Shown: one piece after another, positions 1-64,000 of the stretch | How the letters are laid out: the number at the start of each line of letters is the position of its first letter | How positions within the stretch are numbered: position 1 is the first letter of the stretch | Source of the DNA: Candidatus Omnitrophota bacterium | GTDB taxonomy: Bacteria > Omnitrophota > Gorgyraeia > Zapsychrales > Zapsychraceae | Reading direction: 5' to 3' | Assembly: GCA_015233405.1 (NCBI GenBank) | Contig: JADFXT010000008.1 | Coordinates: 11,250-75,249, forward strand | DNA length: 64,000 bases | The notes under the pieces: model-generated | Seen by the model: only the letters and a program-made list of their open reading frames with translations | Database searches by the model: none | What the model was told of the DNA's origin: nothing | Position numbers and translations under genes: made by a program

Positions 1-3000
1 TTTTTTGTGGTTTCGGAAATAATACCAAAATAAAGATCCTGGAGATCTCTTTGTTCAAAGGTGATGGTGCTTTTTGCGTCGGCTCCTTCAGCGCGCACAA
101 CAATACCTCGCCGCGGTTGTCTCTGTTGTGTCGTCATGGCCGCGTCCGCAAGCTGTTTGTTATGAGCTTCTATGACGCGCGCGTCGATGCCTTTGTGTTT
201 ACTGTTGATTAAATCCGTCAATTTTTCAATTGTGCCAGCGGAAAGAGTGACGCCATATTTTTCCTGGAGAGACTGAATAACCTGGTCGGGAGCAACCCAG
301 CCGGCCTCTAAGAAAGATCCGCTTACGGAACTCTGTTCCTCTATATTCATTGTTTCATTCACAACCTTGGTTTTGCCATTTTCTAGAAACACCAAAGAAG
401 GCCGATCCTGAACTTGTTCAGTAGAAGACATATGGGCAAAATAAGGCAACATGGGCGATAAAATAAAGATCATATTTTTGAACGCTGTGCTCATCAGCCG
501 ATTCAATGACGATGTTTTCTTAAAAGCAGAGATAACAAACGGCATTTCTTTTAATAAAAATTCTTTAGGAATACCCTTCTTGACCATGGTCGGCATCACA
601 ACCGTGTCGGCGACATTTCCATTCACCTGAAGAATATCCAAAGCTTCTTGAATGATCTTGTGCTCAATCGGCTTTCCTTGTTGTTTTAAATCTTGATTGA
701 GGCTATCGACGAGGTCCTGATATTTTATGGACCCAATCACCATCGCAAGTTGCGACATCGCATAAGCCTTTAATTGTTTGACGGGCGAGGTGGGATGCAT
801 AATCCCGTCCTTGCCAGCCTCAAAAGGATGGTTCAAAAATTCCATATTTTCTGTTAAACTCAAATCCGCCACAGCATAACGAACGGCAGGGCTTCGAATA
901 ATGGCATTCCTGACATTTTCCCGCCATTCCCTTTTGTCTAATTGAGGCAATAATTTCGGATCAAGACTTGTAAACTGAAACAATCCTTTCACGTCTATTT
1001 CCGGGTTCATCATCTGTAAGATCGCGCAGAATAGCGGCGGAAATGTTTTAAAACCGCTATCCACAAAACGCACCTTTTTTAATTTATCAATACCCATTGC
1101 GCGCAATTCATCCTGAATTTCTTCGATCTTCGCTTTAAAGGCAGGGTCCTTTTTCATCATATCTTTAATATTCGATTTCAAACGAGACAAAAACTTATCA
1201 AAGTTATGACTACTGTAACGATTAGCCTCCATGATCGCGTCAGCAACATCATAATAAAACGGACTAAATGTCGCATTCTCGCCACTGATATAAAAAAGAT
1301 TGGGAATTCTTTCTTCGCCGCTTAAGAAAGACACAGCTTTTTCGCTTGTGTATAATAACCCCATGTCCCGAGGGAAAGTCACGTTCTGGTATTCCCCTTT
1401 ACCGTTATTGATCGTTTGCTCGCCGCCAAACGCAGACATGGCAAAAGCATAATCTAATTGCTCAGGACCTTTTTCAATCTCCTGAATTAATTGGGCGCGC
1501 ATATTATTAATATCATCTCGCATAAAGTGATTCGTAGCTTTTGATATTGCATCGTCGGCTAATTTGTTGACACTCTCTTTCCAAAGCGTATTGATCATTT
1601 GCCATCGCTCTTGTTCTGTAATCTTCCCTTGTTTGACTTCCTGGGCGCTTTGCATGGCGGCTTTAAGAATATCTTCGGCAAACTTGGGCGAATAAAGAAC
1701 CGGTAAATCCTGCTGTTCAAAAGTTATTGTATTATCAGCGATAACACCTTGAGGCTCGATCGGCGGCCGTCTTGTTCGTATGCTTGGTTGTTCGGTCGAG
1801 GTCGTCATGGCCGCGTCCATAAATTGTTTGTTATGCGTTTCTATGACACGAGCATCGACGCCTTTATGCTTACTGTTGATTAATTCTGTTAATTTTTCAA
1901 TGGTCCCGGCGGAGAGCGTAATATTATATTTCTCCTGAATAGCTTTTATCGCTTCAGACGGTTCAACCCATCCGGCCTGTAAAAACGACTCATCGACCGA
2001 GGCCACTTCTCTATGGCTTATTTCTTTCTCGCCTACTTGATTTTCACTGACAACCTTCGTCTTGCCATTTTCCAGAAGGACCAAGGACGGCCGCTCCTGA
2101 ATCTGCTGGGCAGGTGCCATGTGCGCGAAATAAGGCAACATCGGCGATAAGATAAGCAACAAATCCTTAAGCCCTTGCTTTGCCAGCCAATCCATCGATA
2201 AGGTTTTCTTGAAAGGAGATGTAGAAAATGGGTTTTCTTTTAAGAATTCCTGAGGAATACCCTTCTTGACCATGGTCGGCATCATCACGCTATCGCCAGA
2301 ATTCTCACTCACATGAACAACGTCCAGAGCTTCTTCAACAACATTGTGCCCAATCGTTTGAGCCTCTTGATTGGATTTTCCTTGAGCCTTCAAATCTTGA
2401 TTAAGACTGTTAAGAAGGAATTGGTATTTGATTGTGCCGATCACAAAACAGAGCTGCCCCCAATAGGCTTGTAATTGCTCGGTCTCAGATGTCGGACGCA
2501 TGGTCCCATCACCATCCGCTTTAAATGGGTGACGAAGATAATTGTCATTTTCTGACCATCTCAATGTCGGTTTAGCGTACATATCATTTTGAAAAACGCT
2601 CCTGACATTCTGGCTCCATTGGGATACATTTAATTCTTCAGCCAATTGAAGATCTGTCTCCTGAAAGAGCGCTTTAACTTTGATCTCAGGGTTCATCATA
2701 TGCAGAATCGCGCAGAACATCGGCGGAAATGTTCGATATCCGCTGTCGACAAAACGCACTTGCTTTAATTGGTCAACGCCCATGGCGCGCAGCTCATCCT
2801 GGATTTCTTCGATCTTCGCTTTGAAAAATATATCTTTTTCCATCCATTCCTTGATTTTGGTTTCTAATATAGCCAAAAAGTCATCGAAGTTACGCGCACC
2901 ATTATTGGCATGAGAAATAATGATGCCCATTTGATGATAATATTTATTAAATGTCCCGTTCGCACCGCTAATATAAAAAAGATTGGGAGTTCTTTTCTCG

Positions 3001-3420
3001 CCGGTCCAAAGAGCGCTACTCATTTCGCTGGTATACAATAACCCCATGTCCCGAGGGAAACTGACGTTCTGATATTCCCCATTGCCGTTATTGCGTGTTT
3101 GCTCACCGCCAAACGCAGCCATGGCATAGGCATAATCCAATTGACCGGGGTTTGAATCAATGTTCTGGATTATTTTGTCACGCGTCTCCTTGATCCCTTT
3201 CTTCGTGACTTGATCTTGGGTTTGAGCCAGCGCTTCATCCGCTAATTTGGTTACACTTTTTTTCCAAATTCTATTAAGCCGAATCCAGAGTTTTTCTTCG
3301 GTAATTTTTCCTTGTTTAATTTCCTCCATCCCTTGTAAGGCTGATTCAACCATGGCTTGAGCGCTTTTAGAAATAATCTCCCAATAAAGGACCGGTAAAT
3401 CCTGTTGCTCAAACTTAACC
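1..3420 (-). repeat. Tandem coding repeats of ~1.66-1.69 kb (~555-565 aa modules): two full units plus the start of a third, inside the 1-4706 CDS.
   Basis: The landmark FEQQDLPVLY recurs at ~3384-3410 and ~1692-1716, and as FEQRDLQDLY at ~30-60. Blocks that align between units include AFGGEQT.NNG.GEYQNV.FPRDMGLLYTSE, NLFYISG, FKAKIEEIQDELRAMG, VRFVDSG..TFPP.FCAIL.MMNPEI, MPTMVKKGIP.EFL, LSPMLPYFAHM, RPSLV.LENGKTKVV and LSAGTIEKLT.LINSKHKG.DARVIE.HNKQ. DNA is near-identical in stretches, for example ~1360-1460 versus ~3042-3142. Confidence 0.85.
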
Positions 3421-4706
3421 GAGTTGTCCTCCATTGGGATTTCGTCGCTGCTGCTATGCACAATAATCCCTCTGGATTCAATCCGCGGTCTTCTCTGTCG
3501 TCCACTCTGTCGGGCTAAAACACTAGCTTGGCCTATCTTAAAAAGATCCGTCACAACCTCTCTTAAATGATCCGTTTCTGTCAGGAAGGCAAATTCCCGG
3601 GCCTGTTCATCGCTCAATTCAGTCACCATGGCCAAATCTGTAAGTTTTAATCCTCGCATACCGCCGGAGAAATATTTTCTTGGAATGAGCGATTGCGTAA
3701 CGGGATCATATTCTTCTTTGATAAAGTTGTACGCGCCTTTCTTAAACGCCTCCAAATACCGGTCATAGATCTTCAGCTTCTCTTGCTTGTCTTTAATATC
3801 CACGCCAGCGGTCTTATTCTGATCAACGTAAGACTTGCCCAAGAGACTTTCTTTAAGATTCCGCTTAAACCATGTGGCTAAGATCATGGAATAATAAATC
3901 TGACGTAGCGGGGCAAAACTTTTTCCAACGTTTACTTCTTTTTCCAGCTCAGGGATGATGATTTCTTTAATAATCTGCGTAGGGGCGCGGTTCCCGCGCC
4001 CTTTATCCTCAGGGCGGGGAAACCCCGCCCCTACAATATTGGTGGACGCTAAATAATCCTCTTCCAACATCACCTTCAATTTCGCCTCTACAACGAACGC
4101 TTTATTCTCATGCTCATAAACAACCGCCTTCGCCGGAATGATCCACACTTTATTTAACGTATCGACCGGCACATCCGTCGTTCCGTATAATTCATACGAT
4201 TTCTTATAAATCTTGTCCCAAAATGTTTTCCCGATTTCTTTCTCAGGATTCATCAAAGAGCTTGTGATCTGTTTCAGCAAATAATCCTGAGCGAGTAAAT
4301 CACGGCCCATTTCTGTGACGCCGAATTTTTCCGGAATAATTCTGTCCGGCTCTTTCGGATTCAAGTTCACCCACATATCGTCTTCGGGTGTCGTTAACGA
4401 CGCTAAGAAATATTTGATCAGCTTGGTAGACTCTTGCTTAAACGCCTCGTCCTTTAAACCGGATTGGGCCGTGTCTACGATAAAGTCGAATCTTAAGGGA
4501 TTATCAGGGAATATTTTGATGCCTTTAATGACCGCAGGATTAAATGCCGGTGTTAAACCGAATTCTTGGACTATTGGTGCTGGAAGAGTTTGTGCGAAGG
4601 AAAGCTGAGCAGGAAGAACGGAATTGAGAATAAAGCTTAAAAGTATAAGAATATTAATCAACTTATACGTTTTACTTTTATAGCTTTTTTCTCGCCCCAG
4701 GATCAT
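1..4706 (-). CDS. Large secreted repeat protein of unknown function. The 5' end is complete and the 3' end lies beyond the window start.
   Basis: My reverse-complement translation from ATG 4706-4704 (AGGGGG SD-like motif at 4715-4720) gives MILGREKSYKSKTYKLINILILLSFILNSVLPAQLSFAQTLPAP..., which looks like a signal peptide. The frame stays open to base 1 (1,568 codons plus 2 nt). It is absent from the supplied track, presumably because no stop lies in the window. Other frames here give only 62-97 aa ORFs. I recognise no family. Confidence 0.8.
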   Translation of the reverse strand, partial: MILGREKSYKSKTYKLINILILLSFILNSVLPAQLSFAQTLPAPIVQEFGLTPAFNPAVIKGIKIFPDNPLRFDFIVDTAQSGLKDEAFKQESTKLIKYFLASLTTPEDDMWVNLNPKEPDRIIPEKFGVTEMGRDLLAQDYLLKQITSSLMNPEKEIGKTFWDKIYKKSYELYGTTDVPVDTLNKVWIIPAKAVVYEHENKAFVVEAKLKVMLEEDYLASTNIVGAGFPRPEDKGRGNRAPTQIIKEIIIPELEKEVNVGKSFAPLRQIYYSMILATWFKRNLKESLLGKSYVDQNKTAGVDIKDKQEKLKIYDRYLEAFKKGAYNFIKEEYDPVTQSLIPRKYFSGGMRGLKLTDLAMVTELSDEQAREFAFLTETDHLREVVTDLFKIGQASVLARQSGRQRRPRIESRGIIVHSSSDEIPMEDNSVKFEQQDLPVLYWEIISKSAQAMVESALQGMEEIKQGKITEEKLWIRLNRIWKKSVTKLADEALAQTQDQVTKKGIKETRDKIIQNIDSNPGQLDYAYAMAAFGGEQTRNNGNGEYQNVSFPRDMGLLYTSEMSSALWTGEKRTPNLFYISGANGTFNKYYHQMGIIISHANNGARNFDDFLAILETKIKEWMEKDIFFKAKIEEIQDELRAMGVDQLKQVRFVDSGYRTFPPMFCAILHMMNPEIKVKALFQETDLQLAEELNVSQWSQNVRSVFQNDMYAKPTLRWSENDNYLRHPFKADGDGTMRPTSETEQLQAYWGQLCFVIGTIKYQFLLNSLNQDLKAQGKSNQEAQTIGHNVVEEALDVVHVSENSGDSVMMPTMVKKGIPQEFLKENPFSTSPFKKTLSMDWLAKQGLKDLLLILSPMLPYFAHMAPAQQIQERPSLVLLENGKTKVVSENQVGEKEISHREVASVDESFLQAGWVEPSEAIKAIQEKYNITLSAGTIEKLTELINSKHKGVDARVIETHNKQFMDAAMTTSTEQPSIRTRRPPIEPQGVIADNTITFEQQDLPVLYSPKFAEDILKAAMQSAQEVKQGKITEQERWQMINTLWKESVNKLADDAISKATNHFMRDDINNMRAQLIQEIEKGPEQLDYAFAMSAFGGEQTINNGKGEYQNVTFPRDMGLLYTSEKAVSFLSGEERIPNLFYISGENATFSPFYYDVADAIMEANRYSSHNFDKFLSRLKSNIKDMMKKDPAFKAKIEEIQDELRAMGIDKLKKVRFVDSGFKTFPPLFCAILQMMNPEIDVKGLFQFTSLDPKLLPQLDKREWRENVRNAIIRSPAVRYAVADLSLTENMEFLNHPFEAGKDGIMHPTSPVKQLKAYAMSQLAMVIGSIKYQDLVDSLNQDLKQQGKPIEHKIIQEALDILQVNGNVADTVVMPTMVKKGIPKEFLLKEMPFVISAFKKTSSLNRLMSTAFKNMIFILSPMLPYFAHMSSTEQVQDRPSLVFLENGKTKVVNETMNIEEQSSVSGSFLEAGWVAPDQVIQSLQEKYGVTLSAGTIEKLTDLINSKHKGIDARVIEAHNKQLADAAMTTQQRQPRRGIVVRAEGADAKSTITFEQRDLQDLYFGIISETTK
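3979..4034. repeat. Pair of GC-only stem-loops (REP-like palindromic element) embedded in frame in the 1-4706 CDS.
   Basis: gtaggggcgcggttcccgcgccc (3979-4001) and gggcggggaaaccccgcccctac (4012-4034) are each a hairpin, and they are near inverted copies of each other. The minus frame reads them as VGAGFPRPEDKGRGNRAPT. They contrast sharply with the AT-rich flanks. Confidence 0.75.
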
Positions 4707-4797
4707 GATGTCTGCCCCCTATTAGACTTCATTTACTATGTCCTATATAAAGTATAAAACATAATAATGATATATATAAGGGCAAAACGGGGGTTTC

Positions 4798-4819
4798 AGG
4801 AAAGCGCTTCCTTTTAGAA
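4798..4819 (+). promoter_or_regulatory. Conserved 22-nt intergenic motif, copy 1 (aggaaagcgcttccttttagaa). It may be a promoter or operator.
   Basis: It matches the motif at 6528-6549 at 20 of 22 positions, and the upstream caaaa.ggg...ttt.agg context is also similar. It contains the palindrome AGCGCT and a TAGAAT -10-like hexamer. Function is not established. Confidence 0.25.
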
Positions 4820-4898
4820 TACGATTTAATAGAATTGCCTTTGTAGATTTAATTGCAAAAAATTTCCATACACTTAGGGACGTGTTCTTGGATAATTA

Positions 4899-4985
4899 TT
4901 TCTTCAGGCTTCGCTTATCCGTATTTGTCACCATGGTCCAGCCTTTAAATCATGGATCCCCGACAAAACATTTCGGGGATGACAT
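4899..4985. repeat. Composite hairpin (MITE/REP-like) element, short copy.
   Basis: ttcttcaggcttcgcttatc...atttgtca...tccagcc...ggatccccgacaaaacatttcggggatgaca aligns with 11312-11421. In this copy the first hairpin core is replaced by ccatgg. Confidence 0.7.
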
Positions 4986-5030
4986 CAAAATGAAAATTAT
5001 TTTCACTATGCCTGCAGGCGTTGTTTCTAC

Positions 5031-5072
5031 TAAAGACAAAAAACGCGGGTTTGGAATTCCAAACCCGCGTTT
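5031..5072 (-). terminator. Rho-independent terminator for the 5102-6385 gene.
   Basis: aaacgcgggtttgg-aatt-ccaaacccgcgttt (5041-5072) forms a perfect 14-bp stem. On the minus strand it runs into TTTTTTGTCTTT, 30 nt after the TAA stop. Confidence 0.8.
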
Positions 5073-5101
5073 ATGATAAAACTGTGAACCACTCAACAAC
5101 C

Positions 5102-6385
5102 TTATTTGATCACAGATGTCTGTAATTGTTCTTCAAGCTCTCGAATATTTTCTTTCTTTTGATCAAGCTGTTCTTTGAAATAAAGGATATCCGTATTTTT
5201 CTCGTCGATGATATCGCCTTTCTCATAAACTTTTGCCAAATAATGATCCAAGTCTTTATACAAACGATGAAGCTCATCATATCGTTCTAACAAAGTATTA
5301 TGCGCTGATGCCAACTCCAGGCGATATTCAATGGCATGGCTCTTCTGCGGGTTCTGTTGCTTGGCATACAGATAATCCTCTAAAACAGCAAGCATTTGCC
5401 GGTTGGTCTCTTCCTGTTCCAAGGCTTTGTCCTTGGCTTCATTTTGTTCATCCAAAATAGCTGTCATTTTCTTTTCATAATCCAAGGCCTCTTGGGCGGA
5501 TTTTCTCATCTGTTCCTCCAAAAGGTCAATGGCCCGTCCCTGGACTTTTAAAGCCATCTGGGTCTCATCAGAATCTAAAGCCGGCGTCGGAGTTTCTTCT
5601 AAGGCTTCTGGTTCCATGGTCTCTTGAGGCTCTGTGAAAGTTTGAGCCCGATGCGCCACAACAGGCTTTTTATAAGCTAATTGATTTATAGATTTTTTCG
5701 CTTCAGTCTTTTTAGCAAGTTTTTTGGTTTCTGTTACTGGTTTGACTTCAGCAGAAGACTTTACAACAGGTTCTTTCACCGTGGGCGACACGACCGGCGC
5801 TGTTGTATCCGGCGCTTTTAATAAACGCTCTGCTAAAGCCATGTCTGCATTTTGCATAACTTTTTCGGCTTTGGCGATCTTCTGAGAAACTTTAGCGTGA
5901 GCAACTTTTCGCTTACTTTGTTCAATGTCTTTTTGAAGAGCGGCAATTTCTTTTAAAACCTCTCGGCTAAGATTGCCCATTCTATCCTGCGTCGGAGTAA
6001 TCGGAGCGCTCACTGGGGCAGCCGCAACCGCGCCTTCTGACGTCGGAAGAATGGCTAATTTTTCAACATTCTGGTCTTGTAAATTCTTGGCCAAATCCAC
6101 AAGCGACGTTAACCCCGTCTTTGTGCCGGCATACAACCCCTTTTCGATACCCATTTTATTTAAACCTTTAATGGCTTTTTGATTGGACGGGTCGATCAGA
6201 AGGGCTTTACTGAATTCATGCGCGGCATCATCATATTGCCCCCGGTCATAAGCCGTTTGGGCAATTTGAACTAAAAGCGCTGAACCTTCTTCTCTTAAGC
6301 TCTTCGCCCGGGCGTCAATCCCGAGGAAAAAAAACAATAGGCTGACGAATATCGTGGAAATAAAGATCTTTTTGGATATGTTCAT
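5102..6385 (-). CDS. Secreted or membrane-anchored TPR plus coiled-coil protein, function unknown (427 aa).
   Basis: ATG 6385-6383 is preceded by GGGGGAG (6389-6395). The N-terminus MNISKKIFISTIFVSLLFFFLGIDARA looks like a signal peptide. One TPR-like pair is present (AQTAYDRGQYDDAAHEFSKALLIDPSNQKAIKGL), followed by a P/A/K/E-rich linker and a heptad-like C-terminal half. The track ORF start at 6508 adds 41 residues ahead of the signal peptide and lacks an RBS. Confidence 0.8.
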   Translation of the reverse strand: MNISKKIFISTIFVSLLFFFLGIDARAKSLREEGSALLVQIAQTAYDRGQYDDAAHEFSKALLIDPSNQKAIKGLNKMGIEKGLYAGTKTGLTSLVDLAKNLQDQNVEKLAILPTSEGAVAAAPVSAPITPTQDRMGNLSREVLKEIAALQKDIEQSKRKVAHAKVSQKIAKAEKVMQNADMALAERLLKAPDTTAPVVSPTVKEPVVKSSAEVKPVTETKKLAKKTEAKKSINQLAYKKPVVAHRAQTFTEPQETMEPEALEETPTPALDSDETQMALKVQGRAIDLLEEQMRKSAQEALDYEKKMTAILDEQNEAKDKALEQEETNRQMLAVLEDYLYAKQQNPQKSHAIEYRLELASAHNTLLERYDELHRLYKDLDHYLAKVYEKGDIIDEKNTDILYFKEQLDQKKENIRELEEQLQTSVIK

Positions 6386-6527
6386 GTTCTCCCCCTTTTT
6401 TTTATTCTCCCGCTTAACCTGTGAATTGGTTTTTCGCGGGCAAAGTTCCCCAAACTCATCAACAAAGGAAAGTATAACATCCAGAAAACCACTCGACAAG
6501 GCAGCCAAGCCTCAAAAGGGCCTTTTT

Positions 6528-6549
6528 AGGAAAGCGCTGTCTTTTAGAA
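6528..6549 (+). promoter_or_regulatory. Conserved 22-nt intergenic motif, copy 2 (aggaaagcgctgtcttttagaa), in the divergent region upstream of mutS.
   Basis: It matches 4798-4819 at 20 of 22 positions. A TAGAAA -10-like hexamer lies ~65 nt upstream of the mutS ATG. Function is not established. Confidence 0.3.
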
Positions 6550-6611
6550 ATCTGTCGCTCCAAACACCTTTTTCCTTTTTTCCCTTTTTATTTTATGCTA
6601 TAAAGGTGCCT

Positions 6612-9233
6612 ATGGAATCATCCCCCAAGACGATTTCTCCAGAACAAATTCATCCATCTTCTGAAACGCCAAACGAACCGGCGGTTTCAACTCCGATGCT
6701 TAAGCAGTATCATATTATTAAGAAGAAGCATCAGGATTGCATCCTCTTTTTCCGGCTCGGAGATTTTTATGAGATGTTTTATGAAGATGCCAAGGTCGTT
6801 TCCAAAGAGCTCGATTTAGTCCTCACGGGCCGCGGCAAAGATATCAACGGCCGTGTCCCTATGTGCGGATTTCCCCACCACGCCTCGGAAAACTATATCG
6901 CCCGGCTTGTCAAGCGCGGCTATAAAATTGCCATCTGTGAACAACTCGAAGACCCGGCTTTAGCGAAAGGTATTGTTAAACGCGACATCATCCGTATTAT
7001 TACCGCTGGAACTTATCTGGATGAAAGCTCAACCGACACGCGGTATTTGCTCGCCTTAGCACCAACGCCTAAATCCATGGGCATTTCCTTTATCGACCCG
7101 GCCTCGGGTACCATTTATACAAACCAGTATCCTTACGATATCAAGCGCATTACTGAACTGTTGGCTAAACTTGCCGTTTATGAATGCATTTATCCCTCAT
7201 CTCAGGAAGAGCTGATCAAAAATATTTTTAAGCAACCTACTCTACAGCATAAAAATATTTGCCTAAGCTCCTATCAGGACTGGTGCTTTAATACCGAAAT
7301 GGCCCAAAAAAATATTTGTGAACACTTTGGCGTTCATAATTTAAGTGGTTTTGGGATTGACGAATTGCCTCAAGCCCAGGCGAGCTGTGGCGCGCTTCTG
7401 GAATATTTAAAAGAAATGAACAAGCAGCCGCTACGGCATATCGACCGGATTTCCCTTTATATAGATGAAGATTATGTTTTTATTACACCGGCCGCCACCC
7501 GGGGATTAGAACTTGAAAACTTTATTCAAACCCTGGATGAGACGCTCTCTCCTTTGGGCAAGCGAAAATTCCATTTTTGGTTCACGCATCCGGCTAAAGA
7601 CGTGGAGATCATTCGCGAGCGCCAAGAAGCAATCAAACTCCTTAAAAGACATGACCTTATTCAGAAGGATCTTAAGATTCACTTAAGCAAAATCACCGAT
7701 TTGGAAAAATGTTTGTCGCGTATCAGCTATGGATATACTCACGTCAAAGATTTGCTCGCACTACGAAATGCCTTGGTGCGTATACCGGATTTCATCAACA
7801 TCGTCCGGACGCTCAAAAACGCCAACGACCTTTTTGAAATCGAAGATATCCCGGAGCTTAGGATGCTTCTGGAACAAACGGTCAACGAAGACGTCCCGCT
7901 CTCCCATCCCGACGGAAAAATTATCAAGGCGGGCTATCATCCAGAGCTGGACAACTTGCGCAATATTCAAAACCACGGCCGCGAATGGCTTAAAAATTTT
8001 CAGGCCCAGGAGATCAAGAAAACCGGTATCAATTCTCTTAAAGTAGGGTTCAACAAAGTTTTCGGTTATTATATTGAAATCACGCGAAGCAATTTAGACC
8101 TTGTCCCGCCGGATTATATCCGCAAGCAAACCCTGGTCAATGGCGAGCGGTTCATCACGCCGGGATTAAAAGAATATGAAGAGAAGATCTTGACCGCAGA
8201 AGACAAAATTTTAAAGATCGAAAACGAGATCGTCCGCGAGCTTCACCAAAAAATTCTAGACCATTCGGAAAACCTGCACCGCTTCTGCCAGTCTCTCGCG
8301 ACCATCGACTGCCTGTACGCCCTAAGCATGCTCGCCAACAGTTATAATTATTGCTGCCCCGACGTCAACAATGGCGATGTCTTAAGTATCAAAGAGGGCC
8401 GCCATCCTGTGGTCGAGAAAACAACCACAGACACATTCGTGCCAAATGACACGCTTTTGGATAGTGAAGACAATCATCTGATTATCTTAACCGGGCCGAA
8501 CATGGCAGGCAAATCCACCTATATCCGCCAAAGCGCCCTGTTAACCATTATGGCGCAGACCGGAAGTTTTATTCCCGCCAAGAGTGCGACCATCGGTATT
8601 GTGGATAAAATTTTCACCCGCATCGGCGCGCACGACGACATCTCTAAAGGCCAATCGACTTTTATGGTCGAGATGAACGAAACCGCAGACATCTTAAACA
8701 ACCTGACGGATAAAAGCTTGGTCATTCTCGATGAGATCGGCCGCGGCACCAGCACCTACGACGGACTTTCATTAGCCTGGGCGCTTGCGGAACATTTTCA
8801 AAACACAAAAGCCCGCACGCTGTTTGCCACACATTTTCACGAACTGACCGCGCTCGCCGATAAATTACCGGGCATCAAGAACTACAATGTCGCGGTTAAA
8901 GAATGGAAAGACGAAGTGGTGTTCCTCCATAAGATCGTTCCCGGAAGCTCCGATGACAGTTATGGGATTTATGTCGCCAAACTCGCTGGCATTCCGGAAG
9001 AAGTTATCTTCCGTGCCAAGAAGATCCTGACCCAGCTGGAACTAAAGAACGACATCAAAGAGAATATCCGTCGGGATTTCCAAACAGAAGAACAACTGAA
9101 TCTTTTTATGACGCACAACGATCCCGTTTTGGAGGAGATCGTCAACACCATTAAAGCTTTGGATGTTAATAATTTGACTCCGCTGCAGGCGTTATCAAAA
9201 ATGCAGGAGATGAAGGAAAAGATTGAGAGATAA
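6612..9233 (+). CDS. mutS: DNA mismatch repair protein MutS.
   Basis: Hallmarks are TPMLKQYHIIKKKHQDCILFFRLGDFYEMF (mismatch-binding domain), Walker A GPNMAGKSTY, DEIGRGTSTYDG and FATHFHEL. I chose the ATG at 6612 (AAAGGTG 5 nt upstream). The track start at 6354 adds an implausible 86 aa that overlaps the divergent gene. Confidence 0.93.
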   Translation: MESSPKTISPEQIHPSSETPNEPAVSTPMLKQYHIIKKKHQDCILFFRLGDFYEMFYEDAKVVSKELDLVLTGRGKDINGRVPMCGFPHHASENYIARLVKRGYKIAICEQLEDPALAKGIVKRDIIRIITAGTYLDESSTDTRYLLALAPTPKSMGISFIDPASGTIYTNQYPYDIKRITELLAKLAVYECIYPSSQEELIKNIFKQPTLQHKNICLSSYQDWCFNTEMAQKNICEHFGVHNLSGFGIDELPQAQASCGALLEYLKEMNKQPLRHIDRISLYIDEDYVFITPAATRGLELENFIQTLDETLSPLGKRKFHFWFTHPAKDVEIIRERQEAIKLLKRHDLIQKDLKIHLSKITDLEKCLSRISYGYTHVKDLLALRNALVRIPDFINIVRTLKNANDLFEIEDIPELRMLLEQTVNEDVPLSHPDGKIIKAGYHPELDNLRNIQNHGREWLKNFQAQEIKKTGINSLKVGFNKVFGYYIEITRSNLDLVPPDYIRKQTLVNGERFITPGLKEYEEKILTAEDKILKIENEIVRELHQKILDHSENLHRFCQSLATIDCLYALSMLANSYNYCCPDVNNGDVLSIKEGRHPVVEKTTTDTFVPNDTLLDSEDNHLIILTGPNMAGKSTYIRQSALLTIMAQTGSFIPAKSATIGIVDKIFTRIGAHDDISKGQSTFMVEMNETADILNNLTDKSLVILDEIGRGTSTYDGLSLAWALAEHFQNTKARTLFATHFHELTALADKLPGIKNYNVAVKEWKDEVVFLHKIVPGSSDDSYGIYVAKLAGIPEEVIFRAKKILTQLELKNDIKENIRRDFQTEEQLNLFMTHNDPVLEEIVNTIKALDVNNLTPLQALSKMQEMKEKIER

Positions 9234-9297
9234 AAAACACAAGGAATTCTTTCTGAAATATCTTTTAATTGTTGTCCATGAATGTTTTCTTTGATTT

Positions 9298-9397
9298 TGT
9301 CATCCCCGCAATCCTTAGGCGGGGATCCAGAATTTTGAGAACATAGATTCCCGACCTGTCTGCCGACAGGCAGGCAAAAGCTTTCGGGAATGACAAC
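9298..9397. repeat. Two hairpin (REP/MITE-like) units between mutS and mutL.
   Basis: The units are tgtcatccccgcaatccttaggcggggatccag (9298-9330) and agattcccgac...tcgggaatgaca (9346-9397). They share the GTCATyCCCG...CGGGrATCCAG termini seen at 10477, 11337 and elsewhere. The first could double as the mutS terminator. Confidence 0.7.
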
Positions 9398-9459
9398 TAA
9401 AAGAAATAAAAACTGCATAAAAAAATAAGGACAAAAATTCTTTTAAAATTATAGAAATT

Positions 9460-11280
9460 ATGCCCAGAATAAATATTCTTCCCCCCAACTTAGTCAGTAA
9501 AATCGCAGCCGGAGAAGTTATTGAGCGGCCCGCCTCCGTCATCAAAGAATGCGTGGAAAATTCTCTGGATGCTGGTGCGACCTCTGTCGAAATTCACTTA
9601 AAGAATGCCGGCACAACGCTCATTCATATCAAGGATAACGGCGGCGGCATTGACCGTGACGACCTTGAGAGGATTTTTCTGCGTCACGCCACAAGTAAAA
9701 TCAAAAATGAAGACGACTTATATCAAATTCATTCACTCGGATTTCGCGGGGAGGCGCTCTACAGCATTGCTGCTATCGCCGATGTCACACTAAAAAGCAA
9801 GACCGAACACCAGCCCGAAGGCTGGGAAATCCATATCCGCGGCACCGAGCGTTTAGGGCTCAAACCGGCGGCAACACCCGGCCACGGCACGGAAATGGAG
9901 ATCAAAGAACTTTTTTATAATACTCCGGCGAGAAAAAAATTCCTAAAATCGAGCGCGACCGAGATCAATCAAATCTTAAACACCTTTATTCCTTATACGC
10001 TTTTATATCCCAGCGTCCGTTTTCTATTAACGCATCAAGGCAACAACTTAATCGACCTTTTACCGTCGGACAGTTTAACCAAACGCATTGCCCAAGCCCT
10101 TCATCTAGAAGAAAAATATCTGCTCGAGAAAATTCAGGACAACATTCATCTTGTCTTAGGCGACATGAACATCAAACGCGCCCGACGGGATTTACAATTT
10201 ATTTTCGTTAACGGCCGGCCGGTCCAAAATAAAAACATCTCTTTTCATCTTAATCAAATCTACCGGCTGATTATGCCGGAAGGCGATGTTCCCTTTTTCT
10301 GCGTCTTTATCGCCGTCCCGCCGGAAGATGTCGACGTTAATGTCCATCCCTCCAAACGGGAAGTTAAACTGAAAGACGAACAGGAAATTTGTTTAAAATT
10401 AAGAATTTTAGGGGAAGAAACGCTGATGCGGCAGGGAAATATAAAAGTAATCGTAAGTGATCCATCACAACCTATCTGTCATTCCCGCGAAAGCGGGAAT
10501 CCAGGGTTGGGGAGTAAAATTCTAGATGGAATTCAGAACCCCAGTAGAAATTCAAAAGAAATACTGGATCCCCGCTTTCGCGAGGATGACAGGAAAAGGG
10601 GCTGGGATGACAGAAACGATGCTTCGAACAATGATTTTCCACAAGAGACGCCCCCTCACACTGCCGAACAAATCTTCTTCATCCCGCCGGAGGAATTTTC
10701 CGTCGGAAAAAAAGAAAACCTGCAAGCCCAGCTTCAGCATGCCCGATTGATCGGCGCCTTCCTTAATAAATATCTTTTTTTCGAGCAAGGCCGGTCACTG
10801 CTTTTAATGGACCAGCATGCGGCGGCGGAGCGTATCAATTATGAAAAGTTCCTCAATCAAATCCGTAAAGGCCAAGTAGAGGTTCAGCATCTATTAACGC
10901 CGACGGTCATTCCACTTTCTCCTCAAGAGTTGATCGTTTGGGAAGAGACTCAGACCACTTTAGAAACAGTCGGGTTTTCCAATAATCAATGGGACAATAA
11001 GTCCATTGCCATTCATTCGCATCCGGCCATGATCCTTAACATCGAACGCGCTGTCAGAAATCTTTTAGCGGATGAAAAGATCGCACAAGACGATTGGGAA
11101 TCAATTGCCCGACGGGCATGCCGGGCATCTGTCATGACGGGAGATTATCTTAATGCTGAACAGGCAGACGGTTTGCGGTTACAATTACTGGAATGTTTCG
11201 ACCCCTTCACCTGCCCGCATGGACGGCCTACGGTCGTCGAAATCACAGAAGAATTTTTAGATAAACAGTTTTTGAGATAA
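9460..11280 (+). CDS. mutL: DNA mismatch repair protein MutL, endonuclease type.
   Basis: GHKL ATPase motifs are IAAGEVIERPASVIKECVENSLDAGAT, DNGGGI and LGFRGEAL. C-terminal motifs are DQHAAAERINYE and FTCPHGRP. Confidence 0.93.
   Translation: MPRINILPPNLVSKIAAGEVIERPASVIKECVENSLDAGATSVEIHLKNAGTTLIHIKDNGGGIDRDDLERIFLRHATSKIKNEDDLYQIHSLGFRGEALYSIAAIADVTLKSKTEHQPEGWEIHIRGTERLGLKPAATPGHGTEMEIKELFYNTPARKKFLKSSATEINQILNTFIPYTLLYPSVRFLLTHQGNNLIDLLPSDSLTKRIAQALHLEEKYLLEKIQDNIHLVLGDMNIKRARRDLQFIFVNGRPVQNKNISFHLNQIYRLIMPEGDVPFFCVFIAVPPEDVDVNVHPSKREVKLKDEQEICLKLRILGEETLMRQGNIKVIVSDPSQPICHSRESGNPGLGSKILDGIQNPSRNSKEILDPRFREDDRKRGWDDRNDASNNDFPQETPPHTAEQIFFIPPEEFSVGKKENLQAQLQHARLIGAFLNKYLFFEQGRSLLLMDQHAAAERINYEKFLNQIRKGQVEVQHLLTPTVIPLSPQELIVWEETQTTLETVGFSNNQWDNKSIAIHSHPAMILNIERAVRNLLADEKIAQDDWESIARRACRASVMTGDYLNAEQADGLRLQLLECFDPFTCPHGRPTVVEITEEFLDKQFLR
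10477..10613. repeat. Inverted pair of hairpin-repeat units inserted in frame in the mutL inter-domain linker.
   Basis: tgtcattcccgcgaaagcgggaatccagg (10477-10505) and its inverse ctggatccccgctttcgcgaggatgacagg (10564-10593) are followed by a further ggatgacag half-site at ~10605-10613. They are translated as ...ICHSRESGNPGLG...LDPRFREDDRKRGWDDRND. The alternative frame gives the WIPAFARMTGKGAGMT peptide typical of such elements. Confidence 0.75.
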
Positions 11281-11311
11281 AAATAAATCCCCACCACCGC
11301 TATACAGATTG

Positions 11312-11534
11312 CTTCTTCAGGCTTCGCTTATCTACATTTGTCATTCCCGCGATCCCACCCAAAAGCGAGAATCCAGCCTTTTAAAATCGTGGATCCCCGA
11401 CCAACCCATTCGGGGATGACAATCTTTAGTTTTTTGCTGTCATTCCCAACTTCCTCGATTTTTTTATCTAGAAATGATTGGGAATCCAGGAAATAATTTA
11501 AGATACTGGATCCCGGGTCTTCGTCCGGGATGAC
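11312..11534. repeat. Cluster of four hairpin (REP/MITE-like) units in the convergent mutL / giant-ORF intergenic region.
   Basis: The cluster contains cttcaggcttcgcttatc...tgtcattcccgcg...gcgagaatccag (11337-11377), ggatccccgaccaacccattcggggatgac (11391-11420), tgtcattcccaac...ttgggaatccagg (11438-11490) and ctggatcccgggtcttcgtccgggatgac (11506-11534). These probably act as terminators for both convergent genes. Confidence 0.75.
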
Positions 11535-11572
11535 AAAATACGGATTCTTTTCACTACCGACAATGCATCTTC

Positions 11573-14500
11573 CTAAACCCGAATAATCATTCCATAAAAA
11601 TCAGATCCCGCCGGGCGATAAAGATGCCCTTTCGAATCCATTTCAATAAGACAAATAGCTTCAACAGGTTTTAAACGCTCAATGCTTAAGAATTCCTCTC
11701 GCACCCAATCCGTTCCGGCGAGCCGGTGCATATTGCCTGCATAATTAAGCGTAATATCATAGACGGGCTTACGGGTATCTTTTCTAGGAGCCTTGATTCT
11801 CCGCCGAAAATCACGGTCAATTTTCTTGCTCAACTCTTTTTCCACTAACCTAATATTAGTCTGGTCTATCTCACCCGTCGAAGGAACTTCTGGATAAAAG
11901 AAAACCTCTGCTTTTCCAAAAATATGTTGATAGCGTTTTGGCATCAAAGACCATAGCGGTATCCATATCAGAAATGGCTTTCTTCGATCAAAAATAATAA
12001 TAATTCTTTTATCTTTGTTTATAACGTATGGACGAGGTTTCCGTTGGCACAAATGTTTTTCCTTAATAAGAGGTTTGATGGCCGGCGGGGTCCAAGGTTT
12101 AACGCCCTCACCCGGGCCCTCAAAAATTCTTCCGCCCTTTATTCCGCCGCAACATTTCCGTCGACATCGGGATCTCAAATAACGATAAGGCTTAAAAGAC
12201 GAGCAACCTGGCACGAACGGTTTAACGTAAGGACTGGACGGATATTTTTCTTCACCATAAAGCTTTGCCTCCTTTTTAAACCAAGGATAAATAATATAAC
12301 GCCTCCAAGCCCCATATCGTCGACGGCGCTCGCGGCGTTTACAATTACGGATTCTATCTTTCCAATCCTTAGGCCAATCTTTCTCGTCATGGTTCGCCAA
12401 ATAATCATAAATGCAAGTCCGCGAACAGTCTGCCGCTACGACACAACCTTTGCAGTCGGGATACGATTCGCTTTTGGGCATCGCTGTCGCACCTAAGACC
12501 GGCACTGCGGCCATGGCAATTCCGGCAGTATGGAACCCAATCCCCGACGGAAAAATCATCTCTCCAATTAAACCGGCGATCGTAAAAAGCCCAACAACTA
12601 AAACCAATTTTAAGGCTGTCTTAAACCATGTTTCTTTTTTCTCAACCCGATGGCTCATTTGAAGATATACGGCTTGGGCGCTGTTTTTATAACCCGCATC
12701 ATTAATATCTTCGACAATATCCCTTGTATTCTCCAGCACAACCTTGGCTTCTGCGGCTAATCCTAATTTAATGAGCGCATCCATGCCATCGCCATTCATT
12801 TGGGCCATCTCATTACGCAGGCGGTCCTTTTCACTTGGCTCTACAGTCTTTCCTAGTTTTGCATCCAAGACGGAAATCGACATCAGATACTGGATAAAAT
12901 CATTTTGATCCACCGTATAGTCTGCCTGTTGATTTAAAGAAAATAATTCTTTAGCCATATCAAGAGCCAAATTATATTGAAAACTTCCCAATACCCGAGC
13001 GAGAAAGAACCGGGCCACCGTAATAAATAAATCTTTTTGCTCTTTGTTTTGTGCCGACGGAATGATGTAATATTTCACATACGAAGAACAATAAGCAATG
13101 AAAGACTGATATGCCGTCCGGTCAAACGCAGAGAGTTTAGCCAATAGTTTTACAAAATTTTTCCAATAGACTCCGGTGTTATAATAGCCGGCTATTTTCA
13201 TCATGCCATTCATAGCGCCGCAAGCGGCTTCATTGATCTCTTGCTGACTTTTCGCGTCAAGCGCTTTGTCTTCGTCGATGGATTTAGAAATTCCATCCTC
13301 GATTTTTGCCATGTTCTTTGGTATTTCATAAGCATTAACAACAGCCCTGTCGAGCCGGCCTGTTTTATCCCCATAGTCACGGATATGCAGCTTAATAATG
13401 TTTGCCGCGCCCTCTTTTTCAGCCAGATTATTTAGAAAATAGATCCACGATTCCAAATAAACCGAGCTGCTTTCGATCATCTTATCGGACAAAATAGACT
13501 TTTCTAAGTCGGGGAGAGCAGCGGAATATTCCTGGGAACAAAGCATGTTTAGCTCCCTAGCAAATTCCATGCGGATTTCAAGCAATTCCTTGTTACCAGC
13601 ATTGATGGCCTTTAGACAATCATCGCCTAACGACTTCATCACGGCCATAAATTTTTCCTGGTCAAGCGCGGCACATTGTTGAACGCTTCGGCCCTGAAAC
13701 ATCGGTCCTTCTTCAATGATTTTAGCTGATGCTGCTTTCTCCTCGGGCTTAACGGCTGTCGGAAGCTCTTGCACAGGCTTAGTAACGACCGCGGCCGATT
13801 CATTGATCATTTCAATATAAAGGTGATTATCTATGCCTAGGTCTTGCCAATTTTTCGTAAACTGCGATGACGTAAAAGAAACGGTCAGCTGCTGCAAAAT
13901 AATATCCAGCCGGGCTTGTTGTCCTGCGGGAATTTTTTTAATCATAGCGCTAATCGCAATTCTTTCACTCAATGCATCTAAATAGCTTTTGTCCAATGCC
14001 AGTTCTTCTTCGCTGCCTAATTTAATCGTATACTGGCTGTAAATATCCGCTAAAGCATCCTCCTCAGCCTCGGACTCAAATAATTTTTCTCCTAATAAGC
14101 TTTCTGCCAACTCGATTAACGGATGGAAAAATTCATGATGGTCAATAAAACGAGACAACATTCTCTGATTTTCTACGCTTAATAATCTCGGATTGATTTC
14201 TTTGAGTTTCTGCTCACGTTCTTCTGCATCCGCAATATTGAATATTTCCGTCACTTTCAAGTGGTCAACAATCATCTTTCCTTGCCCCGGCGCGCCGGAC
14301 TTCGGCACATATTTGCCGTAAACAACACCACTGCGGGCAAAAGTTTTTCCGGCGAGAGCGGCAGGATTGGAGTCCTCATGAAGCCCGGCAGATTCATTCT
14401 TTGACATGGCTTTTAAACAATTACATTCCGGCAAATAAGAGCCGCTGTTACGTTTTTCCCTGAACGCTCGAATCTCGTCACTGTTCCAATGCTCTGAGAA

Positions 14501-17500
14501 AGGCTTTGTCCCAAGCTGGCTTCCTAAAGTTAAATAAGGCAATTTATAACAGGCCGTCAAATACCCCTTATAGTCGATACAAGCCTCACTATTTAAAAGG
14601 CAATTTCCTTTAGACGCTTCTTTGATGTCCCAGAAAAAGAGGCTTATGCCATACTTTTTACATTCTTCTGTGACTTCTTTGCGCAGGCGATTTAAAGTTT
14701 CTTCGTCATGAACTGCAATGTCCGTAATTCTCGGGACACACCCCTCCAAAATCCTCAGCTCTAAACTTTTCGCCCCCCAAGACGCTATGGCAGCCGGCAT
14801 TTCTTTTAATTTATCGATATTGTGGCGTGTAATAATGCAATTGATCCAAATAGGAATATCTGTTCTTTGCGCAAAATTTTTCAAATTTTCAATAATCGGC
14901 TCTAATGAGTACCGGCGGACTGCCCGATAAGATTCCGCATCTGGACCGTCTATGCTCACTTTAAGCATCGTAATTCCTGAATCCTTTAATTCATCTATAA
15001 GTTTCGTCGTCAATAGTGTGGCGTTCGTTATTAATTCTATTTCGGTGTCCGAACTTTTCTGCCGGATGTACTTAATCATCGCAATAAGATAAGGATTAAG
15101 CGTCGGCTCGCACGTGCCGCAGAATTGAACTTTCGACAAGACGTAATCAAAAGAATCGATAATGCGCTTAAAAGTTTCAAAAGACATATGTTCGACCTTC
15201 TGATTGAGATGATCTTTATCTCGGCGATTACAAAACGTGCATTGTAAATTACAAGAATTAGATATCTCGATTTCCAGAAAACTCGGGCCAGGATTTAGAG
15301 AATCAAAGATCTCCAACTCCTCTGCCACATCATGAGCTTTAATGCGGTCAGGGCTCTTGGAATAGAACAATCGGTATTCAAAATATTCGTGGCGTTTAAC
15401 TGAGACAGACAGGGCGTTCGTCCGGCGGGTCACATAGAGGATATTCTTACCGTTTTCCAAACGGATCACAGCGCCGTAATCGTCAGATTCATTTTTGACA
15501 TCGACGAGATAAGCGGCGTCAATAAGTGTCAGCGGCGGAGCGTTCGCATAACCCGCGGATTTAAGCTCGCTTTCCAATCTCTTATTTTCAATTTCTAGGA
15601 ATTGATTGTAACTTTCTTTAAGTTTGGTAGATTCCTCTTTGTTTGATTGATTATTGACCGCGGCGATCTGCTCGTCGCTTAGCTTACCGTTGGCCCCGCG
15701 GGGGATAGAAACTGCTGATGATAATGCCTGTGGTCTGCGGATATAGTCTTTACCATAATCGCGGATAAAATCTTTCATCGGGCGATACCAGAAGAAATAG
15801 GAGCCTTCAGGATAAAAATCGATTTCTCTTTTCGTTTTATTGATCAAATCCCACAAGATTCGTTTGTTTTTCCCAGGCAATTGTTCCCATCCTCTTACGA
15901 ACCCTAAATGTGTTAACGCCTCGTCGACTTTCTTGACCTCAGCAAAATTTCCGGTGTATGCATAAACAAACGCCCAACGGATATCATTGCCCAATTGTTT
16001 GCCGATGCCATAAGCGCCGGTAAAAAGACGACGGAATTTATTCTGTCCTCGGGAAGCGCGAGAACGAGGAACAATCTTGGGGAAAACATCATTGCAACTA
16101 TAGACGACGACTGCTTTCTCTGTTAAATGTCCGGAGATATAACTCTTTGGCGATACGTCCAAAATAAGATGCCGCGCATTTAAATCCGGCATGAACATGT
16201 CGTGATCATCGACTTGCCAAGTCTCTGTTAAACCATTGAGCCTGCGTTTTCTTGTGATAGGAAGAACGTCATCGGATTCGAGCGGGCTTAAAGCCGCAGC
16301 TAAATTTCCGACTGCCGGCGGGAATTGCAAAGGCTCATCGCTTCGTCCATAACGCGCCAGATCTTCAGCCCGGCGTCGGTCGCCAAACATACTATACGGC
16401 GGACGGTTCGTCGAAGAGTTTCTTTTATTCCATTGTTCTCTCCAGTATTCGTCAATAATATGTCTAGCATTTCGAAAGTCTTCTCGACCGGCTTCTCCTC
16501 TGCGCGCCTCGTGCTCGGCATCCCAAGGCGACTTCCCTTTTATCAGTAAACGCAGATATTCAACTCCATTTTTCGGGTCATTGGTCTGCCGCGTCAATTC
16601 ATAAGCCATGCCTTCCAATATGAAACCCTGTTTCTGAGCCAAAGCCCCATCTTTTTCATCGACGCCAATCTGAATGCCTGCTTCTTTCATGCGTTCGTCA
16701 GCACCGATATTCTTTTGCATAATTACTATGCCTTGTTTGATCAGGCGGTTCCGAAGAGAAGAACGTTTGGTAGAAAGCACAGCAGCATAATCCGTATGCA
16801 AATAATCAGAAAAAGCATACGCCAAAGGAAAATCTTTATATTGTCGGATATTATTTAAATAATGAACAAGCTCATGATCAACAACGATCATAAATTCATT
16901 GAGCGAAAGACCAATATCAATGGAAATATTAGAAACCTTCTCTCGTCCTATAATCCAGCCCCCTGTCAAGGCATAAGCGGTTAAGAATACACCCAAAGCA
17001 TTGAGGGCCACAAAAACAACGTTAGTTACCGTCTTAAAATCATGATACGCACAAATCAAAACTACGATTCCTGCAATCATCGATAAAGAAATAACCCCTA
17101 AAAGAACCATCATCAGCGGTTTTCTAAACCATTTCGTCAATGAAAGACCTAATTCAGACCCAATCGACCTCGGCGTCCAATGAATATAATTAAAATGTTG
17201 ATTGATTTCTTCCTGCCATGTCGTCGGGAAAAACATTTGCGCTATCGCTTGAACTCGCTGTTCAATAACCTTTTTCTGTTCTGGAATAAATTCTTTGCCC
17301 ATCAATAACTTTTTAAAAGTCTGCCCAAAGGAAAGCTGGACCGCATGTGAGCCTTTTCCATTCCACGAGCGCAAATTACGAGCTTTATTTAAGAATTCTT
17401 TCAAAATCAATGATATGACAACAATCGTAACCACCAAACTTGCCACCAGAAAAATGCTACCGGCAAGTCTAAGCGCCGCCGTAAAACCTCCGGCAAAGAC

Positions 17501-20500
17501 AGGAGAGAAAAATCCCGACATAAGAATAAGCCGGGTGGTCCAAGGAAGATTCCACATCTTCATCGGCTGTTTAATATTGCCCGTTGTTAATCCGGAGACA
17601 GCCTCGTCGACTTTTGCATATAACGCTTGAATGGTGTCATTATTAGAAATCACTCGCCCTGCTTTTGATTGATAGTCTTTTTGGTACAAGAAAAATTCGT
17701 TCTCCGCCTCAAAAACAGCCGGGCTCATCCGGGCGATGACGCCGCTTCTTTGGGTTCTTGCATGAAAACCTTTACGCCTCTCGTCGGTATTCCGCTCGAT
17801 AGACCAGATCTCATCCCACAAAGGATCTAAATCCATTTTATAAAGCTGTGCGGAATCAACAAAAACTGTCCTAGCACCCCTATGAATGGACCGGCCGATT
17901 TGCATTAAAACATATCGACGGATAAACGGCACATATATTTTCGCGTATTGCGCCATGGCCTGTTTGTTATAAGAAACATTCTTTAATCCCGCAAAAAGGG
18001 CCTTAAGAACGACCTGGCTGACAGAGAGCTTTAATAATGCCCAAACCTGCGCTAACGACGGAGAATAAAACGCGTTGTCTCCTTTAATAACCATAAAACC
18101 TTTTTGGGCCAAATATCTTACAATCGTGGTCTTACCGCTGGCCGGCAATCCTGTTATCCCGACGAGCTTTACTCCCATTTTTTCTTTTAACTCTTTAACA
18201 GATGCAATCTTTAGCTGATCACGTTTACTCAATTCCTGTCCACGGACCATTGTTTCGGAAGCAAAAGGATTTCCTGCCAAGCGTAAATATTCTTTCACAA
18301 TCGCGATATTGACTGGCACCTGGCGGACCGCGTTGATCAAATTGTCGTCTAATCCCAGACGTTTAATTTCCTTCTTTGCCAACTCTTCGTTTGATTGTGC
18401 CACAATTTGAATATCGGTCTTTGCCCAAGAATCTATAAGGTAAAAGAATCCGATCTCCGTCTTATATTCCGGATTGTTCTCTATAATCTCGCGTGCCTTT
18501 TTTCGGAACGCTTCGCTTTTGACAAACGCAAGGTTATATCCACCCGTCGACCTTCTCGCTATCCGTCGAACTTTGCCCAAGGTATAATGAAGCCCGGCGA
18601 TAGTCCCGATATAATGGATCTGCGCATCTGTTAATCCATATTTTGTTAATGCCTCGTAAATAAATCCATTTCGATCTAAAATTAAATCTCGGGAAACTTG
18701 CTCATGGTCGTCAAACGTGAAGCTTCCATTGTTCAGAGGCTTTTTCGCAAACTTGCCGATATCATGAAGAATGATCGCAAAAACGAGCAAATCTTTTTTA
18801 GCAACACCGTCTATCTTTTCCTGTAAAGCCCCCTCACATAATTCCCAAATATCTCTCCAGAGACTAGGCGCATCAAAATACGCATCCAAACATTTTTGTG
18901 TATGGGTAATGATGCCCCATTGATGCCATTTAGGCGAATGATGGAGCACATTGTCCACATCAGCGGCAAATTGTTGTCTGTAAACAGGATCTAGGGCTAT
19001 GTTATTTTCCACGACACGCTTGGCAAACCCCGTTAATAAACCAAAGAATTCTTCATGCTCAACGAGGACTTGCTTATCCACCAGGGACAGCAACATGGAA
19101 ACTTGTTTTATAAATTCAGGATTGGGCGACAATAGCCCCATGCTCTCTATAGAAACAACTTTGTCCGGGAAGATCTTATTTAATAACTCCTTAATCGTTC
19201 CGATGGCTCGCCGGGATTCCGAAGAGTTACGCTTTTCTTCGCTATTGGCAATCTCTAAAGCCTCAGCCAAATACGGCACCACACGAATCCATTTCTCGTT
19301 CATCTCCTCAGAGGAATAATTTTTGATCACAGAATCCGCCTTCTTCTTAAGCGGATTAACAAATTCTATTTCCCCATCTTCGACGATCGGCCAGTACTGT
19401 AAAGTTTGGAAAGGAGGATTGCCTCTGGTATCCAGATCACGCAATAATCTTCGCATCAAGCGCAATTCCAGAGGAACATCGACAAAGATCTTTTCTATCG
19501 GAGCATCTTTCACCTCTTCTGTCATCATCGGATCAAGAGCATAAAGCGATTCTAATAATAACGTTCCATTTTCCGGTAAAGAAACAACCCTGCCGGAATG
19601 TCTCTTACTTTCGTGGGTTTTCATATCAAACGCAGGTAAGTCAACCTCTTCTCCCCTCATCAAGCGCCCAATATCTTCTTTGGCCCATTCCAGGTGAATA
19701 GCCCCCGGCGAATCCCCATTCGGACTGCCATCTGCTTCTAACTTTGGCCATTCGGCTATATTCTTGTAATACCAATCTAACGATAACAATAAGACCGGGC
19801 TTCCAGACTTTTCAATTTCTTCCACTTTCTTCTCAGCCAAAGTCGTTTTTCCGCTTCCGCTCGGTCCGCCGATGATGATCACGTTGCGGGTATTCAGCGT
19901 CGAAGAAACTGCCTCCTTGGCTTGCGGAATTTTAAGATCTGTGAAAAGAAGCATATCTAGAACCCACTTAGAGAGCGAAGATGGACGATAATACAACGCA
20001 TCTATATCCAAATAAGTTTTAATCCCTTTCTTCGCCCAATAGCCAACGCGGCTTTCTTCCACAGTAATCCCATATCTGGAAGGCGACTTTTCTTCACCAG
20101 TAGATGGAAGAATATAATCTTTTTTGGGACACGCTTCTAGGGCAATATTTTTTTGTTTTATGATGTTAAGGATTTCCTCAACCTTTTGACTAATGCCTTG
20201 ATACTGGCGGCTCTGCGGATAAAGATTCCGCAAAATAAGAGCATGGCCGATGCGTGAATGATCTGGCAATATTTCTATGGCATCACGGATATACTTTAAG
20301 TGAGCATGAATGACTTTCTCGTTATCCAACTTATTTATTTCTCCCAAATGCGCTGTGATGACAAATCCTTCTTGATGCGCCAAGTTAATAGCATCCTTCC
20401 AATAAGATATAGGAAAATTCATATCAGACGCACCGGAGAAATCTATGCCATACATTCTCGAAGAATATTCTTTTCCGCCCTTCTTCAAATCAGCCAATGT

Positions 20501-23500
20501 TTGTATAACATCCTTAAATTTCTTGGGATCTTTCATAAAGGGGTTTCCGCGATTGAAGGAAAACATAAACTTGACCTGATGCTTGCCACCATAATGTTCA
20601 TCCGCATAATTTTCCGCTTCCGTAGCAACCTTATAAATATCCCACAGTCTTTCGTCGATAGAATCATAATAAGGCTTGCGAGGATTGAATCTTAATTCAA
20701 CCCATTTCGCTCCATCCGCGAAAGCTTGTTCGATGGCACGTTTTGCCAACTTTCTTGCAAATGCCTTTTTATCCTCTTGGTTTTTATATAAATCTTCTGG
20801 AAGGTCTTTGACATCGGACCAGCCTAACAAATTAATGTCATTTTTCTGCTCGAGATGAGATAGAAATGTGTTATTCGATATCTTTCTATCACGTAACATG
20901 TTGGCCAAATCTTCTCTCATTTGGTTCTCTGAATATTTGTTATTATCGGCCATTCGTAAATATTCTTTAAATGCCTCCCGTATATTCAGTTCTCCGTTTT
21001 TCACCAAAGGCTTGTCTCCAGCTTCTTTTCTCTTAAGGTCAAACTTACCTCTATCAGCTATCAAAAGATCTATAAATTCCTCATCAGGATATGAGGCCGT
21101 CGTATGATAATGTACTGTCAATTTTCTCCAAATTGTTCTGATCATCCAGATAAGCGCCTGATAAACAAGATTATCGAATAACGAAGAAGGATCTTCTTTT
21201 TGCTCTTCGATATTGCCGACTTTTTCCTGAAGGTCTTTTATCACGGATAATGTTTTTTCAGAAAAATTCGGCCTCTTAGCCAAATCACAAAACACTTGAT
21301 GGATTGTCCTATTTTCATCACGCTTTATCTCGTCCTCTAAAAGAACAACTAAATCTGAAATCTCTTTGATGCGCTCAGGAGTGAAATATTCAGAAGTCTT
21401 ATGCAATTCTTCATAGAAAACAGGCGCCATTTGTAATCGTTGCTGGATGTCAGCTTGATAGAATTTCTGAACAAATTCTTTGGCTAACTTTTCCATAGCC
21501 TTATCGTGATCAGGATTGGATTCATGCTTTTTGATGATGGAATATAAGCGAGGATTTTGACTACGCCCAAAATCTTCAGGGACGTTCCAAAGGATTTTTC
21601 CGTCTTCTTGTCGACGAGCGATTTCAAATTTTTCCGGTGGACCGCGAAGCGTAATTTGATTCTTCTCTGCCGCACTTTTGACCAGATCAACAGCTTCCTT
21701 ATAAAGTTGCCGAAGCTGAGCTGCTGCCTTAGGATGATAATTCGCCACCGCTAACTTAAAGTCAATCGGTTTGATCGCGTGGGTGGAAGAATTTTTCTTT
21801 CCCGATAAGCCGGATGAAGTTTTCTTCCGTTGACGAGTCAATCGATTCTTGAGCGTTTTACTCAAGGTAAAAGGCTTTATGCCTTTAACGAAAGCTCCGA
21901 TATTCTTTAAAATACCTTTGGGTTCCGGCGCACTCTCGACGGGTTTCGCCTGCGGCTCTTCGATCTCAACAATATCTTCACGGGTATCAACAGCGTCTTC
22001 TCGGGCATCGGCCTCGCCGGTCACATCATGGCCCAAAGAAGTCGCGGAAGCTATTCTGTAGCGCAACTCTTCAATAGCATCTTTTCTGTCCGTCGAGCTT
22101 TCGACATATCGGCCGGACACAAAATTGGTCACCCCGCCCTTGGCCGCCTTGGAAATATTCTTGTCCGTAATACCTCCCTGAATAAGAATTTCACCTTTAA
22201 ACTTTCTCTGCTTGCGCAGTTCTCTGGCCTTATATTCAACCGGTGTAAAATCTTTTCCGGTCCCGGCGGTGATGGAAGACGTCAAGCAGATCATGTCTGC
22301 TTCTTTGAGGACCTTGTCGGATAACAAAGAAACCTCTTCTTCCAATTCAAGGACAACGCCGGCCAGCTTTTTATGTTTCTTGATAAACCTTAGAATATTA
22401 AGCAAGTCTTTCTCGTCGGCGAAACTATCTCTCTGCACCTCAATACTGCGGACATTAAGATCCTTGTTACAATAAGAAGACACTAATTCCGCGCTCGGAT
22501 TTAAAACCATCAAATGAACATCCATCAGAATATCGAGATCAAGAATTTTTCTCAGCTTTAATAAAAATGTAGGGGTCACCCAGTTGCTATTGGCAACCAA
22601 ATTGGGGCTCAAACCTTCTTTATGAAGCTTATCGAGAAATGACTGTTCAATCCTGTCAATATGAATAAAATCTGCACCGATCGACGTAGAACCGGCCATC
22701 TTCTCCACAAAATAATCCTGCGCGACCTTGCCACCTAAATTGCGAACTTGATTCTCGGTAAGATCAGGGAACGGCACGCCGATCAAGATCGGGCGCTTGG
22801 CGGTCAGCTTGCTCCAGATAACCACAACTGCGGTTAACCCCAAAGCAATCAACGTAGTCCATAAAAGCGTCATAAGTCCGTACGAATGGCTCCAGATGAT
22901 GATCCCGGCGGCAAAAATGGCTAGGACGCCTAAATTGGCAGATAAAAACAGCAAATAAGAAAATCCTGGATGGCGTCTATTAGAAATATAATTACGGAAC
23001 AAAGAATTCAAATACCCCGTCGCAAAATTAGCCAAGACGCTAAACGCCGGCGGCACGACGTTTTGCACAAATTCGTTCTGAATAAAGTCCAACGGCATTC
23101 TGGCTTTTAAGGCCAACCATTGTTTGTTAAGTTGGCTCTTATAGGAATAATCCGCTAAAAGCTTATTGGCTTTTTTATCAGGCATGTCGTGAGCCTTTTG
23201 CCTGTCACGAATGTACATCTTGATAAATCGCGGATGGAAAAATATCCCGTAAAGAAAAGTAATGGGAACTCCCCAGGCCAGAGAAATCAAGACGCGGGTA
23301 AAATGATAAACTCCGACGGGGAAGAAATGGTTGATGACAAGGATAAAGAAAATGTCCGTCGCAATTCCTTGGATAAATCGCCAGCCCATAAATTCCCATA
23401 ATCTTCGGTTCAACCGGCTTTTAAAAGCCTCGCTGTCGGAGAGAATGAGCGAGAAGCGTTCGCTCGACGCACCAAATATGGCGGAAATAAAACCGGAAAC

Positions 23501-26500
23501 GATAATAATCAGAGGTGTATACCGGTAGGCCTTATAAAATCCTATTAAATCTTTAGCGAAAATTGCGCCACACAAATAATTCATTCCAACCAACGCAGCG
23601 ATAAAAACCGCGGAAACGATAAAATAATGGATGACCATCTTCTTACGCAAAGCCTGGACATCCTTCTCCGTCATCCCCACCTCGATCTTCTTCTGTTGGA
23701 TACGGCGGATGACCAAAGCTGTTAAATTTTGCGACTCCTTCTTACTCTCAAATCCTTTTTCGATGTTTTTTCTTTCAAAAGCGATAAGCTCACGGCCGAG
23801 GGCGGTATCTTGATATTCGATCGGAAGGTAAATCAGGCCATCGAGGACACAGCTAAGGACAAAGGCTCCGGAGGAAGAATACAAACAAGGAACTCCGGGA
23901 GATTGATTACGGATATCGGATTCATTTAACTTGACATAATACACATGCCCACCGACGGGAATGACCGTGTTCTGCTTAATAATGGTGCGTAGCGCTGACT
24001 CGATTTCTGGCTTGAGATTGCCGTCCTTGGTCAACTGCCCACGCCCGCAGGCAAAATTTTTCTTATCGCCATTATTTTGAACTGGCTTGCTTTCAGACGA
24101 TTTCGCCGGCGCCGGCGCAATCTGCGTTGACTTCTTCCAAACCGCCATTTGGGCGAGTAAAGATTTTCGTAACGCTTTTCCTTGGAAGACCAACTTAAAC
24201 AAGAACTTGATCGTCTCAAGATCGCCTTTCCACCACGGCATATTTTCATAACGATGGTCGATCTCTTCGGCAAATTTCCCGACGCCGTTATGCCAATATT
24301 CATCAAATTCCTCTAGGCTATTCCACCGGTCATACCCGCCCAAACCCTTCCGTAAGAAAATGCCCGGGCTAAAAATCCCATACTGGGAGGTAAAAGAACG
24401 CTGAAGCCTACGCTCTTGGTCTGGCGGAAACGCCCTCGGGCCAAACAATGCAAGCTGGCCCATGAGAACGTTAAATAGCTGCGGAAGCTCGTCGAGCAAT
24501 GTGCTTCTTAAAAATTTCCCGCCGGGAATGTGATCAAAATTATTATTTCGTGATATCGTGTCCTGATCTTCCGTTGCCGGCTCATAAGGTGTCAGTGTCC
24601 TAAATTTCAACATCGTAAAGAGCTTGCCATTACGGCTATACCGTTTCTGTTTATAAATAATCGGGCCGGGATATTTTCCTTGACGGGACCAAAGATAGAC
24701 GGCAATGAAAGCCATGGCAGGTGAAAAAACAATAATCGCAACCAAAGAAACAATGATCTCTACCGCCCTCTTGATCCAGATGTGTCTATCATGGATGGTT
24801 TTTGAAACGACCGTAGGAACAAGACCTGAAACAGCGGACTTTTCCTCCAAGAGTTCATCGACGGTTCGCTGAATTTCTTCCTTCATAAAAGAATCAGTTT
24901 TAAGGCCTTTAACAATTTTCCAGGTCTTTCCGTTCGACCGGACAGGGAACCCGAACATAAGACCTTTTGGTATTCCATAACTTCCGTCGGAAGCAACCGC
25001 TACGGAGAAGAACTCTCCTTTCGGCGTGGGCGTTGTCAAATTCTTAACCGTATCAACAATAGCCTGGACCGCTGAAATAGCAGAAGATTTCCCGCGCGCT
25101 TTAATAACTTCCGCGCCCCTTTGCCGGGCTTTTGTCAAAAATTCCGACTTAAGCCATGCTTCATCCAATACATCCACAACGGGCCTGCCTTGAATTGTCG
25201 CGTGAAGAAAATCAGGATATTGCGTCGCAGAATGATTGCCCCAAACCGCTATATTTTTTACATCGGAAACATGATAACCGGCCTTATTTGCCAAAAAGGC
25301 CTTAGCCCGATTCTGGTCCAACATCATTAAGGCGAAAAAGTTTTCTTGCGGAACATTTTTCATAAAGGCCTTAGCAATGTAGGCATTGGTGTTCGCCGGA
25401 TTTCCGACGACCAGGACCTTGCAGGACGGTTTGGCATTTTGGGATAATGCTTTACCCTGGGCTGCAAAAATTTCGCCATTGATATTCAGAAGGTCTTTGC
25501 GCTCCATCCCATTCTTACGAGGCATTCCTCCGACGAGTATAGCCCAATCTGCATCCTTGAAAGCTTCCGAAAGATTACTCGTGGCAATGACTGTCTTAAG
25601 TAACGAAAATTTATGGTCCTGAATCTCCTTCGCAATTTTTGCTAAGGTGTCCGAAGCCTGCGGAACATCCAAAAGCTGAAGAATGATCTCTGTTTCAAGT
25701 CCAAACATTTCGCCCGAAGCGATACGGGGCAATAGAACCCGGCCGATCTGTCCAGCAGCGCCAGTAACCGTCACCTTCATCAATTTCGTCGGCGAGACGA
25801 CATCTTTTCTGCCTTTATTCAAAAATTCTTCAGGGATCTCTGTTGCAGCCTTCCCTTGGATCTCCAAGATAGTTCCCTCGCCAGAGAGAACATAATTCGC
25901 GCCTTTTAAAGCCTGCTCATAATCATCGCCCCATGTCACAGAACTTAAGATCGGCGACGCAAAATCTTCAAGTTCCATAACTAGACCTTTTAAGATATGG
26001 CTATTTTCAGCACTATCGACGAGGCGTAATTCGATATTCCGCTTGCCAAACATCTCGCCGGAAACAATGCGAGATAGCAAAGAATAAGCTTTCTCACTAG
26101 AAGCTCCAGGCACAACGACTTTAAGCGATGGCTTAGAGGTAGGTTTCTCTTGTGTTGTGACTTTGTTTTCTTCTTTTCCCGACCCTATCGCCTCATTGAC
26201 CAGTTCAGCGAATTGCGGAAAATATGCTTGGTACGCTTTCACATTTGTTTGGTTGGGCTTTGTGACTTTATCTTCAGTCGCGGCCAGATTCTTCAACGCA
26301 TCATTCCAAGACAATTGATTGTCATGTGTTGAATCATAATAGGCCTTACGTGCGACAATGGCGCTTCCCATCGAGACCGGCTCTCTGCCGCCCTTTAACA
26401 TGCGGACATCCGCGTTAAAAATATCCGCAATGATCTGACGGGTGGTGGCATTACGCGCCCCGCCGCCCGTTAAATTGATTTCCGTGACTTTAAGCCCAAT

Positions 26501-29500
26501 TTGGTCCGCCACCCATTTTAAGAAATACGTCTGGCCTTCCGACGCGGCGCGTAAGATTTGAGCGCGATTTTCTTTTGTGAAATTACCAAGGTTTCGCGTA
26601 AAATATTTGCCCGGTGTGTGCGGAATCCTGACCGCTTCTTCCTGCGTATTCTGCGTGATCATCATCGCCCCGTTATTTCCCGACGGGACCGTTGCTAACA
26701 GCTCTTCAAAGATCTCCCATTTGATGTTACTGATATCATCTTTATCTTTCTTGTCATCCATGACCGGCATGCGTCCGTATTTCTTCTCGAACCGCACAGA
26801 CGCTTCTTCGGTTGTGATGTACATATCGCGAATGTCCCGTAGCGCCAGCCCGCCGTTCTGGAAGCATACCAGCTTCATATACTCGCCCGTCGGCTCTCTA
26901 AAGACATGGCCAATAATATTCTTGAATGTCGCCTTAAGGTTTTTCTGATTTAGATAAGTATATAAAGTAAAGGACGTCCCTAAGCTCATGGCGATCGCAC
27001 CCGGTTTAACGATCCCTTGGCCGGTCATACTGGCCGGATTATCTCCCGTCAAATTTACGACAACCGTTTGGTCAGAGAATCCGTATTTCTTGACCCAATA
27101 CGGCGCAATTTTACCCACAATCTCCGTCGACGGCTTAAGTCCGCTTAATTTTTTCCGCACGCCCGGGACCAATTTGTCTAATTGACGAAGCCAACGGCCC
27201 TTCTTGACATCCATTGCATTGGTTCCGGCTCCGTCGCCGAGATCCCACGGAAACCGCGCATCTGCAGTTAATAGAGATCCGTTATACGCGGCAATATTTA
27301 AGATCGTGTCCGTCTGATCATACGCTGCTTTATTTTCATGATAAAACCTCATGATCTGCGGGAAGGAGAATCGAAGCTCTCCCTTGGACCCGGTCAGCTT
27401 CATTAATTTTTTAGCCCCGCCAAAGAATTTCTCCAGTTGCTCAACTTCAGCCCCGGTCGTTTTATCCATCCAGATCGGCGCTGTTTCCCTCGAGAAGATC
27501 CCTTTAATCTGCTCCTCCAGCGGAAGGTTAGGATTCAAACTCTTAAGTCTTTGAGCAGCTTCCTTGTTGTAATAAACCGTGCCGTGCTGCTGGCCTGCTC
27601 CGGAAATTGCTTTAATATTCCCGACGCTCCATCCCTTCTTTGCAAATTCTTCCTTTAACACCTGCATATTTCTATCCAATGCCGCAGCCAACATCAAAGG
27701 CGAAGTGTGATTTAAGTTCGTATTCCCTTCCCTTAACTTCACTAAATACCCGTAGGGGGCGTTATACTTGGCATACTGCGGGTCTTCATATTTTTCCTGG
27801 TGAGACCAAACGATTTCGTTCTTATCCCCGTCGATAACGGTCATCGTCACCGACTGAGTACTCGAATTAACCCCTAAGAACCAGTTGTGGGAATTATTGA
27901 GATTAGACAATAACACGATCTCTGCATTATCCAGCTTGACATTTCTCGCATCTATTTCTCCAGCTTCATTAATTGATGTTTTATCGCCCAAAATGATGCG
28001 CATCGCGCCGATTTGCGTACCATGACTGAACATCACAACAGTTTTACCTTCATATTGGCGGTTCAACTTCATCAGTAGCTCTTTAGTCCTCAGAAGTAAA
28101 TCCAGATAGCTTTCGCCTTTTATCGGCCGCACAATGACGTCGCCCTCTTGACGATATCTGTTGACCAATGCCTGATCTTCGAGTGAAAGGTCTGATGGAA
28201 CTTTATTTTCCCAAACACCAAATGACCGTTCTTTAGCTAACGGCTCTTCGATAATATTGATCTTGATCCCGGTTTGCTCTTGGACATACTCGACAAACGC
28301 ACGGGCCGTATCCATGGCTCGGGTCAGCGGGCTTGCAATAACGACGATCTCTTCGCCGGCAAGGATCTTGGATTTTAATTGGGCGAATAATTTTTCTGCA
28401 GCTGCTTTGACTTGTTTCCGCCCATTTTCAGACAACTGATTGACCGCCTCATCCACGTCGCCCTGGAATGATCCCGGAGCCAGATTTTTTTCTGTCTCTC
28501 CGTGCCTGACCGCCCAGAATTCAAATCGAGGAGCGGCAACACTTGTATCATGATTACTAAATTTGGTTTTGTTCGTTCTTTGGTTGAGAAGGATCTTTCC
28601 GTCGAGATCTTTGATCGGCGTCCACATATTATCTAGAATTCTATCGAGCTTATCTTCTACCGCATCAATGTGTTTCTTCAATTTATTCTTTTCATATAAA
28701 TAGCTAAAATTCTCTGAATAATATCCTGCCGCGAAGAAAGCAGCCCCGGCAACAATGAGGATAAGGACAGGTAAAATCACCTGCGTCAAAATTGCACCGA
28801 TTCCCGTCGCGGCACTAGCCGTTGCGGTTAATCCGAATAAAACCAATAATCCGATTTTGGAAATACTTAAAGGTTTTCGCGCCTGGCGTGAATCCTTAAC
28901 TTGTGCAGGAAAATCAACAATCAATCTTAACTTTTGATTGGATAATTTGGCGAGCGCCTTCCAGAACAAACTCGGTTCAAATTTAATTCCGTTATCCGTC
29001 GAAGAAACTTCATAATTTCTAAACGTTGCAAGATATTTAAAGCCCGCCCCGCGAGATAATCCGAGCGCCTTCGTCAAAACAGAAGCACTGCTGTTTTCTC
29101 CGCCGGCCGCACTTAAACAGCTGTCAAAAAGACCAACGCTTCCACCGGCGAAATAATCTTTATAATCCTCAAGCGGCTTGGCCTCTTTTGAGCCCAAAGC
29201 CACCTGAGTGGCTTTGAAATTATTTTTCTCTTCCGCGGCTTTCATAATGATGTTACCGACGATCCCATGCGCCGATAAATACAAAAGATTCCATTGTTCC
29301 ACATCTGCCGGCATGGCTTTGATGGCCGCAACAAGCTCCTGGATGCTACTAATTGGAGAAGGAACAACAATCCTGTATCCGGATTCCTTGATGCGCTTGG
29401 CTTGTCTTTCAAAATAAGGTTCAAGGGAACCCGAACGGTAATCCGCGCGTAGTAGAAGCGCACTGCCCGCCGGAAATCTTTCTTTTAAAGAAAGCTTTTC

Positions 29501-32500
29501 GATAAACTGTTGTGCTTTTTGGTTCGGCAGATCTTCCAAGGCAACCTTGGCCATCATGCGCTTCGCATAAGAAGGCGATTGCCTAAATATCTGCGTCAAA
29601 ACATCAACAGCCTTGTCGTCGCCTTGATGCTTTAAATAAGCGATTTTTAATCTCGTCGGGAACGAAAAAATATTTTGTTTGGTCAAGACCGGCGCCCACT
29701 GCAGTATATTTAAGAATGATTTATTAAGTTTACAACTCGCAAGAAAAACCGCCAACATCGTAAGCATGGTAACCATATGGAAAATCGTCTTTGCCGACCA
29801 CCACGCTGCTAAAGAATAAAATACCCCGGCCAATAGCGAGAACGTTATGACACCAACGCTCATCATAACAGCAATGCTCGTCGTGATAAGGCCGGTTCTC
29901 TGAATGGAAGAAACCACCTGTTCCGGCGTCTGTTTAAAAACTTCTTTCCATCCAGCATTCTTTAAAGGTTTCGCCTCAATGTTTTCTGATGAAATTTCTG
30001 TCGGATTGATTGGCGCATAAACCACTTTTCCATCAGAATCAATACCAACAACATTTTCCGTAGCATCTTTCTTTTGAGCAAAGACCAATTGTCCCTGTTC
30101 ATCGATTCCCGCAAAATCACTCACCGGCAAGAGCTCTTCTTTCTTTTCTTGGCCAAAAATCATCTCTCCGTTATCATCAATGCCTATCAATTGTTCGACA
30201 GATTCGTTGGCGGGGGCCTCTTCCTGCTCTTGCCAATCCTCCACATTTGGCTCTTGCGTTTGCCCTAATAAACTCTCAATATCTCGACGGATTTCCTGCG
30301 CTTCTTCATCATTGGAGTCTCGATTAAGAGCTTCTTGTATATTTGCCAAAGCCTCGCCATATTCAAAAGATGATTCATAGAGTTTTGCTCGTTCCTTATA
30401 AACCTCAGCGTTTTGAGGATCAAGTCTTATCGCCTGATCAAAATCACTTAAAGCTTCCTCCTTAAACCCTAACTGGGCATTCATAATTCCTTTCATAAAA
30501 TGAATCTTGGCATTCCCAGGCTCAAGAGTTCCAGCTTGCGTAAAGGCCTCCAAAGCATCTTGATATTGCTCTAATTGCCAATAAGTAAACCCAAGCCCCG
30601 CGTACACCTTGGAATTCTTGAAACCTAAATCGATTGCTTTTTGAAAATCTGCCAAGGCCTCCTGGCTTTTGGACAATTCAAAATGAAGATAACCACGCTT
30701 ATAGTAAGCCCTGACATAATTCTCGTCGATCTCAAGGGCTTTATTGAAATTAAACAGCGCTTGGTCATAGTCGCCGGACTGAAAATCAACAAGGCCTAAA
30801 ACGTAATAATTTTCTGCGCCCTGGTCATTTACGCCACCGTTTAGAACAAGAGGTTTCCGCTGCTTCTCCGCTTCCAGCGCCCTTCGCTCATGAGTTTTCT
30901 TTAATCGTGAATGGAATTCTAAAGAAAGAACAAAAATGGCTGTACGGACCCAACGAAGAACTCTTTTCTTTAAAGGAAGATTATCGAGGAATGGCTTGCT
31001 CATCTTTTGAATGGACTGGCCAATATTGGCAAGCTGTTTATTACGCATCAACAATAGCCCATAAGCAAATCCCGTCAATAAACCGATCAAATGGCCAACC
31101 TGAGCAACCGGAGCTATGGAAGCATGGGCCAATATATATACCAAAGAAATAGAAATTAAAAACGTTCTCAAATATGGATTGGATCTCGTGGCAATAAACG
31201 CGGCGGTTAATGCGAAGTCGACAACAGAAAAGCCTAAAATGTTTTGGACAAGATATTTATGCAATAAAATCAGATAAAGCCCGCTAGAAGCCAAGATACT
31301 TAATAATGAGATTATCAGAATATTCTTAGCGCCCAATTTCTTTTCAACCATATTCCCAAAGAGCCACACCACCAACATATTGCCTGTAAAATGAATTAAA
31401 TTATTGTGTAAAAATGCATGTGTGACCAGCTGCCAGATATAACCAAAATGCCAAACAGCATAGGGATATAAGGCAAAAAGATGTTTCATCCCCGTCGGCC
31501 AGAACTGCTGGAGGACAAAGATCAAGGACATGGTAAGAATAAGGCCGGTCGTCGCAGGTCGGGAAACAAATCGACCGGACTTATGTAAAATAGCCGCTAT
31601 GAGAACCAGAGCGAACGTCACAGCCATCATCACCAGGGCGGTTTCATAATCAAGGCCAAAAAACGTAGCAACAGGTTTAACCACAATAATAGTATTCGCA
31701 TTGACCACGCCTCCTAAAGCCAAGACTCCAAGAAAAGCTTTAGTGAAGAAATTTCTTCCTCTTCGAGAAGCAACAGGTTTCTTCTCAACCTTATTGTTTA
31801 AAGGAAGGTCCTTTTTCCGGCGGATTGAAGTTTTTGATTTGTCAGGACGAATCGCTTTCATAATATTCCACGACAACATTGATTCGAGTGTCGCGATGGC
31901 ATTGAATATTGCATGAAGCGTGATGGACGCAAAGAGATTGCCCGTCGTATAATAAACATATCCAAGAGCTATCCCCATAAACCACTGGATAATATTTCCG
32001 ATTTTTCCATGGGCTGTTCTAAAAATATTCGTGCTATAAAGCAGCGCTAAGAAAACCCCTAACGAAAGCTGCAAACTGACATCGAAGCCTATTGCGGGCA
32101 AGAGTAAATGAAATGGCTGGTTAAATCCCCATGGGAGAATATGCGTAAATACTTTCACCAAAAGTCTAAAGATGCCGGCTCTAAAGAACATCTCCTCAAC
32201 AATAGGAGCAATAACTGCCACAGGCAATAAACCGAACAGGAAAGACCAATTGGATAGTTTGGGAGCGTCAGGTTTTTTATCTTTCTTTTCCTTGGCGAAA
32301 ATAAAATTCGCCATAACAACAACAAAACCAATCGCATTGATTATCCATAATTTATTTTGCCAAAAGAATTGCCAACCGGCCGTTATTCCAGCTCCAATAG
32401 AAAATTGACCATGAAACAGCATCCAGAAAAAGAGGACCACGATAATTGGCCGTGCCACAACAAACAAAATTGTAAAGATAGGATTATTATATTCTGTAAC

Positions 32501-35500
32501 AAAACCTCTTAAAAATAACGTTGTAAAACCTGCAACCGTCATTAAAAGGAAACCGATTCCAATATTAGGGACAGACAAAAGCGGCGCCACTTGAAAAGAT
32601 CCTGTCATGAGCCAATAAATTTCAACGCCGATAGCAACCAATATACCGACGGCCCATGGAGCAGGAGATTTCCTTATATTATTGAGGCCAGTCAAAACCT
32701 TCTTTACGTTCAACAAAAATTTCGAAGGTTTCCGAGACGATTTTGATTTAGAAATCACTTTAGTCTGTTGGACTTTCGGAGCTTTTATTAGCGTAAGCTC
32801 TTCAGACATGATGTTAAACTGTTGCAACTGCTTAACTTCACTTGGAAAGGATTTTAAGGTTCTCTGCTCGGCATTCTCATGCGATAAACCTTGTGATTCT
32901 TCAACAAATTCATGATAATTAATAGCTTTTAGTAAAGAGGCTGGATTTTCAACAGTTTGGAGTTTATTAAATACCTTAGACGAGAGATAAATCTTCAAGA
33001 CGCCACTTTCCTCAATAGCAAAGATAAAAATCTTTGGCATCGTCGGCGGAGCAGTAGCGGCAAACTTTGCTAAATAAAATTTCACGGGCTTAGAATATAA
33101 ATATTTGTCCGCGATTTCCTTGAATAATCGTTTTGGCGACGCCACCAAATGTTTCTTTGCCCAAACTAAATGCTCTTTAGTCAAATTTCCGAAATAACCG
33201 TTGGCCTCTTTTTTGTGTTCTTCCGTCGGTCGAGCAGAGGCTTTTTTCTTGAACACCTTAACCAACGCCAACCCCAACAATCCGCCGCCTAAATAACAAA
33301 CCGCCGCCCAAAAATTACTGATCCCCATTTGAGGAACGAACAAGGCGACATACGCGCCGAAGAATCCGACAAACGTTCCAACCAAGAAGCCAACATAAGA
33401 CCAAGCGTTACCCGGCAATCGAAAAGCAAAACCCTTCTTCGTAGAGAATTTAGTCCCTAAAAGCCACATAACGATGATGGACCACGTCGGGTTAAATAAG
33501 GACCCCACGGATATCATGGCATCAGAACCTTGCGGTTTATTTAAATTGAAATAATCGATTTCCGGCCAATATATCCAATTTAACGGAAGCCAGCGACGGA
33601 CCTTTTCTTTATTATTTTCTATCATCTCTTTTGTGGAAATCGGCTTGATCCATCCTCGGGACATAGCAAACTTTTCATAAAGTCCAAAAACAGCCATACT
33701 CCAAAGCACGCAAATGATTGTTGTTGCGGTCTGATTGACCAAGACCTTGAACAGCATTCCAAATACCGTCGGGTCTATAAATAAATATTGGTTGTAAAAG
33801 ACACGTAATCCTGAGGCAAACAAAAAGCCCATACAAAGAGGGATCACAACAACCATTTTCCAGAATTCCGCTTTCTTTTCACCCACGCTCAATTTTTGTC
33901 CTTTGATTTGATTAGAAACAAGACAAACAACTTCTCCGACGATGCTAAAGATCGCCATATTGACCCAAGAAGGAAATATCCGTAACGATCCCGGGAAAAC
34001 CAAAAGAACTGTGACTGTCATCATAGAAGTTAAAATCATCAGAAATATGTAGTTATGCTTCTTTAACCACGAAATCCATTTCTTCTCTATTTTTGGCTCT
34101 ACAACTTTTTGTGGCTTAGGACTCGACATCACAAGAGCGCTCTTTACATCGACGGGTTTATTATGAATTTTTGCATATCTCTCTTTTAAAGGTTTATATT
34201 CCAATATCGAAGCATAGACTTCACCGACGATCTTTCTGACCAAAGCAAAGCCTGCGCCAGATGGATTAACAGGCGACGGCTTCGGTAAAATATGAAGCGT
34301 CGTGTAAATCTGCTGCAATTTTTCCAAAGCAAATATCCCGCCGAATGTCAGATAAGCCCCAACACTCATCAAAATGCTGCGGAAAATATCTTTTTGGGCA
34401 GTCTTGATTGGATAATTCCGAATGATCCTCTGCGAATAATTCAGCGCTCCACCGACTAAACTAACCAGCAAAATATCCAAGGCGACATTGACCTTCCCAT
34501 TCGCTACAATAATGAAAAAGACAAGATAAGCCCCGACGCTCATGGCAATGCTGCGGACAATATCTTTCTTGGCGGTGTTCTTGGGATTATCTCGAAGAGT
34601 CTTCTGAGAATAATTCAACACAACAACGGCCAGGCCAATAAACACAGCAATATCCAAAATAATACTGAAAGCCATTCCATGGGAAACCGCACTGATAGGA
34701 TTAGAGACGAACACTTTAGTCGCTACAATAAGGATGCTTGATAAACCGCTCACCAATATGTCATTGGCTAACTGACGTCGTCTGATTGCGGAGGACTCCC
34801 ATTTTCCGGTTACCTTTTTATTGGCAAGTAGATTCACTCCAACATTATGAATAACCATCAATAATACCCAAGTCAAAGCGGCCCAGAACGAATACGAAGA
34901 AAAGCCTTTGCTGATGGCCATTCCTAAAAATGTGGCGATGGAGCCATAAATCATTTTTCTGTAAGTAACCGCACGGAATTTATTGTCACTATCCGGCCTG
35001 CCATTCTCGAAGAAAATGTCGGAGCTGGCCTTGAGCCTTGAGAGAATATTCTTACGATGATCTTTTTCCGACTTAGGACTAAACATCCCTGTCAGATAGG
35101 CAATGCTCTTTAGATTAAATAGATTTTTTGTTAATACACTAGTAACGAAGTGCGGAATGTGAAGAAAAACTTCAAGGTATTCATGGAGGCTGATGGTCTT
35201 AAGAATTTCCAGCGTCATCGGGCGAGTGCGGTCTTCGGAAACAATCTTTGTAGCAGAAGATAACACAATTGGATCACTATCAAACTTCGATTGAGAGCAA
35301 AATTCAGGCGAGAAATAAATCTTTAAGGTACCGCTTTCTTGAACAGCAAAAATAAAATCGTTGGGTAGGCTCGGCGGTGCAGTAGCGGCAAACTTCGCCA
35401 AATAAAACTTTACCGGCATACCAAATAAAGAAATTCGGATATTACCAAACAATTCCTCTGGCGATATAACCATGTTCATTTTAACCCACGCCAAAAGTGT

Positions 35501-38500
35501 CTTTGTCAAATTCCCAAAATATCCATAGCTCTCCGCCGGGTTCTTTCTCGACGAGTTATTATCCTGGATTGGCTTATTAGGATTCACGACTTTTAAGCTA
35601 TATTGTTTACCGGAATCCCCTAGATCATCCACAAAAATAGATCTTTTACCCGCCACGGCTTTCCAGAAGGCAAGCGCGTCTTTATAGATATAGGTGCTGG
35701 TGATCTTAGAAACCTTTAGAGTATTAAATGCGTATTGCTTGATCTCATTAAATAACCTGGTTCCAATTCCACGGCGTCTGTGATCCGGATTAACAGCGAG
35801 CGTCATAATAACCACATCATCAGACCTGACATTGAATTTGGTAAAACCAACAATTTTATTATTCTGGTCGACGGCAAATCTGGCATTGGCGTCAAAATAA
35901 TTTGTATACGGGAGAGAAACTCTATGAAGCACGCTTGTCTTTTGGGCCCACTTTGTTAAATTGTCCCAAGCCGCCTCAACTTCTTGTTGACTCATGATCG
36001 TATTAAGATCTTTGGGTTCCACAATCCTGACGGATGCTCCTGTTACAGATTGAATGACGATATCAGCGGATTTCGTCGAGATCTCCTCTTCTTTCTGAAC
36101 CGCATTCTTCCTTTGCTCCGTAATCTCCGTCGCCTTTTGTTTTCCTTCCCCATTAGACATTAACGAGCCCGCCAGAAAAGAAGACAACGCCAAATCAAGA
36201 TTACCCGCTAATCCAATATCGCCAGCTTGCCGTGTACCGTTCATGGAATGTCTTGCCCCACGGGCAGAATCAAGCGCACGCACTGACATACGGACGAGAT
36301 ATTTTCCTCTTGCTAAATGCGGACCGCTTAAGAAAACCCTGCCGCTGCCGGCAGAAACGCGGATTTGCTGACGACGAACAAGCTGTCCTGAAAGGTTAAA
36401 GACTTTGACATCCAGATCTGCCGGCTTCGCCAAAACGTATCTGACTTCTATCGTGCTGCCGGATAGGTCATAGCGGACAATGATATTGCTGGGAACCAGC
36501 GAAGAAGAATTATCCAAAGTCGGTGTTTTCTTCCAGGCGTTCTTAAGCGTTGTATAAACAGCTTTCTCTTGCCCGTCGATCGTAAGAAGCCCATAATATT
36601 CTTCATTGGAATAACTATCATACGGCACACCGTTGTTCGCAGCGCCGCCTGCATCCTGCTGCGACGGATTTCCGGCTTTCCACCACTCATCACGCCACTC
36701 CATGAAAGTCACGCCGATACACGTATCTTTATATTTATTGACCTCGGTCCAAATATTTTGGACCGCCTGGGCCTGTGCGGCCGCATCAGCTTTGCCGGTC
36801 TGGTTGTTATAAGAATCCGTCCCGGCCTCCGAGAAATACATGCCTACATCTTTGCCAAGCTGGGATTTTAAAGTCTGCCACTGGGTAAAAATATTGGTGC
36901 CGCCGTTACGTTCACCGGCCGGGTCATCCCATCGATACACATTGATTCCCCAAATATCCACACTCGGGCATTTTTTGACCACATCCAGCGTCGGGATCTC
37001 TCCGTGGGCCGTTGCCGTCGGATGATTTGCATCATTAGCTTTTGCATAAGCCGCAGCCGTTTCAAGCTCCGTATACCAATTATTAATGTCGTTACTAAAC
37101 CATTCCGGATGAAAATTGTATTCATTCCCGAATTCCCAGAACAGGACCGCCGGGTGGCTCTTATAATTCGTAATAAAAGTTTTATAGCCGCCGTTATAAA
37201 TGTCCGGCCCGGGAACGGTGCGGTCATCATTGTGCGGAATATTAAAAATCAAGAATATCCCGGCGGCGGCAAAAGCATCCAGAACAGTTTTATCCGTTAC
37301 AGGAAAATAAAGGCGGACCGCATTGACGCCCATATCGACCATCTTGGCGATATCCGTGGAAAGATTGGTGAAATCATAACCGTCTTTATAAGTTTTTCCT
37401 TTAGCCACCGGTGAATAAGTGACCCCGCGGATCTGGGTCACGACGCCATCAATAAGAAGTTTCCCGCCGCTTTGTTTGACGACTCGCGGACCAGCAGCAG
37501 CCAAGGTCTTTGCCGTGGCAGAAGTTTTCGTTCCAGAAAAAGTTAGAAAAGCCAGGCCGGCGCCCAACGCACTTAAGAATCCTCGACGGGAAACAGGCTT
37601 CTTGTCAGCTTTGGGGGTTTCAGAAATTGTTTTGTCAGCCAGAGTAGAAGCTATGGACTGCTCATTTTTCGCGTTTAGATCTTTTATCGCAATCGGGAAA
37701 AGAGGCGCGTTGACTAAATCAAACCGGAAGCTATCTTTCTCGCCAGCTTTCTTAAATCCAAGACCAAGCCAGAAGGAATCGTTGACGGAGTTTTTAATAT
37801 CAAAATACGAACAGCCCAGGTCTTTGGATATGGCAAGCCCCAAAAGTGCGAGCGCACCCCCCAAATGTTTCTTGCGTAGGGCTAAATCGTAAACCTCAAT
37901 GGCATTGGTTCCTTGTTCATAACCATAATTAGCGAAACCAGGATTGAAATAAAAATATCCGGCCATCTGCTTTTGATCGTTAAGATAAGCAAAAATGGCA
38001 TATGTTTGATTTTCGGGAATGCTGCTTAGCGTCTTTAATTCAAAACGGACAACTGTTCCGTCGGTCGCCTTGAGTGACAACTCGCCATTCGCCAATAGAA
38101 TTCGATCAGCGTCAATCGGAGTCATTTCTCCAATGACGACCTCTTTGTCCACCAAAGACAATAAGGTAGAAACTTGTTTCATAAATTCAGAACTGGGCGA
38201 CGATATGCCCATACTCTCTATGGAAACAACTTTGTCCGGGAAGATCTTATTTAATAACTCCTTAATCGTCCCTATGGCTCGCCGGGATTCCGGAGAATTA
38301 CGCTTTTCTTCGCTATTGGCAATCTCTAAAGCCTCAGCCAAATACGGCACCACACGAATCCATCTCTCGCTCATCTCCTCAGAGGAATAATTTTTGATTA
38401 CAGAATCCGCCTTCTTCTTAAGCGGATTAACAAATTCTATTTCCCCATCTACAACGATCGGCCAATACTGTAAAGTTTGGAAAGGAGGATTGCCTCTGGT

Positions 38501-41500
38501 ATCCAGATCGCGCAATAATCTTCGCATCAAGCGCAATTCCAGAGGAACATCGACAAAGATCTTTTCTATCGGAGCATCTTTCACCTCTTCTGTCACCGTC
38601 GGAGAAAGCGCATAAAGCGATTCTAATAATAATGTTCCGTTTCTAGGCACTGAAACAATTCTCCCAGAATGCCTCTTACTCTCGTGTTTCTCAAAATCAA
38701 ACGAAGGTAAATCGACTTCTTCGCCATTCATCAAGCGCCCAATATCTTCTTTGGCCCATTCGAGGTGAATAGCCCCCGGCGAATCCCCATTCGGGCTGCC
38801 ATCCGCCAACGTTGGCCATTCGGCTATATTTTTATAATACCAATCTAAAGACAACAATAAGACCGGGCTTCCGGATTCTTCAATCTCTTTCACTTTCTTC
38901 TCGGCTAAAGTCGTTTTTCCGCTTCCGCTCGGTCCACCGATGATGATCACTTTGCGGGTATTCAGCGCGGAATTCTTAGATGCGGAGTTCTTCTTGTCCC
39001 AATTTTTTCCTAAAATAATCTTTTTAAACCATTCAAAACCTTTATATCCGAAGAATAACCCCATCGCAAATCCACCGGCGTTATAAACACCGCTGGCCAA
39101 TACTTCCCCTGTTTTGGCCAGTATATTAAGGTCCCCTATCGAGAAGTCCGTCAAAGACATCATGATGCCAAAAGAAATGTTGACGAAAATAGCTCGACGA
39201 GCGATACTCCAGAAGTTTTCTTTCACAAATTTCCAGCTTAATGATTTTTCTTCATCCTGAAGAGACTGATAATTAATAGTGAACACAGCGTTCGCTGCCA
39301 GAATAAACCAAATCATCCCGAGCCCAAACAGAAAAGAGCCAAAAGACGTCATTGCGTTAATAGCGACAACAGCTCTCGTCACTGTTTCCGCATTAGCTAG
39401 AGCACCGGACAACAAGATAAAGAAAGGAACCAAAAATACTAATTTTTTGGGCGATAAAAAGGACGGAATTTGTGAAAGCGCTTTCCATGAAGATAAAAAT
39501 AAAGATTTTGCATCTCTACAAATTTCCGGCGCGAATAAAGAAGCAGGGAAAGAATACAACGTAACATCCTTAGTCTCTGCTTGAACTTGGGTTTCTTTAG
39601 AAACAGGCAAAGGATTAATTTCCTTCAGGACTTTCTGATATTCTTCGTCGACAACATGGCGGATTTCATTAAAATCTTTGATCGAATTAATTTTCGCTGC
39701 CAATGCGCGAATTGACTCATCGTTTTCTTTTTTGGCAATCTCAGTCAAGAAACCAACTAAAAGAGTTTTTGCCCTTGCTTTATAATCATCAGACTTTACC
39801 CCGCTTTGAGGAATGTGGATGCCGAATTCTAGTGCATAATAACCAAGAAGGGTATTCAGAGTGCTCAGATATAATTCATGACTTAAACTATTATAAAGCG
39901 TAAAATTACAAAAATCCTGCGCAGCGATAACCGCCTTCTGATAAAGATTCTGTTGGCTTATGGGCCGGCCCTTTAGTGCGTCATCGATACGCCGTAAAAC
40001 CATTGGATCACGGAGCATCTGAATTGAGACCATAACGCCATCGCATCCTGTTTCGAGCATTTTGACCGCATCATCCGCCGAAGAAATATCGCCGTTACCA
40101 TAAATCAGCTTATCCGGGAATGCCTTCTTAAGCCGCTCTAAATAATCCCATTTTGCTTTGGCTGTCTGCGCTTTCTCGAATTTTCGTGGGACATCATAAA
40201 TTTCAAACTGTGTGCGGGTATGTAAAGTGATCCAATCCGCTCCGGCTTCAAAAAGTTTCTCAAAAAATTCACGCGTCGCTTCTTCATCCGGATTATGCGA
40301 ATCGTCTTTAAATAATATCCTTGTTTTAACGCTGACCGGTATTTGGACATGGGCTTTGACCTCTCTAACGATACGCGCCGCCAATTCAGGTTGATAGGTC
40401 AAACCAATTCCGCCAGTAATCTGCTTACCTTCAGGAATCCCCTCAACTTTAACCATTATTTTTTGATTAAATAAAGGAACGCAACCCATATTAATATCTA
40501 TCGCGGAGGCACCTTGCCGCTGGGCAATCAAGGCCGCTTTGACAAAATATCCTACGATTTTATCTTCGCTATCAAAAATCTGTTCCTCATTAAGCTCTTC
40601 AGGAAGGCTGTGGGGACCTGCAAGCTGAATGATCACATATCGTTCAAGGCTTGAAATATCAAGACGAGGTAAACCAGTTTTCCAGTCCGCATCAAACGAA
40701 AAACGCGGATTATAAAACGGTTTAGAAAAAATATTTCCAATACGAACCAAATCCGACTCAGTCATGAAATCGGCTTCGGAGCCTAAAAGCGCCCCAAGTA
40801 ACACCCTCTTGGCAACAACCGTCAATAGATCAACCGGCCCAGAAATTTCCTTTGGCATATTTTTATTTATTATTCTTTCAACCAAAGATTCTCTTCGCAT
40901 CCATTTGATCTTTAAAAATTTCCGTCTCTTGACAGGAGCTGATTGAATCTGGTATCCCCAATTAGAATTAAAATCTGTAAATTCTACAGTTCTTAGCTCT
41001 TTCTCGGGCATGCCAAAAATACTAACTATTTGAAGCGTTCTTGTCGGATTAGGAATAAAAAACTCCAAGAAATACTCAGACCCCTCTTTGGAAACACGGG
41101 CGGGAAGTGTAGTGTTCACATTCCCCAAAGATTTAAATCCAAACTTTCTGATGACCTGGGCATAAATATTACCTTCAAAATTTAATAGCTGTTTTGCCTG
41201 CTCCTTAAAAAACCTCAGCGGAATCTTTATGCGGAGAGCATCATATGAATTTCCAGTAGATACGACCTTAGTATCACCAAGTTGCATAATGCGACACGAA
41301 ATCGCTTCTTCTTTAGCTGTTAAGATTTCGGGGAAATAGTCCTTGTTGTCCTTTTTCAGGGCCTCACGCAAAATCGAAGATAAACGATCTCGAATCAAAA
41401 GAGGCACTTTAGTGGAAACTTCACTCCACTTCGCTTCTGGGATATCTAAACCATTAAATTTAATCATAAAATCAACTGCTAAACGTTTTGGCTCTAAAGT

Positions 41501-44500
41501 AATCCGAACAAATCTATTAGGTGTTAAATAATGATAAACATATATTCCCGCATCATTATTTGATGGAACCTTTTCTACCTTGACATCGAGAGGCGCCGTA
41601 AAGCTCATGCCAGCTTGACAAGCCGACGTCGTCCATGAACGTTCAAGTTTCGACATCAGATCAGGATTCTTCTTCAATATACCTATGATGTTAATATTTT
41701 TGCTGCCCTTGCCCTTGACATTGAATTCCTCATGGGCGTGTCCCCATGTATTAGGAGCACTCATACATCCTTCAAAGCTCACAGCCTGTTCATGACTGAG
41801 CCCTTTAACGGTCTCTAAATATTCATGTTCGGCGATTCTTCTTTGATCTAATTCAGAATCTTTTGCATTTAAATCAGGATGGTTCTGCAGAAATTTGTCA
41901 TATTCAGAAGAGGAAAGAACAACTTTAAGAAGACTGTTACTGGACTGAAAGGCCCCAAAACAAAAATCCTGAGGAACATTGAGCGCCGGCGGAGCATTGG
42001 CCGGATAAGCCATGCGATAAAATTCAACGTTGATTTTCTCCTCGCCGAAGTTCGATGATATGGATTCAAAAACCTTGGTGAGGTCACCAGGATTAAGCTC
42101 AACTTGCTTACGTAAGAACGTTACCTGGTCTGAATTAAGATTTCCATTTAGGCCAAAACGATTAGCCGAAGGCGCCTTTCCTGATTGCTGATAAGGCAAC
42201 TCTGGCTGATCCATAACCTTATTATCTTTGGCCGCAACTTCTATTTTCTCCTCTAGAAATTCCCTTACCCGTTTAAAACGCGCTTGAATTCCTTGTTTGG
42301 GTGAGACGCTGTAAAAGATTTTTATAATCTTTTTAATTCGATTAGCATACGGCGTAAAACTTTGATCGACCCTTTGCCGGATATCCATGGCTTTCCGCAA
42401 GGTGTGGCTATAATTTTTTCCCTCTGCGCGTTCGCGCAAAGCCATATCAAAAACATGAAACTCTGGGCTCATATCCCGAGGATAACCGGTTCCCGAATAA
42501 AGGGCTTCAGCTTCTTTAAGGAATATGTCGTACATGTTAAAACGCACAGCGGTCAGGATTAACTGCATTTGGATCGCCGCCGGGAACATATCGGTTTCAT
42601 AAAGCTGAATTTTCTTAACCGACTGATATAAAGAATCAAAGGCTTTTTGCGCCAATCCGTTTAATCCGAGCGATTTCAATCGTAAGAACAATTTTCCGGA
42701 TATGACCCAGATGTTATGCAATAAATCCCGGGCGACCAAAGTGTAGTTCTCTCGGTTAATTACTCCAGCCGCTTCCTTCGCCCTAACTTCTTCCCAAAGA
42801 TTGTTTAATGTTCTTTCTTGCGCAAAAGCGTCATCAACGATTCGGCTATATTTTAAAACAAAATCCTGGCGCATTTGTTTCTGCAAGAATTCTTTCATGG
42901 CTCCAGGTTTTCCAATAATGATGTCGGAAATCGTCAGGAAGTTATTATCCAAATCCCGAATCTTACGGTCACGGACAACAATATCATTTGAATCATAAAC
43001 ATTAAACCAGCAGAACTCACTGACGTAATAAAGCAAAGCGGCCAATTCTTCTTTTCTGGCTGTCTTAAGATATTCCGCCGAGAAATAAGCGGTAAACCGG
43101 CTGCGGCCGCTATGGACCATGGAAATCAAGTTTTGAATCGGATCTGAACAAATTGGTTTAGCTTTCATATCCAACTCTACAACGGTCAAGATTCCCCGAA
43201 CCTGTTTTACAATTTCGCTAACCACCCCGACCCCGAGGCGCGGAGCGACACTTTCCAAATAATCCAACGCTTCTAAAATTTTCTGAGCGCTAGTACTCTT
43301 CGTTCTATCTTCGGGCTCCGTTTCCCCCAAAGTATGATTAAGATTTTTCATATAATAATGATCATACCCATAAACAATGCCCTTACCGTAAGCGCTGACA
43401 ATACTGTTACGGGTCTGGCGAATCTGCGGATTTGTGACAATAACTTCCTTATTCCCATAATGAGACATGTAGAGGTCATAAATATGTCCGGAATATTGAG
43501 GTATCATTCCAAGTTCGTGGAATAATAAACCATAAAAATTGAGGGAAAACGGTTTATCTCCCTTAAGGGCTTCACCTTTAAGGAAGTTCTCTTTAAAATA
43601 TGCCTCCTGATTCAAGATATCCGTAATAGCTTTTTCTGGCCCATATTTTGCAATTAGTCGACGGGAATTATAAATAAAACTATCCATGTTCGTAAAATCC
43701 CGGCTTAATCGGTCAAATAACAAATCTAAAAGATCCGTCTTACTCAAATTGCCACGGCTTAACACACCCGCCAACCCTTCCACATCGCTGATGCTTGAGA
43801 AATCCTTCTCAATTTTCTTTTCTGCCGCCGGAGATTGAACATCATCGCGCTGTTGAGGAACACCCATTTTGCGAATCTCTTCCAATTCTTTCCCAGCGGT
43901 GCTCATAGAAATAATGATGTCAAATTTTTCCCCGTTAAGGCTGCGGATTTTGTCCTCTATCAGCTGTTCGGTATTAGGCCCAAGCTTGAAACTATTGACG
44001 GGCACATTTTTACCAGTCCTCTCCTTTTGCTCAAGCAGGACTAATCGAATCGTTTCCGGCGCGGAAAGGAAGGCCTGGGCCTCTCTTAAAGTCATCTTGA
44101 CCGCTAAACCTTTCTCCGCTGTGATCGTCACGCGAGGTAATATATTTCGGTGATCTTTTAAGAACGCCGCCAATGCTTTTGTGACATATCCATAATCCGA
44201 TTCGCCGAAATAAATCAAGTTTCTAATATTGTTAAATTCCGCATTCTCCGTCAGTATTTTCAAGTGGGAATTGCCGCCGGTAGAATCCATGCCGATGACC
44301 TGCTGATACAACTTAAGAAGAATGAGCTGAAATTTGAATTCGAAAACGGAATTTGTGCTGATCGCGTCAAATTCTTTGACGACTTCCTGATCCTTATAAA
44401 AGACTTTTTCTATGAACTCCAACTGGCCTAAGTTAATCTTGGAAAGTGTGGTCCCTCGTTTAATGAGAATTTCATATAATCCGGAAACCTCTCCAGCCAT

Positions 44501-47500
44501 CCCGAGAACTTTTCCAACATTTCCGGCATCGAAAGAAACAGTCTTAGCTGCGTCTTTGATCGCATAACGCGCATACTTCCTGACCAATTCATATGACGGG
44601 CCGTCATAAGACAAAAGGGCCTTGGCCTTCTTGGATAATATTTCGAATTTAAAGTGCCGGCTGCCGGTAAACTTGCTGATGACGTTAAGGTCATAATCGA
44701 AATCGGTGTTTTCAAACATTCGACCAGCTTCGATAATAAAGCTCCTGGCCTGCGCCTTCCAGGCCGTCACCTCATTGGTCCGATCATAAGCTTTGACATG
44801 GGCTTCTTCGTGGATTCTGATTTGATTGAGATATTCTTCTGCGGCGGAATAAACTTTAAGTTTCTTTTCTTTCAATAAGGCCTCAACCGCTTCCACAAAC
44901 ATTTCTTGGGTCAAGCCGTTGGCCCATACCCAACTATCACCAGCGGAGCGGGCAATATCGAATTTGTTGATGTCCGGCGGAACCGCAACTTTATTGGATG
45001 CGACGAGCCATTGGATAATAGTGCGCAGATCGTCAGCCAATAACCCAAATTTCTCTCTGACCATATCAGAGAACCGTTTCTGTTTTGCCGCCTCATCCAT
45101 TGAATCAGGATTGATCGCCTGGAATTTGATCTGTTTAATTGTTTGAAGCTTTTCTTTAATATTTTTCAGTAATGCTTTCTCAGCTTCGGTTAAAACAGAT
45201 TCGCGCGCTTTAAATTCCACTTGCCCATATAAAAGAGTTGCCAAAGGTAGCGGCACGGCATAATCGGACGCGATTTGAGGGCTTGTTAATTCTTCCCCGC
45301 GGCCTTTTCTCTGCTCAATATCTTTTTCTATCTCAGCAATATTAAGGAAACGATCATTTTCTTCTTGGTGAGGATCAAAATCATACCGGCTGACCCCTCG
45401 TCTATTTAATCGCGGTTCTAAGTCGAGCCCAAAAAGCCGAAGTAATCGATAGGTAATGTTGACATAGACTTTTTCAATTAAATGGCTGAATTGATAAATC
45501 GTCATCGTCGGGCTGTTGAGGCTATATTTGAGGGCAAAATTAGAAACATCCAAAACTCGTCGATGATGATAATAAACTTCTTCCCTTGGAAAATTAAGCG
45601 GGTCAAACTGCCAGAGCCATCGGCTGCGGCGAAGGATCATATATTTAACCAAAGCAGGATGATTGGTCATGCGGGCATGAATGTATATGCTGCCGCGACC
45701 ATTGTTCCAGACATTTCCGCGCAAAAGATTATGCGTCGACGGAACAATCTCAATTTGCTTCAAATAAGCAAATACCGCAAGCACGTCTTTATCATTTTTG
45801 CGAACAGCCTCGTCGCGCAATTCCTTTAATAGATAATCTGCTCTTTCTTGAGGTGTCAGATTAAAATACTCAGCGCCATATTTGGTAAAAAGACTATGAG
45901 CAATTCTCGAGATATGTTCGTTGAAATTGAAAACGCCGCTGACAACCATAGACCCGCGGTGGAACACATAACGCGTCATATTTAAGAAAAACGTGCCATA
46001 AAATAATGCAGCAATAAAGAGATTGTTCATCGGTAAGAGATGGACGGCAACATAGTACGTCAGAATATACCCTAGGATTTCTCCAACAAAGTTAATGCCG
46101 CTAAACACATTGACGCTGATCTTTTTTGCGAATAATAATTTCTTTGTGATTTCGCTGAGGAAAATAATGTGCCAATCATACAATATCGGCCCGCGTAAGA
46201 CGGATAAGACAATCGCCAGACGGGTTAAAAAGGACAACCGCGGCATAGAATTACGGTGAACATTTGAGTAAAATTTAAGGGCGTTTTCCAGAGCCATGGT
46301 TAAAGGAACATCTTTGTCATTCATAGCCGCGGTTTTATCATTAACGCTCTTTTCGACGGCATTCACAAGTTCCTGGCTGGAACTCTTAGAGGTCAAGACC
46401 AATTCGTGGCTGGCATTGATGACATAATCATAAAGGCCTTGTTTGATATCAAACGACATTTTCTTAAAGAACGCGTCGGGGATCATGACGGCAGCGCGTA
46501 AACGGGCAATGAGAGTTCCCCATCCTTTTTGTTCGGTTTCCCGGGAGACATATCTGTTTTGAGCGGTTTTCCTGTCCGTAATAACACCGACTTTCCGTGT
46601 CTCAGCTAAATCCCTAAAAATATACGAAGACAGCGCGCCTTCAATGACCAGAACCATGCCTTTAGTTAAGACGGCATCCGGCCCTTCCGACAAACCGTTA
46701 TCACTCCTTCCCAAATATGAGTTCCTGAGCGCCGCAACTTTACCAATGGCTTCCTGAGGATTTTGATTAAGGGTTTTCCTGGACTTCGTCAACCAGTTCA
46801 TAAAATCGTTGATTTTCCGGCCATCGAAAATCGCAGCATAGACCAAAGCCTGGATAAAATTCAGAAGCTTGATCTGAAGCTGCTTGATCGGCGATAAAAC
46901 AAAGTATAATAAAACCAAAACAGCGGCCATCGGTGCAAACAATAGCGGAAGCTTGCGTTTTAAGAACCAGTCTGATTCCAAATGCAACGTCAGATATCCT
47001 TGCGCTTGAAGATATCGTCTGAAATTATATGATAAGCTGGACTTTCCACTTCCCGGCGTACCGTCAAAAATAAACACAGGAACATCTGGGCCTTGAGGCA
47101 GGCCTTTAAATAATTGGTCAAACACCTGCGCTTCTTGCTTCAACTGGTTCGTTTGGGCAGCCAAAGCATTTGTTTCATTGCGTTCCTTCTCGTGGATATC
47201 AATTTGACGCAAGACCCAACTGATTTCATTAGGTAACAAACTGAAAGTTTTTAAGATTGTAACCAGTTCTTTACGTTTGGCAGGGCCCCAGGTGCTGTTA
47301 TCGGCAATGGGCGTATTAAGAACAAGTTCTGTTTCACCGGCAGATAATTGAAGTCTGATTTGTTCATCCGTAAGACCAAATATCGACGGAGGAGCTTTGA
47401 TATGGCCGGATTCTATCAAATATTTGAGAGCGACCTTAAACAAGATATTTCCAAGCCTCATCAAGGAATTGTAAACATAAAATTCTGTCTTATGTTGACC

Positions 47501-50500
47501 TGCTTCGTTATAAACCGCTTTAGTTTTGATAAAATGCTCCACCGGTGAGATCAAACGATTTCCTTCAAAATTGGGCATTAATTCTGCCACTTTTTTCGGT
47601 GTTAAAATCTTCTCATGACCCAACCCCGCCGCTTTCGCCAGCTCTTTTAATCCCTCCTCTGAACCAATAAAAACAATAGAACCTAAAGGATTAGGAATAA
47701 GCGTGCGCTCGGCGTGGGTCTTGCCGCGTTCAAGGTCAATCCACGGAATATGCGCTGCCATTCCTCGCCTTAACCGGGAAACAACGTTCGCGAATTTATC
47801 CTTATTAAAATTACGGAAAATATCAATCGTTCCATCTTCTTCGATGTCTGCAATGGTCCGGTCTTTTAAGAAATTACGGCTATAGCCAACAATGTGGCCT
47901 CCCTGATTTCTTAAAGCATCCACATAAGCCTGGACCTTCGGGCTATCGAGATAATGGACTCTTTCTGTAATAGCCGGATCATAAAGGCTATCGACGGCGA
48001 TAAAAAGAATTGGCTTTATTTGGACTTTCCGGTTCTCAATTTCCTTGATCTTTGCCTTGATATCCGCTGGAAGAATGAGCTTCAGCTGAACCTTATGAAG
48101 ATATTGAAGATACTTTGCCCCTAAAGAAGCAAGATTATAATCATCACGGTCTAAAATGTTTTCTTTTAAGAACACAACAAATTCATCAATCCTTTTCGAC
48201 GCATCCCAGCCGATGTAATGGCGTGCCATGGCCCAAAGGGCATCTTCTCTCACAGAAGGATCCGGATCGGTTAAGATCGTTTTCTTGAATATGCCGACAA
48301 TCCTCCTAAAAATCTCTTCTGATTCTTGATAAGCTTCCGTCGCTGTTTTATCTTTTTCATTGTGGAAACCGCCTAATGCTAAAATGCTGGCCGTTCTGAC
48401 TTCCACGCTTTTCTGCTGAGCGTAATCTGCATTCGCCTCAAGGATGTCGAGCGTATCTTTGATTTCTTGGCGAAGCATCTGCGCGCTACGGACGATTCTA
48501 TGTTCGAAATATTCTTTTATCGATAAGGCGGCATATCTCTTCGTCCAAAACCTCTTTTGGGGATCTTTAAGAATATTCGTCAAGACAGGCAAAGACCTTA
48601 TAGATCTCAATGTTTCTCCGCCGAGCGTACGCACTCCGGCGTCTTCGACGATAGAAAGCGGGTCACGCAAACTGTCATGAAGGATCACGTCGTAAACTTC
48701 ATGACGTTCGTCCTCATGTTTGCTCAGATAATTTGCAAATTTTGCAAATGCTCCGACAGCAACCTTTCTGACCCAGGGGTCTGGATCATGCTGAGCTAAC
48801 TCAAGAAGAAGATCATAAGCCTTTAACGCTGCGTCATCTTTTAACTTATCGCTACGCATAAGCCGACCAAGGAATTTGACCGCAAGCTCTCTAGGCCCGA
48901 TATATTCAAGGCTCGACGCTGTTCTAGGATCATACGGCATAGAGGCGTCCTTCATAAAGACCTCTAAAATAGCCGGACCTTGGTTCTTGAACAAATTCAA
49001 AGAAATATCTTTTTTACCTAAGAAATTCTTTCCTTGCTGGATTTCCTCTTTGACGCGATTCACGAGAGCGGTATATTCCGAATGGTTCAATTCTTTCCTA
49101 AGTGTTTTACGCATAAACCGACGGACAATGAAATAAACAGGGATCGCAATAGGTTCCAAGTGGATAACGAATAAAATGGCAGCCAAAGTCGGGAATCCAA
49201 GGGCGGCAAGGACTAGCGGTCCTAACCAATCATCTATAGCAAAGAGAATAACGATAAAAGCAACAAATCCTAAGCCTTCTTTCATCGCCTTTTTCCATGA
49301 AGCCTTAAACGTCCTAACAGGATGGATGATGTCATCCACAGTTTCTTTTAAATATTTAAAAAAGAAATCCCAAATTTGGCCCAACACCTTTTTCGTCCAA
49401 ATGGAAAATGGCAGGCGCTCACGGTCGTTTTGATAATTTCTAAAAATACGGTCGACGCCGGCGACACCGATTTGGCGCATCACGTTGGTTTTAATAGCCT
49501 TGCCTTTCCAGTACGTGAAAAGCGTAACCCCAACAGCTGCCAAAACAATCAACGCCCATACTTCAGTGTTTAAGCCTAAAATTTTGAAACTCGAGACCGC
49601 GTTAATTGCCGCGAACTTATGAGACTCGGCGCTGGCTAAAGAAACCAATCCGCTTAATCCCAGCGCACTACCAATTAAGGCGACTTGTTTCAAATCGCTT
49701 TTCTTTGAAATAACAGCCGGGACAACAGCTTTATTATTCAACGACGGCTTGATCGATTGTAAAGCCTCGTCCGCGCTCTCGACGATATGAAGCAAATCCG
49801 CATCCTGCGGCTTGATAAGCTGAGCCGATGGGAAACTAATCATGGCTTTAACGACCGCTTCTTTGATCGGCGTCCAGAATTTGCGGCCCACTAGAATAAT
49901 CGGTCTTTTTTCCACTTTACCTGTTTGAGTGATCGCCACAAGGTCGAACAACTGGCTCATGGTCTTAGCTCTTCCGGGCAAGAAAACAAAGGCCGATGAA
50001 TTCTCAGCAAGTAAAATATGCTGATTGGAAAGGTGTGCCGTAAAAATGCTGTTTTTTGTCTGCGTTATGGAATTCAGATCACGAACAGCCACTGTCTCCT
50101 GAATCAAATCCGTTTTTTCGCCTGCGGCATTCTCTAAAATTCGTTTTAAATCTTTATTAACAGTCCCTAATCGCACCGGCACATTGTCAGATAATAACGA
50201 CGACGCTATTTGTCCGGCAATGGCTTCTTCAGATTTGTCCATTAATTCTGATTGTCCGATAAACGTAACGCTTTTTGGTAAGCGGCTTAATCGGCTCAAC
50301 ACCGAGCTAATATCATCGTTAGCTTCTTTGAGCATTTCAGACGAATCGTCAATGGTCTTATAATCAAACGGCGGCGTCTTCAAATATGCAATGGCTTCTT
50401 CTATAGAATCCGTAATGAGCGGCAAGTTCTCTATTTTGTCCATCCAGCCATATTCGCGCCAGCTCTGATAAAAGGATTCCATGATCGGCGTCCAGAAATC

Positions 50501-53500
50501 TTTGCCGAATAATACGACCGGCAATTGCCTATACCAGACTTCGAACAATTCATCCAAGGTGCCGAATCCGCCGGGGAAAACCACGATGCCGCGGCAATTG
50601 TTATAAAGCCCCATTTTTCTGGTCACAAAGTGCTCGAAACGATAAACATCCTCTACGTATTCAGAGGTCTTTTGTTCAAACGGAAGTTGGATCCTAATCC
50701 CTTGTGTTTGATTTACAACGTTTTTCGCTTGACCGGCCGTTGCCCTGGCTTCGATATATCCTTCCAAAGGCGCTTCCATCATCGACGGGCCAGCCCCTGT
50801 CCGAATTTTTAAGCCGGCGTTGTAAATCGCCTTGCCGAGTTCCCGGGCTTTGTCAAAAACAGGACTCGTCGACGGGATTCTCGCGCTTCCAAAAATCGCC
50901 ACGGCCTTCGGCCAAAGTAAGTGAATTTGCCGGACAAGTTTTCGCTCTTCTTGAAATTCTTTAATTAACTTGCTCGTTCGAACATCGACGGGGAAAGGCT
51001 CTTTCTTATTTTTCTTCAACCGCAACCCTGCGCTCAAAAATACCATCACACCCAAAACCTTCAGCATCGGGATAACAGCCGCAGCCAAAAAGTATTGCCA
51101 AGCTCCGCTAAGAATAAAGACCACCATCGCCGCCATACCTATCCACTGCCATCGCCCAGAAACATCTAACATCTTTTCTTCATTTTTAGTTATTCTCGAA
51201 AGAAGCACATTAAAACCATCCAGCGGAGGAACCGGCAAAAGGTTGAGGGTCATTAAAATCAAATTAATAAAAACGACTTGCGATAAGAAGACCTCAAAGC
51301 CCAAATGCCAAGCTCCGGATAAATGAACTAATCCTGTGAAGACAACAGCGAGAATCAAGTTAGCGGCAGGACCGGCAAGAGCGACCCAGAACATCCCTTT
51401 ACGGCCGACTTTAAAAATGTCGACTGGGACCGGCTTTGCCCAACCAAAACTAATTAATAACGGAAGAATGATCGTTCCGAAAAGATCGATATGCGCCAGA
51501 GGATTGAGTGTCAACCGTCCTGCTTTCTTTGCGGTGTCATCCCCAAAACGATAAGCAACATACCCGTGAGCGAATTCATGGAAACTCAAACTGATTAAAA
51601 CAACAGAGATCATCAGAATTCTTTGTAATAAATGCGGTCCAATCAAGGCCATCCCCGTAAAACCAAAGAACATCCAATTTTTAAATGAAGGCTTCTTGAT
51701 CCGCTCAATGACTTTCGAGAGGAATTTATTCGACGATAAAGTCGAATTTATTTTCCCAATAATCTTTTCTCTGTTGTTATAAGCACCCTTAAAACTCGAA
51801 AGCGCTTTTTCGACGGATAAAAATAAAACCTTGCCACCATTTTGTGCTAACTTGGCCAAGGAAATTCCAAGCTCTCGGCTTAATATCGATACAGCGAATG
51901 ACAATATTATGATGCCGACAATTAAAACAGCAATGATTGCCCCGGCAGGAGAAAAAGCTTGAGTAGAACTTGAAATTGCGGCGGTATCGACAACAGCTTG
52001 AGCTGCCCCCAGCGATGATAACCCGCCAGCCGCAGCACCAGCTCCTCCCACAGCCGCCTGAATATGCCCTATCGATAACAAGACCGTGGCCATCAATCCA
52101 CCGACAATGTTACGCTTCATATGGCTTGCTGGTTTTTCTACCCTCGGTGTATCTAAGCAAACTATTTGGCTCTGCGTTGTTTTTTCCGGTGTGGGTTTTT
52201 TAATCTCTTTGTTCAATGACTTAATCACCATCGGCAGAAGTCTTTGAGCTGAGGCATTTTCAAAAGGCTTCTCGGAAAGAATCTTCAATGTCAAAACTTT
52301 CGATTCATTCCTAGAGGAGATAATCTGCATCGCAAAAGTGCTCAAGTCGACATAATGAAGGGTTGCAATAGCTTCCTGATTTTTAGAAATAAGCGCCAGC
52401 GATATTAAAGTATTAATGCTGCGTTCGTCTCCCTTTTCTGCCCCTAATTTAAGCTTCCAAAGTATGCCCGCGGCTTCTTGGGCATACTTATCAGACCCTT
52501 TGGGCAATTCTAGTTGCGCCGTCGTATCCTGTTTGCTAAGAGAAGTGTCGCTGATGGCCGAGGCCGCACGCATTTCAGAAGAAAATAATAAAACCAAAGA
52601 AGCAGCCATTATCGAGGAGAGGAAAAATCTGCGCCCAAATAGAGATTTGCGCTTAAGCGATGTTTCCGGTTTATTAGGCGTATTATCCGCAGGCTTAACA
52701 GCAAAAGCTGGCATCTTTGCAGAGTCAGAAACTTTTACCTCAGGCAGACCAAGTTTAATAAGCGCGCTATAAATCTCAGCATTCTCAATTGAAATCAATC
52801 CATTGGCTTTTACATCTTCAAGAGCTCTGGCGCATTCCAACCATTCCCGCTCATTAATAAGCCCTGTCAAAGCAGTATCGATGTATTTCTCTATATCCTG
52901 GACAGGAAGACATTTCATTTTATTAACATCAATGCTGGCGCCTACAAGCTCTACCCACCAACCATTTTTCTTCATGCCATCTAGAACAATTCTGGCTCGA
53001 CCGGCCATCTGATCCTTGTCGACGTTAAAAATGTCGCATTTCTGTATAACATCCAAACAACCAAGCCAATCATTTCTCTTTGTTAAATTCTCAAAACTGG
53101 TTTCCGCATAGGCAGAAACATTCTTAATAAATCCTTTTTCAAAGCCTTTTAACGCGATGTTCAAATATCCGAAATAATATTTCTGCTTTAAAAGGACGTT
53201 TAAATACGTCATTACGCTGGATTTTGTGTTAATAATATTTTTGTCAATTGCAGTCATAACGACATTGGCGTATTCCCAGAGCATGTTATTATCTTCGAGG
53301 ACAGTAAGATGAGTCTTAATGTCATCTTCCGTCGTCAAGATCCCAGCCGCTATACCTTCCTGGACTTTTTGTGAATATCTCGATATCCAGCCACTTTGCT
53401 CTATACTCTTTAAAGATTGAGCAAATCGTTCCTGGCTATTGTTGAGCGTAAAACCATTTCGAGCAGCTTTGATGACAACATCGGAAAGCTCAGTATAAAA

Positions 53501-56500
53501 TCCATCATTTTCCATTTCTCCAGCAACAGCCTCAAGATACTGCTCTATATCATTTCGCTGGAGTCCTTCCTGAGCCCCGTTCTGAAGAAGTTCATCCACC
53601 AATTTCGCCCATTGCTGATTATTTCTTAACGTAGCCAGCTCAACGATAAACGGTGTTTTCTTGTGCCAAAGCTTCACGGCAAATTTACTATGCTGACTCC
53701 TGTATAAAATATATGCCGGCGCGGCAATCATGCCCAAGAGACCAATAACAATCATGGCTATCGATAGATAAATATTTAAATGGCTCGTGAATCCGATTGT
53801 TTGGCCTGCATCAGCAAACAATGCGCCGGCGCTCAAAAGAATGGACAGCGTTAAAGTCGAAAGCATGTTGAGATTAAAATTGGTACTATTTTTTCCTGTC
53901 TTCTGCGCTTTATCCGATTTGACATTCTCTGCTGGTTTTGAAACAACAGCCGTCTGAGATTTTTCAGTTTGCCGACGAGATTCATTCTTCATGGATGCAT
54001 TGATGATGCCTAAAACCTCTTCAGCGCTATCAACGACTCTCAGTAAATTCTTATCCTCTTCACTGATCAATTGAACGGATGAATTAAACATGGATTTGAT
54101 CATCACATCTTTGATCGGCTGCCAGAATTCCCTGCCGACTAAAAGAACCGGCCGCTTCTCAACCTTGAGTGTTTGCATGACCGTCAAGACATCAAAAAGA
54201 CAGCCTAATGTTTTTACTCTTCCAGGGACAAAAATAAGGCCTAGAGAATTCTTGACGAGAATAACGCGATGATTAGAAATATTACGCAGAACAATTCGAC
54301 CTGGTTTCTGAACAATATGGATTTCACGAGGATAGGAAACCGTTGATAAAACCATCTGAGCGTTCTCTCCGGCGGCATTCTTCACAATTCGCTTTAAAGG
54401 ACGATTCGCCGTGCCCAACCGCACAGGAACACCTTCAGACAATAAGGACGTGGCTGTTTTCGCAATAATTTCCCTTTCATTCATATCTAAGAACCTCGAT
54501 CGTCCAATGATCGTCACGCTCGGCGGAAGCTGGTCTAATTTCGATGCGGCAGATTCCAAATCCTCACTGGCCGCTTGAACATCCTCGATGGATTCTTTAC
54601 GTGCTTCAAACGAAGTCGAACTTAAATATTTGATCGCCTCTTTGGCTGAATCCGTGATAAACGGCCTTGGGCCAACCTGATCTACCCATCCGTATTTCTC
54701 CCATGTTGCATAAAGAGTATCAATGATCGGCGTCCAAAAATCTCTGCCGACGAGAACGAGCGGCAAATCTCTTTTCCAAACTTCAAACAATTCATCCATA
54801 GTGCCGAATCCGCCCGGCATAACGACGATGCCGCGGCAATTATCATAAAGGCCTCTTTTTCTGGTCACAAAATAATTGAATTCGTAATTCTCTTCTACAT
54901 ACGGAGAAATTTTGGCCTCAAAAGGAAGCTGAATACTAATCCCTTGTGTCTGATTTTTCTCATTTCTTTCCACGTTAGCGGCTTGTCTTGCTTCGATATA
55001 TCCCTTAAGAGGAGCTTCCATCATTGACGGGCCAGCTCCTGTCCTTGGGACAAAGCCTGCTTTAAATATCTCAGCGCCAATCTCCTCGCCTTTTACAAAA
55101 ATAGGATTTGAAGGAGGGATCCTGGCACTGCCGAAAATGACGATCGCCGGTGACCAACGGGAATGAATTTGAGAAACGCGTTGTCGTTCTTTCTTAATCT
55201 CATTCAACATGCCGTTTTCATTCTTGGCCTGAGGAACAGACGGTGTTTCTACTAAACGAGCTGATGATTTTTTAGCAGTACGAACAAACACCTTCTTAGG
55301 GGCAGGCTTAAAAGCGGCCTTTGTATGCGCAATAGCAAGGGCCTCAGTCCTTTGATCCATAGCTAAATGGGAAACGATCTCATGGAAGAAAATCTTAAGT
55401 TGTTCAGGATCATTTCTAATGCTGGTATGCAGATAAATGATGCGGCTATCCATAACCACCCTGGCGCGGCGGCTTCCCACTAAATGCATGTCGGTTGTGA
55501 ATATAAACTGAATGGACGGAAGGATCTCTAAAACTTGATTGACCAATTCTTGCGGACCTGCCCGAGTCACTTGAGCAATGACATCTGAAACATTTTTCTG
55601 AATAATTTCATAGAATTCGATCGGCAAGCCGTCGGGAATGAATTCTTTCTTAAGCATCTCAAGCGTGACCGCAGGAAAAACCGTCTTTTTCCCAAACCAT
55701 CTTTTCTCCAATGTCTGCTGACTTGGCGATACCAATTTATAATAATTTAATAAATTCTTTCGGCCGGATCGAATAGACGCTTGAGCTTTGATCTTTGCTA
55801 AAGTCGCCACTCCCAAATTCTTTGCCTTATCCATAACGGGTTTCCGCAAAGCTTTCCTTTGTTGGAAAATATTATATTCCTTATTATCTTTCATTATGCT
55901 TGCAATAAAATCTTCCCTATCCTTAAGGACCACGTTCTTATGGTCAACGTGCTCTCCTCTAGCTCGAGCTTCCTTAATCATGCTTTCTGAGATCTGATCA
56001 GGAAAGCCCTCAGCAAAAATAAATTTCTTGATACCCATATTCAGCGCCATTTCCACACATTGACGGCAAGGGTCATGCGTCGCATAAAGAGTGGCCTCGC
56101 TGAAGTCTTCGATTTTTCCTTCTAAGTATGCCATGATGATGGCCTTTTGCTCCGCGCAAACTGAACGTCTTAAGTCCGACCGGTTATCCCTGATGTCCAA
56201 AGCAATCTCTCCGTTTTGATAATAAGAAACATAATCCTTGAAATTAAGCATGACATCATCCTGCCGTATATCTCCGCCCATGACATCTGTATCCGTCTTT
56301 TGATAAATAGACGGGCCATTAAACCCAATGCCGCGAATAATACCATTTTCAACCAAAACCGCTCCGACATTAGCAATCTCTTGTTTATTAAAGTGGCTGA
56401 ACGCAGCAGCGTACGCAAGCTTCAACCATTTTTCATCAGTATTTTCCAAAGAAGCAAATTTCTTTTCCAAAGCGTCCTTTAAAGCAACTAGATTTTCATA

Positions 56501-59500
56501 TTCAATAATGTGCTTTAAGAATTTCTCCTTGCTGTCCAATGCGCCAGCCTTTTCTTGTAAAAGGATGATGTCCGCTAAAATCTGCCAGAAAACAATGGCC
56601 CTGACTTTTTGTGTCCCCGACTTATCTTTGCGAACATGGTATTGGCTGCCACCTTGAACGTCATCAAACACAACTTCCTGGTTATCGAAGCGATTGATGA
56701 GAACATACAGATGACCGTCTTCTTTAACGACTAAAGGCCCTAAAGCTTTCTCGAGCATCTTCTCTCTATCCTCGATCCACTCTTTTCTTTTCGATTCAAT
56801 AGCTTGTGCAATGTCTTTTTCTTCACGTCCTTTAAGCCCGTCAAGGAATTCTGTTGTCTTTTTAATCTCGGCGAGAATATCCTTTTTGTTCATCTTGGAA
56901 TAAGCCTGTAAAACAAGACTTGTTTCTCTGGCCAAGCGAGAATCAGTACCATCATTTCCCAACGAAATCAATTTGGCCCAGGCGAGAATCCTGACCCAAT
57001 AAAAATCATCATCGGCCAACTTGACCAATTTTTCATTACTGTTTGTTGTTATGACTTGCGAAACTCTATCTAACCATGTGAAAACCGCTGCCTGTTCTCC
57101 GGATTTTTTCATGATCCTTGCTTCAACTTTATCCACGACGCTTTGCAAAATGGTATTCAGTTCTTCGGTATAAACATCCACCTCATTTTCTTTTGCGGCG
57201 ATAACATTCTTTAAAAACTCAAAATCTTTCTTAAACAAGCCTTCTTGGTTATACATCACATCTAAATTCTTGATGAAGGCCTTAAAATGTTTAATGGACG
57301 GAGACGGCATGCTTAAATGGATGTCGGCGCGATCCTGGGCGAGCTTCTGGAGATAATACCAAACAACCCATAATCTGCGTCGGGTGGCGAGATCTCCGCA
57401 AAGAATTACTTCTTTAACCAAATCCTTAGCTTCTAAAGTAACCCCGACAATTTTTTGTAATATCATCGGCATGATCCGGGCATAATATTTTTCATAAGAA
57501 GCCTGATCGCTTCTCACCGCAGAAGGATAAACTGACTGAGTTAGATCGTTGGTGCCAAGGCTGACAAAATTAACAAAATCGTTTCCTACTCGTTTATTAA
57601 GAAGACGTCCGAGATTTTCAGCAGCCTCCTTGGTCTCTACCATAATGCCGATATCAAAAATCTTATCCTTCATTAATTCTTGAGCTTTGGCCGTCGAGAT
57701 AAGGCTATTGATAGCGTCTAGGTCGCCTAACATGTCGACCATCGGGAATTCAACTTTAAAATTCTTGAAACCTTCCTTGGACAAACGCATCAAGGCACGC
57801 AATTCTTGTCTGGCAAAAATAACTCCTAACGGATGTTCGATATACCATTTATTTCCTTTATAAAGCATAAACCTAAACGGTAACGGCATTTTATCGGCCA
57901 TACAATCGAGGATCCTAAACGTGACACTTGTTTCTCCGGCCGCTTGAAGGATTTCTCTGAAAACGTTTTCCAAATCAGACAAAGAAAATTCCAGGGTATT
58001 TGTAAAAAGATTTTCCGTCCGGACCAACCCTATGCCTTGAGCAGAATTTTCCACGGCCTTACGCACCGCCTCAGCTGTGTCTGCATTGGCAAGCACAATT
58101 GAATTAATCCTGGCCAAATCCATTAAATTGCGTTTAAGGAATTTTTGTTGATACGCTGTCACTTCAGCATTTTTATTTAACGATGCTTCAAATTCTTTTT
58201 GAGAAGAATCAGACGGAGATAAAAGCACGCTTCCGTCGGATAAAAGGAACGCCTCCTGGCCGTCTTTAAAAGAAGCGCTGGCATTGGAGTCTTTTAATAC
58301 GGCAACCGGAATATCAAAAGCCTGGGCCACAATCGCATAATGGCTTTGCAAGGAGCCGGTGCTATTAATAATGCCTTTCAGATTTTTGCCGAATATTCTC
58401 ATCAAGGAAGCGAGCTGGATAGGTGTCGGAATATAATGAAGCATCAGAATCACGTCCTTATCCTGGACGGATGGAATCACAAATTCCGCTTTTCCAAAAA
58501 GATAATCGGCGAGAAAATCAAATTTCCTCATGAGTTCAAGTTCAGCCTGAGAGGCATCGACAAAGAAAGAAGAATTACCGTTGGCATACAATTTGGAAAA
58601 TGCCGCAAAGGTGCCGTCTTCTTTCAATTGTTTGAGTGACTGGGCAACGGCTTCTTCATATAACACATATCTGGCGCTCAAATAGCCGGCTTGGCCCGAT
58701 AAAATATCTGATAACTCTCTAATAATATTAAAGAGGAAGGTTTTTTCAATCTGGGACACGATCTTAAAATAGGATTCATCGGCGGAATAATCCTTTTGAT
58801 TAGCCGTTTCCAAAAGAATCGCTGTTTCTAAAAAGAGGGCCTTTACGCGCGCCTTCGCTGCATGGCGGACAAGGTTACGGATATTATTTGTATCATAGTC
58901 ATATTGTAAAATTAATTCCTGCAAGACCTCCTCAAGGGCATCTTTAACTTCCTTAAAATTTGTTTGTTGCTTAACATAAAACTTGGGATCCTGGCCGGCC
59001 TCTAATTTTTTCTCTATCTCACCCTGAAACTGTTTGATCGCCGGCTCTACAAGATTTTCTAGACTATCAATAACCACTTGTTCCGCCCAAAAGCCAGGAG
59101 CTGTTACAAATCCATCAGCTGTTTGCTCTAAAACGACCTTCAGAAAATTGAACACGCTCGAATCTTTAAGCCCTGTTCTTTCAAAAACCCTTTCCATTCT
59201 TTCTAAAATAGAATTCTTAACATTCGTATATCGCTCAATTTCCTGAGACATCTTCTCTTTAATGGCGGCGTTGATTTTTTCCTGTTCCTGCGAAGCCGTC
59301 GAACCAGCATCCTCATTCTTATCGGAAACCAATAAAAAGGCGTTCGGGGATTTCAGATTCTCGACGATGATCTCATAGATGGATTTGGGACCTATCTTAT
59401 ATTCCTCAAGGCTCTTTCGACCGGCTACGCCTAATGTTTTTTCAAACAAACTAACAAGGTCTAAAGTAAAATTCGTCTCGATCAACTTTTCGGTCATAGT

Positions 59501-62500
59501 CTGTAAAACTTGTTCTAGGCGGACCGCCGGAGAAAATCCATAGACATTGTATTTAAGAATTTCAAGACCGCTGAGCGACTCAAAATTAATATGGCTGATA
59601 TCTTTAATAAAGATCTCAAAAATTCTTAAGGTCAGGATTTTATTAATGACCTCTCTCGACATATCCCTTGTAACCGCTGGAGCCATAAAGACTTGACCCC
59701 GGACATTTTTCTCGGCAGTGGTGACAACGGCAATGTGCTGCTCGACATTCAATTTCAATTGTTTTAACCAATCTGCGTCGGCAATAATTCCCAGAGAATT
59801 ATTCTCGAGAAATTGAATATGACTTAACAAAAGATTGTTTTGAATAAGGGTGGAGATGGTGAGTTTTCTGGCTTCTTCTTCGCTGGATCCCAACAAGTGC
59901 AGGAATTCATGGTCTTCAAAGATAATTCTCAATTGCTCTGGCGGGCCGCGTAAAATATTCGGATTAACATAAAGGACTTTTTGGTTTCCAACTTCCGCCG
60001 GAGCTTCCAACGCAGTCCTGATGACGACGTTATCAAAATTAAGTTCGATGCCTTTTGCCGCCAGCGCGTCTTTTCCGCCAAACGCCGTAACGATCGTCTC
60101 AAGCTCTTCTGTCTTTGGAGCTCTGTCCGATTGAGGCTTTGTCGGCATCGTCGCCGGATATTGTTGTTTGGTAGCAATTCCTTCTTTTGCATAGACCGCA
60201 ATATACGTCCCTAACGGCCTTTCCACAGAAAATATTTTACCGGTGCATGACTCTGTCCTTGGCTTGGCGATACGATATTCTTCGACGTTTTCTTCTCGCT
60301 GATAAGTCTTCACATCCGCGCTCGTACCCAGAAGGACAGCGTCTTTGATATTATTTTCCAATAAGACCTCAACAAATTCGTCAATGGTGATGTTTTCAAA
60401 AACAGCCACACGGACCAATTGTCTTTCTGCATTATAACCGATCGCGGACATTGCCATTTTCTGGTCTCTGGCCCAAATCAATTGCTGGCTTTCTAAGGAC
60501 GGCTTGGCGTTAAATTGAATGTCGTCAAGATTGTTCTTTCCATTAACGATGATGGCCTGGCCGGCTATGGCATTTCGCGGCAGAACACCTTCTGTCAAAA
60601 TTCCATTGGTAAACTGGACCTTTACAAGATTTCTATTTTCTTTATCAAAACTCACAAACCAGAACAGGCCATTTAATGGCGTATATTCTTTCTGGAACAA
60701 CCCTTTGGCCCCTTGGGATTTCGCATATAATTTTCCGTTAATCACGGTCAAGAACGCGGGCTCCCAATGGCTTTGAGAACCATTAAACACGAATATTGGC
60801 CGTCGGCCTGACGGTGTTGACTCAACAAATTCCTTCATCGTTAATCCAATCGCTGCGCCGGGTTCTTTATCCTTTTCGCTCACAGGATTTTCCATAAAAT
60901 CTCGCGCCAACACATTTTTATCCGCATAAAGCTCAACGTCCACTTTATCCAAATCCATAGAAGTCACTTCGAAATCCCTGATGATAGACTCGGCCTGCGC
61001 CACGATTTCATTATCAGCTATTTCGACGCTAGAAACACGGCCTTGCAAGGAGGATTGAGCTGAAAGATCTGAATTTCTGGAAAGATTTCTTCTTCTCTCT
61101 TTCTTAGAAGCTTCCAAATCTTTCATAAATTGCTCTGATTTTAATTCTGCGATTCTTTGTTCATGACGCTCTACTTCCTGCTTATAAAATCCGAGAACTC
61201 TGGCATTTGTGGCTTCTTGAATTTGAGAATTCAAAATATTGATAGCTTCACGAATCTGTTCTTCGTATTTTCTGATGGCCTCTTCACGATTCAGCGACCA
61301 ATCTTCATTAATTTCCTTATCAGCTTTTTCTAATATTTCCCAACGCTTAAAAGTCTTTTGGATATACATCGGATTCTTTTCCTGTAATAGCGCAACAACT
61401 TCATCCGGAGCAATATCAAAAATTCGCTCTTTGTTTCCTAAAATATCGAGATGATTCTCCGCTACTTCGAGCATCATGCGAGCTAATTGTCTTTGATGAG
61501 GGACGATTAAATGATGACCATCTTCCCGAAGAGTGGTTTCTTGTTTGGAAAGAGCAACAGTTTTCTTTAAATTCGGGAATTTTGAGAAGATTTCTACAGC
61601 CGCATCTTCAATTTCTCTTCTATCCTGCAAGACTTTCAATAAATCGCCTTCCAAAATACTCTCTTTTTGATCAATCTGGGCTTGAGATACTTGTAACAAA
61701 AGATTTCTTCTTTCTGCATCTGACAAAATGCTCCAATCTGTTTTATACTCACGCGCCACTAAATAACGGATATAATTTCTTAATAAAAGATATAGCGCGT
61801 TATCCTTGGATTTAATTTTCTGCATGGTCAACTCTTTGTCCTGCTCTACTTCCACAAATTCCTGACAAAGCAACGTAGCAAGCTCAAACTTAACAATCGC
61901 GGCATTAACAACTCTCTCCTGAAGATCGTTTAAATATTCTTCAGTATCCGATAAGACATCAAAATTCTCTTTGCTCTTCTTGAATTTTAAGGACCATGCA
62001 TCAATCGTCGCGTAAATATCCGGATATTTCTCCTTAAGAACATCCGCCAACTGCTCCTTTGAATTATTAAGGAACACGGCATGCAATTGCGGATTCATCC
62101 GGATTATTTCCAACACAGCATAAATTTCTTTGTCTTTATCACGGGATAAATCTCGACGCTTATAGAGAGGCAAATCTTTAATAGAAGCTTCTCTAAATAT
62201 TTCCTGGAATTCTCGGTTGATATAATCTAACTGATCAAATAAATAAACAATATTTAAAGTCCCATTGAGCCAATAAGCAAAATGCATCCACGTAAAAATT
62301 GTTATTAATTGATCCATAGCCGCTTCGACATTTTCCGGCGTCAAATGATCGATTGTTTTCATAAATGTTCTATAATCCTCATATCCCTGCCATCTGGCCT
62401 CGAAAAGGCCTTTGAGGTCATCAATATTAAAATCCTTTAATTGAGTCAGGAAATAAAAAATGCTTTTGGGATCATCATATCTAATTTTATGGAAAAGCCC

Positions 62501-64000: not shown

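What the first reader, a model, noticed from the sequence alone, without database searches (positions are those of the whole stretch)
1..4706. An unannotated large secreted protein with ~560-aa tandem modules runs off the window start
The supplied track has no ORF here. Yet the minus strand is open for 1,568 codons from a good start (SD plus signal peptide). After a ~420-aa head (…FPDNPLRFDFIVDTAQSGL…TEMGRDLLAQDYLLKQITSSL…) it consists of tandem ~1.68-kb units, each ending ...LSAGTIEKLT(E/D)LINSKHKG(V/I)DARVIE.HNKQ..DAAMTT and restarting at FEQQDLPVLY. The units carry conserved blocks (AFGGEQT.NNG.GEYQNV.FPRDMGLLY, VRFVDSG..TFPP.FCAIL) that look like a globular and possibly enzymatic domain rather than a simple structural repeat. 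The total size is unknown, so it may be another giant gene next to the 52-kb one.
Basis: seen in the sequence. Interest (0 to 1): 0.55.

Follow-up and report, generated by a model that had tools for sequence, protein, structure and literature searches.

The report
Exported Omnitrophota head–cargo–tail enzyme protein
The open reading frame is real and encodes the first 1,568 residues of an exported protein from a very large, undescribed Omnitrophota family, in which a conserved N-terminal "head" and C-terminal "tail" flank interchangeable enzyme domains, here tandem copies of a rare sugar-transferase-like module.

Summary
The minus strand is open from ATG 4706 to base 3 (1,568 codons) and carries an AGGGGG ribosome-binding site and a signal peptide. 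Two complete modules of 564 and 554 aa follow, and a third begins. The modules are 58% identical in protein and 66% in DNA, with dN/dS about 0.17. They are old, selected duplicates, not an assembly artefact.

It is the hallmark of more than 3,700 Omnitrophota protein clusters. Members are 55-78% identical in the head, and complete ones end in a roughly 65-aa tail (GGIDLN…GFxPVIINIxP…LLG). Between head and tail they carry dozens of unrelated cytoplasmic-type enzyme domains. Neither head nor tail matches Pfam, NCBIfam or PDB.

The module is rare: 75 representatives among 1.84 billion proteins. Its fold, domain order and conserved residues (R-D, a Ser 27 residues later, an acidic-G-T loop) match CriT, the PRPP-dependent ribofuranosyltransferase of the Hib capsule polymerase Bcs3.

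The role of head and tail is inferred, not shown. They are probably shared export, delivery or anchoring handles. Total gene size is unknown; relatives with both head and tail run from 872 to 4,628 aa.

The parts
4715..4720 (-). Ribosome-binding site AGGGGG, 8 nt upstream of the ATG
   Evidence: Read directly from the sequence.
4593..4706 (-). Signal peptide, aa 1-38: K-rich n-region, hydrophobic core LINILILLSFILNSVL, predicted SPase I site SFA|Q
   Evidence: It is the only hydrophobic 19-mer in the protein. Of 74 complete N-termini of relatives, 70 have a hydrophobic core and 61 have a small-x-small|Q site.
3660..4592 (-). Head domain, aa 39-349, ending in PRKYFSGG: the family-defining conserved N-terminal domain
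   Evidence: More than 3,700 hits, mostly covering only this 20-25% of the query at 55-65% identity. It is 78% identical to the head of P0001. The 60-sequence alignment has 46 invariant head columns. There is no Pfam, NCBIfam or PDB sequence match. The AF2 model of homologue P0078 is confident over most of residues 45-300 and has no Foldseek match in PDB or BFVD.
3979..4034 (.). GC-rich imperfect palindrome (24-nt arms) lying in frame in a variable loop of the head (peptide NIVGAGFPRPEDKGRGNRAPT)
   Evidence: A near-identical peptide sits in the same loop of P0015, and P0001 has a different insert there.
3414..3659 (-). Post-head linker, aa 350-431, with junction motif DLAMVT (3621-3638) and a basic RRPRIESRGIIV stretch
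1722..3413 (-). Module 1, aa 432-995. Domain A (2259-3413) is CriT-like, with FPRD at 3048-3059 and FVDSG at 2739-2753. A low-confidence hydrophobic spacer follows, then small helical domain B (1800-1991), DAAMTT (1800-1817) and linker RRPPIEPQGVI (1740-1772).
60..1721 (-). Module 2, aa 996-1549, with the same layout: FPRD at 1365-1376, FVDSG at 1053-1067, DAAMTT at 129-146
   Evidence: 56-58% identical to module 1, dN 0.30, dS 1.77.
3..59 (-). First 19 residues of module 3 (FEQRDLQDLYFGIISETTK); the gene runs off the window
5041..5072 (-). Terminator-like hairpin (14-bp stem plus T-run) after the upstream TPR gene; it marks the target as its own transcription unit

Best explanation
This is the 5' 4.7 kb of a gene for a Sec-exported, modular protein of an Omnitrophota bacterium. 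It belongs to a very large, uncharacterised family confined to that phylum. The family plan is: cleavable signal peptide, conserved roughly 310-aa head, swappable enzyme cargo, conserved roughly 65-aa C-terminal tail. Many members have a short D-x-A-M-[ST]-[ST] motif at domain junctions.

In this gene the cargo is at least three tandem copies of a rare 560-aa module. Its main domain has the architecture and key residues of CriT, the PRPP-dependent ribofuranose-5-phosphate transferase of the Haemophilus capsule polymerase Bcs3. The modules are therefore most likely phospho-sugar or PRPP-binding transferases acting on a polymeric acceptor.

Head and tail are most likely common handles that route or anchor whatever cargo lies between them, either outside the cytoplasmic membrane or into a prey or host cell.

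Shown: the ORF, the signal-peptide features, the family architecture, the age of the duplication and the selection on it, and the rarity of the module. Inferred: CriT-like chemistry, from a predicted fold plus motif matches. Speculative: the role of head and tail, and where the protein ends up.
For: ORF, RBS and signal peptide.

Family: 3,714 hits among the 8,000 candidates scored, and every organism named by a source in the listed 120 is Omnitrophica/Omnitrophota (two names say only 'hydrothermal vent metagenome'). Most hits cover only the head, and more than 50 different Pfam accessions occur in the cargo: methyltransferases, adenylate kinase, PGM, PGI, PGK, PEPCK, PPDK, SNF2 helicases, UbiB, PP2C and others. 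The tail HMM hits 105 of the 120, at the C-terminus. A metagenome scan found more than 600 head stretches; 15 of 80 retrieved loci hold 2-3 head genes in tandem, and L005 has two head-tail genes back to back. The signal peptide is a family trait.

Junction motif: 60 occurrences against 1.2 expected. In this protein it lies at aa 357, 964 and 1521.

Module: dN/dS about 0.17 between copies. Only 75 representatives in 1.84 billion proteins match. The AF2 model has pLDDT 74.8 and pTM 0.75. The six best Foldseek PDB hits are all Bcs3 chains (E 1.7e-3, probability 0.99, 361-379 columns), and the T. composti ribofuranosyltransferase 7SHG also appears.

The Bcs3 paper (PMC10299916) describes CriT as a helical bundle, a PRTase-like core split by a second bundle, and the bundle's return, spanning residues 599-959 (361 residues). 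Its active site has S678-R679-D680, S707-R708, E818 and the T825 loop. The module has the same order: helices 1-110, strand 115-118, helical insert 156-210, strand 218-223, helices 310-362. Its R121-D122 is invariant. S149 lies exactly 27 residues after D122, as S707 does after D680. D223-x-G225-x-x-T228 follows the strand.

The closest relative, P0001, also has a weak HAD-like hit with an IDLDES motif downstream. CriT likewise works alongside a HAD phosphatase.
Against: The Foldseek match is borderline: no hit has E <= 0.001 and TM is about 0.2. No residue-level superposition could be inspected. Profile searches of PDB and Pfam with the module find nothing.

The Arg equivalent to CriT R708 is Gly in this clade (ISG rather than LSR).

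PRPP, ATP and SAM are cytoplasmic cofactors, so a periplasmic or extracellular site of action is awkward unless the target is another cell's cytoplasm.

No conserved neighbour or secretion gene accompanies family members. None of 80 loci has a GspD/E/F/G/K or PilMN homologue, and no neighbour family recurs.

The tail of this particular protein is not in the window, and the contig could not be extended.

Head-tail contact was not verifiable; only per-residue confidence was available.
Confidence: 0.5

Rival explanations
1. Envelope-anchored scaffold or coat. The N-terminal hydrophobic segment, or the head and tail together, fix the protein to the cell envelope. The family would then form a surface or periplasmic layer displaying many enzymes, possibly by head-to-tail association between molecules. 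The proteins would not be released or injected.
For: The head is exceptionally conserved across paralogues with unrelated cargo, as expected for a structural or assembly interface. The tail is modelled with high confidence (pLDDT up to 93). An 8-residue tail segment (GFxPVII) resembles the first head strand (xFxPxII). Published work describes a protein coat on Velamenicoccus (PMC10066038). Some members carry TM-like stretches in the cargo.
Against: The head-tail resemblance is not significant (hhalign P = 0.11 over 8 columns). A conserved SPase I-type site argues for cleavage of the N-terminal segment. Cofactor-dependent enzymes would lack ATP, SAM or PRPP outside the cytoplasm. No multimer model could be run.
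Confidence: 0.2
2. Polyprotein. The D-x-A-M-[ST]-[ST] motifs and the basic RRPxIExxG linkers are processing sites. After export the chain is cut into a free head, individual modules and a tail.
For: The motif is about 50-fold enriched and sits at domain junctions: after the head, at the end of each module and before the tail. The linkers after it are predicted disordered (pLDDT below 50 at unit residues 537-564). Giant Omnitrophota proteins have been proposed to be cleaved by their own peptidase domains (bioRxiv 10.1101/2023.11.21.568195).
Against: The motif is not universal: D.AM occurs after the head in 35% of members and before the tail in 24%. No protease domain or conserved neighbouring protease was found. 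In some members the motif is followed directly by a hydrophobic helix, which suggests a structural cap rather than a cleavage site.
Confidence: 0.15
3. Cytoplasmic-face, membrane-tethered enzyme array. The N-terminal segment is an uncleaved anchor and the enzyme cargo works in the bacterium's own cytoplasm, as proposed for many long Omnitrophota proteins.
For: The cargo repertoire is cytoplasmic in type and needs nucleotide cofactors. The 2026 preprint reads many long Omnitrophota proteins with the same Pfam repertoire as inner-membrane-anchored with cytoplasmic domains (10.64898/2026.06.07.730766).
Against: A positive n-region followed by a hydrophobic core and a small-x-small site predicts N-in/C-out topology with cleavage, which puts the cargo outside. 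Stand-alone housekeeping PGI and PFK genes lie near family genes, so the fused copies are extra rather than the housekeeping set.
Confidence: 0.1
4. Non-functional sequence: a pseudogene remnant, a chance ORF, or repeats created by mis-assembly.
For: The gene is truncated by the window, and the exact sequence is absent from the public collections searched.
Against: There are 1,568 open codons, an RBS and a signal peptide. The head is 78% identical to a homologue's. dN/dS is 0.17 between copies, which share only 66.5% of nucleotides with a longest identical run of 32 nt.
Confidence: 0.02

Closest known systems
CriT domain of Bcs3, the Haemophilus influenzae type b capsule polymerase (PDB 8A0M/8A0C), and the Thermobacillus composti ribofuranosyltransferase (PDB 7SHG)
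   Same: They are the best structural matches to the module model. The domain order is the same: helical bundle, PRTase-like five-strand core interrupted by a second helical bundle, then return helices. There are matching R-D, Ser(+27) and acidic-loop-Thr motifs. A HAD-like domain lies downstream in the closest relative P0001.
   Different: No sequence-level similarity is detectable. Foldseek E is only 1.7e-3 and TM about 0.2. The R708 equivalent is Gly in this clade. Here the domain is tandemly repeated, follows a signal peptide and the head, and carries an extra small helical domain B. There is no TagF-like partner and no SH3b domain.
Giant and long multi-enzyme proteins of Omnitrophota ('Archaeovorins'; West-Roberts et al. 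2023 preprint; 2026 complete-genome preprint)
   Same: Same phylum. The cargo is the same unusual mix of cytoplasmic-type enzyme domains behind signal peptides or TM segments. Module-like domains also occur inside giant ORFs (L001, L002, L006). This gene lies 6.9 kb from a 17,397-aa ORF, and relative P0022 lies directly after a 20,264-aa ORF.
   Different: Those papers, as far as they could be searched, describe no shared head or tail. The neighbouring giant ORF here has no head, tail or DxAM motif. Family members with both head and tail are 872-4,628 aa, not above 10,000 aa.
Secreted proteins built from a conserved trafficking domain plus variable cargo: the TPS domain of TpsA/CdiA, the T9SS C-terminal domain, and polymorphic toxins (comparison from general knowledge)
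   Same: The logic is the same: a signal peptide, one conserved terminal domain shared by many paralogues, unrelated swappable cargo, multiple copies per genome and tandem arrays.
   Different: There is no sequence or fold match to any of them. Here both ends are conserved. The cargo is metabolic and regulatory enzymes rather than toxins with immunity genes. No dedicated transporter gene is linked.

Membership tests
Omnitrophota head-cargo-tail family (unnamed; defined here) | N-terminal Sec-type signal peptide with a small-x-small|Q site | tested here: met
   aa 1-38, SFA|Q. In relatives, 70 of 74 have the hydrophobic core and 61 of 74 have the site.
Omnitrophota head-cargo-tail family (unnamed; defined here) | Conserved head domain ending in ...PRKYFSGG | tested here: met
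   aa 39-349; 55-78% identical to relatives; invariant columns listed.
Omnitrophota head-cargo-tail family (unnamed; defined here) | C-terminal tail GGIDLN...GFxPVIINIxP...LLG | not testable with these tools
   The C-terminus lies beyond base 1, and the contig is not in the searchable collections. The tail is present in closest relative P0001 and in 105 of 120 relatives.
Omnitrophota head-cargo-tail family (unnamed; defined here) | D-x-A-M-[STVL]-[STNV] junction motif (frequent but not universal) | tested here: met
   Three copies, at aa 357, 964 and 1521.
CriT-like PRPP-dependent ribofuranosyltransferase | PRTase-like parallel five-strand core interrupted by a helical bundle and flanked by a split helical bundle | tested here: inconclusive
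   The order of AF2 secondary-structure elements fits, and the best Foldseek hits are Bcs3 over 361-379 columns. However, E is 1.7e-3, TM is about 0.2 and no superposition could be seen.
CriT-like PRPP-dependent ribofuranosyltransferase | R-D in the loop after strand 1 (R679/D680) and an acidic residue after strand 3 (E818) that hold the ribose and pyrophosphate | tested here: inconclusive
   R121 is invariant. D122 and D223 are at least 90% conserved across the wider module alignment. Their equivalence to the CriT residues rests on motif position and spacing, not on a structural alignment.
CriT-like PRPP-dependent ribofuranosyltransferase | Ser-Arg pair (S707/R708, plus R712) and a Thr-bearing loop (821-825) that bind the phosphates | tested here: inconclusive
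   S149 lies at D+27, as in CriT. T228 follows D223-x-G. The Arg is present in remote homologues (LSR) but is Gly in this clade (ISG).
HAD-like phosphatase (CrpP type) | Nucleophile Asp of a DxD motif at the very end of strand 1 | tested here: not met
   The sequence after strand 1 is F-P-R-D, or A-R-D in relatives. There is no DxD, and the position that would hold the nucleophile is Pro or Ala.
Type II secretion system-linked substrate | Gene neighbourhood with T2SS genes | tested here: not met
   One relative (P0111) lies between gspE and gspF, and one lies 3.6 kb from a secretin gene. But none of 80 further loci has a GspD/E/F/G/K or PilMN homologue, and this window has none. T2SS substrates are often encoded away from the secretion genes, so this result does not bear on whether the T2SS exports the protein.
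Giant repetitive adhesins (RTX / T1SS, Ig-like repeat proteins) | No N-terminal signal peptide; short Ig-like or RTX repeats | tested here: not met
   A signal peptide is present. The repeat unit is a 560-aa alpha/beta enzyme-like module, and there are no adhesin Pfam hits.

The most novel reading that the evidence does not exclude
The head and tail are the universal tags of a so far unrecognised Omnitrophota protein-delivery or self-assembly system. Through it these ultra-small, probably predatory bacteria would export dozens of paralogous carriers per genome. The carriers are loaded with cytoplasmic-type enzymes: glycolytic and ATP-generating enzymes, kinases, methyltransferases, helicases and, here, CriT-like transferases. 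These enzymes can only work where ATP, SAM or PRPP exist, that is, inside a prey or host cell. The head, whose fold has no match in PDB, would be the translocation or docking device, and the DxAM junctions would be release sites.
Probability: 0.25. Interest if true: 0.88.

Novelty: new variant of a known kind. Interest (0 to 1): 0.68.

Why it matters
Omnitrophota are widespread, uncultured nanobacteria thought to live as predators or parasites. Their oddly long, enzyme-studded proteins are a recognised puzzle.

This finding shows that, besides the giants, there is a family of thousands of mid-sized proteins built on one plan: signal peptide, conserved head, any enzyme, conserved tail. That plan is invisible to Pfam and NCBIfam, so current annotation names these proteins after their cargo ("adenylate kinase", "phosphoglucomutase") or calls them hypothetical. 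This distorts metabolic reconstructions of the phylum, because fused, exported copies may be counted as housekeeping enzymes.

A shared head and tail also give an experimental handle. Antibodies, proteomics and reporter fusions could show where these enzymes go and whether they are delivered to prey.

Separately, the module would extend the recently discovered PRPP-dependent glycosyltransferase fold to a new phylum and to a tandem-repeat context.

Tried and rejected
Extending the contig failed. Exact 61-mer scans of genome contigs and metagenome contigs found nothing. Exact-protein look-ups of the neighbouring TPR protein, with two alternative starts, and of P0001 found no record.

A word-indexed homologue search with unit 1 alone returned no hits, although P0001 is 50% identical. 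I treat this as a candidate-limit artefact of the tool. The exhaustive HMM search replaced it.

Pfam, NCBIfam and PADLOC on the protein gave only sub-threshold noise or nothing. Pfam on remote module homologues and on large module-bearing proteins gave nothing useful.

PDB sequence searches with the module profile, the broadened module profile, the head+tail profile and the P0001 C-terminal region returned only coiled-coil and designed-protein noise.

Foldseek with the head-cargo-tail model found nothing credible in PDB (best E 0.48) and only noise in BFVD (TM 0.07).

HAD-phosphatase reading of the module: rejected because there is no DxD at strand 1.

T2SS linkage as a family rule: rejected, 0 of 80 loci. 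Conserved partner gene: none found.

The idea that the tail is homologous to the first head hairpin is not significant.

The genomic context of a stand-alone remote homologue in a Bryobacteraceae MAG was uninformative.

The neighbouring giant ORF is not a family member.

Full report
**1. Observation**

The minus strand of window 1-4706 is one open frame of 1,568 codons. It starts at ATG 4706 and runs off the window at base 3. In-frame stops precede the ATG, and AGGGGG lies 8 nt upstream. A strong terminator-like hairpin at 5072-5041 closes the upstream TPR gene, so the target is its own transcription unit.

The N-terminus has a K-rich n-region, a 16-residue hydrophobic core and an SFA|Q site. 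It is the only hydrophobic segment in the visible protein. Units start at aa 432, 996 and 1550.

Units 1 and 2 are 56-58% identical in protein and 66.5% in DNA. dN is 0.30 and dS is 1.77, and the longest shared nucleotide run is 32 nt. The repeat is therefore an old duplication under purifying selection, and an assembler could not have collapsed or invented it.

The ORF is absent from ORF listings because frames that run off the window are not listed.

**2. What the head is**

A homologue search gave 3,714 hits among the 8,000 candidates scored. Every organism named by a source in the listed 120 is Omnitrophica/Omnitrophota; two names say only 'hydrothermal vent metagenome'. Only a few hits cover the modules. 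Nearly all cover just the first 20-25% of the query, at 55-65% identity.

Downstream of that region they carry more than 50 different Pfam accessions. These include methyltransferases, GNATs, adenylate kinase, PGM, UGPase, PGI, PGK, PEPCK, PPDK, isocitrate lyase/malate synthase, glutamate dehydrogenase, SNF2 helicases, UbiB kinases, M48 and M3 peptidases, PP2C, Ser/Thr kinases, receiver domains, DnaJ, and HEAT, TPR and WD40 repeats.

Reading the sequences showed a second shared element: a C-terminal tail of about 65 aa, GGIDLNP...GFxPVIINIxP..NLPxLLG. A tail HMM hits 105 of the 120, at the C-terminus; most of those without it are proteins cut by contig ends.

A 60-sequence alignment has 46 invariant columns in the head and three in the tail. 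The signal peptide is also a family trait: 70 of 74 complete N-termini have the hydrophobic core, and 61 of 74 have a small-x-small|Q site, typically SYA|Q.

Neither head nor tail matches Pfam, NCBIfam or PDB sequences. An AlphaFold2 model of the 875-aa member P0078 is confident over most of head residues 45-300 and for the tail (pLDDT up to 93). It has no credible Foldseek match in PDB or BFVD.

The papers on Omnitrophota long proteins that I could search do not mention a shared head or tail.

**3. Family genomics**

- Family genes are multi-copy. At least four named hits carry locus tags of one MAG (HQL24).
- L005 has two head-tail genes back to back.
- Of 80 metagenome loci retrieved with head patterns, 15 hold two or three head genes.
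- One member (P0111) sits between gspE and gspF of a complete T2SS operon.
- Another (P0022) directly follows a 20,264-aa ORF and lies 3.6 kb from a secretin gene.

I tested whether T2SS linkage is general. It is not: none of the 80 loci (995 kb) has a GspD/E/F/G/K or PilMN homologue. No other neighbour family recurs beyond what synteny of housekeeping genes explains. Stand-alone PGI and PFK genes occur near family genes, so the fused enzyme copies are extra copies.

**4. Junction motif**

D-x-A-M-[STVL]-[STNV] occurs 60 times in the 120 proteins, against 1.2 expected from shuffles. In this protein it lies just after the head (DLAMVT, aa 357) and at the end of each module (DAAMTT, aa 964 and 1521). 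Each module-end copy is followed by a basic, predicted-disordered linker.

Across the family, D.AM lies within 70 aa after the head in 35% of members and within 45 aa before the tail in 24%, against 1% in shuffles. It is frequent but not universal. It could be a processing site or a structural cap.

**5. The module**

An exhaustive profile search of 1.84 billion representatives found only 75 proteins, 19 of them at E < 1e-30. Several carry a head, some also a tail, and they reach 4,628-5,003 aa. Others are giant ORFs that stay open across whole 14-21 kb loci (L001, L002, L006). One is a stand-alone 351-aa protein from a Bryobacteraceae MAG.

The module has three parts: domain A (about 385 aa), a low-confidence hydrophobic spacer, and small helical domain B. 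Invariant or nearly invariant residues are R121-D122, S149, D223-x-G225, T228 and P230.

The AF2 model has pLDDT 74.8 and pTM 0.75. Its six best PDB matches are all chains of Bcs3, the Hib capsule polymerase (E 1.7e-3 to 1.8e-2, probability up to 0.99, 361-379 aligned columns). The T. composti ribofuranosyltransferase 7SHG also appears, and it has one of the highest TM scores in the list.

The Bcs3 paper (PMC10299916) describes the CriT enzyme as follows:
- helical bundle HB-1 (599-654 plus 904-959);
- a PRTase-like five-strand core (655-715 plus 796-903);
- a second bundle, HB-2 (716-795), inserted in that core;
- active-site residues S678-R679-D680, S707-R708, R712 and E818, plus a loop (821-825) whose T825 binds the PRPP 5-phosphate.

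The module has the same order: helices 1-110; strand 115-118 followed by P-R-D; a short strand followed by S149; a helical insert at 156-210; strand 218-223 ending in D223 followed by G225...T228; and return helices at 310-362. The D-to-S spacing is 27 in both proteins. The 361-column Foldseek alignment equals the length of CriT residues 599-959.

The alternative that the match is to the HAD phosphatase CrpP fails, because the position of the HAD nucleophile is Pro or Ala.

Caveats:
- The structural E-value is borderline and I could not inspect a superposition.
- Sequence profiles do not connect the two families.
- The R708 equivalent is Gly in this clade.

The closest relative, P0001 (2,272 aa; head 78% identical), has two modules, then an unassigned region, then a weak HAD-like hit with an IDLDES motif, then the tail. 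That resembles the CriT-plus-HAD pairing.

Window units are closer to each other (58%) than to either P0001 unit (45-49%). Copy number therefore changes within lineages.

**6. Mechanism**

Shown: a Sec-type signal, a conserved head and tail framing swappable cargo, and purifying selection on the tandem modules.

Inferred: the modules are CriT-like transferases that bind PRPP or a related phospho-sugar.

Speculative: head and tail are common handles for export, delivery or anchoring. Nearly all cargo types need ATP, SAM, PRPP or similar cofactors, which are absent outside a cytoplasm. An exported location therefore makes most sense if the enzymes finally act inside another cell. That fits the proposed predatory or parasitic lifestyle of the phylum.

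The rival readings are a surface scaffold or coat, a processed polyprotein, and an anchor on the cytoplasmic face. They are not excluded and are scored separately.

**7. Verdict**

Its significance is different from, and larger than, what was proposed. It is not obviously another giant gene. It is a member of an undescribed, very large Omnitrophota head-cargo-tail family, and it carries a rare tandem CriT-like cargo.

Noticed in passing
window 3979-4034: A GC-rich imperfect palindrome (24-nt arms, 88% complementary, unique in the window) lies in frame inside a variable loop of the head. It encodes NIVGAGFPRPEDKGRGNRAPT. A near-identical peptide sits in the same loop of P0015 from another genome, and P0001 has a different long insert there (…MDSRLRGNDRNRDGNDRNGKRND…). 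This looks like REP/RPE-type palindromic elements inserted in frame in a tolerant loop.
   Followed up: partly
window 11573-63766 (-): A 17,397-aa ORF lies 6.9 kb from the target. It has no head, tail or DxAM motif. Its listed N-terminus looks as though it begins inside a domain (my reading of the sequence), so the true start may lie further upstream, near the window end.
   Followed up: partly
window 5102-6385 (-): The upstream gene encodes a 427-aa protein (from the likely ATG) with a signal peptide, one TPR unit and a long charged, coiled-coil-like C-terminal part. It has a weak NCBIfam hit to a type IV pilus outer-membrane TPR protein (E 1e-4). The listed TTG start at 6508 overlaps the mutS ORF and is probably too far upstream.
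   Followed up: partly
window 6354-9233 (+) and 9460-11280 (+): Ordinary mutS and mutL genes lie between the target and the giant ORF. The listed GTG start of mutS gives about 110 residues ahead of MutS domain I, so it is probably too far upstream.
   Followed up: no
L007 10001-15145: Family member P0111 (1,714 aa) is embedded in a complete T2SS operon. The order is gspE, a small ORF, P0111, gspF, gspG, minor pseudopilins, gspK, pilMN, pilO and, further on, secretin. This arrangement was not seen in any of 80 other loci.
   Followed up: yes
L005 8828-13501 and 13447-21135: Two head-tail family genes lie in tandem. The first carries a single module; the second is more than 2,500 aa. The upstream genes (bioD/bioA, mnmA, PGI) are syntenic with L007.
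   Followed up: partly
L001, L002, L006 (whole loci): Module-like domains also lie inside ORFs that stay open across entire 14-21 kb loci (more than 4,500-6,900 codons). The same domain is therefore reused in giant Omnitrophota proteins.
   Followed up: partly
P0002 and other family members (contexts): In several members the DxAM motif is followed directly by a hydrophobic stretch long enough to span a membrane, for example DAAMTTVIIKLSSMVALGALMASL. Some cargo regions may therefore be membrane-inserted.
   Followed up: no
P0001 aa about 1640-1800: The closest relative has, after its two modules, a region with a catalytic-loop-like QHDSHAGGF...IDKSQAF pattern reminiscent of PI3/4-kinase-like enzymes (my reading). 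There is no Pfam or PDB sequence hit.
   Followed up: partly

Follow-up and report, generated by a model that had tools for sequence, protein, structure and literature searches.

A hairpin-forming repeat lies within the reading frame of mutL in an Omnitrophota genome. The locus raises the question of which family this repeat belongs to, how it came to be translated as part of a mismatch-repair protein, and whether it serves the gene or is tolerated by it. We analysed the 64-kb stretch of DNA that contains the gene, referred to here as the window, following an earlier note that had described a REP/MITE-like element inserted in frame in the mutL linker.

An inverted hairpin pair within the mutL reading frame

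The host gene extends from 9460 to 11280 (+) and encodes an endonuclease-type MutL of 606 aa, as assigned from the list of open reading frames, NCBI protein identity and Pfam. Its product is 100% identical to the NCBI entry 'DNA mismatch repair endonuclease MutL [Candidatus Omnitrophica bacterium]', derived from a metagenome-assembled genome (MAG), and its 90% identity cluster has one member. Repeat search within the gene yields two inverted arms of 29 nt at 10476–10504 (+) and 10564–10592 (−) that are 90% complementary and separated by 59 nt. The 27-mer GTCATTCCCGCGAAAGCGGGAATCCAG matches 10478–10504 (+) with 0 mismatches and 10564–10590 (−) with 3 mismatches, at an expectation of 0 in 100 shuffles. 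The forward and inverted hairpin units that had been proposed inside mutL are thus found, at a spacing slightly above the ~55 bp originally given.

The forward unit (10476–10504, +) is composed of the tag (C)TGTC, an 8-bp stem ATTCCCGC/GCGGGAAT closed by the loop GAAA, and the tail CCAG; it folds at −13.6 kcal/mol and is translated as C-HSRESGNP. The reverse unit (10564–10592, −), with the minus-strand sequence TGTCATCCTCGCGAAAGCGGGGATCCAG, was located by repeat search and by its match to the SRM motif. It adopts the arrangement ATCCTCGC-GAAA-GCGGGGAT, again followed by CCAG, where the stem is kept with one G–T pair (−13.0 kcal/mol) and the plus strand is translated as LDPRFREDD. The two units are connected by an A+T-rich spacer of 59 nt (10505–10563, +) that folds into a small stem-loop of its own at ~10507–10544 and is translated as GLGSKILDGIQNPSRNSKEI. 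At 10601–10612 (−), a regular-expression search with the head motif TGTCATCCC finds TGTCATCCCAGC, a tag plus tail without hairpin that is translated as GWDD; by its sequence this is a possible remnant of a further unit, although the resemblance could be due to chance. Folded as RNA, as the earlier note had proposed, the segment 10465–10625 forms one single long hairpin (−64.7 kcal/mol, z = −6.35), and the DNA fold of the same segment amounts to −34.1 kcal/mol (z = −6.45); 0 of 200 shuffles fold as stably.

Codon 340 of mutL begins at 10477, and the element encodes residues 340–378, or up to residue ~384 if the remnant is included, with the translation ...CHSRESGNPGLGSKILDGIQNPSRNSKEILDPRFREDDRKRGWDD... 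in MutL. With a length of 117 nt, a multiple of three, it contributes 39–45 aa to the reading. The mutL frame is the sole stop-free frame of the three sense frames across the element, with stop codons in the other two located in the spacer, in agreement with the preserved frame and the translation reported earlier. The flanks ...ACAACCTAT and GAAAAGGGG on the two sides of the pair are without direct repeat, and no target-site duplication is visible there.

Position of the pair in the predicted MutL protein

Pfam assigns HATPase_c, DNA_mis_repair (residues 227–313) and MutL_C (residues 431–564) to the protein. In the AlphaFold2 model, pLDDT is <50 at residues 329–418, and both flanking domains are confidently folded. 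According to this model, the intragenic pair falls in the disordered linker that joins the two MutL domains, and its placement between the domains is confirmed. The frame is open throughout, and neither the endonuclease motif DQHAAAERINYE nor the CPHGRP motif is disrupted; the integrity of the gene, which the earlier note had held probable, is therefore borne out at the level of sequence. Across 114 MutL orthologues, the spacing from the HP.KRE motif to the DQHA motif ranges from 119 to 165 residues, which supports the length tolerance of MutL linkers. The spacing in the studied MutL is 155 residues, within this range, and this supports tolerance of the element.

Identity of the repeat family

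We compared the units with the NTS consensus CGTCATTCCCGCGMAVGCGGGAATCYRG, at a cut-off of ≤1 mismatch, and with the degenerate SRM motif HGTCWYN(0-2)YYVSBRHN(0-5)WNVSBRGN(0-2)RNCYNB, both taken from PMC11893778. The forward unit (10477–10504) deviates from the NTS consensus by 1 mismatch and matches the SRM motif exactly; the reverse unit matches the SRM motif and has 4 mismatches to NTS. In total, 4 SRM matches are found in the window (9298, 10477, 10564(−) and 11506(−)), compared with 0.12 expected per shuffled window.

CGTC-tagged REPs were defined by Di Nocera, De Gregorio & Rocco 2013 (BMC Genomics 14:522, PMC3733652). According to these authors, the CGTC tag is often TGTC and a CCTC variant exists as well, the repeats occur mostly as inverted dimers with spacers of 20–100 bp that are often structured, RPE-6 is the same as CGTC-1, and neither a dedicated transposase nor a RAYT association nor a parent insertion sequence is known (PMC3733652). 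The mutL units agree with CGTC-1 in the TGTC tag, in the 8-bp stem starting with AT, in the 4-nt loop and in the short tail, and they likewise form an inverted dimer with a structured spacer. Judged by its sequence, the mutL segment is an inverted pair of family 1 CGTC-tagged REPs, equivalent to dRS3/NTS, SRM and RPE-6. The Rickettsia RPE-6, the Neisseria dRS3/NTS with its Ssn nucleases and the CGTC-tagged REPs are one and the same repeat.

Of the initial designation, REP-like stands and MITE-like does not. The arms are inverted as in a MITE, but target-site duplication, a known parent insertion sequence and any other sign of insertion-sequence origin are missing. REPIN/RAYT systems consist of GTAG-tagged REP pairs that are mobilised by IS200/IS605-like tyrosine transposases. 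The mutL pair resembles them in its short inverted hairpins, able to fold together as a single long one, in the intergenic abundance of its family and in a probable action as ssDNA, but its tag is of the TGTC/CGTC type and not GTAG, and we rejected this identity.

Further copies in the window

In the window, the family comprises nine units and two remnants, all located within 4.9–11.6 kb. Outside mutL, seven more units occur in nearby intergenic DNA together with a remnant, as the earlier note had observed for the neighbouring intergenic regions. One pair lies between mutS and mutL (9298–9330, +; 9344–9395, −; repeat search, SRM motif and fold). Two pairs occupy the gap between mutL and a convergent giant ORF, at 11339–11376 (+) and 11389–11421 (−) and at 11438–11489 (+) and 11506–11535 (−), and a unit at 4952–4984 (−) has a hairpin-less partner at 4925–4941 (+), giving an intergenic element at 4925–4984; these were located by repeat search and regular expression. 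The 64-kb window, to which this count refers, therefore holds four inverted pairs and one degenerate pair within 7 kb. All nine units begin with the TGTC tag. In the copies outside mutL the stem base is kept and the loops are 8–36 nt long, compared with the 4-nt GAAA of the mutL units; published CGTC-1 loops are 4–5 nt, so that several neighbouring copies deviate from the described family in this respect.

Regular-expression and repeat searches detected no unit in the >52-kb giant ORF (11573–64000). An Rfam scan of 4600–11700 at E ≤ 1 gave no match on the element and only two sub-threshold matches near 5000–5160. A separate GTAG-type pair is present in the window at 3979–4034.

Comparison with MutL orthologues

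The nearest MutLs (P0002 and P0003, 63–65% identity) are without the segment, and alignment with 27 other Omnitrophota MutLs finds the element peptide in none of them. The gap between mutS and mutL is 2–3 bp in the closest relatives as opposed to 227 bp, including a REP pair, in the studied genome. A corresponding 'empty site' comparison downstream was dropped, the gene 3′ of mutL in L002 not being homologous to the giant ORF.

The net gain over the nearest relatives is +18 aa overall and +24 aa in the linker, whereas the element itself accounts for 39–45 aa. A gain below the element length implies that the linker was partly replaced or that the pair entered a shorter one. The linker must either have lost ~20 aa or have been shorter ancestrally. 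Of the term 'inserted', absence from relatives is upheld and simple addition is not. The linker cannot be aligned with those of the two nearest relatives as protein or DNA, and at the DNA level only the domain edges align; where the insertion begins and ends, and what linker preceded it, are therefore inferred.

Among 120 orthologues, one other MutL carries a peptide encoded by the same repeat family. This Omnitrophota protein (P0081, locus L001) contains a degenerate pair in its linker that is read in another frame (VIPAKAGIY..MDPCQESSRMT), and owing to this different frame it probably represents a separate insertion. We did not adopt the designation of a 'hot spot in MutL', as 2 of 120 MutLs fits the neutral expectation given that ~10% of copies elsewhere are intragenic.

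The repeat in other genomes

A genome scan found the 28-nt motif nearly unchanged in MAGs labelled as >15 phylum-level groups. Among 154 exact motif matches from other genomes, ~10% fall inside long ORFs in which Pfam domains flank the match on either side, the hosts being class-I aminoacyl-tRNA synthetase, TGT, TruB, pseudouridine synthase, DNA methylase and Wzy_C. At a Rickettsia endosymbiont locus, the scan found the same pair in an ORF for a class-I aminoacyl-tRNA synthetase. Rickettsiae are obligate intracellular alphaproteobacteria, and the classical RPE-1 is a longer and different palindrome. Rickettsia palindromic elements are likewise palindromes inserted in frame, in housekeeping genes whose function is retained, but their hosts are intracellular while the host of the mutL pair is an environmental Omnitrophota MAG. 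In-frame insertions of these elements go back to Ogata et al. 2000 and 2002, as cited in PMC3733652.

Many of the real genes in which in-frame CGTC REPs have been described act in DNA synthesis or repair, or encode tRNA synthetases or TruB, and it was suggested that the intragenic copies occupy flexible linkers (PMC3733652). An excess of REPs in repair genes was remarked on by Di Nocera et al., who raised mutator effects as a speculation (PMC3733652). They surveyed 5 phyla, and their list names uvrABCD, recBCD, polA and dnaE2, with mutL and mutS missing from it; the present copy differs in its host phylum, Omnitrophota, and in its target, the MutL linker. In Neisseria, dRS3/NTS is intergenic and resides in large mosaic arrays (NIMEs), and coding copies are not discussed (PMC11893778). 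The mutL pair is by contrast coding, yet its layout is the same as that of the pair upstream of pilE in Neisseria gonorrhoeae. A full-text literature search for the repeat-encoded peptides found no papers.

Candidate link to Ssn nucleases

SsnA is a GIY-YIG ssDNA nuclease that cuts at NTS and lowers the transformation of NTS-flanked DNA (Chenal et al. 2025, Nat Commun 16:2388, PMC11893778). For binding and cutting, SsnA depends on a GTC directly before the palindrome and a C directly after it, and Ssn proteins are single-domain GIY-YIG nucleases (cd10448) whose genes are typically flanked by the motif (PMC11893778). Every copy in the window, the two mutL units included, keeps these SsnA-critical bases. 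By analogy, the mutL units as ssDNA would form hairpins that are bound and cut by small Ssn-family GIY-YIG nucleases. A motif regular expression detected no GIY-YIG gene in the 64-kb window. At 7260–7550 of locus L046 of an Omnitrophota MAG, a gene for a 92–97 aa GIY-YIG protein (PF01541) is flanked by these repeats, a likeness to Neisseria SsnA/NTS that makes it a candidate Ssn. Compared with NCBIfam and PDB sequences, this protein is assigned to no specific family and shows only a weak UPF0213 match. On this analogy, the spread and maintenance of the repeat family are likely due to Ssn nucleases or another partner.

Discussion

The analysis establishes which repeat this is and where it lies, that its frame is open, that orthologues lack it and that the region is disordered. 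Very probably, a CGTC REP pair was inserted in the MutL linker or replaced part of it and is translated as tolerated filler. The CGTC-tagged family would have spread through intergenic DNA around mutS–mutL in this Omnitrophota genome, and one pair would have landed in the disordered linker or taken over part of it. The pair would have survived because (i) 117 nt is a multiple of three, (ii) only the mutL frame among the sense frames is without stops and (iii) the linker tolerates change in sequence and length. It would then be translated as 39–45 residues of filler in an otherwise intact predicted MutL endonuclease. The mutL copy is, we infer, most likely a selectively tolerated passenger without a function of its own.

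The route of entry may have differed from this. Recombination or gene conversion from the intergenic neighbours, or template switching at a hairpin, could have copied the pair in and replaced part of the linker without transposition. Copies within 1.2 kb on either side of the mutL site, the lack of a target-site duplication, the net gain below element length, which suits replacement, and the lack of a known dedicated transposase for CGTC REPs (PMC3733652) are all compatible with such a route. However, the mutL units with their 4-nt GAAA loop are identical to no neighbouring copy (loops of 8–36 nt), and the flanks show no homology by which conversion could be guided; we regard this route as unlikely. 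A repeat-induced chimera in the metagenome contig could in principle have put the pair inside mutL, since the contig comes from a MAG and short-read assemblies can be misjoined at repeats. Such an artefact is very improbable: on either side the sequence runs collinear with MutL orthologues, the frame is kept exactly and is the only open one, and the same kind of insertion occurs in an independent assembly from another sample (L001). That the segment is ancestral linker resembling the repeat by chance or convergence is effectively refuted. MutL linkers diverge fast, and absence at 65% identity is weak evidence taken alone, but a 28-nt match with one mismatch to the consensus and an inverted partner has a chance expectation of zero, and the adjacent intergenic DNA is filled by the same family.

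The pair might instead be functional, as an Ssn site that limits replacement of mutS–mutL by transforming ssDNA, as an mRNA hairpin that lowers MutL, or as an unstable palindrome acting as a mutator switch. The cutting of NTS ssDNA by SsnA and the lowered transformation of NTS-flanked DNA (PMC11893778), the repeats upstream of, within and downstream of mutL, the very stable hairpin, the published REP excess in repair genes with its speculated mutator effects (Di Nocera et al.) and the second MutL linker with a pair speak for a function. Against it, 2 of 120 MutLs is close to what neutral insertion yields if ~10% of copies are intragenic, the insertions are located where any sequence is tolerated, the second case (P0081/L001) is already degenerate, and the 64-kb window of the studied genome gave no GIY-YIG match to the motif regular expression. 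We consider a function improbable. It is quite improbable that the pair is selected and, with the flanking pairs, makes the mismatch-repair locus a target of an Ssn nuclease or of hairpin instability. If this were true, a selfish repeat/nuclease system would be coupled to the control of recombination and mutation rate, and the published repeat excess in DNA-repair genes, to which MutL of two Omnitrophota lineages can now be added, would reflect a real functional link.

The finding alone reveals no new biology. In-frame REPs in DNA-repair genes and SsnA cutting at the motif are already published; new are the host gene mutL and the phylum Omnitrophota, a fresh example and not a new phenomenon. 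For annotators, the peptides HSRESGNP, VIPAKAGIQ, SFPRKRES, LDSRFRGND and WIPAFAGMT, which recur among predicted proteins, are explained as translations of the repeat. The mutL pair links three literatures in one case, those on RPE-6, on dRS3/NTS with Ssn nucleases and on CGTC-tagged REPs, and through it the in-frame REP 'decoration' known from DNA-repair proteins now includes mismatch repair (MutL) and the Omnitrophota.

A repeat pair translated within the MutL linker

The product of the 606-aa mutL ORF (9460–11280) matches, at 100% identity, a Candidatus Omnitrophica MAG protein annotated as 'DNA mismatch repair endonuclease MutL'. The ORF hosts two inverted arms of 29 nt (10476–10504, plus strand; 10564–10592, minus strand), recovered by repeat search as 90% complementary and 59 nt apart: ...cctatc TGTCATTCCCGCGAAAGCGGGAATCCAGG – 59 nt – CTGGATCCCCGCTTTCGCGAGGATGACAGG aaaagg.... 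Their 27-mer core occurs at only these two sites in the 64 kb, where shuffled sequences predict none. On its own, each unit forms a short hairpin whose 8-bp stem is closed by a GAAA loop (−13.6 and −13.0 kcal/mol), and the spacer forms its own small stem-loop. The whole pair can adopt one long hairpin as RNA (−64.7 kcal/mol, z = −6.35) and reaches −34.1 kcal/mol as DNA (z = −6.45). Inverted hairpin units in mutL, which the earlier note placed ~55 bp apart, are thus borne out by repeat search and by the RNA folding that it proposed. Downstream, 10601–10612 (minus strand, TGTCATCCCAGC) resembles the tag and tail of a unit without its hairpin; it is either a putative third-unit remnant or a chance resemblance.

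The element encodes residues 340–378 (CHSRESGNPGLGSKILDGIQNPSRNSKEILDPRFREDDR), or up to ~384 if the remnant is counted, in agreement with the earlier placement at codons ~340–385 between the two MutL domains. Pfam ends the ATPase and DNA_mis_repair domains by residue 313 and begins MutL_C at residue 431. An AlphaFold2 model built with 28 orthologues folds both domains confidently and leaves residues 329–418 at pLDDT < 50, so that the element is predicted to lie wholly within a disordered linker. The mutL frame is the only one of the three sense frames that is stop-free across the element; insertion in any other phase would therefore truncate MutL. A 28-sequence alignment shows no variation in the endonuclease motif DQHAAAERINYE or in CPHGRP near the C-terminus. 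The spacing from HP.KRE to DQHA is 155 residues here, 131 in the two nearest relatives, and 119–165 (median 139) among 114 orthologues, in line with the expectation that MutL linkers tolerate length variation.

Identity of the repeat

A full-text literature search with the palindrome pointed to a sequence upstream of pilE in Neisseria gonorrhoeae, which has the same pair layout as the mutL element, and through it to two papers. In the first, Di Nocera et al. (2013) defined CGTC-tagged REPs, whose tag is often TGTC, with stems of 8–9 bp beginning AT and loops of 4–5 nt, occurring mostly as inverted dimers with spacers of 20–100 bp, and equated CGTC-1 with Neisseria dRS3 and Rickettsia conorii RPE-6 (PMC3733652). 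Chenal et al. (2025) redefined the CGTC-1/dRS3 repeat as the 28-nt NTS, CGTCATTCCCGCGMAVGCGGGAATCYRG, with a looser form termed SRM, and showed that SsnA, a small GIY-YIG protein, binds NTS in its single-stranded DNA form and cleaves it, that GTC before the palindrome and C after it are critical, and that SsnA lowers transformation by NTS-bearing DNA (PMC11893778).

Apart from its first base, the forward mutL unit agrees with NTS. Matches to the SRM motif number four in the window (0.12 expected). All nine window units retain TGTC, a stem that starts with AT and the C behind it, while the upper part of the stem and the loop differ between units, with compensating changes (CCCGC/GCGGG, CCCGA/TCGGG, CCCAA/TTGGG, CCCGG/CCGGG). 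The mutL element is a CGTC-1/NTS-type REP pair, and the family has expanded locally; its suspected presence in neighbouring intergenic DNA is confirmed, for example by a pair in the mutS–mutL gap.

Insertion or ancestral linker

We compared the segment with orthologues, as had been suggested earlier, to distinguish an insertion from an ancestral linker. The linker itself is unalignable between orthologues. The element peptide is absent from all 27 other MutLs of the 28-sequence alignment and from the nearest relatives P0002 (65% identity) and P0003 (63%), both of 588 aa, whose DNA aligns with the window mutL at the domain edges only. Synteny of the TPR gene, mutS and mutL with these relatives is confirmed; mutS and mutL lie 2–3 bp apart in their contigs and 227 bp apart here, in the gap that carries the repeat pair. 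The mutL segment is evidently derived and repeat-borne. MutL has gained 18 aa overall and 24 in the linker relative to the nearest relatives, less than the element's size, which implies replacement or loss of part of the linker. The element flanks show no target-site duplication, and transposition, conversion from a nearby copy and template switching are all candidates for the insertion event.

A repeat-coded linker peptide (...NS VIPAKAGIY FK MDPCQESSRMT D...) occurs in one further member of a set of 120 Omnitrophota MutLs, P0081 (51% identity). The DNA that encodes it is a degenerate pair from this family, its units separated by 7 nt (contig L001, 2082–2150; TGTCATTCCTGCAAAAGCAGGAAT..TGGATCC...GAGGATGACAG). 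This insert lies within a few residues of the linker position of the window element. Since its reading frame differs and it is absent from MutLs closer to that of the window, separate insertion is the simpler reading. A MutL hot spot is not supported by 2 of 120 MutLs, coding copies being common elsewhere.

Coding copies in other genes

The fetched loci contain 154 exact matches. Intragenic copies, defined as lying inside a stop-free ORF of 200 aa or more that extends for 50 aa or more to either side, account for 13 distinct matches from 11 loci (16 match–ORF pairs). A Pfam scan of eight such ORFs found real domains around the insert in six, a collagen-repeat match only in one and none in one. 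The six ORFs with domains are a class-I aminoacyl-tRNA synthetase (L069 1641–1770, Rickettsia endosymbiont), TGT (L020 6950–7059, Parcubacteria), TruB (L031 1689–1767), a pseudouridine synthase (L123 2566–2593), a DNA methylase (L028 1508–1535) and Wzy_C (L087 1503–1530). L028 belongs to a Nanoarchaeota-labelled bin (JAHIPG010000372.1) and matches the bacterial repeat exactly, either as a true archaeal occurrence or through a binning error. Many coding copies were already reported in uvrABCD, recBCD, polA, dnaE2, tRNA synthetases and truB, with the suggestion that inserts sit in flexible linkers and speculation about mutator effects; the text and supplementary files examined do not mention mutL or mutS (PMC3733652). 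Copies in coding sequence are not a topic of the Ssn paper (PMC11893778).

Distribution and a candidate nuclease partner

When 185,579 species genomes were scanned with TGTCATYCCCG-N(4-30)-CGGGRATCCAG, at least 120 stretches matched. Among the matches listed, MAG labels span more than 15 phylum-level groups, with three Omnitrophota MAGs, many Patescibacteria, Nitrospirota, Planctomycetota, Chloroflexota, Rickettsia and one Nanoarchaeota bin. In one Omnitrophota MAG locus (L046), a 92–97-aa GIY-YIG protein (7260–7550; PF01541, E = 9e-17) is encoded with a repeat pair directly upstream (7558–7627) and a repeat tail just past its stop codon (7243–7255). This is the NTS–ssnA–NTS layout of PMC11893778 and marks the protein as a putative Ssn. 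The best 120 of its ~8000 homologues (E ≤ 1e-5) are 68–80% identical, paralleling the near-invariance of the repeat motif. The few organism-named ones among these 120 come from different phyla (Wildermuthbacteria, Deltaproteobacteria), and conservation unusually high for such a spread suggests horizontal movement. A motif regex found no ssnA or GIY-YIG gene within the 64-kb window.

Other features of the window

Positions 11573–64000 are taken up by a single minus-strand ORF that encodes at least 17,397 aa from a GTG at 63766. The frame remains uninterrupted up to the edge of the window, and the gene must extend beyond it. On visual inspection, the translation resembles a series of numerous enzyme-like and membrane segments unrelated to one another. 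There are previous reports of giant genes in Omnitrophota. The minus-strand ORF 3–4718 (at least 1572 aa, no Pfam match) contains a tandem ~1.68-kb block at 29–3413, with two near-complete copies at 72–80% DNA identity and a 31-nt match at 3383–3413 where a third would start. It also carries in frame, at 3979–4034, a GTAG-tagged palindromic repeat pair of a different family (GTAGGGGCGCGGTTCCCGCGCCCT / AGGGCGGGGAAACCCCGCCCCTAC, 8 nt apart; translated ...VGAGFPRPEDKGRGNRAPT...); together with the CGTC pair in mutL, both REP superfamilies thus have a coding copy in the window. A perfect 32-nt palindrome (5041–5072, AAACGCGGGTTTGGAATTCCAAACCCGCGTTT) occupies the spacer between this ORF and the TPR gene (5102–6508). 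As both genes are on the minus strand, it follows the TPR stop and is likely a terminator. A conserved 36-nt block (ATTnnTTCTTCAGGCTTCGCTTATCnnnATTTGTCA; 4895–4930 and 11308–11343, 86% identical) leads directly into the first REP unit in each case, which suggests a larger composite repeat. The mutS ORF as listed (6354–9233, GTG at 6354, 959 aa) is probably over-extended at its start, homology to the relative's 874-aa MutS beginning from ~6612.

Discussion

In a MutL that is otherwise intact, the disordered linker includes residues translated from a REP pair that relatives lack. The earlier interpretation, a palindromic element captured as coding sequence in a repair gene, is supported and now extends to a named REP family. 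From the literature, the units would act as single-stranded DNA hairpins recognised by Ssn-type GIY-YIG nucleases, and these or another activity may spread them. The mutL copy would be a tolerated passenger that has passed three filters: length, frame and location. We hold this reading, from translation in the linker through Ssn-linked spread to tolerance, with high confidence. That the mutL copy has a functional role, as an Ssn target shielding or fragmenting the mismatch-repair locus, as an mRNA hairpin lowering MutL or as an unstable palindrome, appears improbable to us. As the element family already has a name and repair genes with in-frame copies have been described, the novelty of the mutL pair lies in its host gene, mutL, and its phylum, Omnitrophota.

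Follow-up and report, generated by a model that had tools for sequence, protein, structure and literature searches.

The window, by which we mean the whole 64,000-nucleotide stretch of DNA that was analysed, is dominated by a single giant open reading frame on the minus strand (11573-64000), which contributes 17,475 sense codons and a TAG at 11573-11575 and has its 5' end beyond the window. Between 11576 and 64000 this frame contains 0 stops in 17,475 codons, whereas each of the other five frames contains 658-1,392 stops over the same span, or one per 13-27 codons, so that the uninterrupted ORF of more than 17,475 codons described in an earlier sequence-only reading is borne out. That reading had also set 157 aa as the upper limit for ORFs in the other frames, and the longest (37419-37892, plus strand) is exactly 157 aa; the longest stop-to-stop stretch outside the giant frame is 180 codons. 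Residue 19 of the translation aligns with position 62 of the 328 positions of the PPDK_N profile, and therefore the window edge truncates the domain and the GTG at 63766 lies inside the gene, as had been proposed. Because the frame exits the window within PPDK_N, the gene must be longer than the part seen, which is its 3' 52.4 kb (52,425 nt). The gene adjoins mutS and mutL, a chromosomal context, and downstream of it, at 1-4706, lies a gene whose product carries a signal peptide and has a length of at least 1,568 aa.

The probability of such a frame arising without a stop, calculated from base composition with p(stop) = 0.063, has a log10 of -491. A codon model trained on mutS and mutL and applied in 300-codon windows prefers the giant frame in 58 of 58 windows, including those in the 75% of the protein that has no Pfam family assignment. 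The giant frame is thus confirmed as real, coding throughout and maintained by selection. Selection on the frame had been claimed before, and it is upheld by the chance of about 1e-491, by the codon signal and by the low dN/dS of the internal paralogues, although the DNA, described then as AT-rich, is only moderately so (43% G+C in the window). Searches of the giant gene for introns, ribozymes and tRNAs returned none, and a search for tandem repeats (TRF) returned one 37-nt array only.

Domain searches with Pfam and NCBIfam profiles, in which some of the supporting scores lie under the family cut-offs, provide HMM support for about 24-25 catalytic modules (homologue alignment in the case of the glycosidase), making the initial count of ~30 enzymes a slight overestimate. 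All modules are encoded on the minus strand. The first (aa 1-955; 61136-64000; Pfam, NCBIfam) is a PEP-synthase/rifampin-phosphotransferase-like unit composed of the window-cut PPDK_N ATP-grasp domain, a swivelling His domain (TDGGDTSHAA at 346) and a helical domain of ~570 aa. Its AF2 model has a pLDDT of 91.7, the top fold match being a weak one to RPH-Lm, and 143 relatives (E<1e-30) share its boundary at 952-955. It is followed by a second PEP-utilizers mobile domain joined to a PtsI-like PEP-binding TIM barrel (aa 1868-2246; 57263-58399; PF00391, PF02896), which scores 76 bits with TIGR01417, under the cut-off of that model, and by a cytidine/dCMP deaminase (aa 2520-2677; 55970-56443; PF00383, 54.7 bits) with CAE at 2615 and PCRQC at 2644. 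Two pairs of LOG and LOG-like domains flank a site-2-protease-type M50 intramembrane metalloprotease. Pair 1 (aa 2931-3341; 53978-55210; PF03641, TIGR00730) carries PGGFGTMDE at 3062, in its first half only, while pair 2 (aa 4345-4758; 49727-50968; PF03641, 102 bits) carries PGGFGTLDE at 4476 and reaches 104 bits with TIGR00730, above the cut-off of 96. The M50 protease (aa 4118-4322; 51035-51649; PF02163 and TM scan) has HEFAH at 4141 and NLLPVPPLDG at 4253, with ~5 TM segments around them, and a HEAT repeat array lies at aa 5063-5260 (48221-48814; PF13646, PF02985).

The central part of the chain begins with a Dus-like FMN TIM barrel (aa 7804-8029; 39914-40591; PF01207, 110 bits), which covers only profile positions 65-260 of 319 and scores 102 bits with TIGR00737 against a cut-off of 293. 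After the first of two uridine-kinase cassettes (aa 8343-8623; 38132-38974; TIGR00235, 99 bits; PF00485; GPSGSGKT at 8356) comes an embedded but complete secreted glycosidase precursor (aa 8803-9255; 36236-37594), recognised by homologue alignment. Its parts are, in order, a signal of the twin-arginine type (SRRGFLSALGAGLAFL), a TIM barrel of GH clan A (WEFGNEYN) and a C-terminal beta-sandwich of the T9SS type, and the segment gives weak matches to FlgD_ig and Por_Secre_tail. Free-standing relatives (420-430 aa; PF02836 + PF18962) match it over its whole length at 39-42% identity, and this alignment backs the Tat-like signal, glycosidase and beta-sandwich that had been read from the letters. 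A GNAT acetyltransferase (aa 9325-9447; 35660-36028; PF00583, 45.8 bits) precedes a TM bundle with a CPBP/Rce1-like intramembrane protease (aa 10447-10705; 31886-32662; PF02517, 40 bits), in which EEMFFR is found at 10602, FRTAH at 10660 and HAIFN at 10696. Next are a rhomboid intramembrane serine protease (aa 10813-10988; 31037-31564; PF01694, 67 bits; NF008155) and a TPR array (aa 11056-11264; 30209-30835; PF07719, PF00515, PF13414). The rhomboid keeps what we take to be the key residues of E. coli GlpG, namely the His/Asn of TM2, the Ser in GFSV (~10925) and the His in VGHLIGL (~10970). In all three embedded proteases, M50, CPBP and rhomboid, the predicted catalytic motifs are intact.

Three modules then follow contiguously. 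The histidine phosphatase (aa 11829-12029; 27914-28516; PF00300, 89.7 bits; RHG at 11832) has homologues that are also modules of other proteins of 1.3-3.8 kaa. The xylulokinase-like FGGY cassette (aa 12026-12607; 26180-27925; PF00370, PF02782; TIGR01312, 166 bits) is a unit of ~580 aa that is found in 11 other multi-enzyme proteins at 44-59% identity, with differing partners. The third is a full-length malate dehydrogenase (MDH; aa 12741-13061; 24818-25780), which starts at its native Met, scores 499 bits with the NF003916 equivalog model (cut-off 271) and spans profile positions 4-327 of 328. GAAGQIG, PRKNGMERKDL, LDQNR and WGNHS are all intact, the catalytic Arg/Asp/Arg/His set is present, and 89 of 100 family-conserved columns are kept, the losses of conserved hydrophobic residues falling mainly in one helix (12788-12797). 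The module is predicted from these features to be a bona fide malate dehydrogenase. Its best 120 relatives are all free-standing (119 of 321-356 aa and one of 468 aa), which, with the stand-alone relatives of the glycosidase, agrees with the description of the chain as built from normally free-standing units.

Only 12 residues past the end of MDH starts the catalytic domain of a polyprenyl-phosphate sugar-phosphate transferase (aa 13077-13214; 24359-24772; PF02397, 106 bits; TIGR03025), which has its own membrane helix. A ribulose-phosphate 3-epimerase-like barrel (aa 13774-13980; 22061-22681; PF00834, 54.6 bits) reaches 63 bits with TIGR01163, under the cut-off, and a marginal adenosine-deaminase-like domain (aa 14415-14631; 20108-20758) scores 26.8 bits with PF00962 against a cut-off of 27 and 28 bits with TIGR01430. 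The second uridine-kinase cassette (aa 14699-14980; 19061-19906; TIGR00235, 96.6 bits) is followed by an HD domain and a CoaE-like P-loop kinase (aa 15060-15464; 17609-18823). The HD domain, at 15079, has 23.8 bits with PF01966 when scanned alone (cut-off 22), and the weakly matching CoaE-like kinase, with GLPASGKT at 15284, has 35 bits with TIGR00152 (cut-off 65). The last module is a radical SAM domain with SPASM (aa 16233-16528; 14417-15304; PF04055, 76 bits; PF13186; CNLQCTFC at 16250), for which TIGR04317 gives 100 bits, under its cut-off. A search for anti-phage defence (PADLOC) gave superfamily-level weak matches only (dCTPase 22.9 bits, CARF_ADA 38 bits, pVip 61 bits), and for the radical SAM module the 61 bits of pVip lie below the 100 bits of the radical-SAM maturase. 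Most of the domain calls made in the sequence-only reading hold up under these HMM searches. The exceptions are a first GNAT (8620-8800) and a “His-Cys module” (11430-11715), which have no Pfam match even at E<=1, and a “P-loop kinase” near residue 5647, which comes down to a Walker-A motif with a weak AAA_33 match of 19 bits.

Several cassettes are duplicated within the gene. The two LOG pairs are paralogues with 53% identity and a dN/dS of 0.23, and the two uridine-kinase cassettes share 89% of their protein and 90% of their DNA sequence (dN/dS 0.17). An unannotated domain of ~125 aa occurs in three copies (aa 7283-7406, 41783-42154; aa 9484-9610, 35171-35551; aa 10259-10377, 32870-33226) that are 30-43% identical by self-BLAST, with a dN/dS of 0.12 and the conserved motifs GYFGNLT, PVKFY, APP and HEYLE; it has no Pfam match, and its AF2 model, with a pLDDT of 38, is unusable. 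The dN/dS values of 0.12-0.23 show that the duplicated cassettes are under purifying selection. Along the gene GC3 forms a compositional mosaic, with 0.56 in the FGGY cassette (z = 5.8) and 0.50 in the glycosidase segment as against 0.44 overall.

Hydrophobic segments lie between the cassettes, arranged as hairpins and bundles. A Kyte-Doolittle scan, a crude map of TM segments that missed the weakly hydrophobic signal-like segment 8808-8825, counts 55 of them at a threshold of 1.6, 33 at 1.9 and 67 at 1.4, a range with which the 60-70 estimated earlier by eye is compatible. In nine hairpins the outer flanks have a K+R density of 0.20 and the short loops between the helices one of 0.05 (Fisher p = 3e-4), and by the positive-inside rule the K/R-rich flanks would therefore put the bulky enzyme modules on the cytoplasmic side. 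This charge bias bears on a published debate on topology, in which it argues for enzyme modules that face the cytoplasm. Surveys with TMHMM and DeepTMHMM have assigned much of the enzyme content in other giants to the extracellular side (bioRxiv 10.1101/2023.11.21.568195; bioRxiv 10.64898/2026.06.07.730766). That published placement counts against a cytoplasmic-face reading of the giant protein here.

Among 185,579 species genomes the single match comes from a Ca. Omnitrophota MAG, and the closest relative of the MDH, at 68% identity, is from Ca. Omnitrophica, a name that several further MDH relatives carry. Both lend weight to the link with Omnitrophota drawn earlier, and the giant ORF is provisionally assigned to this phylum on best matches only. 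In a contig of an independent Omnitrophota MAG (L001), the 10,449 nt examined form an open frame throughout, which has the PPDK-like unit at 48% identity with the same boundary and diverges exactly there. The collections searched, the 185,579 species genomes included, contain no close orthologue of the giant ORF.

These data show the product to be a mosaic of gene-sized cassettes, comprising enzymes, HEAT/TPR scaffolds and three intramembrane protease families. Several of the cassettes are shown to be whole genes captured in frame, because MDH keeps its native Met, because the glycosidase runs from signal to sorting domain, and because the ~950-aa PEP-synthase-like and ~580-aa FGGY units occur elsewhere alone or with other partners. 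Whole-gene capture and duplication have been proposed as an origin of huge proteins and rarely shown (PMC11573180); the captured and duplicated cassettes described here are direct evidence for the growth of a giant gene by both. The explanation that we favour, and consider fairly probable, is that of a genuine chromosomal giant gene of Omnitrophota, a cassette mosaic grown by accretion whose product is one polytopic chain of the inner membrane. The gene may have grown by in-frame accretion and duplication of cassettes, and its product would be inserted in the inner membrane as a single polytopic chain, with the helical hairpins stapling the ATP-, NAD- and SAM-dependent modules to the cytoplasmic side of the membrane and with a few segments, such as the glycosidase, possibly exposed outside.

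The combination of enzymes suggests a putative membrane-tethered assembly with which a host-dependent nanobacterium would salvage nucleosides, nucleotides and sugar phosphates, because cytidine and adenosine deaminases, LOG-type nucleotide nucleosidases, two uridine kinases, HD and histidine phosphatases, Rpe, a pentulose kinase and MDH are brought together in it. Curated NCBIfam cut-offs are reached only by MDH and one LOG pair (a subfamily model); the remaining enzymes are well under equivalog thresholds, and therefore we infer their specificities and hence the salvage theme.

A self-processing polyprotein is an alternative that we regard as unlikely. The chain would then be a precursor, cut by the M50/S2P, CPBP and rhomboid proteases within or near TM hairpins to free the enzymes, with the twin-arginine glycosidase exported once its signal is exposed and the ORF serving as an operon substitute with equimolar products. 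Three intramembrane protease families with intact motifs do lie amid TM bundles, but they would be unable to separate many of the modules, because many junctions have no TM segment, as in the 12 residues between MDH and the sugar transferase and in the contiguous run of histidine phosphatase, FGGY and MDH, and several junctions lack a linker as well. Export signals and C-terminal-type sorting domains normally sit at the ends of proteins and are both internal here, as expected of a precursor, yet the signal-like segment could just as well be an ordinary TM helix of the signal-anchor kind. The native Met and catalytic set kept by MDH also speak for release, and cleavage by C39/S8 peptidases has been raised as a possibility for other giants (bioRxiv 10.1101/2023.11.21.568195); against this, module junctions display no recurring linker or cleavage motif in counts of 5- and 6-mers, none of which recurs beyond chance outside the paralogues. 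A more elaborate version, an “operon-as-polyprotein” in which whole genes were swallowed in frame and the chain's own intramembrane proteases cut at the hairpins, releasing or positioning the enzymes, seems to us quite improbable; if true, it would be the cellular counterpart of the way in which viruses express polyproteins, and it would bear the footprints of whole-gene capture. The gene offers readable handles (a near-canonical MDH, a complete glycosidase precursor, a recent uridine-kinase duplication and three proteases), and such features could help to decide between a multi-enzyme chain that stays tethered and a polyprotein that is cleaved.

The “Archaeovorin” model, in which a TM-anchored, prey-directed surface protein with most of its chain outside the cell attaches to the host cell envelope and digests it, has been proposed in print for Omnitrophota giants (bioRxiv 10.1101/2023.11.21.568195), and for the protein here we hold it to be very doubtful. 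Most modules depend on cofactors of the cytoplasm (ATP, NAD, SAM/Fe-S, FMN), and the K/R-rich flanks and K/R-poor loops of the hairpins put the large modules inside, despite the presence in the chain of a secreted-type glycosidase, HEAT/TPR arrays and a sugar-phosphate transferase. The signal-peptide-bearing protein encoded downstream speaks for the model, but the 11.5 kb of flank within the window contains no secretion or pilus genes, and in the part of the giant protein in the window neither tandem repeats nor domains of the adhesin, dockerin, lectin or lytic transglycosylase kinds were found. That the ORF is an artefact (an assembly chimera, a stop-removing sequencing error, or decaying fused pseudogenes not translated as annotated) is scarcely credible, for although the two 0.84-kb uridine-kinase cassettes could in principle mislead an assembler, repeats at 90% identity are distinguishable by assemblers, chimeric joins or errors cannot yield 17,475 stop-free codons, the coding signal is uniform along the gene with catalytic motifs intact, paralogue dN/dS is low, and an independent MAG contains a related open frame.

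Like the giant here, nidovirus pp1ab, fungal AROM and mammalian CAD combine related-pathway enzymes and proteases in one frame, on a scale that is 10-50 times smaller. Unlike these viral polyproteins and multi-enzyme chains, the giant has no recognisable repeated cleavage sites, its modules are interleaved with membrane hairpins, and they do not line up as the steps of a single pathway. The other common giants of bacteria, NRPS/PKS megasynthases and giant repeat adhesins, resemble it in being very long modular single ORFs, and both were rejected, as Pfam detects no condensation, adenylation, KS, AT, carrier-protein or Ig/cadherin-like modules and there are no tandem repeats.

In Omnitrophota, whose genomes are small, giant genes account for a large part of the sequence. 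Giant ORFs of this phylum have been defined as ORFs >20 kb (Seymour 2023) and its long proteins as those of at least 10,000 aa (Nielsen & Lui 2026), and the frame described here, with 52,425 nt and 17,475 codons and continuing past the window, exceeds both limits. The sequence-only reading had not recognised the architecture, but multi-enzyme giants with many TM helices are in print (bioRxiv 10.1101/2023.11.21.568195; bioRxiv 10.64898/2026.06.07.730766). Such proteins have already been published for Omnitrophota, and the giant here is a well-preserved further example and no new class. West-Roberts 2023 described Omnitrophota giant proteins with many TM helices, glycolytic enzymes and peptidases, in which the commonest domains include HEAT_2, Radical_SAM, TPR, PPDK_N and Lysine_decarbox (bioRxiv 10.1101/2023.11.21.568195). 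The Archaeovorin type is a 39,678-aa protein of Velamenicoccus archaeovorus LiM; the type is characterised by a length of at least 30,000 aa, an N-terminal region with a signal peptide and a C39 or S8 peptidase, a set of glycosyltransferases, methyltransferases, glycoside hydrolases, peptidases and NUDIX domains and, in most examples, a divergent SecA_DEAD/preprotein-binding domain (bioRxiv 10.1101/2023.11.21.568195). The giant here shares with it the numerous TM helices, all five of the frequent domains just named and the embedding of central-metabolism enzymes, a glycosidase and peptidases. It differs in that the 17,475 aa within the window have no GT5/GT1, NUDIX or methyltransferase domains and no SecA_DEAD match at E<=0.01, although the N-terminal part beyond the window could contain this last domain, and in that the topology evidence favours cytoplasmic rather than extracellular enzymes.

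The likeness extends to the “multi-enzyme metabolic clusters” that Nielsen & Lui 2026 place as class 1 among 916 proteins of at least 10,000 aa, a catalogue in which 94% have TM helices and/or a signal peptide (bioRxiv 10.64898/2026.06.07.730766). Here too a chain of more than 10,000 aa has dozens of TM helices, at about one per 300 aa, and is tiled by many distinct Pfam families of which none is dominant (~25 families, with a top copy number of 4 for LOG). HEAT/TPR scaffolds, radical SAM, GNAT, HD and kinases are held in common, and the whole protein is unique in sequence while its type of architecture recurs. The class 1 paper stresses starch-synthase, glycosyltransferase and phosphoglucomutase (bioRxiv 10.64898/2026.06.07.730766), whereas the giant here leans to nucleoside/nucleotide and pentose-phosphate enzymes and MDH, and it contains M50, rhomboid, CPBP and uridine kinase, which are absent from the main text of that paper.

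The giant open reading frame (ORF) occupies the minus strand from 11573 to 64000 and its 5' end lies beyond the window, so amino acids are numbered here from the window's right edge. There is no stop in the 17,475 codons of the minus frame between 11576 and 64000, downstream of which comes the TAG at 11573-11575, and the other five frames of the same 52.4 kb contain 658-1,392 stops each, or one per 13-27 codons. The window has a G+C content of 43%, and with a stop probability of 0.063 per codon, calculated from the strand's base composition, the chance of such an open frame is about 10^-491. The longest ORF in any frame but the giant's is 157 aa, the same figure as in the sequence-only reading. 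That reading had also held that the gene is longer than the window, and this is borne out: residue 19 of the translation aligns to position 62 of the 328 positions of the Pfam PPDK_N profile, meaning that the domain is cut by the window edge and the gene runs on upstream. A codon model trained on the adjoining mutS and mutL genes, comparing the open frame with both shifted frames, preferred the open frame in all 58 consecutive 300-codon windows by at least 52 nats, and equally so over the 75% of the protein lacking a Pfam match and over the remaining 25%. Together with dN/dS values of 0.12-0.23 between internal paralogues, this confirms that the frame is coding over its whole length. An Rfam scan of the window came back without introns, ribozymes or RNA families of any other kind, a tRNA scan of the ORF found none, and a tandem-repeat scan detected a single 37-nt array in the ORF. 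GGAG/GAGG cores precede 7 of 367 in-frame ATGs against a background of 4.9%, showing no enrichment, a weak test of internal starts given that clear Shine-Dalgarno sites are missing from the flanking genes too. The giant ORF is real, far beyond chance.

Pfam and NCBIfam scans on overlapping pieces of the protein reveal a long succession of modules. The N-terminal part contains PPDK_N with a swivelling His domain (aa 1-387), carrying the phospho-His motif TDGGDTSHAA, followed by a second mobile domain and PEP-binding barrel (aa 1868-2246), a cytidine/dCMP deaminase (aa 2520-2677) with CAE and PCxxC motifs, and two pairs of nucleosidase-family LOG domains (a LOG plus LOG-like pair at aa 2931-3341 and a second pair at aa 4345-4758), one member of each having PGGxGTxxE. 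Between these pairs is an M50 site-2-type protease (aa 4118-4322; HEFAH and NxxPxxxLDG), and beyond them are HEAT repeats (aa 5063-5260), a Dus-like barrel (aa 7804-8029), a first uridine kinase (aa 8343-8623), a glycosidase segment (aa 8803-9255; window 36236-37594) and a GNAT domain (aa 9325-9447). A CPBP protease (aa 10447-10705) retains EExxxR, FxxxH and HxxxN, a rhomboid (aa 10813-10988) its putative catalytic Ser and His, and after a TPR region (aa 11056-11264) come a histidine phosphatase (aa 11829-12029) with RHG, an FGGY kinase (aa 12026-12607), a malate dehydrogenase (MDH; aa 12741-13061) with the catalytic Arg/Asp/Arg/His set, a polyprenyl-phosphate sugar-phosphate transferase (aa 13077-13214) and an Rpe-like barrel (aa 13774-13980). 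The C-terminal part comprises a marginal adenosine-deaminase-like domain (aa 14415-14631), a second uridine kinase (aa 14699-14980), an HD domain (aa 15060-15114), a weak CoaE-like kinase (aa 15279-15464) and radical SAM with SPASM (aa 16233-16528), the former with CxxxCxxC. Four P-loops are present in the whole chain. Only the MDH (499 bits, with an equivalog cut-off at 271) and one LOG pair (104 bits on a subfamily model whose cut-off is 96) exceed curated NCBIfam cut-offs; the other enzymes are divergent, and for that reason their precise substrates are putative.

Most of the domains named in the sequence-only reading were recovered by these scans, but its first GNAT and a "His-Cys module" found no match in small-segment Pfam searches at E<=1, and of its P-loop kinase near residue 5647 the Walker-A motif stands, with a weak AAA_33 match alone beyond it. 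The regions without family match at aa 391-1870 and 5261-7800 gave no match to PDB sequences. Between two transmembrane (TM) hairpins, aa 11540-11650 (window 29051-29383) contains ...LLYLSAHGIVGNI... and ...GLFDSCLSAAG..., which by eye resemble the His/Cys dyad of caspase-/CHAT-like (clan CD) peptidases, with no Pfam support at E<=1; if true, this segment would be a fourth embedded protease. The deaminases, LOG, HD and radical SAM domains were also considered as anti-phage defence components; this was rejected, since the PADLOC matches are at superfamily level only.

Four lines of evidence, from the MDH, the glycosidase, the N-terminal PPDK-like unit and the FGGY unit, show that the giant ORF is assembled from gene-sized cassettes. 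The MDH module opens with a Met at the native start of its family (MKVTVTGAAGQIG), and its best 120 relatives in a search of 5.8 billion proteins are all free-standing, 119 of them 321-356 aa long and one 468 aa, the top one among these, 68% identical, belonging to a Ca. Omnitrophica MAG. Of the 100 columns that are at least 98% conserved in those relatives, 89 are retained in the module, and 8 of the 11 broken columns cluster at aa 12754-12797 (window 25612-25741). Three of these changes, at aa 12788-12797, put Lys in place of a conserved Gly, Met or Ala, the family consensus GV.MEL.DCA having become KIAKEIQDHK. This helix is presumably a contributor to the dimer interface, and the Lys substitutions suggest that the embedded MDH may no longer dimerise.

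The segment at aa 8803-9255 is a complete secreted glycosidase precursor, with a signal of twin-arginine type (KKPVSRRGFLSALGAGLAFL...ATA), a TIM barrel of clan A containing WEFGNEYN and a C-terminal beta-sandwich of T9SS type. Its stand-alone relatives (PF02836 + PF18962), 420-430 aa long, align with it from signal peptide to last residues; several are named from Bacteroidota, as are the closest named ones. The T9SS-type sorting domain, the Bacteroidota relatives and a raised GC3 of 0.50 suggest horizontal acquisition of the cassette, ahead of its capture or in the course of it. No degenerated-stop-codon footprints are recognisable at the MDH and glycosidase ends.

The PPDK-like unit, the first ~955 residues, is found again in 143 representative proteins (E<1e-30), either as stand-alone proteins of ~1,030-1,060 aa or deep inside proteins of 2-4.6 kaa, and in all these relatives it ends at query position ~952-955. 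The sequence-only reading had proposed comparing junctions among orthologues in related MAGs, for which no close orthologue was found: a metagenome-contig scan returned nothing, exact look-ups of MutL and of the top MDH relative turned up no record, and the genome-contig search returned one distant relative, a Ca. Omnitrophota MAG contig (JANNCL010000111.1) that is open over all 10,449 nt fetched. It shares the PPDK-like unit at 48% identity, and similarity stops exactly at residue 954, with different content beyond. An AF2 model of aa 380-960 is confident (pLDDT 91.7), and its weak Foldseek match to rifampin phosphotransferase (E = 0.01, TM 0.24-0.30) makes a possible kinship a lead only. The FGGY unit, a xylulokinase-like cassette of ~580 aa, occurs at 44-59% identity in eleven other proteins of 1.6-3 kaa with differing partners, which include epimerase, hexokinase, GHMP kinase and aldose epimerase. 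A 2,201-aa query from the histidine phosphatase to Rpe matches only single-module relatives. GC3 is 0.56 in the FGGY unit (z = 5.8) and 0.38 in the PPDK-like unit (z = -4.0) against 0.44 overall, differences that are consistent with different origins or ages.

Duplication has also contributed. The 281-aa uridine-kinase cassette is present twice, at 89% protein and 90% DNA identity (dN/dS 0.17), the 410-aa LOG pair twice at 53% identity (dN/dS 0.23), and an unannotated ~125-aa domain three times (dN/dS 0.12), at aa 7283-7406, 9484-9610 and 10259-10377 (window 41783-42154, 35171-35551 and 32870-33226). These values indicate that all duplicated copies are kept under purifying selection. Two of the three ~125-aa copies adjoin TM bundles; the domain carries the motifs GYFGNLT, PVKFY, APP and HEYLE...H, has no family match, and its AF2 model (pLDDT 38) is unusable.

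A hydropathy scan of the protein gives ~55 candidate TM segments, clustered as hairpins between soluble modules and as bundles around the three proteases. In nine clear hairpins the density of Lys and Arg is 0.20 in the 15-residue outer flanks versus 0.05 in the short connecting loops (Fisher p = 3e-4), the protein-wide density being 0.13. Positively charged flanks of TM segments face the cytoplasm, according to the positive-inside rule, so the flanks and hence the adjoining large modules would do so too; this placement, made with a crude predictor, fits the need for ATP, NAD, FMN and SAM/Fe-S. A positively charged, signal-like hydrophobic stretch lies ahead of the glycosidase segment and a weakly hydrophobic one behind it, which makes this segment the best candidate for an exposed loop.

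What is shown for the giant gene is a single coding frame with enzyme modules that are intact and constrained, the capture of whole genes together with duplication, and clustered, charge-biased TM hairpins. We think it reasonably likely that its product spans the inner membrane as a polytopic chain and would staple a set of enzymes to the cytoplasmic face. With two deaminases, LOG-type nucleotide nucleosidases, two uridine kinases, HD and histidine phosphatases, Rpe, a pentulose-type kinase and MDH on board, the chain would probably serve nucleoside, nucleotide and sugar-phosphate salvage, a role in keeping with the dependence on a host that has been proposed as the lifestyle of Omnitrophota (PMC10066038; Nielsen & Lui 2026, bioRxiv 10.64898/2026.06.07.730766). 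The main rival is a polyprotein precursor cut by its own intramembrane proteases, whose M50, CPBP and rhomboid sites are intact, and export and sorting signals do lie internally; however, no junction motif recurs and many junctions lack a TM segment, the MDH and sugar transferase for example being separated by just 12 residues, which leaves this reading unlikely. Still less probable is the extracellular "prey-digesting coat" published for giants, since it suits the glycosidase, HEAT and TPR parts but sits poorly with the cofactor-dependent enzymes and the hairpin charge bias. That the gene is an artefact is practically excluded.

Omnitrophota commonly carry ORFs above 20 kb (Seymour et al. 2023, PMC10066038), and West-Roberts et al. 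2023 (bioRxiv 10.1101/2023.11.21.568195) described giants that reach 85,804 aa and have numerous TM helices along with embedded glycolytic enzymes and peptidases, HEAT_2, Radical_SAM, TPR, PPDK_N and Lysine_decarbox being among the commonest domains. Nielsen & Lui 2026 reported 916 proteins of at least 10,000 aa, of which 94% are membrane-associated and 46% TM-only, the latter interpreted as a membrane anchor bearing cytoplasmic domains; singletons make up 80% of their sequence clusters. The giant gene has the defining features of their "multi-enzyme metabolic clusters" and shares in part the domain set of the "Archaeovorin" type of West-Roberts et al. 2023, whose SecA_DEAD, glycosyltransferase, NUDIX and methyltransferase domains are absent from the in-window part, the N-terminus lying outside. 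The architecture, which the sequence-only reading did not recognise, is therefore already known in the phylum. M50, rhomboid, CPBP and uridine kinase are unmentioned in the main text of either study. Fusion of neighbouring genes has been proposed as the origin of huge proteins without direct footprints (PMC11573180); the MDH and glycosidase cassettes are such footprints. Some unusually legible features of this gene make the gene-capture origin, topology and processing of giant genes testable.

Complete mutS (6354-9233, +) and mutL (9460-11280, +) genes converge with the giant's 3' end, placing it in an ordinary chromosomal context. In a distant relative, GCA_964431495.1, a 1,637-aa protein that fuses FGGY with hexokinase is likewise encoded within a few genes of mutS and mutL; synteny was discounted, as the MutS proteins are only 43% identical, too far apart for interpretation, and the resemblance may be coincidental. 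A second large minus-strand ORF (window 1-4706), with its ATG at 4706, runs off the left edge after at least 1,568 aa. Its product carries a Sec-type signal peptide (MILGREKSYKSKTYKLINILILLSFILNSVLPAQLSFAQT), is matched by no Pfam family, does not resemble the giant, and may represent the N-terminal portion of a further secreted protein of great length. Behind the gene for a 468-aa TPR protein (5102-6508, -), at 5041-5072, lies a perfect palindrome of 16+16 nt with a T-run, a strong intrinsic-terminator-like site. A small hairpin repeat, GGATCCCCG...CGGGGATGACA, is found in four copies, all in intergenic DNA (4954-4984, +; 9298-9328, -; 11391-11421, +; 11508-11535, +), two of them preceded by the 20-nt motif TTCTTCAGGCTTCGCTTATC (4900-4919 and 11313-11332), and looks like a REP/MITE-like family of intergenic elements.

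Follow-up and report, generated by a model that had tools for sequence, protein, structure and literature searches.

In-frame duplication of a uridine-kinase-fold module within an Omnitrophota giant gene, with mosaic divergence that points to later gene conversion

Introduction

How does one gene come to hold, 19 kb apart, two copies of a complete enzyme module that agree at about nine residues in ten, and how recently was the copying done? The locus that raises this question lies in a stretch of DNA of 64,000 nucleotides (‘the window’), which carries a 52-kb giant gene of an uncultured Omnitrophota bacterium. Giant genes of the Omnitrophota, encoding proteins of 10,000 to about 147,000 amino acids, are a recently recognised oddity, and their origin and growth are openly posed as questions. 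Repeated Pfam families occur within one polypeptide in 65% of these giant proteins (bioRxiv 10.1101/2023.11.21.568195; bioRxiv 10.64898/2026.06.07.730766); the 2026 preprint (bioRxiv 10.64898/2026.06.07.730766), which scanned for tandem nucleotide repeats only, judged the repeats to be old and ‘dissolved’ at the DNA level. The repeat described here is of a different kind, being dispersed, 90% identical in DNA and carrying a putative conversion tract.

Results

The giant gene and its host

Both kinase-module copies are read in the same frame of a minus-strand open reading frame (11573..63766) that encodes a multi-enzyme, multi-transmembrane protein of 17,397 amino acids; this frame runs on without a stop for a further 234 nt, up to nt 64000 and the end of the window, so that the true 5′ end lies outside. 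Along the one frame we see ~25 distinct Pfam families and ~48 hydrophobic helices, the domains including a dCMP/cytidine deaminase, four LOG domains, a His-phosphatase and pentose enzymes. The MutS encoded beside the giant gene has a 100% identical counterpart at NCBI under ‘MAG: Candidatus Omnitrophica bacterium’; of its next-best matches, almost every one whose source is named comes from Omnitrophica/Omnitrophota (62–75% identity). The gene thus fits the published class of multi-enzyme giant proteins: an Omnitrophota host, a length of at least 10,000 amino acids, a wide range of enzyme Pfams in which no single one prevails, and numerous transmembrane helices. With the proteins already described (bioRxiv 10.1101/2023.11.21.568195; bioRxiv 10.64898/2026.06.07.730766) it shares host, a size above 10,000 amino acids, dozens of transmembrane helices and a set of domains frequent amongst them—PPDK_N, Lysine_decarbox, HEAT_2, TPR, Radical_SAM, GNAT and HD; the 2023 preprint’s main text makes no mention of PRK/uridine kinase (bioRxiv 10.1101/2023.11.21.568195).

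Exact look-ups of the window’s MutL, and of the 100%-identical MutS, returned zero contigs on record. The closest MutS relative (locus L007, 75% identity) keeps the synteny of mutS, mutL and a convergent gene; the 408 C-terminal residues of its gene neighbour bear no recognisable likeness to the giant protein.

Older paralogs are also present within the giant gene: a LOG–LOG pair at ~50% identity, a linker module that occurs three times (an HMM of it found zero extra copies) and a partial duplicate of Ldh_N. Given these, the view of the first-pass annotation that the gene grows by module duplication is a fair reading. A candidate third, degenerate Udk-like P-loop with an ‘SDWF’ motif, the two followed by a hydrophobic insertion, is located at 46949..47083 on the minus strand (aa 5562–5606); it aligns with the Udk profile over 43 columns at 49% probability (hhalign) and finds nothing significant in Pfam, so that the evidence of the kinase being present a third time, at aa 5562, is weak.

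Two copies with sharp borders in unrelated contexts

Copy A occupies 38132..38974 of the minus strand (aa 8265–8545, 281 aa), with its Pfam PRK core (PF00485) at 38378–38950 and a C-terminal extension at 38132–38377; copy B occupies 19061..19906, also on the minus strand (aa 14621–14902, 282 aa), with core and extension at 19310–19882 and 19061–19309, respectively. These borders are 12–15 nt wider on each side than those first assigned to the module. The extra residue of copy B is a Glu (aa 14677; 19736..19738, minus strand), a one-codon indel seen in the alignments. Either side of it the window contains two direct-repeat families, 19060–19359 with 38131–38430 (91%, spacing 19,071) and 19740–19904 with 38808–38972 (90%, spacing 19,068); both spacings are multiples of 3, which, together with the alignment, bears out the offset of 19,068–19,071 nt, with its one-codon indel, that had been read from the sequence alone.

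In protein the two copies are 89% identical by local alignment, and 757 of 843 aligned DNA positions agree (89.8%), leaving 86 differences in addition to the codon indel; the longest identical runs measure 85, 66, 51 and 47 nt. The initial impression of some nine identical residues in ten and of long identical runs was therefore correct. Directly beyond both borders identity drops to ~25%, the random level, on both flanks, so that we have, as claimed, an in-frame copy of a ~0.84-kb module in two unrelated contexts of one 17,397-aa frame; lying 19 kb apart, the pair does not constitute a tandem segmental duplication. Two near-identical antisense reading frames singled out at 19323–19544 and 38394–38615 do exist; they are a by-product of the DNA identity rather than anything special, the giant gene containing 105 plus-strand stop-free stretches of at least 70 codons.

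Upstream of copy A lies a Dus (dihydrouridine synthase-like) domain (39938..40549, minus strand), with two or more transmembrane helices (aa 8109–8157) between the two. Copy B is preceded by an adenosine-deaminase-like domain (20114..20758, minus strand; a weak match, 25.6 bits, cut-off 27) and followed by an HD phosphohydrolase domain (18659..18823, minus strand; 23.3 bits, cut-off 22). The flanks are thus unrelated, as had been proposed from Dus/transmembrane, adenosine-deaminase-like and HD assignments, the exception being a GNAT-like domain placed directly after copy A: the stretch immediately downstream gives zero Pfam matches at E<=1, and a Pfam-detectable GNAT domain is found ~740 aa further on.

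A uridine-cytidine-kinase fold with an altered nucleoside site

Copies A and B score 60.4 and 62.1 bits, respectively, against PF00485 (cut-off 22), placing both in the PRK/uridine kinase family. An AlphaFold2 model covering all 281 residues of copy A has a pLDDT of 91.4 and a pTM of 0.85, the high confidence over this length arguing that the repeat folds as one compact unit. The top 33 PDB matches to the model returned by Foldseek are all UCK1, UCK2 or Thermus thermophilus uridine kinase, with target-normalised TM-scores of 0.71–0.77, as expected of the uridine-cytidine kinase fold; T. thermophilus uridine kinase and human UCK2 are likewise the best solved relatives by sequence (E=1e-17). As modelled, then, the module joins a P-loop kinase core of the uridine-cytidine-kinase fold (~190 aa) to a ~85-aa C-terminal extension that folds with it.

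The expected motifs are all there: the P-loop GxxGxGKT, the catalytic Asp after strand 2 and the lid arginines (RRxxRD), with G14/S18/G19/K20 of the P-loop, D44, R151, R155 and R160 invariant across a 49-sequence family alignment. At the nucleoside contacts, however, ‘NYDHPDAF’ of the canonical uridine kinases has become ‘NGDSPGAI’, and the Tyr of ‘PVYDF’ is replaced by Phe; by the residue roles published for UCK2, the changes include base-contact positions. Compared with Udk/UCK2 (PF00485; PDB 3asy/3w8r, 1uj2), the module shares the P-loop, the catalytic Asp in ‘LDxYY’, the ‘RRLLRD’ lid arginines and the overall fold, at 27–33% identity, but forms part of a giant membrane protein where Udk/UCK2 is a free enzyme of ~210 aa, carries an extension without a solved counterpart, and is altered at several base-contact residues. 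Scores against the NCBIfam uridine kinase equivalog TIGR00235 (102.9 and 99.8 bits for A and B, cut-off 220.3) fall below half of the threshold, and those against the equivalog NF004018 (100.6 and 96.2 bits, cut-off 180) are also short of it. The name ‘uridine kinase’ originally given to the module consequently stands for family and fold and fails at the equivalog level.

Relatives outside the window

When 1.84 billion representatives were searched exhaustively with HMMER, the module’s nearest outside relative proved to be a 4,741-aa metagenomic protein (P0089; ENA ERZ27247989, contig k141_4294370) at 40% identity, and nothing closer was found in any collection searched. A word-indexed protein search with copy A reached at best 35% identity, all matches being free uridine kinases, with a like outcome from a profile search; GTDB species representatives yielded only 26–27% and JGI metagenome contigs only 27–32%. 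Copies A and B are, by far, each other’s closest relatives, and are sisters in a neighbour-joining tree.

P0089 itself contains the kinase-plus-extension module twice, each ~40% identical to the window’s copies over the full 281 aa, alongside other nucleotide-metabolism domains (cytidylate kinase, NDK and HD). Its two copies are 53% identical to each other, against 89% here, and its repeat unit is longer, ~400 aa, since it takes in a further, unassigned conserved region of ~120 aa downstream; a nucleotidyltransferase or a methyltransferase lies upstream, and an NDK domain after the first copy. Except for a PEP-utilizers_C region at 27%, the rest of P0089 is unrelated to the giant gene. Two PRK modules are also found in the multi-domain proteins P0090, P0092, P0093, P0123 and P0204.

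Purifying selection and mosaic divergence

Differences between A and B fall at 53 third positions and 13 second positions, and dN/dS comes to 0.17 over the whole module, with a value of 0.15 for every one of three sub-regions. With the P0089 copies as outgroup, a relative-rate count assigns seven derived substitutions to A and six to B, indicating that neither copy is decaying; both are under purifying selection and have diverged symmetrically. Because they are so maintained, and because the catalytic motifs are intact, both copies are most likely active kinases, with a nucleoside (or related) substrate predicted from sequence. The GC3 of the copies (0.48–0.50) is typical of the giant gene (0.44 +/- 0.05), and a foreign origin of the module is rejected on that ground.

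Divergence is far from even along the module. We see dS values of 0.52 for codons 1–127, 0.09 for codons 128–250 and 0.97 for codons 251–281, a contrast between centre and ends matched in 0/300 permutations. The low-divergence tract (copy A, 38223..38595; copy B, 19152..19524; both minus strand) differs between the copies at 11 of its 373 nt, whereas the 470 nt beyond it hold 75 differences, the boundaries of the tract having been picked from the data, which the permutation test allows for and the Fisher p-value does not. A stretch in which synonymous divergence lies significantly below that of the remaining paralog alignment is the expected mark of gene conversion, and we take it as a putative conversion tract. 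Amino-acid differences cluster at the module ends and in the substrate-hairpin region, codons 91–127.

An embedded RNA or antisense gene was considered as the cause of the conserved centre and found no support: on both strands the tract has zero Rfam matches and no unusual RNA folding (z-scores 0.04 and −1.04), and the antisense frames are commonplace.

How the pair arose

The uneven dS, a rate heterogeneity between two sequences, suggests an older copying event and gene conversion afterwards, and we think it probable that the pair are paralogous copies made inside the giant gene, non-reciprocally, and then partly homogenised. One module would have been copied to a second site of the same gene, exactly to the borders of the folded unit and with the reading frame kept, so as to stand in one place after the Dus domain and transmembrane pair (A) and in the other between the adenosine-deaminase-like and HD domains (B); the ends would then have diverged to dS ~0.5–1.0, and the central ~370 nt would have been re-copied much later (dS ~0.09) by homologous recombination between copies 19 kb apart. 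The donor of some segments could also be other copies in the genome, outside the 64-kb window. The duplication had been called recent, which suits the young centre and not the ends, whose dS of 0.52 and 0.97 makes the copying itself older; the related proposal, that the repeats are a substrate for recombination, gains from a divergence pattern that points to a conversion tract passed between them.

The chief competitor to internal copying is that the two-copy state is ancestral, old and diverged Udk-like modules having stood at both positions and one of them having been overwritten end to end by conversion from the other and then, over a shorter length, a second time; this would be concerted evolution, with no new sequence inserted. 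The two-copy state of P0089, the paired PRK modules of the five proteins named above the possible third, degenerate P-loop in the giant gene and the conversion that the mosaic dS already indicates all favour it, but the contexts of the P0089 copies share nothing with those in the window, and homology falls to random within a few nt on both sides with no residue of an older paralog. Copy A, and not copy B, may furthermore resemble P0089 for ~13 residues past its 3′ border; whilst too weak to give the direction of copying, this fits A as donor and B as the newly placed copy. On balance we consider an ancestral pair rather unlikely. One duplication of fairly recent date that was never followed by exchange, its uneven divergence due to local constraint or mutation or to a central nucleotide-level element, accords with the clustering of the amino-acid differences, but is very improbable: the heterogeneity is synonymous and 5- to 10-fold whilst dN/dS stays at 0.15 throughout, no permutation reproduces the contrast, and the central tract shows neither RNA signal nor remarkable antisense frames. 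Least credible of all, to the point that we give it almost no weight, is an assembly artefact in which one copy or join is a chimera of strain variants. The source is indeed a contig of a metagenome-assembled genome, and the identical runs, the longest of 85 nt, are longer than small assembler k-mers; against this stand the four junctions, which are distinct and all keep the frame of a single 52-kb ORF, and 86 differences plus a codon indel in a pattern of purifying selection, and the unrelated flanks on both sides place the repeat in two contexts in any case. The assembly collapse that the first-pass annotation feared is, on the same evidence, unsupported.

Discussion

Internal copying followed by partial homogenisation has a precedent in modular PKS/NRPS systems, where duplicated catalytic modules of very large multi-domain genes are kept alike by recombination or gene conversion (PMC4256081). 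Unlike those, the modules here follow no assembly-line logic, are neither tandem nor collinear, and number only two. Apart from what it says about the growth of giant genes, the locus is an ordinary domain duplication and not a new kind of system.

Might the two kinases be required as a pair? Free uridine kinases oligomerise, and the modules could dimerise within one membrane-tethered polypeptide, or else one salvage kinase could serve two nucleoside-processing cassettes, Dus/TM–kinase and deaminase–kinase–HD–kinase, with conversion keeping the pair matched. We regard this as doubtful. Were it true, the giant protein would serve an episymbiotic or predatory bacterium as a membrane-bound machine for scavenging nucleosides and nucleotides, a reading suggested by the dCMP/cytidine deaminase, LOG, adenosine-deaminase-like, HD, His-phosphatase and pentose enzymes of the same protein; the cytidylate kinase, NDK and two kinase modules of P0089 are in the same vein. 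Its role would then be wider than the cell-wall-degrading function proposed so far.

For the growth of giant genes, the locus offers a datable example: an enzyme module, complete and able to fold, was copied in frame to a far-off site of the gene; selection has kept both copies, and putative recombination between them later made them partly alike again. As direct repeats they would also be able to delete ~6,356 codons of the giant gene in frame. The locus indicates ongoing DNA-level exchange between distant parts of the gene, so that its module repeats need not all be ancient; the conclusion that the repeat architecture of these genes is old, based as it is on tandem repeats only, is to that extent qualified.

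A kinase module repeated within the giant gene

A repeat search of the window returns two families of direct repeats, pairing 19060-19359 with 38131-38430 (91% identity, spacing 19,071 nt) and 19740-19904 with 38808-38972 (90% identity, spacing 19,068 nt). Local protein alignment places the two copies of the underlying module, both on the minus strand, at aa 8265-8545 (copy A; nt 38132-38974) and aa 14621-14902 (copy B; nt 19061-19906) of the giant ORF; the copies are 89% identical as protein, with one additional Glu (aa 14677) in copy B. As DNA, 757 of the 843 aligned positions are the same, and at both borders identity drops to ~25% within a few bases outside the repeat. A duplicated module with copies 19 kb apart, as proposed by the first-pass annotation from sequence only, is therefore correct, as is its location, the real repeat extending 12-15 nt further on each side than was then thought. 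The near-identical antisense ORFs pointed out at the same time do exist, but are without meaning, because the gene holds 105 similar stop-free antisense stretches.

Both copies match PF00485 (phosphoribulokinase/uridine kinase) at 60-62 bits against a Pfam cut-off of 22, but the NCBIfam uridine kinase equivalogs score ~100 bits on the module, well below their cut-offs of 180-220. The closest solved relatives, Thermus thermophilus uridine kinase (E=1.5e-17) and human UCK1/UCK2, span module residues 9-195; residues 196-281 have no match among solved structures. An AlphaFold2 model of the full 281-aa unit is confident (pLDDT 91.4, pTM 0.85), with two long helices and a beta-alpha-beta element added to the kinase core; when it is submitted to Foldseek, the top 33 PDB matches are all uridine-cytidine kinases (TM 0.71-0.77, normalised to target). 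Across a family alignment of 49 sequences there is no variation in the P-loop residues, in D44 (the Asp of 'LDWYY') or in the lid arginines R151, R155 and R160. When aligned with the T. thermophilus enzyme, 'NYDHPDAF' is replaced by 'NGDSPGAI' and the Tyr of 'PVYDF' by Phe; going by the residue roles in UCK2, we take these to be some of the base-contacting positions of canonical enzymes. The module is a uridine-kinase-family kinase and, judged by its motifs, probably an active one; the label 'uridine-kinase module' thus holds for membership of the PRK/uridine kinase family, as set by PF00485 and the fold, but not as verified uridine kinase status, the equivalog cut-offs being missed.

Relatives of the module

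Copies A and B are each other's nearest relatives by a wide margin. A word-indexed search of 5.8 billion clusters found only free uridine kinases at no more than 35% identity to the module, and the best matches among GTDB representatives and JGI metagenome contigs reach no more than 32%. One clear relative, P0089, emerged from an exhaustive HMMER search of 1.84 billion representatives (E=1.4e-107): a complete gene of 4,741 aa on a 32-kb ENA metagenome contig, in which the module occurs twice (aa 1665-1949 and 2617-2890), each copy ~40% identical to A and B across all 281 residues. The repeat unit of P0089 differs in being ~400 aa long, including an extra conserved region of ~120 aa downstream, and its two copies are 53% identical to each other. 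A neighbour-joining tree pairs A with B and the two P0089 copies with each other, and places both pairs in a clade with a module of a 7,252-aa protein; each lineage thus either gained or homogenised its two copies independently. The final ~35 residues of the A/B repeat align to the P0089 region that precedes the ~120 further conserved residues; past the repeat border copy A is possibly P0089-like for ~13 residues and copy B is not, a weak hint in the sequence that copy A may represent the donor context. Nothing speaks for a foreign origin of the module, the GC3 of both copies being typical of the gene.

Unrelated multi-domain proteins in the public library (P0090, P0092, P0093 and P0123, of ~1,100-1,170 aa, and P0204, of 455 aa) each contain exactly two PRK/Udk-like modules as well; on this basis, the pairing of such modules may be a recurrent architecture.

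Probable older copying and later exchange

Across the whole repeat, dS is 0.334, dN 0.057 and dN/dS 0.17 (Nei-Gojobori), with 53 third-position against 13 second-position differences; the dN/dS comparison proposed in the first-pass annotation thus indicates purifying selection on both copies ever since their separation. With the two P0089 copies as outgroup, derived substitutions number 7 in A and 6 in B, a balance that shows neither of them to be decaying.

Synonymous divergence is a mosaic along the A/B alignment: dS is 0.52 over codons 1-127, 0.09 over codons 128-250 and 0.97 over codons 251-281, with dN/dS at 0.15 in each. The segment poorest in synonymous differences, as found by a scan, was matched by none of 300 codon permutations. 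The low-divergence tract (38223-38595 in A and 19152-19524 in B, minus strand) holds 11 differences in 373 nt, as against 75 in the remaining 470 nt of the alignment. Uneven constraint on the protein cannot account for synonymous divergence that varies 5- to 10-fold; in an Rfam search the tract matched no family, and on both strands its folding is no better than that of shuffled controls. Most simply, the mosaic is explained by an older event that would have copied the module within the gene, followed by a gene-conversion tract exchanged between copies A and B. Given the mosaic, 'recent duplication' describes the pair only in part: the central tract (dS 0.09) would have been exchanged later, but the copying itself is older, as seen from the dS at either end. 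The pair is better described as paralogous modules in partial concerted evolution.

That the repeat might instead be an artefact of assembly is, from the sequence, very unlikely: the four junctions are unique and every one is in frame, the flanks on either side of each copy are unrelated, and the 86 sites and one codon indel that distinguish A from B show a pattern shaped by selection. Of the suggestion that the pair forms a substrate for recombination or collapse, it is the former that survives, since the probable conversion tract indicates that the two sites interact. Lying in direct orientation and sharing identical stretches as long as 85 nt, A and B could recombine so as to remove 19,068 or 19,071 nt in frame, which would leave an ORF of ~11,040 aa.

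The giant gene and its other paralogs

The giant ORF (63766..11573, minus strand) encodes 17,397 aa, and its frame stays open for the 234 nt to the window end, the added sequence continuing a PPDK_N domain, so that part of the gene must lie outside the window. About 25 Pfam families lie within this one frame, in the order PPDK/PEP-utilizers and dCMP deaminase; four LOG (Lysine_decarbox) domains; peptidase M50, HEAT and Dus; kinase copy A; GNAT, Rce1-like, rhomboid and TPR; His_Phos_1, FGGY, Ldh, Bac_transf and ribulose-phosphate epimerase; adenosine-deaminase-like, kinase copy B, HD and AAA_18; and radical SAM/SPASM, together with ~48 hydrophobic helices. The protein fits, and belongs to, the published Omnitrophota 'multi-enzyme metabolic cluster' class of giant proteins, 65% of which are reported to have Pfams repeated in one polypeptide (bioRxiv 10.1101/2023.11.21.568195; bioRxiv 10.64898/2026.06.07.730766).

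Other, older internal paralogs support the earlier proposal that the gene grows or diversifies by module duplication. A LOG-LOG double module (Lysine_decarbox/SLOG) occurs twice in window 49700-55200 (minus strand; aa 2853-3263 and 4267-4680; 45-53% protein identity, with 74% DNA identity over 276 nt at a spacing of 4,242 nt), an older in-frame duplication giving four LOG domains in all. An unannotated linker module is present in three copies at 24-43% identity, all on the minus strand (~41657-42190, aa 7193-7370; ~35015-35560, aa 9403-9584; ~32801-33226, aa 10181-10322), sharing the core 'PVKFYLAKFAATAPP...(I/V)F(A/G)...LK(I/V)...HEY/F'; an HMM of the three found no further copies. Short 'HExxH/HEF/HEY' motifs recur in similar contexts elsewhere in the giant protein and in P0089; that the linker is a cleavage or protease-like element is speculation. 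A partial duplicate of Ldh_N also lies within the gene. At 46949-47083 (minus strand; aa 5562-5606) there may be a third, degenerate Udk-like P-loop ('VPVFIFDGTPGSGKSS...LHLESDWFLKRK'), broken by a hydrophobic segment, for which profile comparison gives 43 aligned columns at 49% probability. With several internal paralogs, module copying therefore happened repeatedly, the kinase pair being the youngest instance in the window.

Neighbouring genes

The adjacent MutS shares 100% identity with a protein in NCBI of 'MAG: Candidatus Omnitrophica bacterium', encoded on a contig of 114,756 nt, further matches with a named source being nearly all Omnitrophica/Omnitrophota (62-75% identity). Its closest relative (75%) lies on an 8,354-nt Logan contig (ERR14964779; L007) with the gene order of the window: a 467-aa ORF, mutS, mutL and a large gene convergent with them, whose 408 C-terminal aa show only marginal similarity to the giant protein ('KG(H/R)(L/I)YRP' motif, E=0.03). 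Since synteny is kept but the large-gene C-terminus differs, either the giant gene evolves much more quickly than the housekeeping genes beside it or it was replaced, in keeping with the reported fast turnover of Omnitrophota giant genes.

The left edge of the window cuts a second large ORF (3-4718, minus strand; at least 1,572 aa), which has a hydrophobic segment at its N-terminus and tandem units of ~562 aa (nucleotide period 1,671-1,689; 72-80% identity between units). Short palindromic REP/MITE-like elements ('TTGTCATCCCCG...GGGGATCCA'; 4944-4984, 9297-9353 and 11366-11422) occupy the intergenic gaps around mutS and mutL and beside the 3' end of the giant gene, and an odd low-complexity insert in MutL (9460-11280), 'CHSRESGNPGLGSKILDGIQNPSRNSKEILDPRFREDDRKRGWDDRNDA', looks like translated copies of them.

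Significance

Homogenisation of duplicated modules by internal recombination is well described for very large PKS/NRPS genes (PMC4256081), and a scan of Omnitrophota giant proteins for tandem nucleotide repeats judged their repeat architecture old (bioRxiv 10.64898/2026.06.07.730766). The pair described here differs from the latter in being dispersed, still 90% identical as DNA, and marked by probable recent sequence exchange; the novelty is modest.

Nucleoside/nucleotide and pentose enzymes are markedly concentrated in the giant ORF (11573-63766) and in P0089 (L003, its locus: 4080-18305). The former combines dCMP/cytidine deaminase, four LOG domains, Dus, two Udk-like modules, adenosine-deaminase-like and HD domains with an AAA_18 kinase, His-phosphatase, ribulose-phosphate epimerase and FGGY kinase; in the latter, two Udk-like modules are accompanied by cytidylate kinase, HD and NDK. 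Their presence suggests a theme of nucleotide salvage in both, one not emphasised in the Omnitrophota giant-gene papers cited here. It is rather improbable that the kinase pair is functionally needed, be it for intramolecular dimerisation or as a single salvage kinase put to use in two nucleoside-processing cassettes; were it so, the giant protein would be largely a membrane-bound machine for scavenging nucleosides and nucleotides.

Follow-up and report, generated by a model that had tools for sequence, protein, structure and literature searches.

Three predicted-active intramembrane proteases within a giant multi-enzyme reading frame of Omnitrophota type

In the 64,000-nucleotide stretch of DNA analysed here (the window), a single minus-strand reading frame combines three families of intramembrane protease with many enzymes of cytosolic type and about 50 transmembrane (TM) segments. 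This raises the question of whether the encoded chain works intact or is cut up by the proteases that it carries. The first-pass annotation favoured the latter, reading the frame as a candidate self-processing polyprotein, by analogy with those of viruses, on the grounds that one intact chain would make little topological sense.

The reading frame is part of a giant gene

11573..64000, minus strand: giant open reading frame (ORF), C-terminal 17,475 codons plus stop (stop counts, Pfam)
6354-9233, plus strand: mutS (Pfam)
9460-11280, plus strand: mutL (Pfam)

Upstream of its stop codon at 11573-11575, the giant ORF has no further stop up to base 64000. It thus spans at least 17,475 codons and has 0 in-frame stops, compared with 949 and 1,386 stops in the other two minus-strand frames, and since it is still open at the window edge its N-terminus lies outside the window. 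Such a stop-free length implies selection for read-through. The Pfam search detected at least 22 distinct families in the ORF. Two internal kinase (PRK) copies, described below, have a dN/dS of 0.13-0.19 between them, which shows that the frame is translated and constrained, with purifying selection acting on these two paralogous modules.

The mutS and mutL genes (6354..11280, plus strand) converge on the end of the giant ORF. The MutS protein shares 63-64% identity with its counterparts in an Omnitrophota MAG and Omnitrophota-type loci (next best 45%), and the same giant/mutL/mutS order is found in GCA_964374105.1, where the giant has 81,822 aa. Judged by these sequence comparisons, MutS identity and mutL-mutS synteny with the 81,822-aa giant place the predicted gene in Omnitrophota. 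No orthologue of the giant ORF itself was found in public data.

Three intramembrane protease modules retain their catalytic residues

51026..51652, minus strand: M50/S2P (site-2 protease) module, aa 4117-4325 (Pfam, MjS2P alignment, alignment A1)
31856..32683, minus strand: CPBP/Rce1-like glutamic intramembrane protease, aa 10440-10715 (Pfam, alignment A2)
31031..31555, minus strand: rhomboid serine protease core, aa 10816-10990 (Pfam, GlpG alignment, alignment A4)
30191..30829, minus strand: TPR repeats directly after the rhomboid core, aa 11058-11270 (Pfam TPR_1, TPR_2, TPR_11 and others)

The initial report of M50/S2P, CPBP and rhomboid modules within one ORF was confirmed, as each scores above its Pfam cut-off where the first pass had placed it and has intact catalytic residues. 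The Peptidase_M50 match (aa 4131-4290; 42.3 bits, cut-off 27.2, E 7e-11) contains HEFAH at 51566-51580 and NLLPVPPLDG, with the Asp of LDG at 51218-51220. Aligned with M. jannaschii S2P (3b4r), these motifs fall on its HExxH and D148, and HExxH and NxxPxxPLDG of the module are invariant in alignment A1. The Rhomboid match (aa 10855-10986; 64.7 bits, cut-off 22.6) has its HxxxN as HFTGN (31379-31393), its catalytic Ser10925 in GFS (31226-31228) and His10970 in GHLIGLLTG (31091-31093), the latter two lining up with S201 and H254 of E. coli GlpG. All invariants of alignment A4 are present in the rhomboid module, in which WQ replaces WR and GFSV replaces GxSG.

Both of these modules look like captured genes, as the other enzymes of the chain do, because every one of their nearest relatives is an ordinary gene that stands alone. 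Over its whole length the M50 module aligns with a stand-alone "Zn-dependent protease" of ~203 aa (41-49% identity; 41-44% in alignment A1), its best 120 matches are all stand-alone proteins of 169-420 aa (top E 3e-46), and in alignment A1 it has a Met 2 residues ahead of the position aligned to the start Met of its homologues. The relatives of the rhomboid module, which range from 80 to 660 aa, all stand alone as well.

The predicted CPBP protease differs from the other two modules, for members of its subfamily are also present in further long multi-enzyme proteins of Omnitrophota. The Rce1-like/CPBP match (aa 10585-10702; 39.6 bits, cut-off 22.4) carries EEMFFR (32180-32197), FRTAH (32009-32023) and HAIFN (31901-31915), and the residues E, E, R, F, H, H and N are invariant in alignment A2. 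Among the matches listed, 5 of the 9 nearest relatives lie in long multi-enzyme proteins; the subfamily occurs in at least five other such proteins (1,215-4,960 aa), two of which their source labels as Omnitrophota. This recurrence with invariant catalytic residues suggests a class-specific job such as processing. Two of the CPBP-carrying relatives also share an RSE[VL]R motif, conserved at the peptide level, which sits between modules in soluble linkers rather than TM segments and may reflect site-specific processing in the class.

A proposed fourth protease is not supported

29732..29875, minus strand: TM hairpin with a 10-aa loop, aa 11376-11423 (hydropathy)
28967..29473, minus strand: unannotated soluble segment between two TM hairpins, aa 11510-11678 (protease identity unsupported)
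28724..28855, minus strand: TM hairpin with a 6-aa loop and 5 K/R in its upstream flank, aa 11716-11759 (hydropathy)

A His-Gly...Asp-Cys module of clan CD (caspase/CHAT) type had also been proposed, in the soluble segment at 28967-29473. This identity is not supported, as the segment has no match in Pfam even at E<=10, none in NCBIfam or the PDB and no homologue among 5.8 billion proteins, and its AlphaFold single-sequence model (pLDDT 39) is unusable. HG...C pairs at a spacing of 30-70 aa are at chance level, with 1 in the whole ORF against ~1.8 expected from its 10 HG and 78 Cys.

Enzyme modules include internal duplications

24359..25780, minus strand: MDH module, beginning with MKVTVTGAAGQIG, the typical N-terminus of the family (Pfam)
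38132..38974, minus strand: PRK/uridine-kinase copy 1, aa 8343-8623 (89% aa identity to copy 2)
19061..19906, minus strand: PRK/uridine-kinase copy 2, aa 14699-14980 (89% aa identity to copy 1)
53978..55210, minus strand: LOG (Lysine_decarbox) double module copy A, aa 2931-3341 (Pfam)
49727..50968, minus strand: LOG double module copy B, aa 4345-4758, directly after M50 (Pfam)

Among the cytosolic-type enzymes annotated initially, MDH and an FGGY kinase were borne out by Pfam, while the module labelled CoaE-like proved to be a P-loop kinase of PRK/uridine-kinase type. LOG copies A and B are 56% and 44% identical. Besides the four LOG and two uridine-kinase-type modules, the ORF encodes PEP-utilising domains, cytidine and adenosine deaminases, a histidine phosphatase, ribulose-P epimerase, Dus, GNAT and radical SAM/SPASM. 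Immediately behind the MDH module comes a PglC-type sugar transferase (Bac_transf), whose N-terminus bears one hydrophobic helix; in PglC-type enzymes this helix is re-entrant. No C39, S8 or other soluble protease domain was detected in the 17,475 aa seen.

Predicted TM hairpins would allow all cytosolic-type enzymes to face the cytoplasm

Topology was assessed with hydropathy scales and the positive-inside rule rather than a trained predictor. Ten TM pairs form hairpins with loops of 5-21 aa, and the density of K+R is 0.065 in the hairpin loops and 0.20 in the outer flanks, compared with 0.129 overall. Between modules, the TM clusters that can be clearly resolved contain even numbers of segments; the number is uncertain in the clusters at aa 3792-4040, 5684-6006, 9699-10250 and 13455-13588. 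Radical SAM enzymes, kinases and dehydrogenases need cytoplasmic cofactors. Given the short loops and the K/R-rich flanks, which agree with the positive-inside rule, all of the cytosolic-type enzymes can lie on the cytoplasmic face of an uncut chain, and the topological objection to an intact chain therefore falls away. Four multi-enzyme blocks of 1,300-3,400 aa (aa 1-3376, 11760-13081, 13729-15490 and 15680-17131) are free of TM segments, so that intramembrane cuts could not separate the enzymes within them. On the other hand, apart from the three intramembrane proteases no polytopic membrane module of the ORF matches a known family, which hints that their presence is non-random and their role tied to the TM-rich chain itself.

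An intact, hairpin-anchored chain is the favoured reading

We infer the topology, functional form and protease substrates of the giant as follows, and put the reading as a whole at roughly 45%. The part seen here (~2 MDa) would be the C-terminal portion of a giant gene of the "multi-enzyme" type from Omnitrophota, encoding an intact, hairpin-anchored chain with three predicted-active intramembrane proteases. The gene would have grown by taking up, in frame, complete genes that otherwise stand alone, and by duplicating parts of itself; capture is supported by the end-to-end match and Met of the M50 module, the MKVTVTGAAGQIG start of MDH and the stand-alone relatives of the rhomboid. Short-loop TM hairpins with both ends cytoplasmic would stitch the chain to the inner membrane, leaving the ATP-, NAD- and SAM-dependent modules all hanging on its cytoplasmic face, and the protein would work as an uncut chain or in large blocks of several enzymes. 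The three protease modules (M50, CPBP and rhomboid) would act as their stand-alone relatives do, in regulated intramembrane proteolysis, clearance of TM remnants or peptide trimming, and possibly also on the giant's own hairpins, rather than as an obligatory maturation machinery of viral style. Counting against this reading, a fused chain would hinder the oligomerisation normally needed by MDH, LOG and uridine kinase.

Self-processing, in which the embedded rhomboid, M50 and/or CPBP proteases would cut in or beside the TM hairpins after co-translational insertion and free roughly 10-15 blocks, many still multi-enzyme, is unlikely, but stays alive because every recognisable polytopic module is a protease. 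None of the three has lost a predicted catalytic residue, the CPBP subfamily is found repeatedly in long multi-enzyme proteins, and the hairpin loops are short; S2P-type enzymes accept substrates with short ectodomains. An earlier proposal also has Omnitrophota giants being cleaved, via C39/S8 domains (10.1101/2023.11.21.568195). However, the topology argument behind self-processing fails, and many neighbouring enzymes have no TM segment between them. No recurring short motif that could mark cleavage was found at the module junctions of the giant ORF, the M50 and rhomboid modules appear to be generic captured genes with no relatives found inside giants, and the clan CD module is unsupported. 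Moreover, bacteria need no polyproteins to co-express genes.

It is improbable that other proteases, such as N-terminal C39/S8-type or separate cytosolic enzymes, cut the chain and leave the intramembrane proteases only to clear TM stubs. Clearance of TM remnants is a known activity of RseP- and GlpG-type enzymes, and the RSE[VL]R junction motif of relatives lies in soluble linkers, although the giant ORF has no junction motif and the part seen lacks any soluble protease. C39 and S8 domains are reported near the N-termini of full-length giants (West-Roberts et al.), a region that here falls outside the window.

A "stop-less operon", whose modules would be made separately from internal translation starts or internal transcripts with proteolysis unneeded, is very improbable. 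Both the MDH and the M50 module have a Met at their aligned start or at most 2 residues from it, and between 31 and 51 kb there are somewhat more promoter-like (56 vs 37.5±6.2 in shuffles) and terminator-like (41 vs 21.4±4.8) consensus matches than expected; yet the promoter matches are mostly antisense, and scans of this kind carry little weight. In-frame ATGs are not preferentially preceded by Shine-Dalgarno-like sequences (9.8% vs 12.9% background), without stop codons all upstream ribosomes would still read through, and the selection for read-through noted above also speaks against this option. An assembly artefact or decaying pseudogene, for which the sole point is the missing orthologue, is effectively refuted by the 0 stops (about 1,000 in the other frames) and the PRK dN/dS, with even GC content, intact catalytic motifs and the fact that sequencing errors break ORFs rather than create them also counting against it.

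Relation to known systems

Like the polyproteins of flaviviruses and picornaviruses, the giant ORF combines several enzymes, proteases and TM segments in one long frame. Viral polyproteins, however, use soluble proteases and recurring cleavage motifs, whereas the proteases here are of intramembrane type and no recurring motif is present; nor do bacteria depend on single-ORF expression. The modules are full-length, with all catalytic residues of the stand-alone small M50B "site-2 protease family", GlpG-type rhomboids and CPBP/Abi proteins, but unlike these they are embedded in a single chain of at least 17,475 aa, and all three score below the NCBIfam equivalog cut-offs.

The nearest known precedent for release of TM-anchored domains by such families is provided by the sorting intramembrane proteases (rhombosortase/GlyGly-CTERM, MrtJ/JDVT-CTERM, PEP-CTERM CAAX-type), Rhomboid- and CPBP-family enzymes that remove the TM anchor from cognate proteins. 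NCBIfam scores for these are below cut-off (rhombosortase 32.5 bits vs 84; MrtJ 21.8 vs 75), and no C-terminal sorting signal was identified in the giant ORF.

Multi-enzyme giants, and speculation on their cleavage, are already published for Omnitrophota. The "Archaeovorin" giants of Velamenicoccus archaeovorus and relatives (West-Roberts et al. 2023, bioRxiv 10.1101/2023.11.21.568195) are likewise TM-rich giant ORFs, hypothesised to be cleaved post-translationally by embedded peptidases, but the candidates there, of the C39 and S8 families, are soluble and lie near the N-terminus. Of their glycosyl hydrolases/transferases, SecA-DEAD and NUDIX domains, read as extracellular and prey-directed, none is seen by Pfam in the window's part of the giant ORF. 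The giant ORF resembles class 1, the "multi-enzyme metabolic clusters" of Omnitrophota giants (Nielsen & Lui 2026, bioRxiv 10.64898/2026.06.07.730766), in exceeding 10,000 aa, in its many Pfam enzyme families with none dominating, in having about one TM helix per 350 aa, in its HEAT/TPR scaffolding and GNAT and radical SAM content, in its Omnitrophota context and in being sequence-unique, 80% of their clusters being singletons. That study names "peptidase/protease" only generically and does not discuss M50, rhomboid, CPBP or intramembrane processing. Unlike class 1, the enzyme set found here leans to nucleotide and nucleoside salvage.

A giant reading frame carries many enzyme modules

ORF calling placed the giant ORF on the minus strand at 11573..63766 (17,397 aa), with the frame still open from 63766 to base 64000. 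Because it is open to the window edge, its N-terminus lies outside the window. The whole ORF may be much longer than what is visible. The visible part, at least 17,475 codons, contains no internal stops, compared with 949 and 1,386 in the other two minus-strand frames of the same DNA, and GC content is even across the window (0.40-0.48). A Pfam scan matched the chain to at least 22 families, which cover ~26% of it. Residues are numbered from the window edge, such that residue i corresponds to window 64000-3i+1 .. 64000-3(i-1).

Modules of the giant ORF (Pfam scan, except the last line, which comes from self-comparison of the giant ORF)
aa 19-387, minus: PPDK_N and PEP-utilizers mobile domain
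aa 1967-2246, minus: PEP-utilizers_C
aa 2520-2663, minus: cytidine/dCMP deaminase
about aa 2960-3340 and 4366-4758, minus: LOG/Lysine_decarbox, four stretches
aa 4131-4290, minus: Peptidase_M50, followed by HEAT
aa 7818-8018, minus: Dus
aa 8351-8541, minus: PRK/uridine kinase, first
aa 9363-9446, minus: GNAT
aa 10585-10702, minus: Rce1-like/CPBP
aa 10855-10986, minus: rhomboid
aa 11058-11240, minus: TPR
aa 11829-12028, minus: His_Phos_1
aa 12110-12553, minus: FGGY
aa 12741-13056, minus: Ldh_1_N and Ldh_1_C (MDH)
aa 13077-13214, minus: Bac_transf
aa 13774-13966, minus: Ribul_P_3_epim
aa 14415-14629, minus: A_deaminase
aa 14707-14897, minus: PRK, second
aa 16244-16528, minus: Radical_SAM with SPASM
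about 41783-42151, 35252-35548 and 32924-33223 (window positions), minus: ~100-aa repeat module

The enzymes lean towards nucleotide and cofactor salvage, with cytidine and adenosine deaminases, two uridine-kinase-type modules, four LOG modules and a histidine phosphatase, and salvage-type modules (NUDIX, nicotinamidase-like, NAPRTase, QRPTase) also occur in CPBP-bearing relatives, including the 4,960-aa protein P0074 (locus L082). This salvage-leaning content fits a host-dependent lifestyle. The PEP-synthase/PPDK-type domains (window 57263-63943, minus; aa 19-2246) are split, with ~1,580 unannotated residues between the mobile domain and PEP-utilizers_C.

Three putative intramembrane proteases are embedded in the chain

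The first-pass annotation had placed M50, CPBP and rhomboid modules inside this one ORF, and Pfam matches to all three were found where it had located them. The M50 module (PF02163, 42.3 bits against a gathering score of 27.2, E 7e-11) carries HEFAH and NLLPVPPLDG motifs, which line up with the HExxH and Asp148 ligands in M. jannaschii S2P and are invariant in our M50 alignment (A1). All of its 120 best relatives in a set of 5.8 billion proteins are stand-alone proteins annotated as 'site-2 protease family' or 'Zn-dependent protease', 169-420 aa long (mostly ~203 aa) and 39-57% identical to the module, the best of them at E 3e-46. In A1 the module spans these stand-alone relatives end to end and retains 62 of 62 invariant columns; a Met stands two residues ahead of the position that aligns with the homologues' start Met.

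The rhomboid module (PF01694, 64.7 bits against a gathering score of 22.6) aligns with E. coli GlpG such that Ser10925 in GFS, His10970 in GHLIGLLTG and the oxyanion (HxxxN) motif HFTGN correspond to S201, H254 and H150 plus N154, respectively. A catalytic Ser in the nearby ASSG was ruled out by this alignment, which places it in LGFSVV (aa 10925) instead. GlpG Tyr205 is Phe in the module, and the WR motif of loop L1 is absent from it, the alignment showing WQ with the Arg replaced; this motif is structural rather than catalytic. An alignment with seven stand-alone rhomboid relatives (A4) has 12 invariant columns, and the module retains every one of them. The CPBP module (PF02517, 39.6 bits against a gathering score of 22.4) has no match by sequence to solved structures, and its EExxxR, FxxxH and HxxxN motifs (EEMFFR, FRTAH and HAIFN) are invariant over nine subfamily members, namely the module and eight relatives (A2). 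Since none of the three modules reached an NCBIfam equivalog cut-off, they are members at family level only. In our judgement, both the giant ORF and its three putative intramembrane proteases are genuine and intact.

A His-Gly...Asp-Cys module of clan CD/CHAT type that had been proposed at 28967-29473 is not supported. This segment has no homologue among 5.8 billion proteins, no PDB match, no Pfam match even at E<=10 and no NCBIfam match, its single-sequence AlphaFold model is unusable (pLDDT 39), and HG...C pairs at a spacing of 30-70 residues are at chance level over the whole giant ORF (1 observed and ~1.8 expected, given 10 HG and 78 Cys). It belongs to a soluble stretch of ~290 aa that carries no annotation and is flanked by a TM hairpin on either side.

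Predicted membrane topology is compatible with an uncut chain

Two hydropathy scales gave about 48-62 TM candidates in the giant ORF, arranged in clusters and including ten clear hairpins (pairs of TM segments) with loops of 5-21 residues. The density of K+R in these ten hairpins is 0.065 in the loops and 0.20 in the 15-residue outer flanks, against 0.129 overall, which is the positive-inside signature of predicted N-in/C-in hairpins. TM counts are even wherever they are clear: two from LOG to the next module, four from LOG-B to HEAT, two from Dus to PRK, 2+2 from TPR to His_Phos and 2+2 from PRK to radical SAM; they are uncertain in the clusters at aa 3792-4040, 5684-6006, 9699-10250 and 13455-13588. 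The segments after the M50 core and after the rhomboid core are K/R-rich, in line with C-terminal ends that lie in the cytoplasm. Downstream of MDH lies a PglC-type transferase that has a single N-terminal helix, and in PglC-type monotopic phosphoglycosyl transferases this helix is re-entrant. Given predicted N-in/C-in hairpins and even TM counts, an uncut chain can keep every module that depends on ATP, NAD or SAM on the cytoplasmic side, so the first-pass argument that an intact chain makes little topological sense fails. A single strong TM segment at aa 17132-17150 (window 12551-12607, minus), ~325 residues before the C-terminus, has no partner helix, and the C-terminal tail may therefore be the sole visible part on the outer face.

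Tethered chain or processed polyprotein

We tentatively favor, at a probability of roughly 0.45, a multi-enzyme chain that is tethered to the membrane, faces the cytoplasm and carries the proteases as captured housekeeping modules. Self-processing, with the embedded proteases cutting the chain, would be in keeping with the fact that three different proteases are the only recognisable polytopic modules of the giant ORF, the TM clusters without an assigned family having no match even in relaxed Pfam scans, and with the presence of 5 of the 9 nearest CPBP relatives listed in proteins of 1,215-4,960 aa; M50 and rhomboid, however, have stand-alone relatives only. Several multi-enzyme blocks, at aa 1-3376, 11760-13081 (His_Phos, FGGY and MDH), 13729-15490 (epimerase, deaminase and kinase) and 15680-17131, contain no TM segment, so intramembrane proteases could not split the enzymes within them. 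In addition, whereas viral polyproteins have a recurring cleavage motif at their junctions, a search for such a motif found no significantly recurrent short motif at the module junctions of the giant ORF. On balance we consider self-processing somewhat unlikely.

We are more doubtful about a specific form of it, in which the chain would be a cellular polyprotein whose own intramembrane proteases cut TM hairpins after insertion and free the multi-enzyme blocks, with the class-associated CPBP module as the prime candidate and rhomboid and M50 as a site-1/site-2 pair. If true, it would be the first case in bacteria of a polyprotein that matures through intramembrane proteolysis, and it would account for the ability of Omnitrophota to use ORFs with 10,000 to 150,000 codons.

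Processing of the chain by proteases other than these three strikes us as rather improbable. We give still less credence to internal initiation within the giant frame, as no Shine-Dalgarno-like enrichment was found ahead of in-frame ATGs, although this test is weak because mutL itself has no obvious Shine-Dalgarno sequence. Promoter and terminator consensus scans gave a slight excess of matches, mostly antisense, and were judged uninformative. That the ORF is an artefact is scarcely credible.

A candidate junction motif in CPBP-bearing relatives

Two CPBP-bearing relatives contain an exact pentapeptide, RSE[VL]R, that is a candidate junction or cleavage signal. In P0036 (Omnitrophota MBP9865254.1) it occurs six times, at aa 219, 552, 895, 1388, 1626 and 2681, and each of the four Pfam modules of this protein falls in a separate interval between copies. 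P0150 (L083 456-4103) has six copies plus one RAELR, located between modules; since these copies use different synonymous codons, selection has kept the motif as a peptide and it is not a DNA repeat. RSE[VL]R is absent from the window giant ORF, and a literature search on the motif found no paper. Together with the recurrence of this CPBP subfamily in long multi-enzyme proteins, it points to where processing signals might be sought.

The chain grew by duplication and apparently by gene capture

Modules such as M50 and MDH, the latter beginning MKVTVTGAAGQIG, look like complete captured genes. Self-comparison indicates that the giant ORF also grew by internal duplication. A double LOG block at aa 2931-3341 (window 53978-55210, minus) is duplicated at aa 4345-4758 (49727-50968, minus) with 56% and 44% identity, the second copy lying directly after the M50 module. 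Operon capture was considered as the origin of this M50-LOG adjacency and rejected, as stand-alone M50 genes have unrelated neighbours. The two PRK copies, at aa 8343-8623 (window 38132-38974, minus) and 14699-14980 (19061-19906, minus), lie 19 kb apart and show 89% protein and 90% DNA identity. Their differences are mainly synonymous (dS 0.31-0.42, dN about 0.06, dN/dS 0.13-0.19), so both have been translated and constrained inside the giant frame; the pair stems from an internal duplication of fairly recent date and is under purifying selection. The ~100-aa repeat module, which has no Pfam match, is present in three copies (aa 7283-7406, 9484-9583 and 10259-10359) with 30-50% identity; two of the copies flank the large unassigned TM cluster upstream of the CPBP module.

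Comparison with described giant proteins

Giant ORFs are common in Omnitrophota (PMC10066038), and both the existence of such giant genes and the cleavage idea are already published. West-Roberts et al. 2023 (bioRxiv 10.1101/2023.11.21.568195) described TM-rich giants and suggested that these might be cleaved into several products by C39/S8 peptidases embedded in them. Nielsen & Lui 2026 (bioRxiv 10.64898/2026.06.07.730766) catalogued 916 proteins of >=10,000 aa, in which 80% of sequence clusters are singletons and nearly half of the entries were read as inner-membrane-anchored with cytoplasmic domains; in their class of 'multi-enzyme metabolic clusters', distinct Pfams are numerous and TM residues make up about 2%. 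The window ORF, at least 17,475 aa long and with about 50 TM segments and matches to at least 22 families, has the features of their class 1 (>=10,000 aa, many Pfams with none dominating, TM helices) and is a new, sequence-unique Omnitrophota multi-enzyme giant protein of a described class. The archaeovorin traits (SecA-DEAD, N-terminal C39/S8, glycosyl hydrolase/transferase) are all absent from the 17,475 aa seen, the N-terminal part being outside the window. Neither of the two preprints mentions M50, rhomboid, CPBP or intramembrane processing, and a literature search on intramembrane proteases in bacterial giant proteins found no paper. Both raise the question of whether Omnitrophota giants act as a single megadalton chain or as cut pieces. 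The window ORF offers a compact test case, with three intact putative intramembrane proteases, named catalytic residues, well-defined TM hairpins and familiar, assayable enzymes.

Genomic context and relatives

The mutS and mutL genes adjoin the giant ORF and are convergent with its end. The best match of MutS among 185,579 GTDB species genomes is a Candidatus Omnitrophota MAG (63%), the next best being at 45%, and we infer from these neighbouring genes (the MutS match and mutL-mutS synteny) that the giant ORF is encoded in an Omnitrophota genome. In the closest GTDB relative by MutS (L001), the genes beyond mutL are of ordinary size and have no similarity to the giant ORF. Searches for exact matches gave 0 hits in JGI metagenomes with a 55-nt query and no identical record for MutL. 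A second locus, L081 1-21239 (GCA_964374105.1, CAYJXI010000001.1), encodes an 81,822-aa gene, the 2,189-aa CPBP protein P0013, convergent mutL and mutS, and a TPR protein, with MutS and MutL 64% and 50% identical to those of the window. Relative to the giant ORF, the CPBP module alone is recognisably similar at this locus (30%). Over its last 3,165 aa, the 81,822-aa giant shows neither a Pfam match nor similarity to the window ORF. As a giant gene lies next to mutL-mutS in both cases, its position beside mutLS is conserved, in contrast to its sequence and architecture.

When the CPBP and rhomboid region was used in an exhaustive HMMER search against 1.84 billion representatives, no hit fell below 1e-30 and none of the proteins matched the two modules together, so that no orthologue of the giant ORF is at hand; an A3-based CPBP search of metagenomes gave 444 pattern matches, of which 0 were confirmed by tblastn. 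The five long CPBP relatives carry GNAT, sigma-70, His_Phos, QRPTase, NUDIX and NAPRTase modules, and two of them are named Omnitrophota by source.

A second large ORF (window 3-4718, minus; at least 1,572 aa) continues past the left edge and has no Pfam match; its N-terminus, MILGREKSYKSKTYKLINILILLSFILNSVLPAQLSFAQT, is signal-peptide-like, so it is probably a secreted protein. The called mutS ORF (window 6354-6700 region, plus) starts at a GTG and overlaps the TPR ORF at 5102-6508 (minus). Since MutS homologues align only from residue ~107-113, its true start is probably downstream, e.g. the Met at about residue 87.
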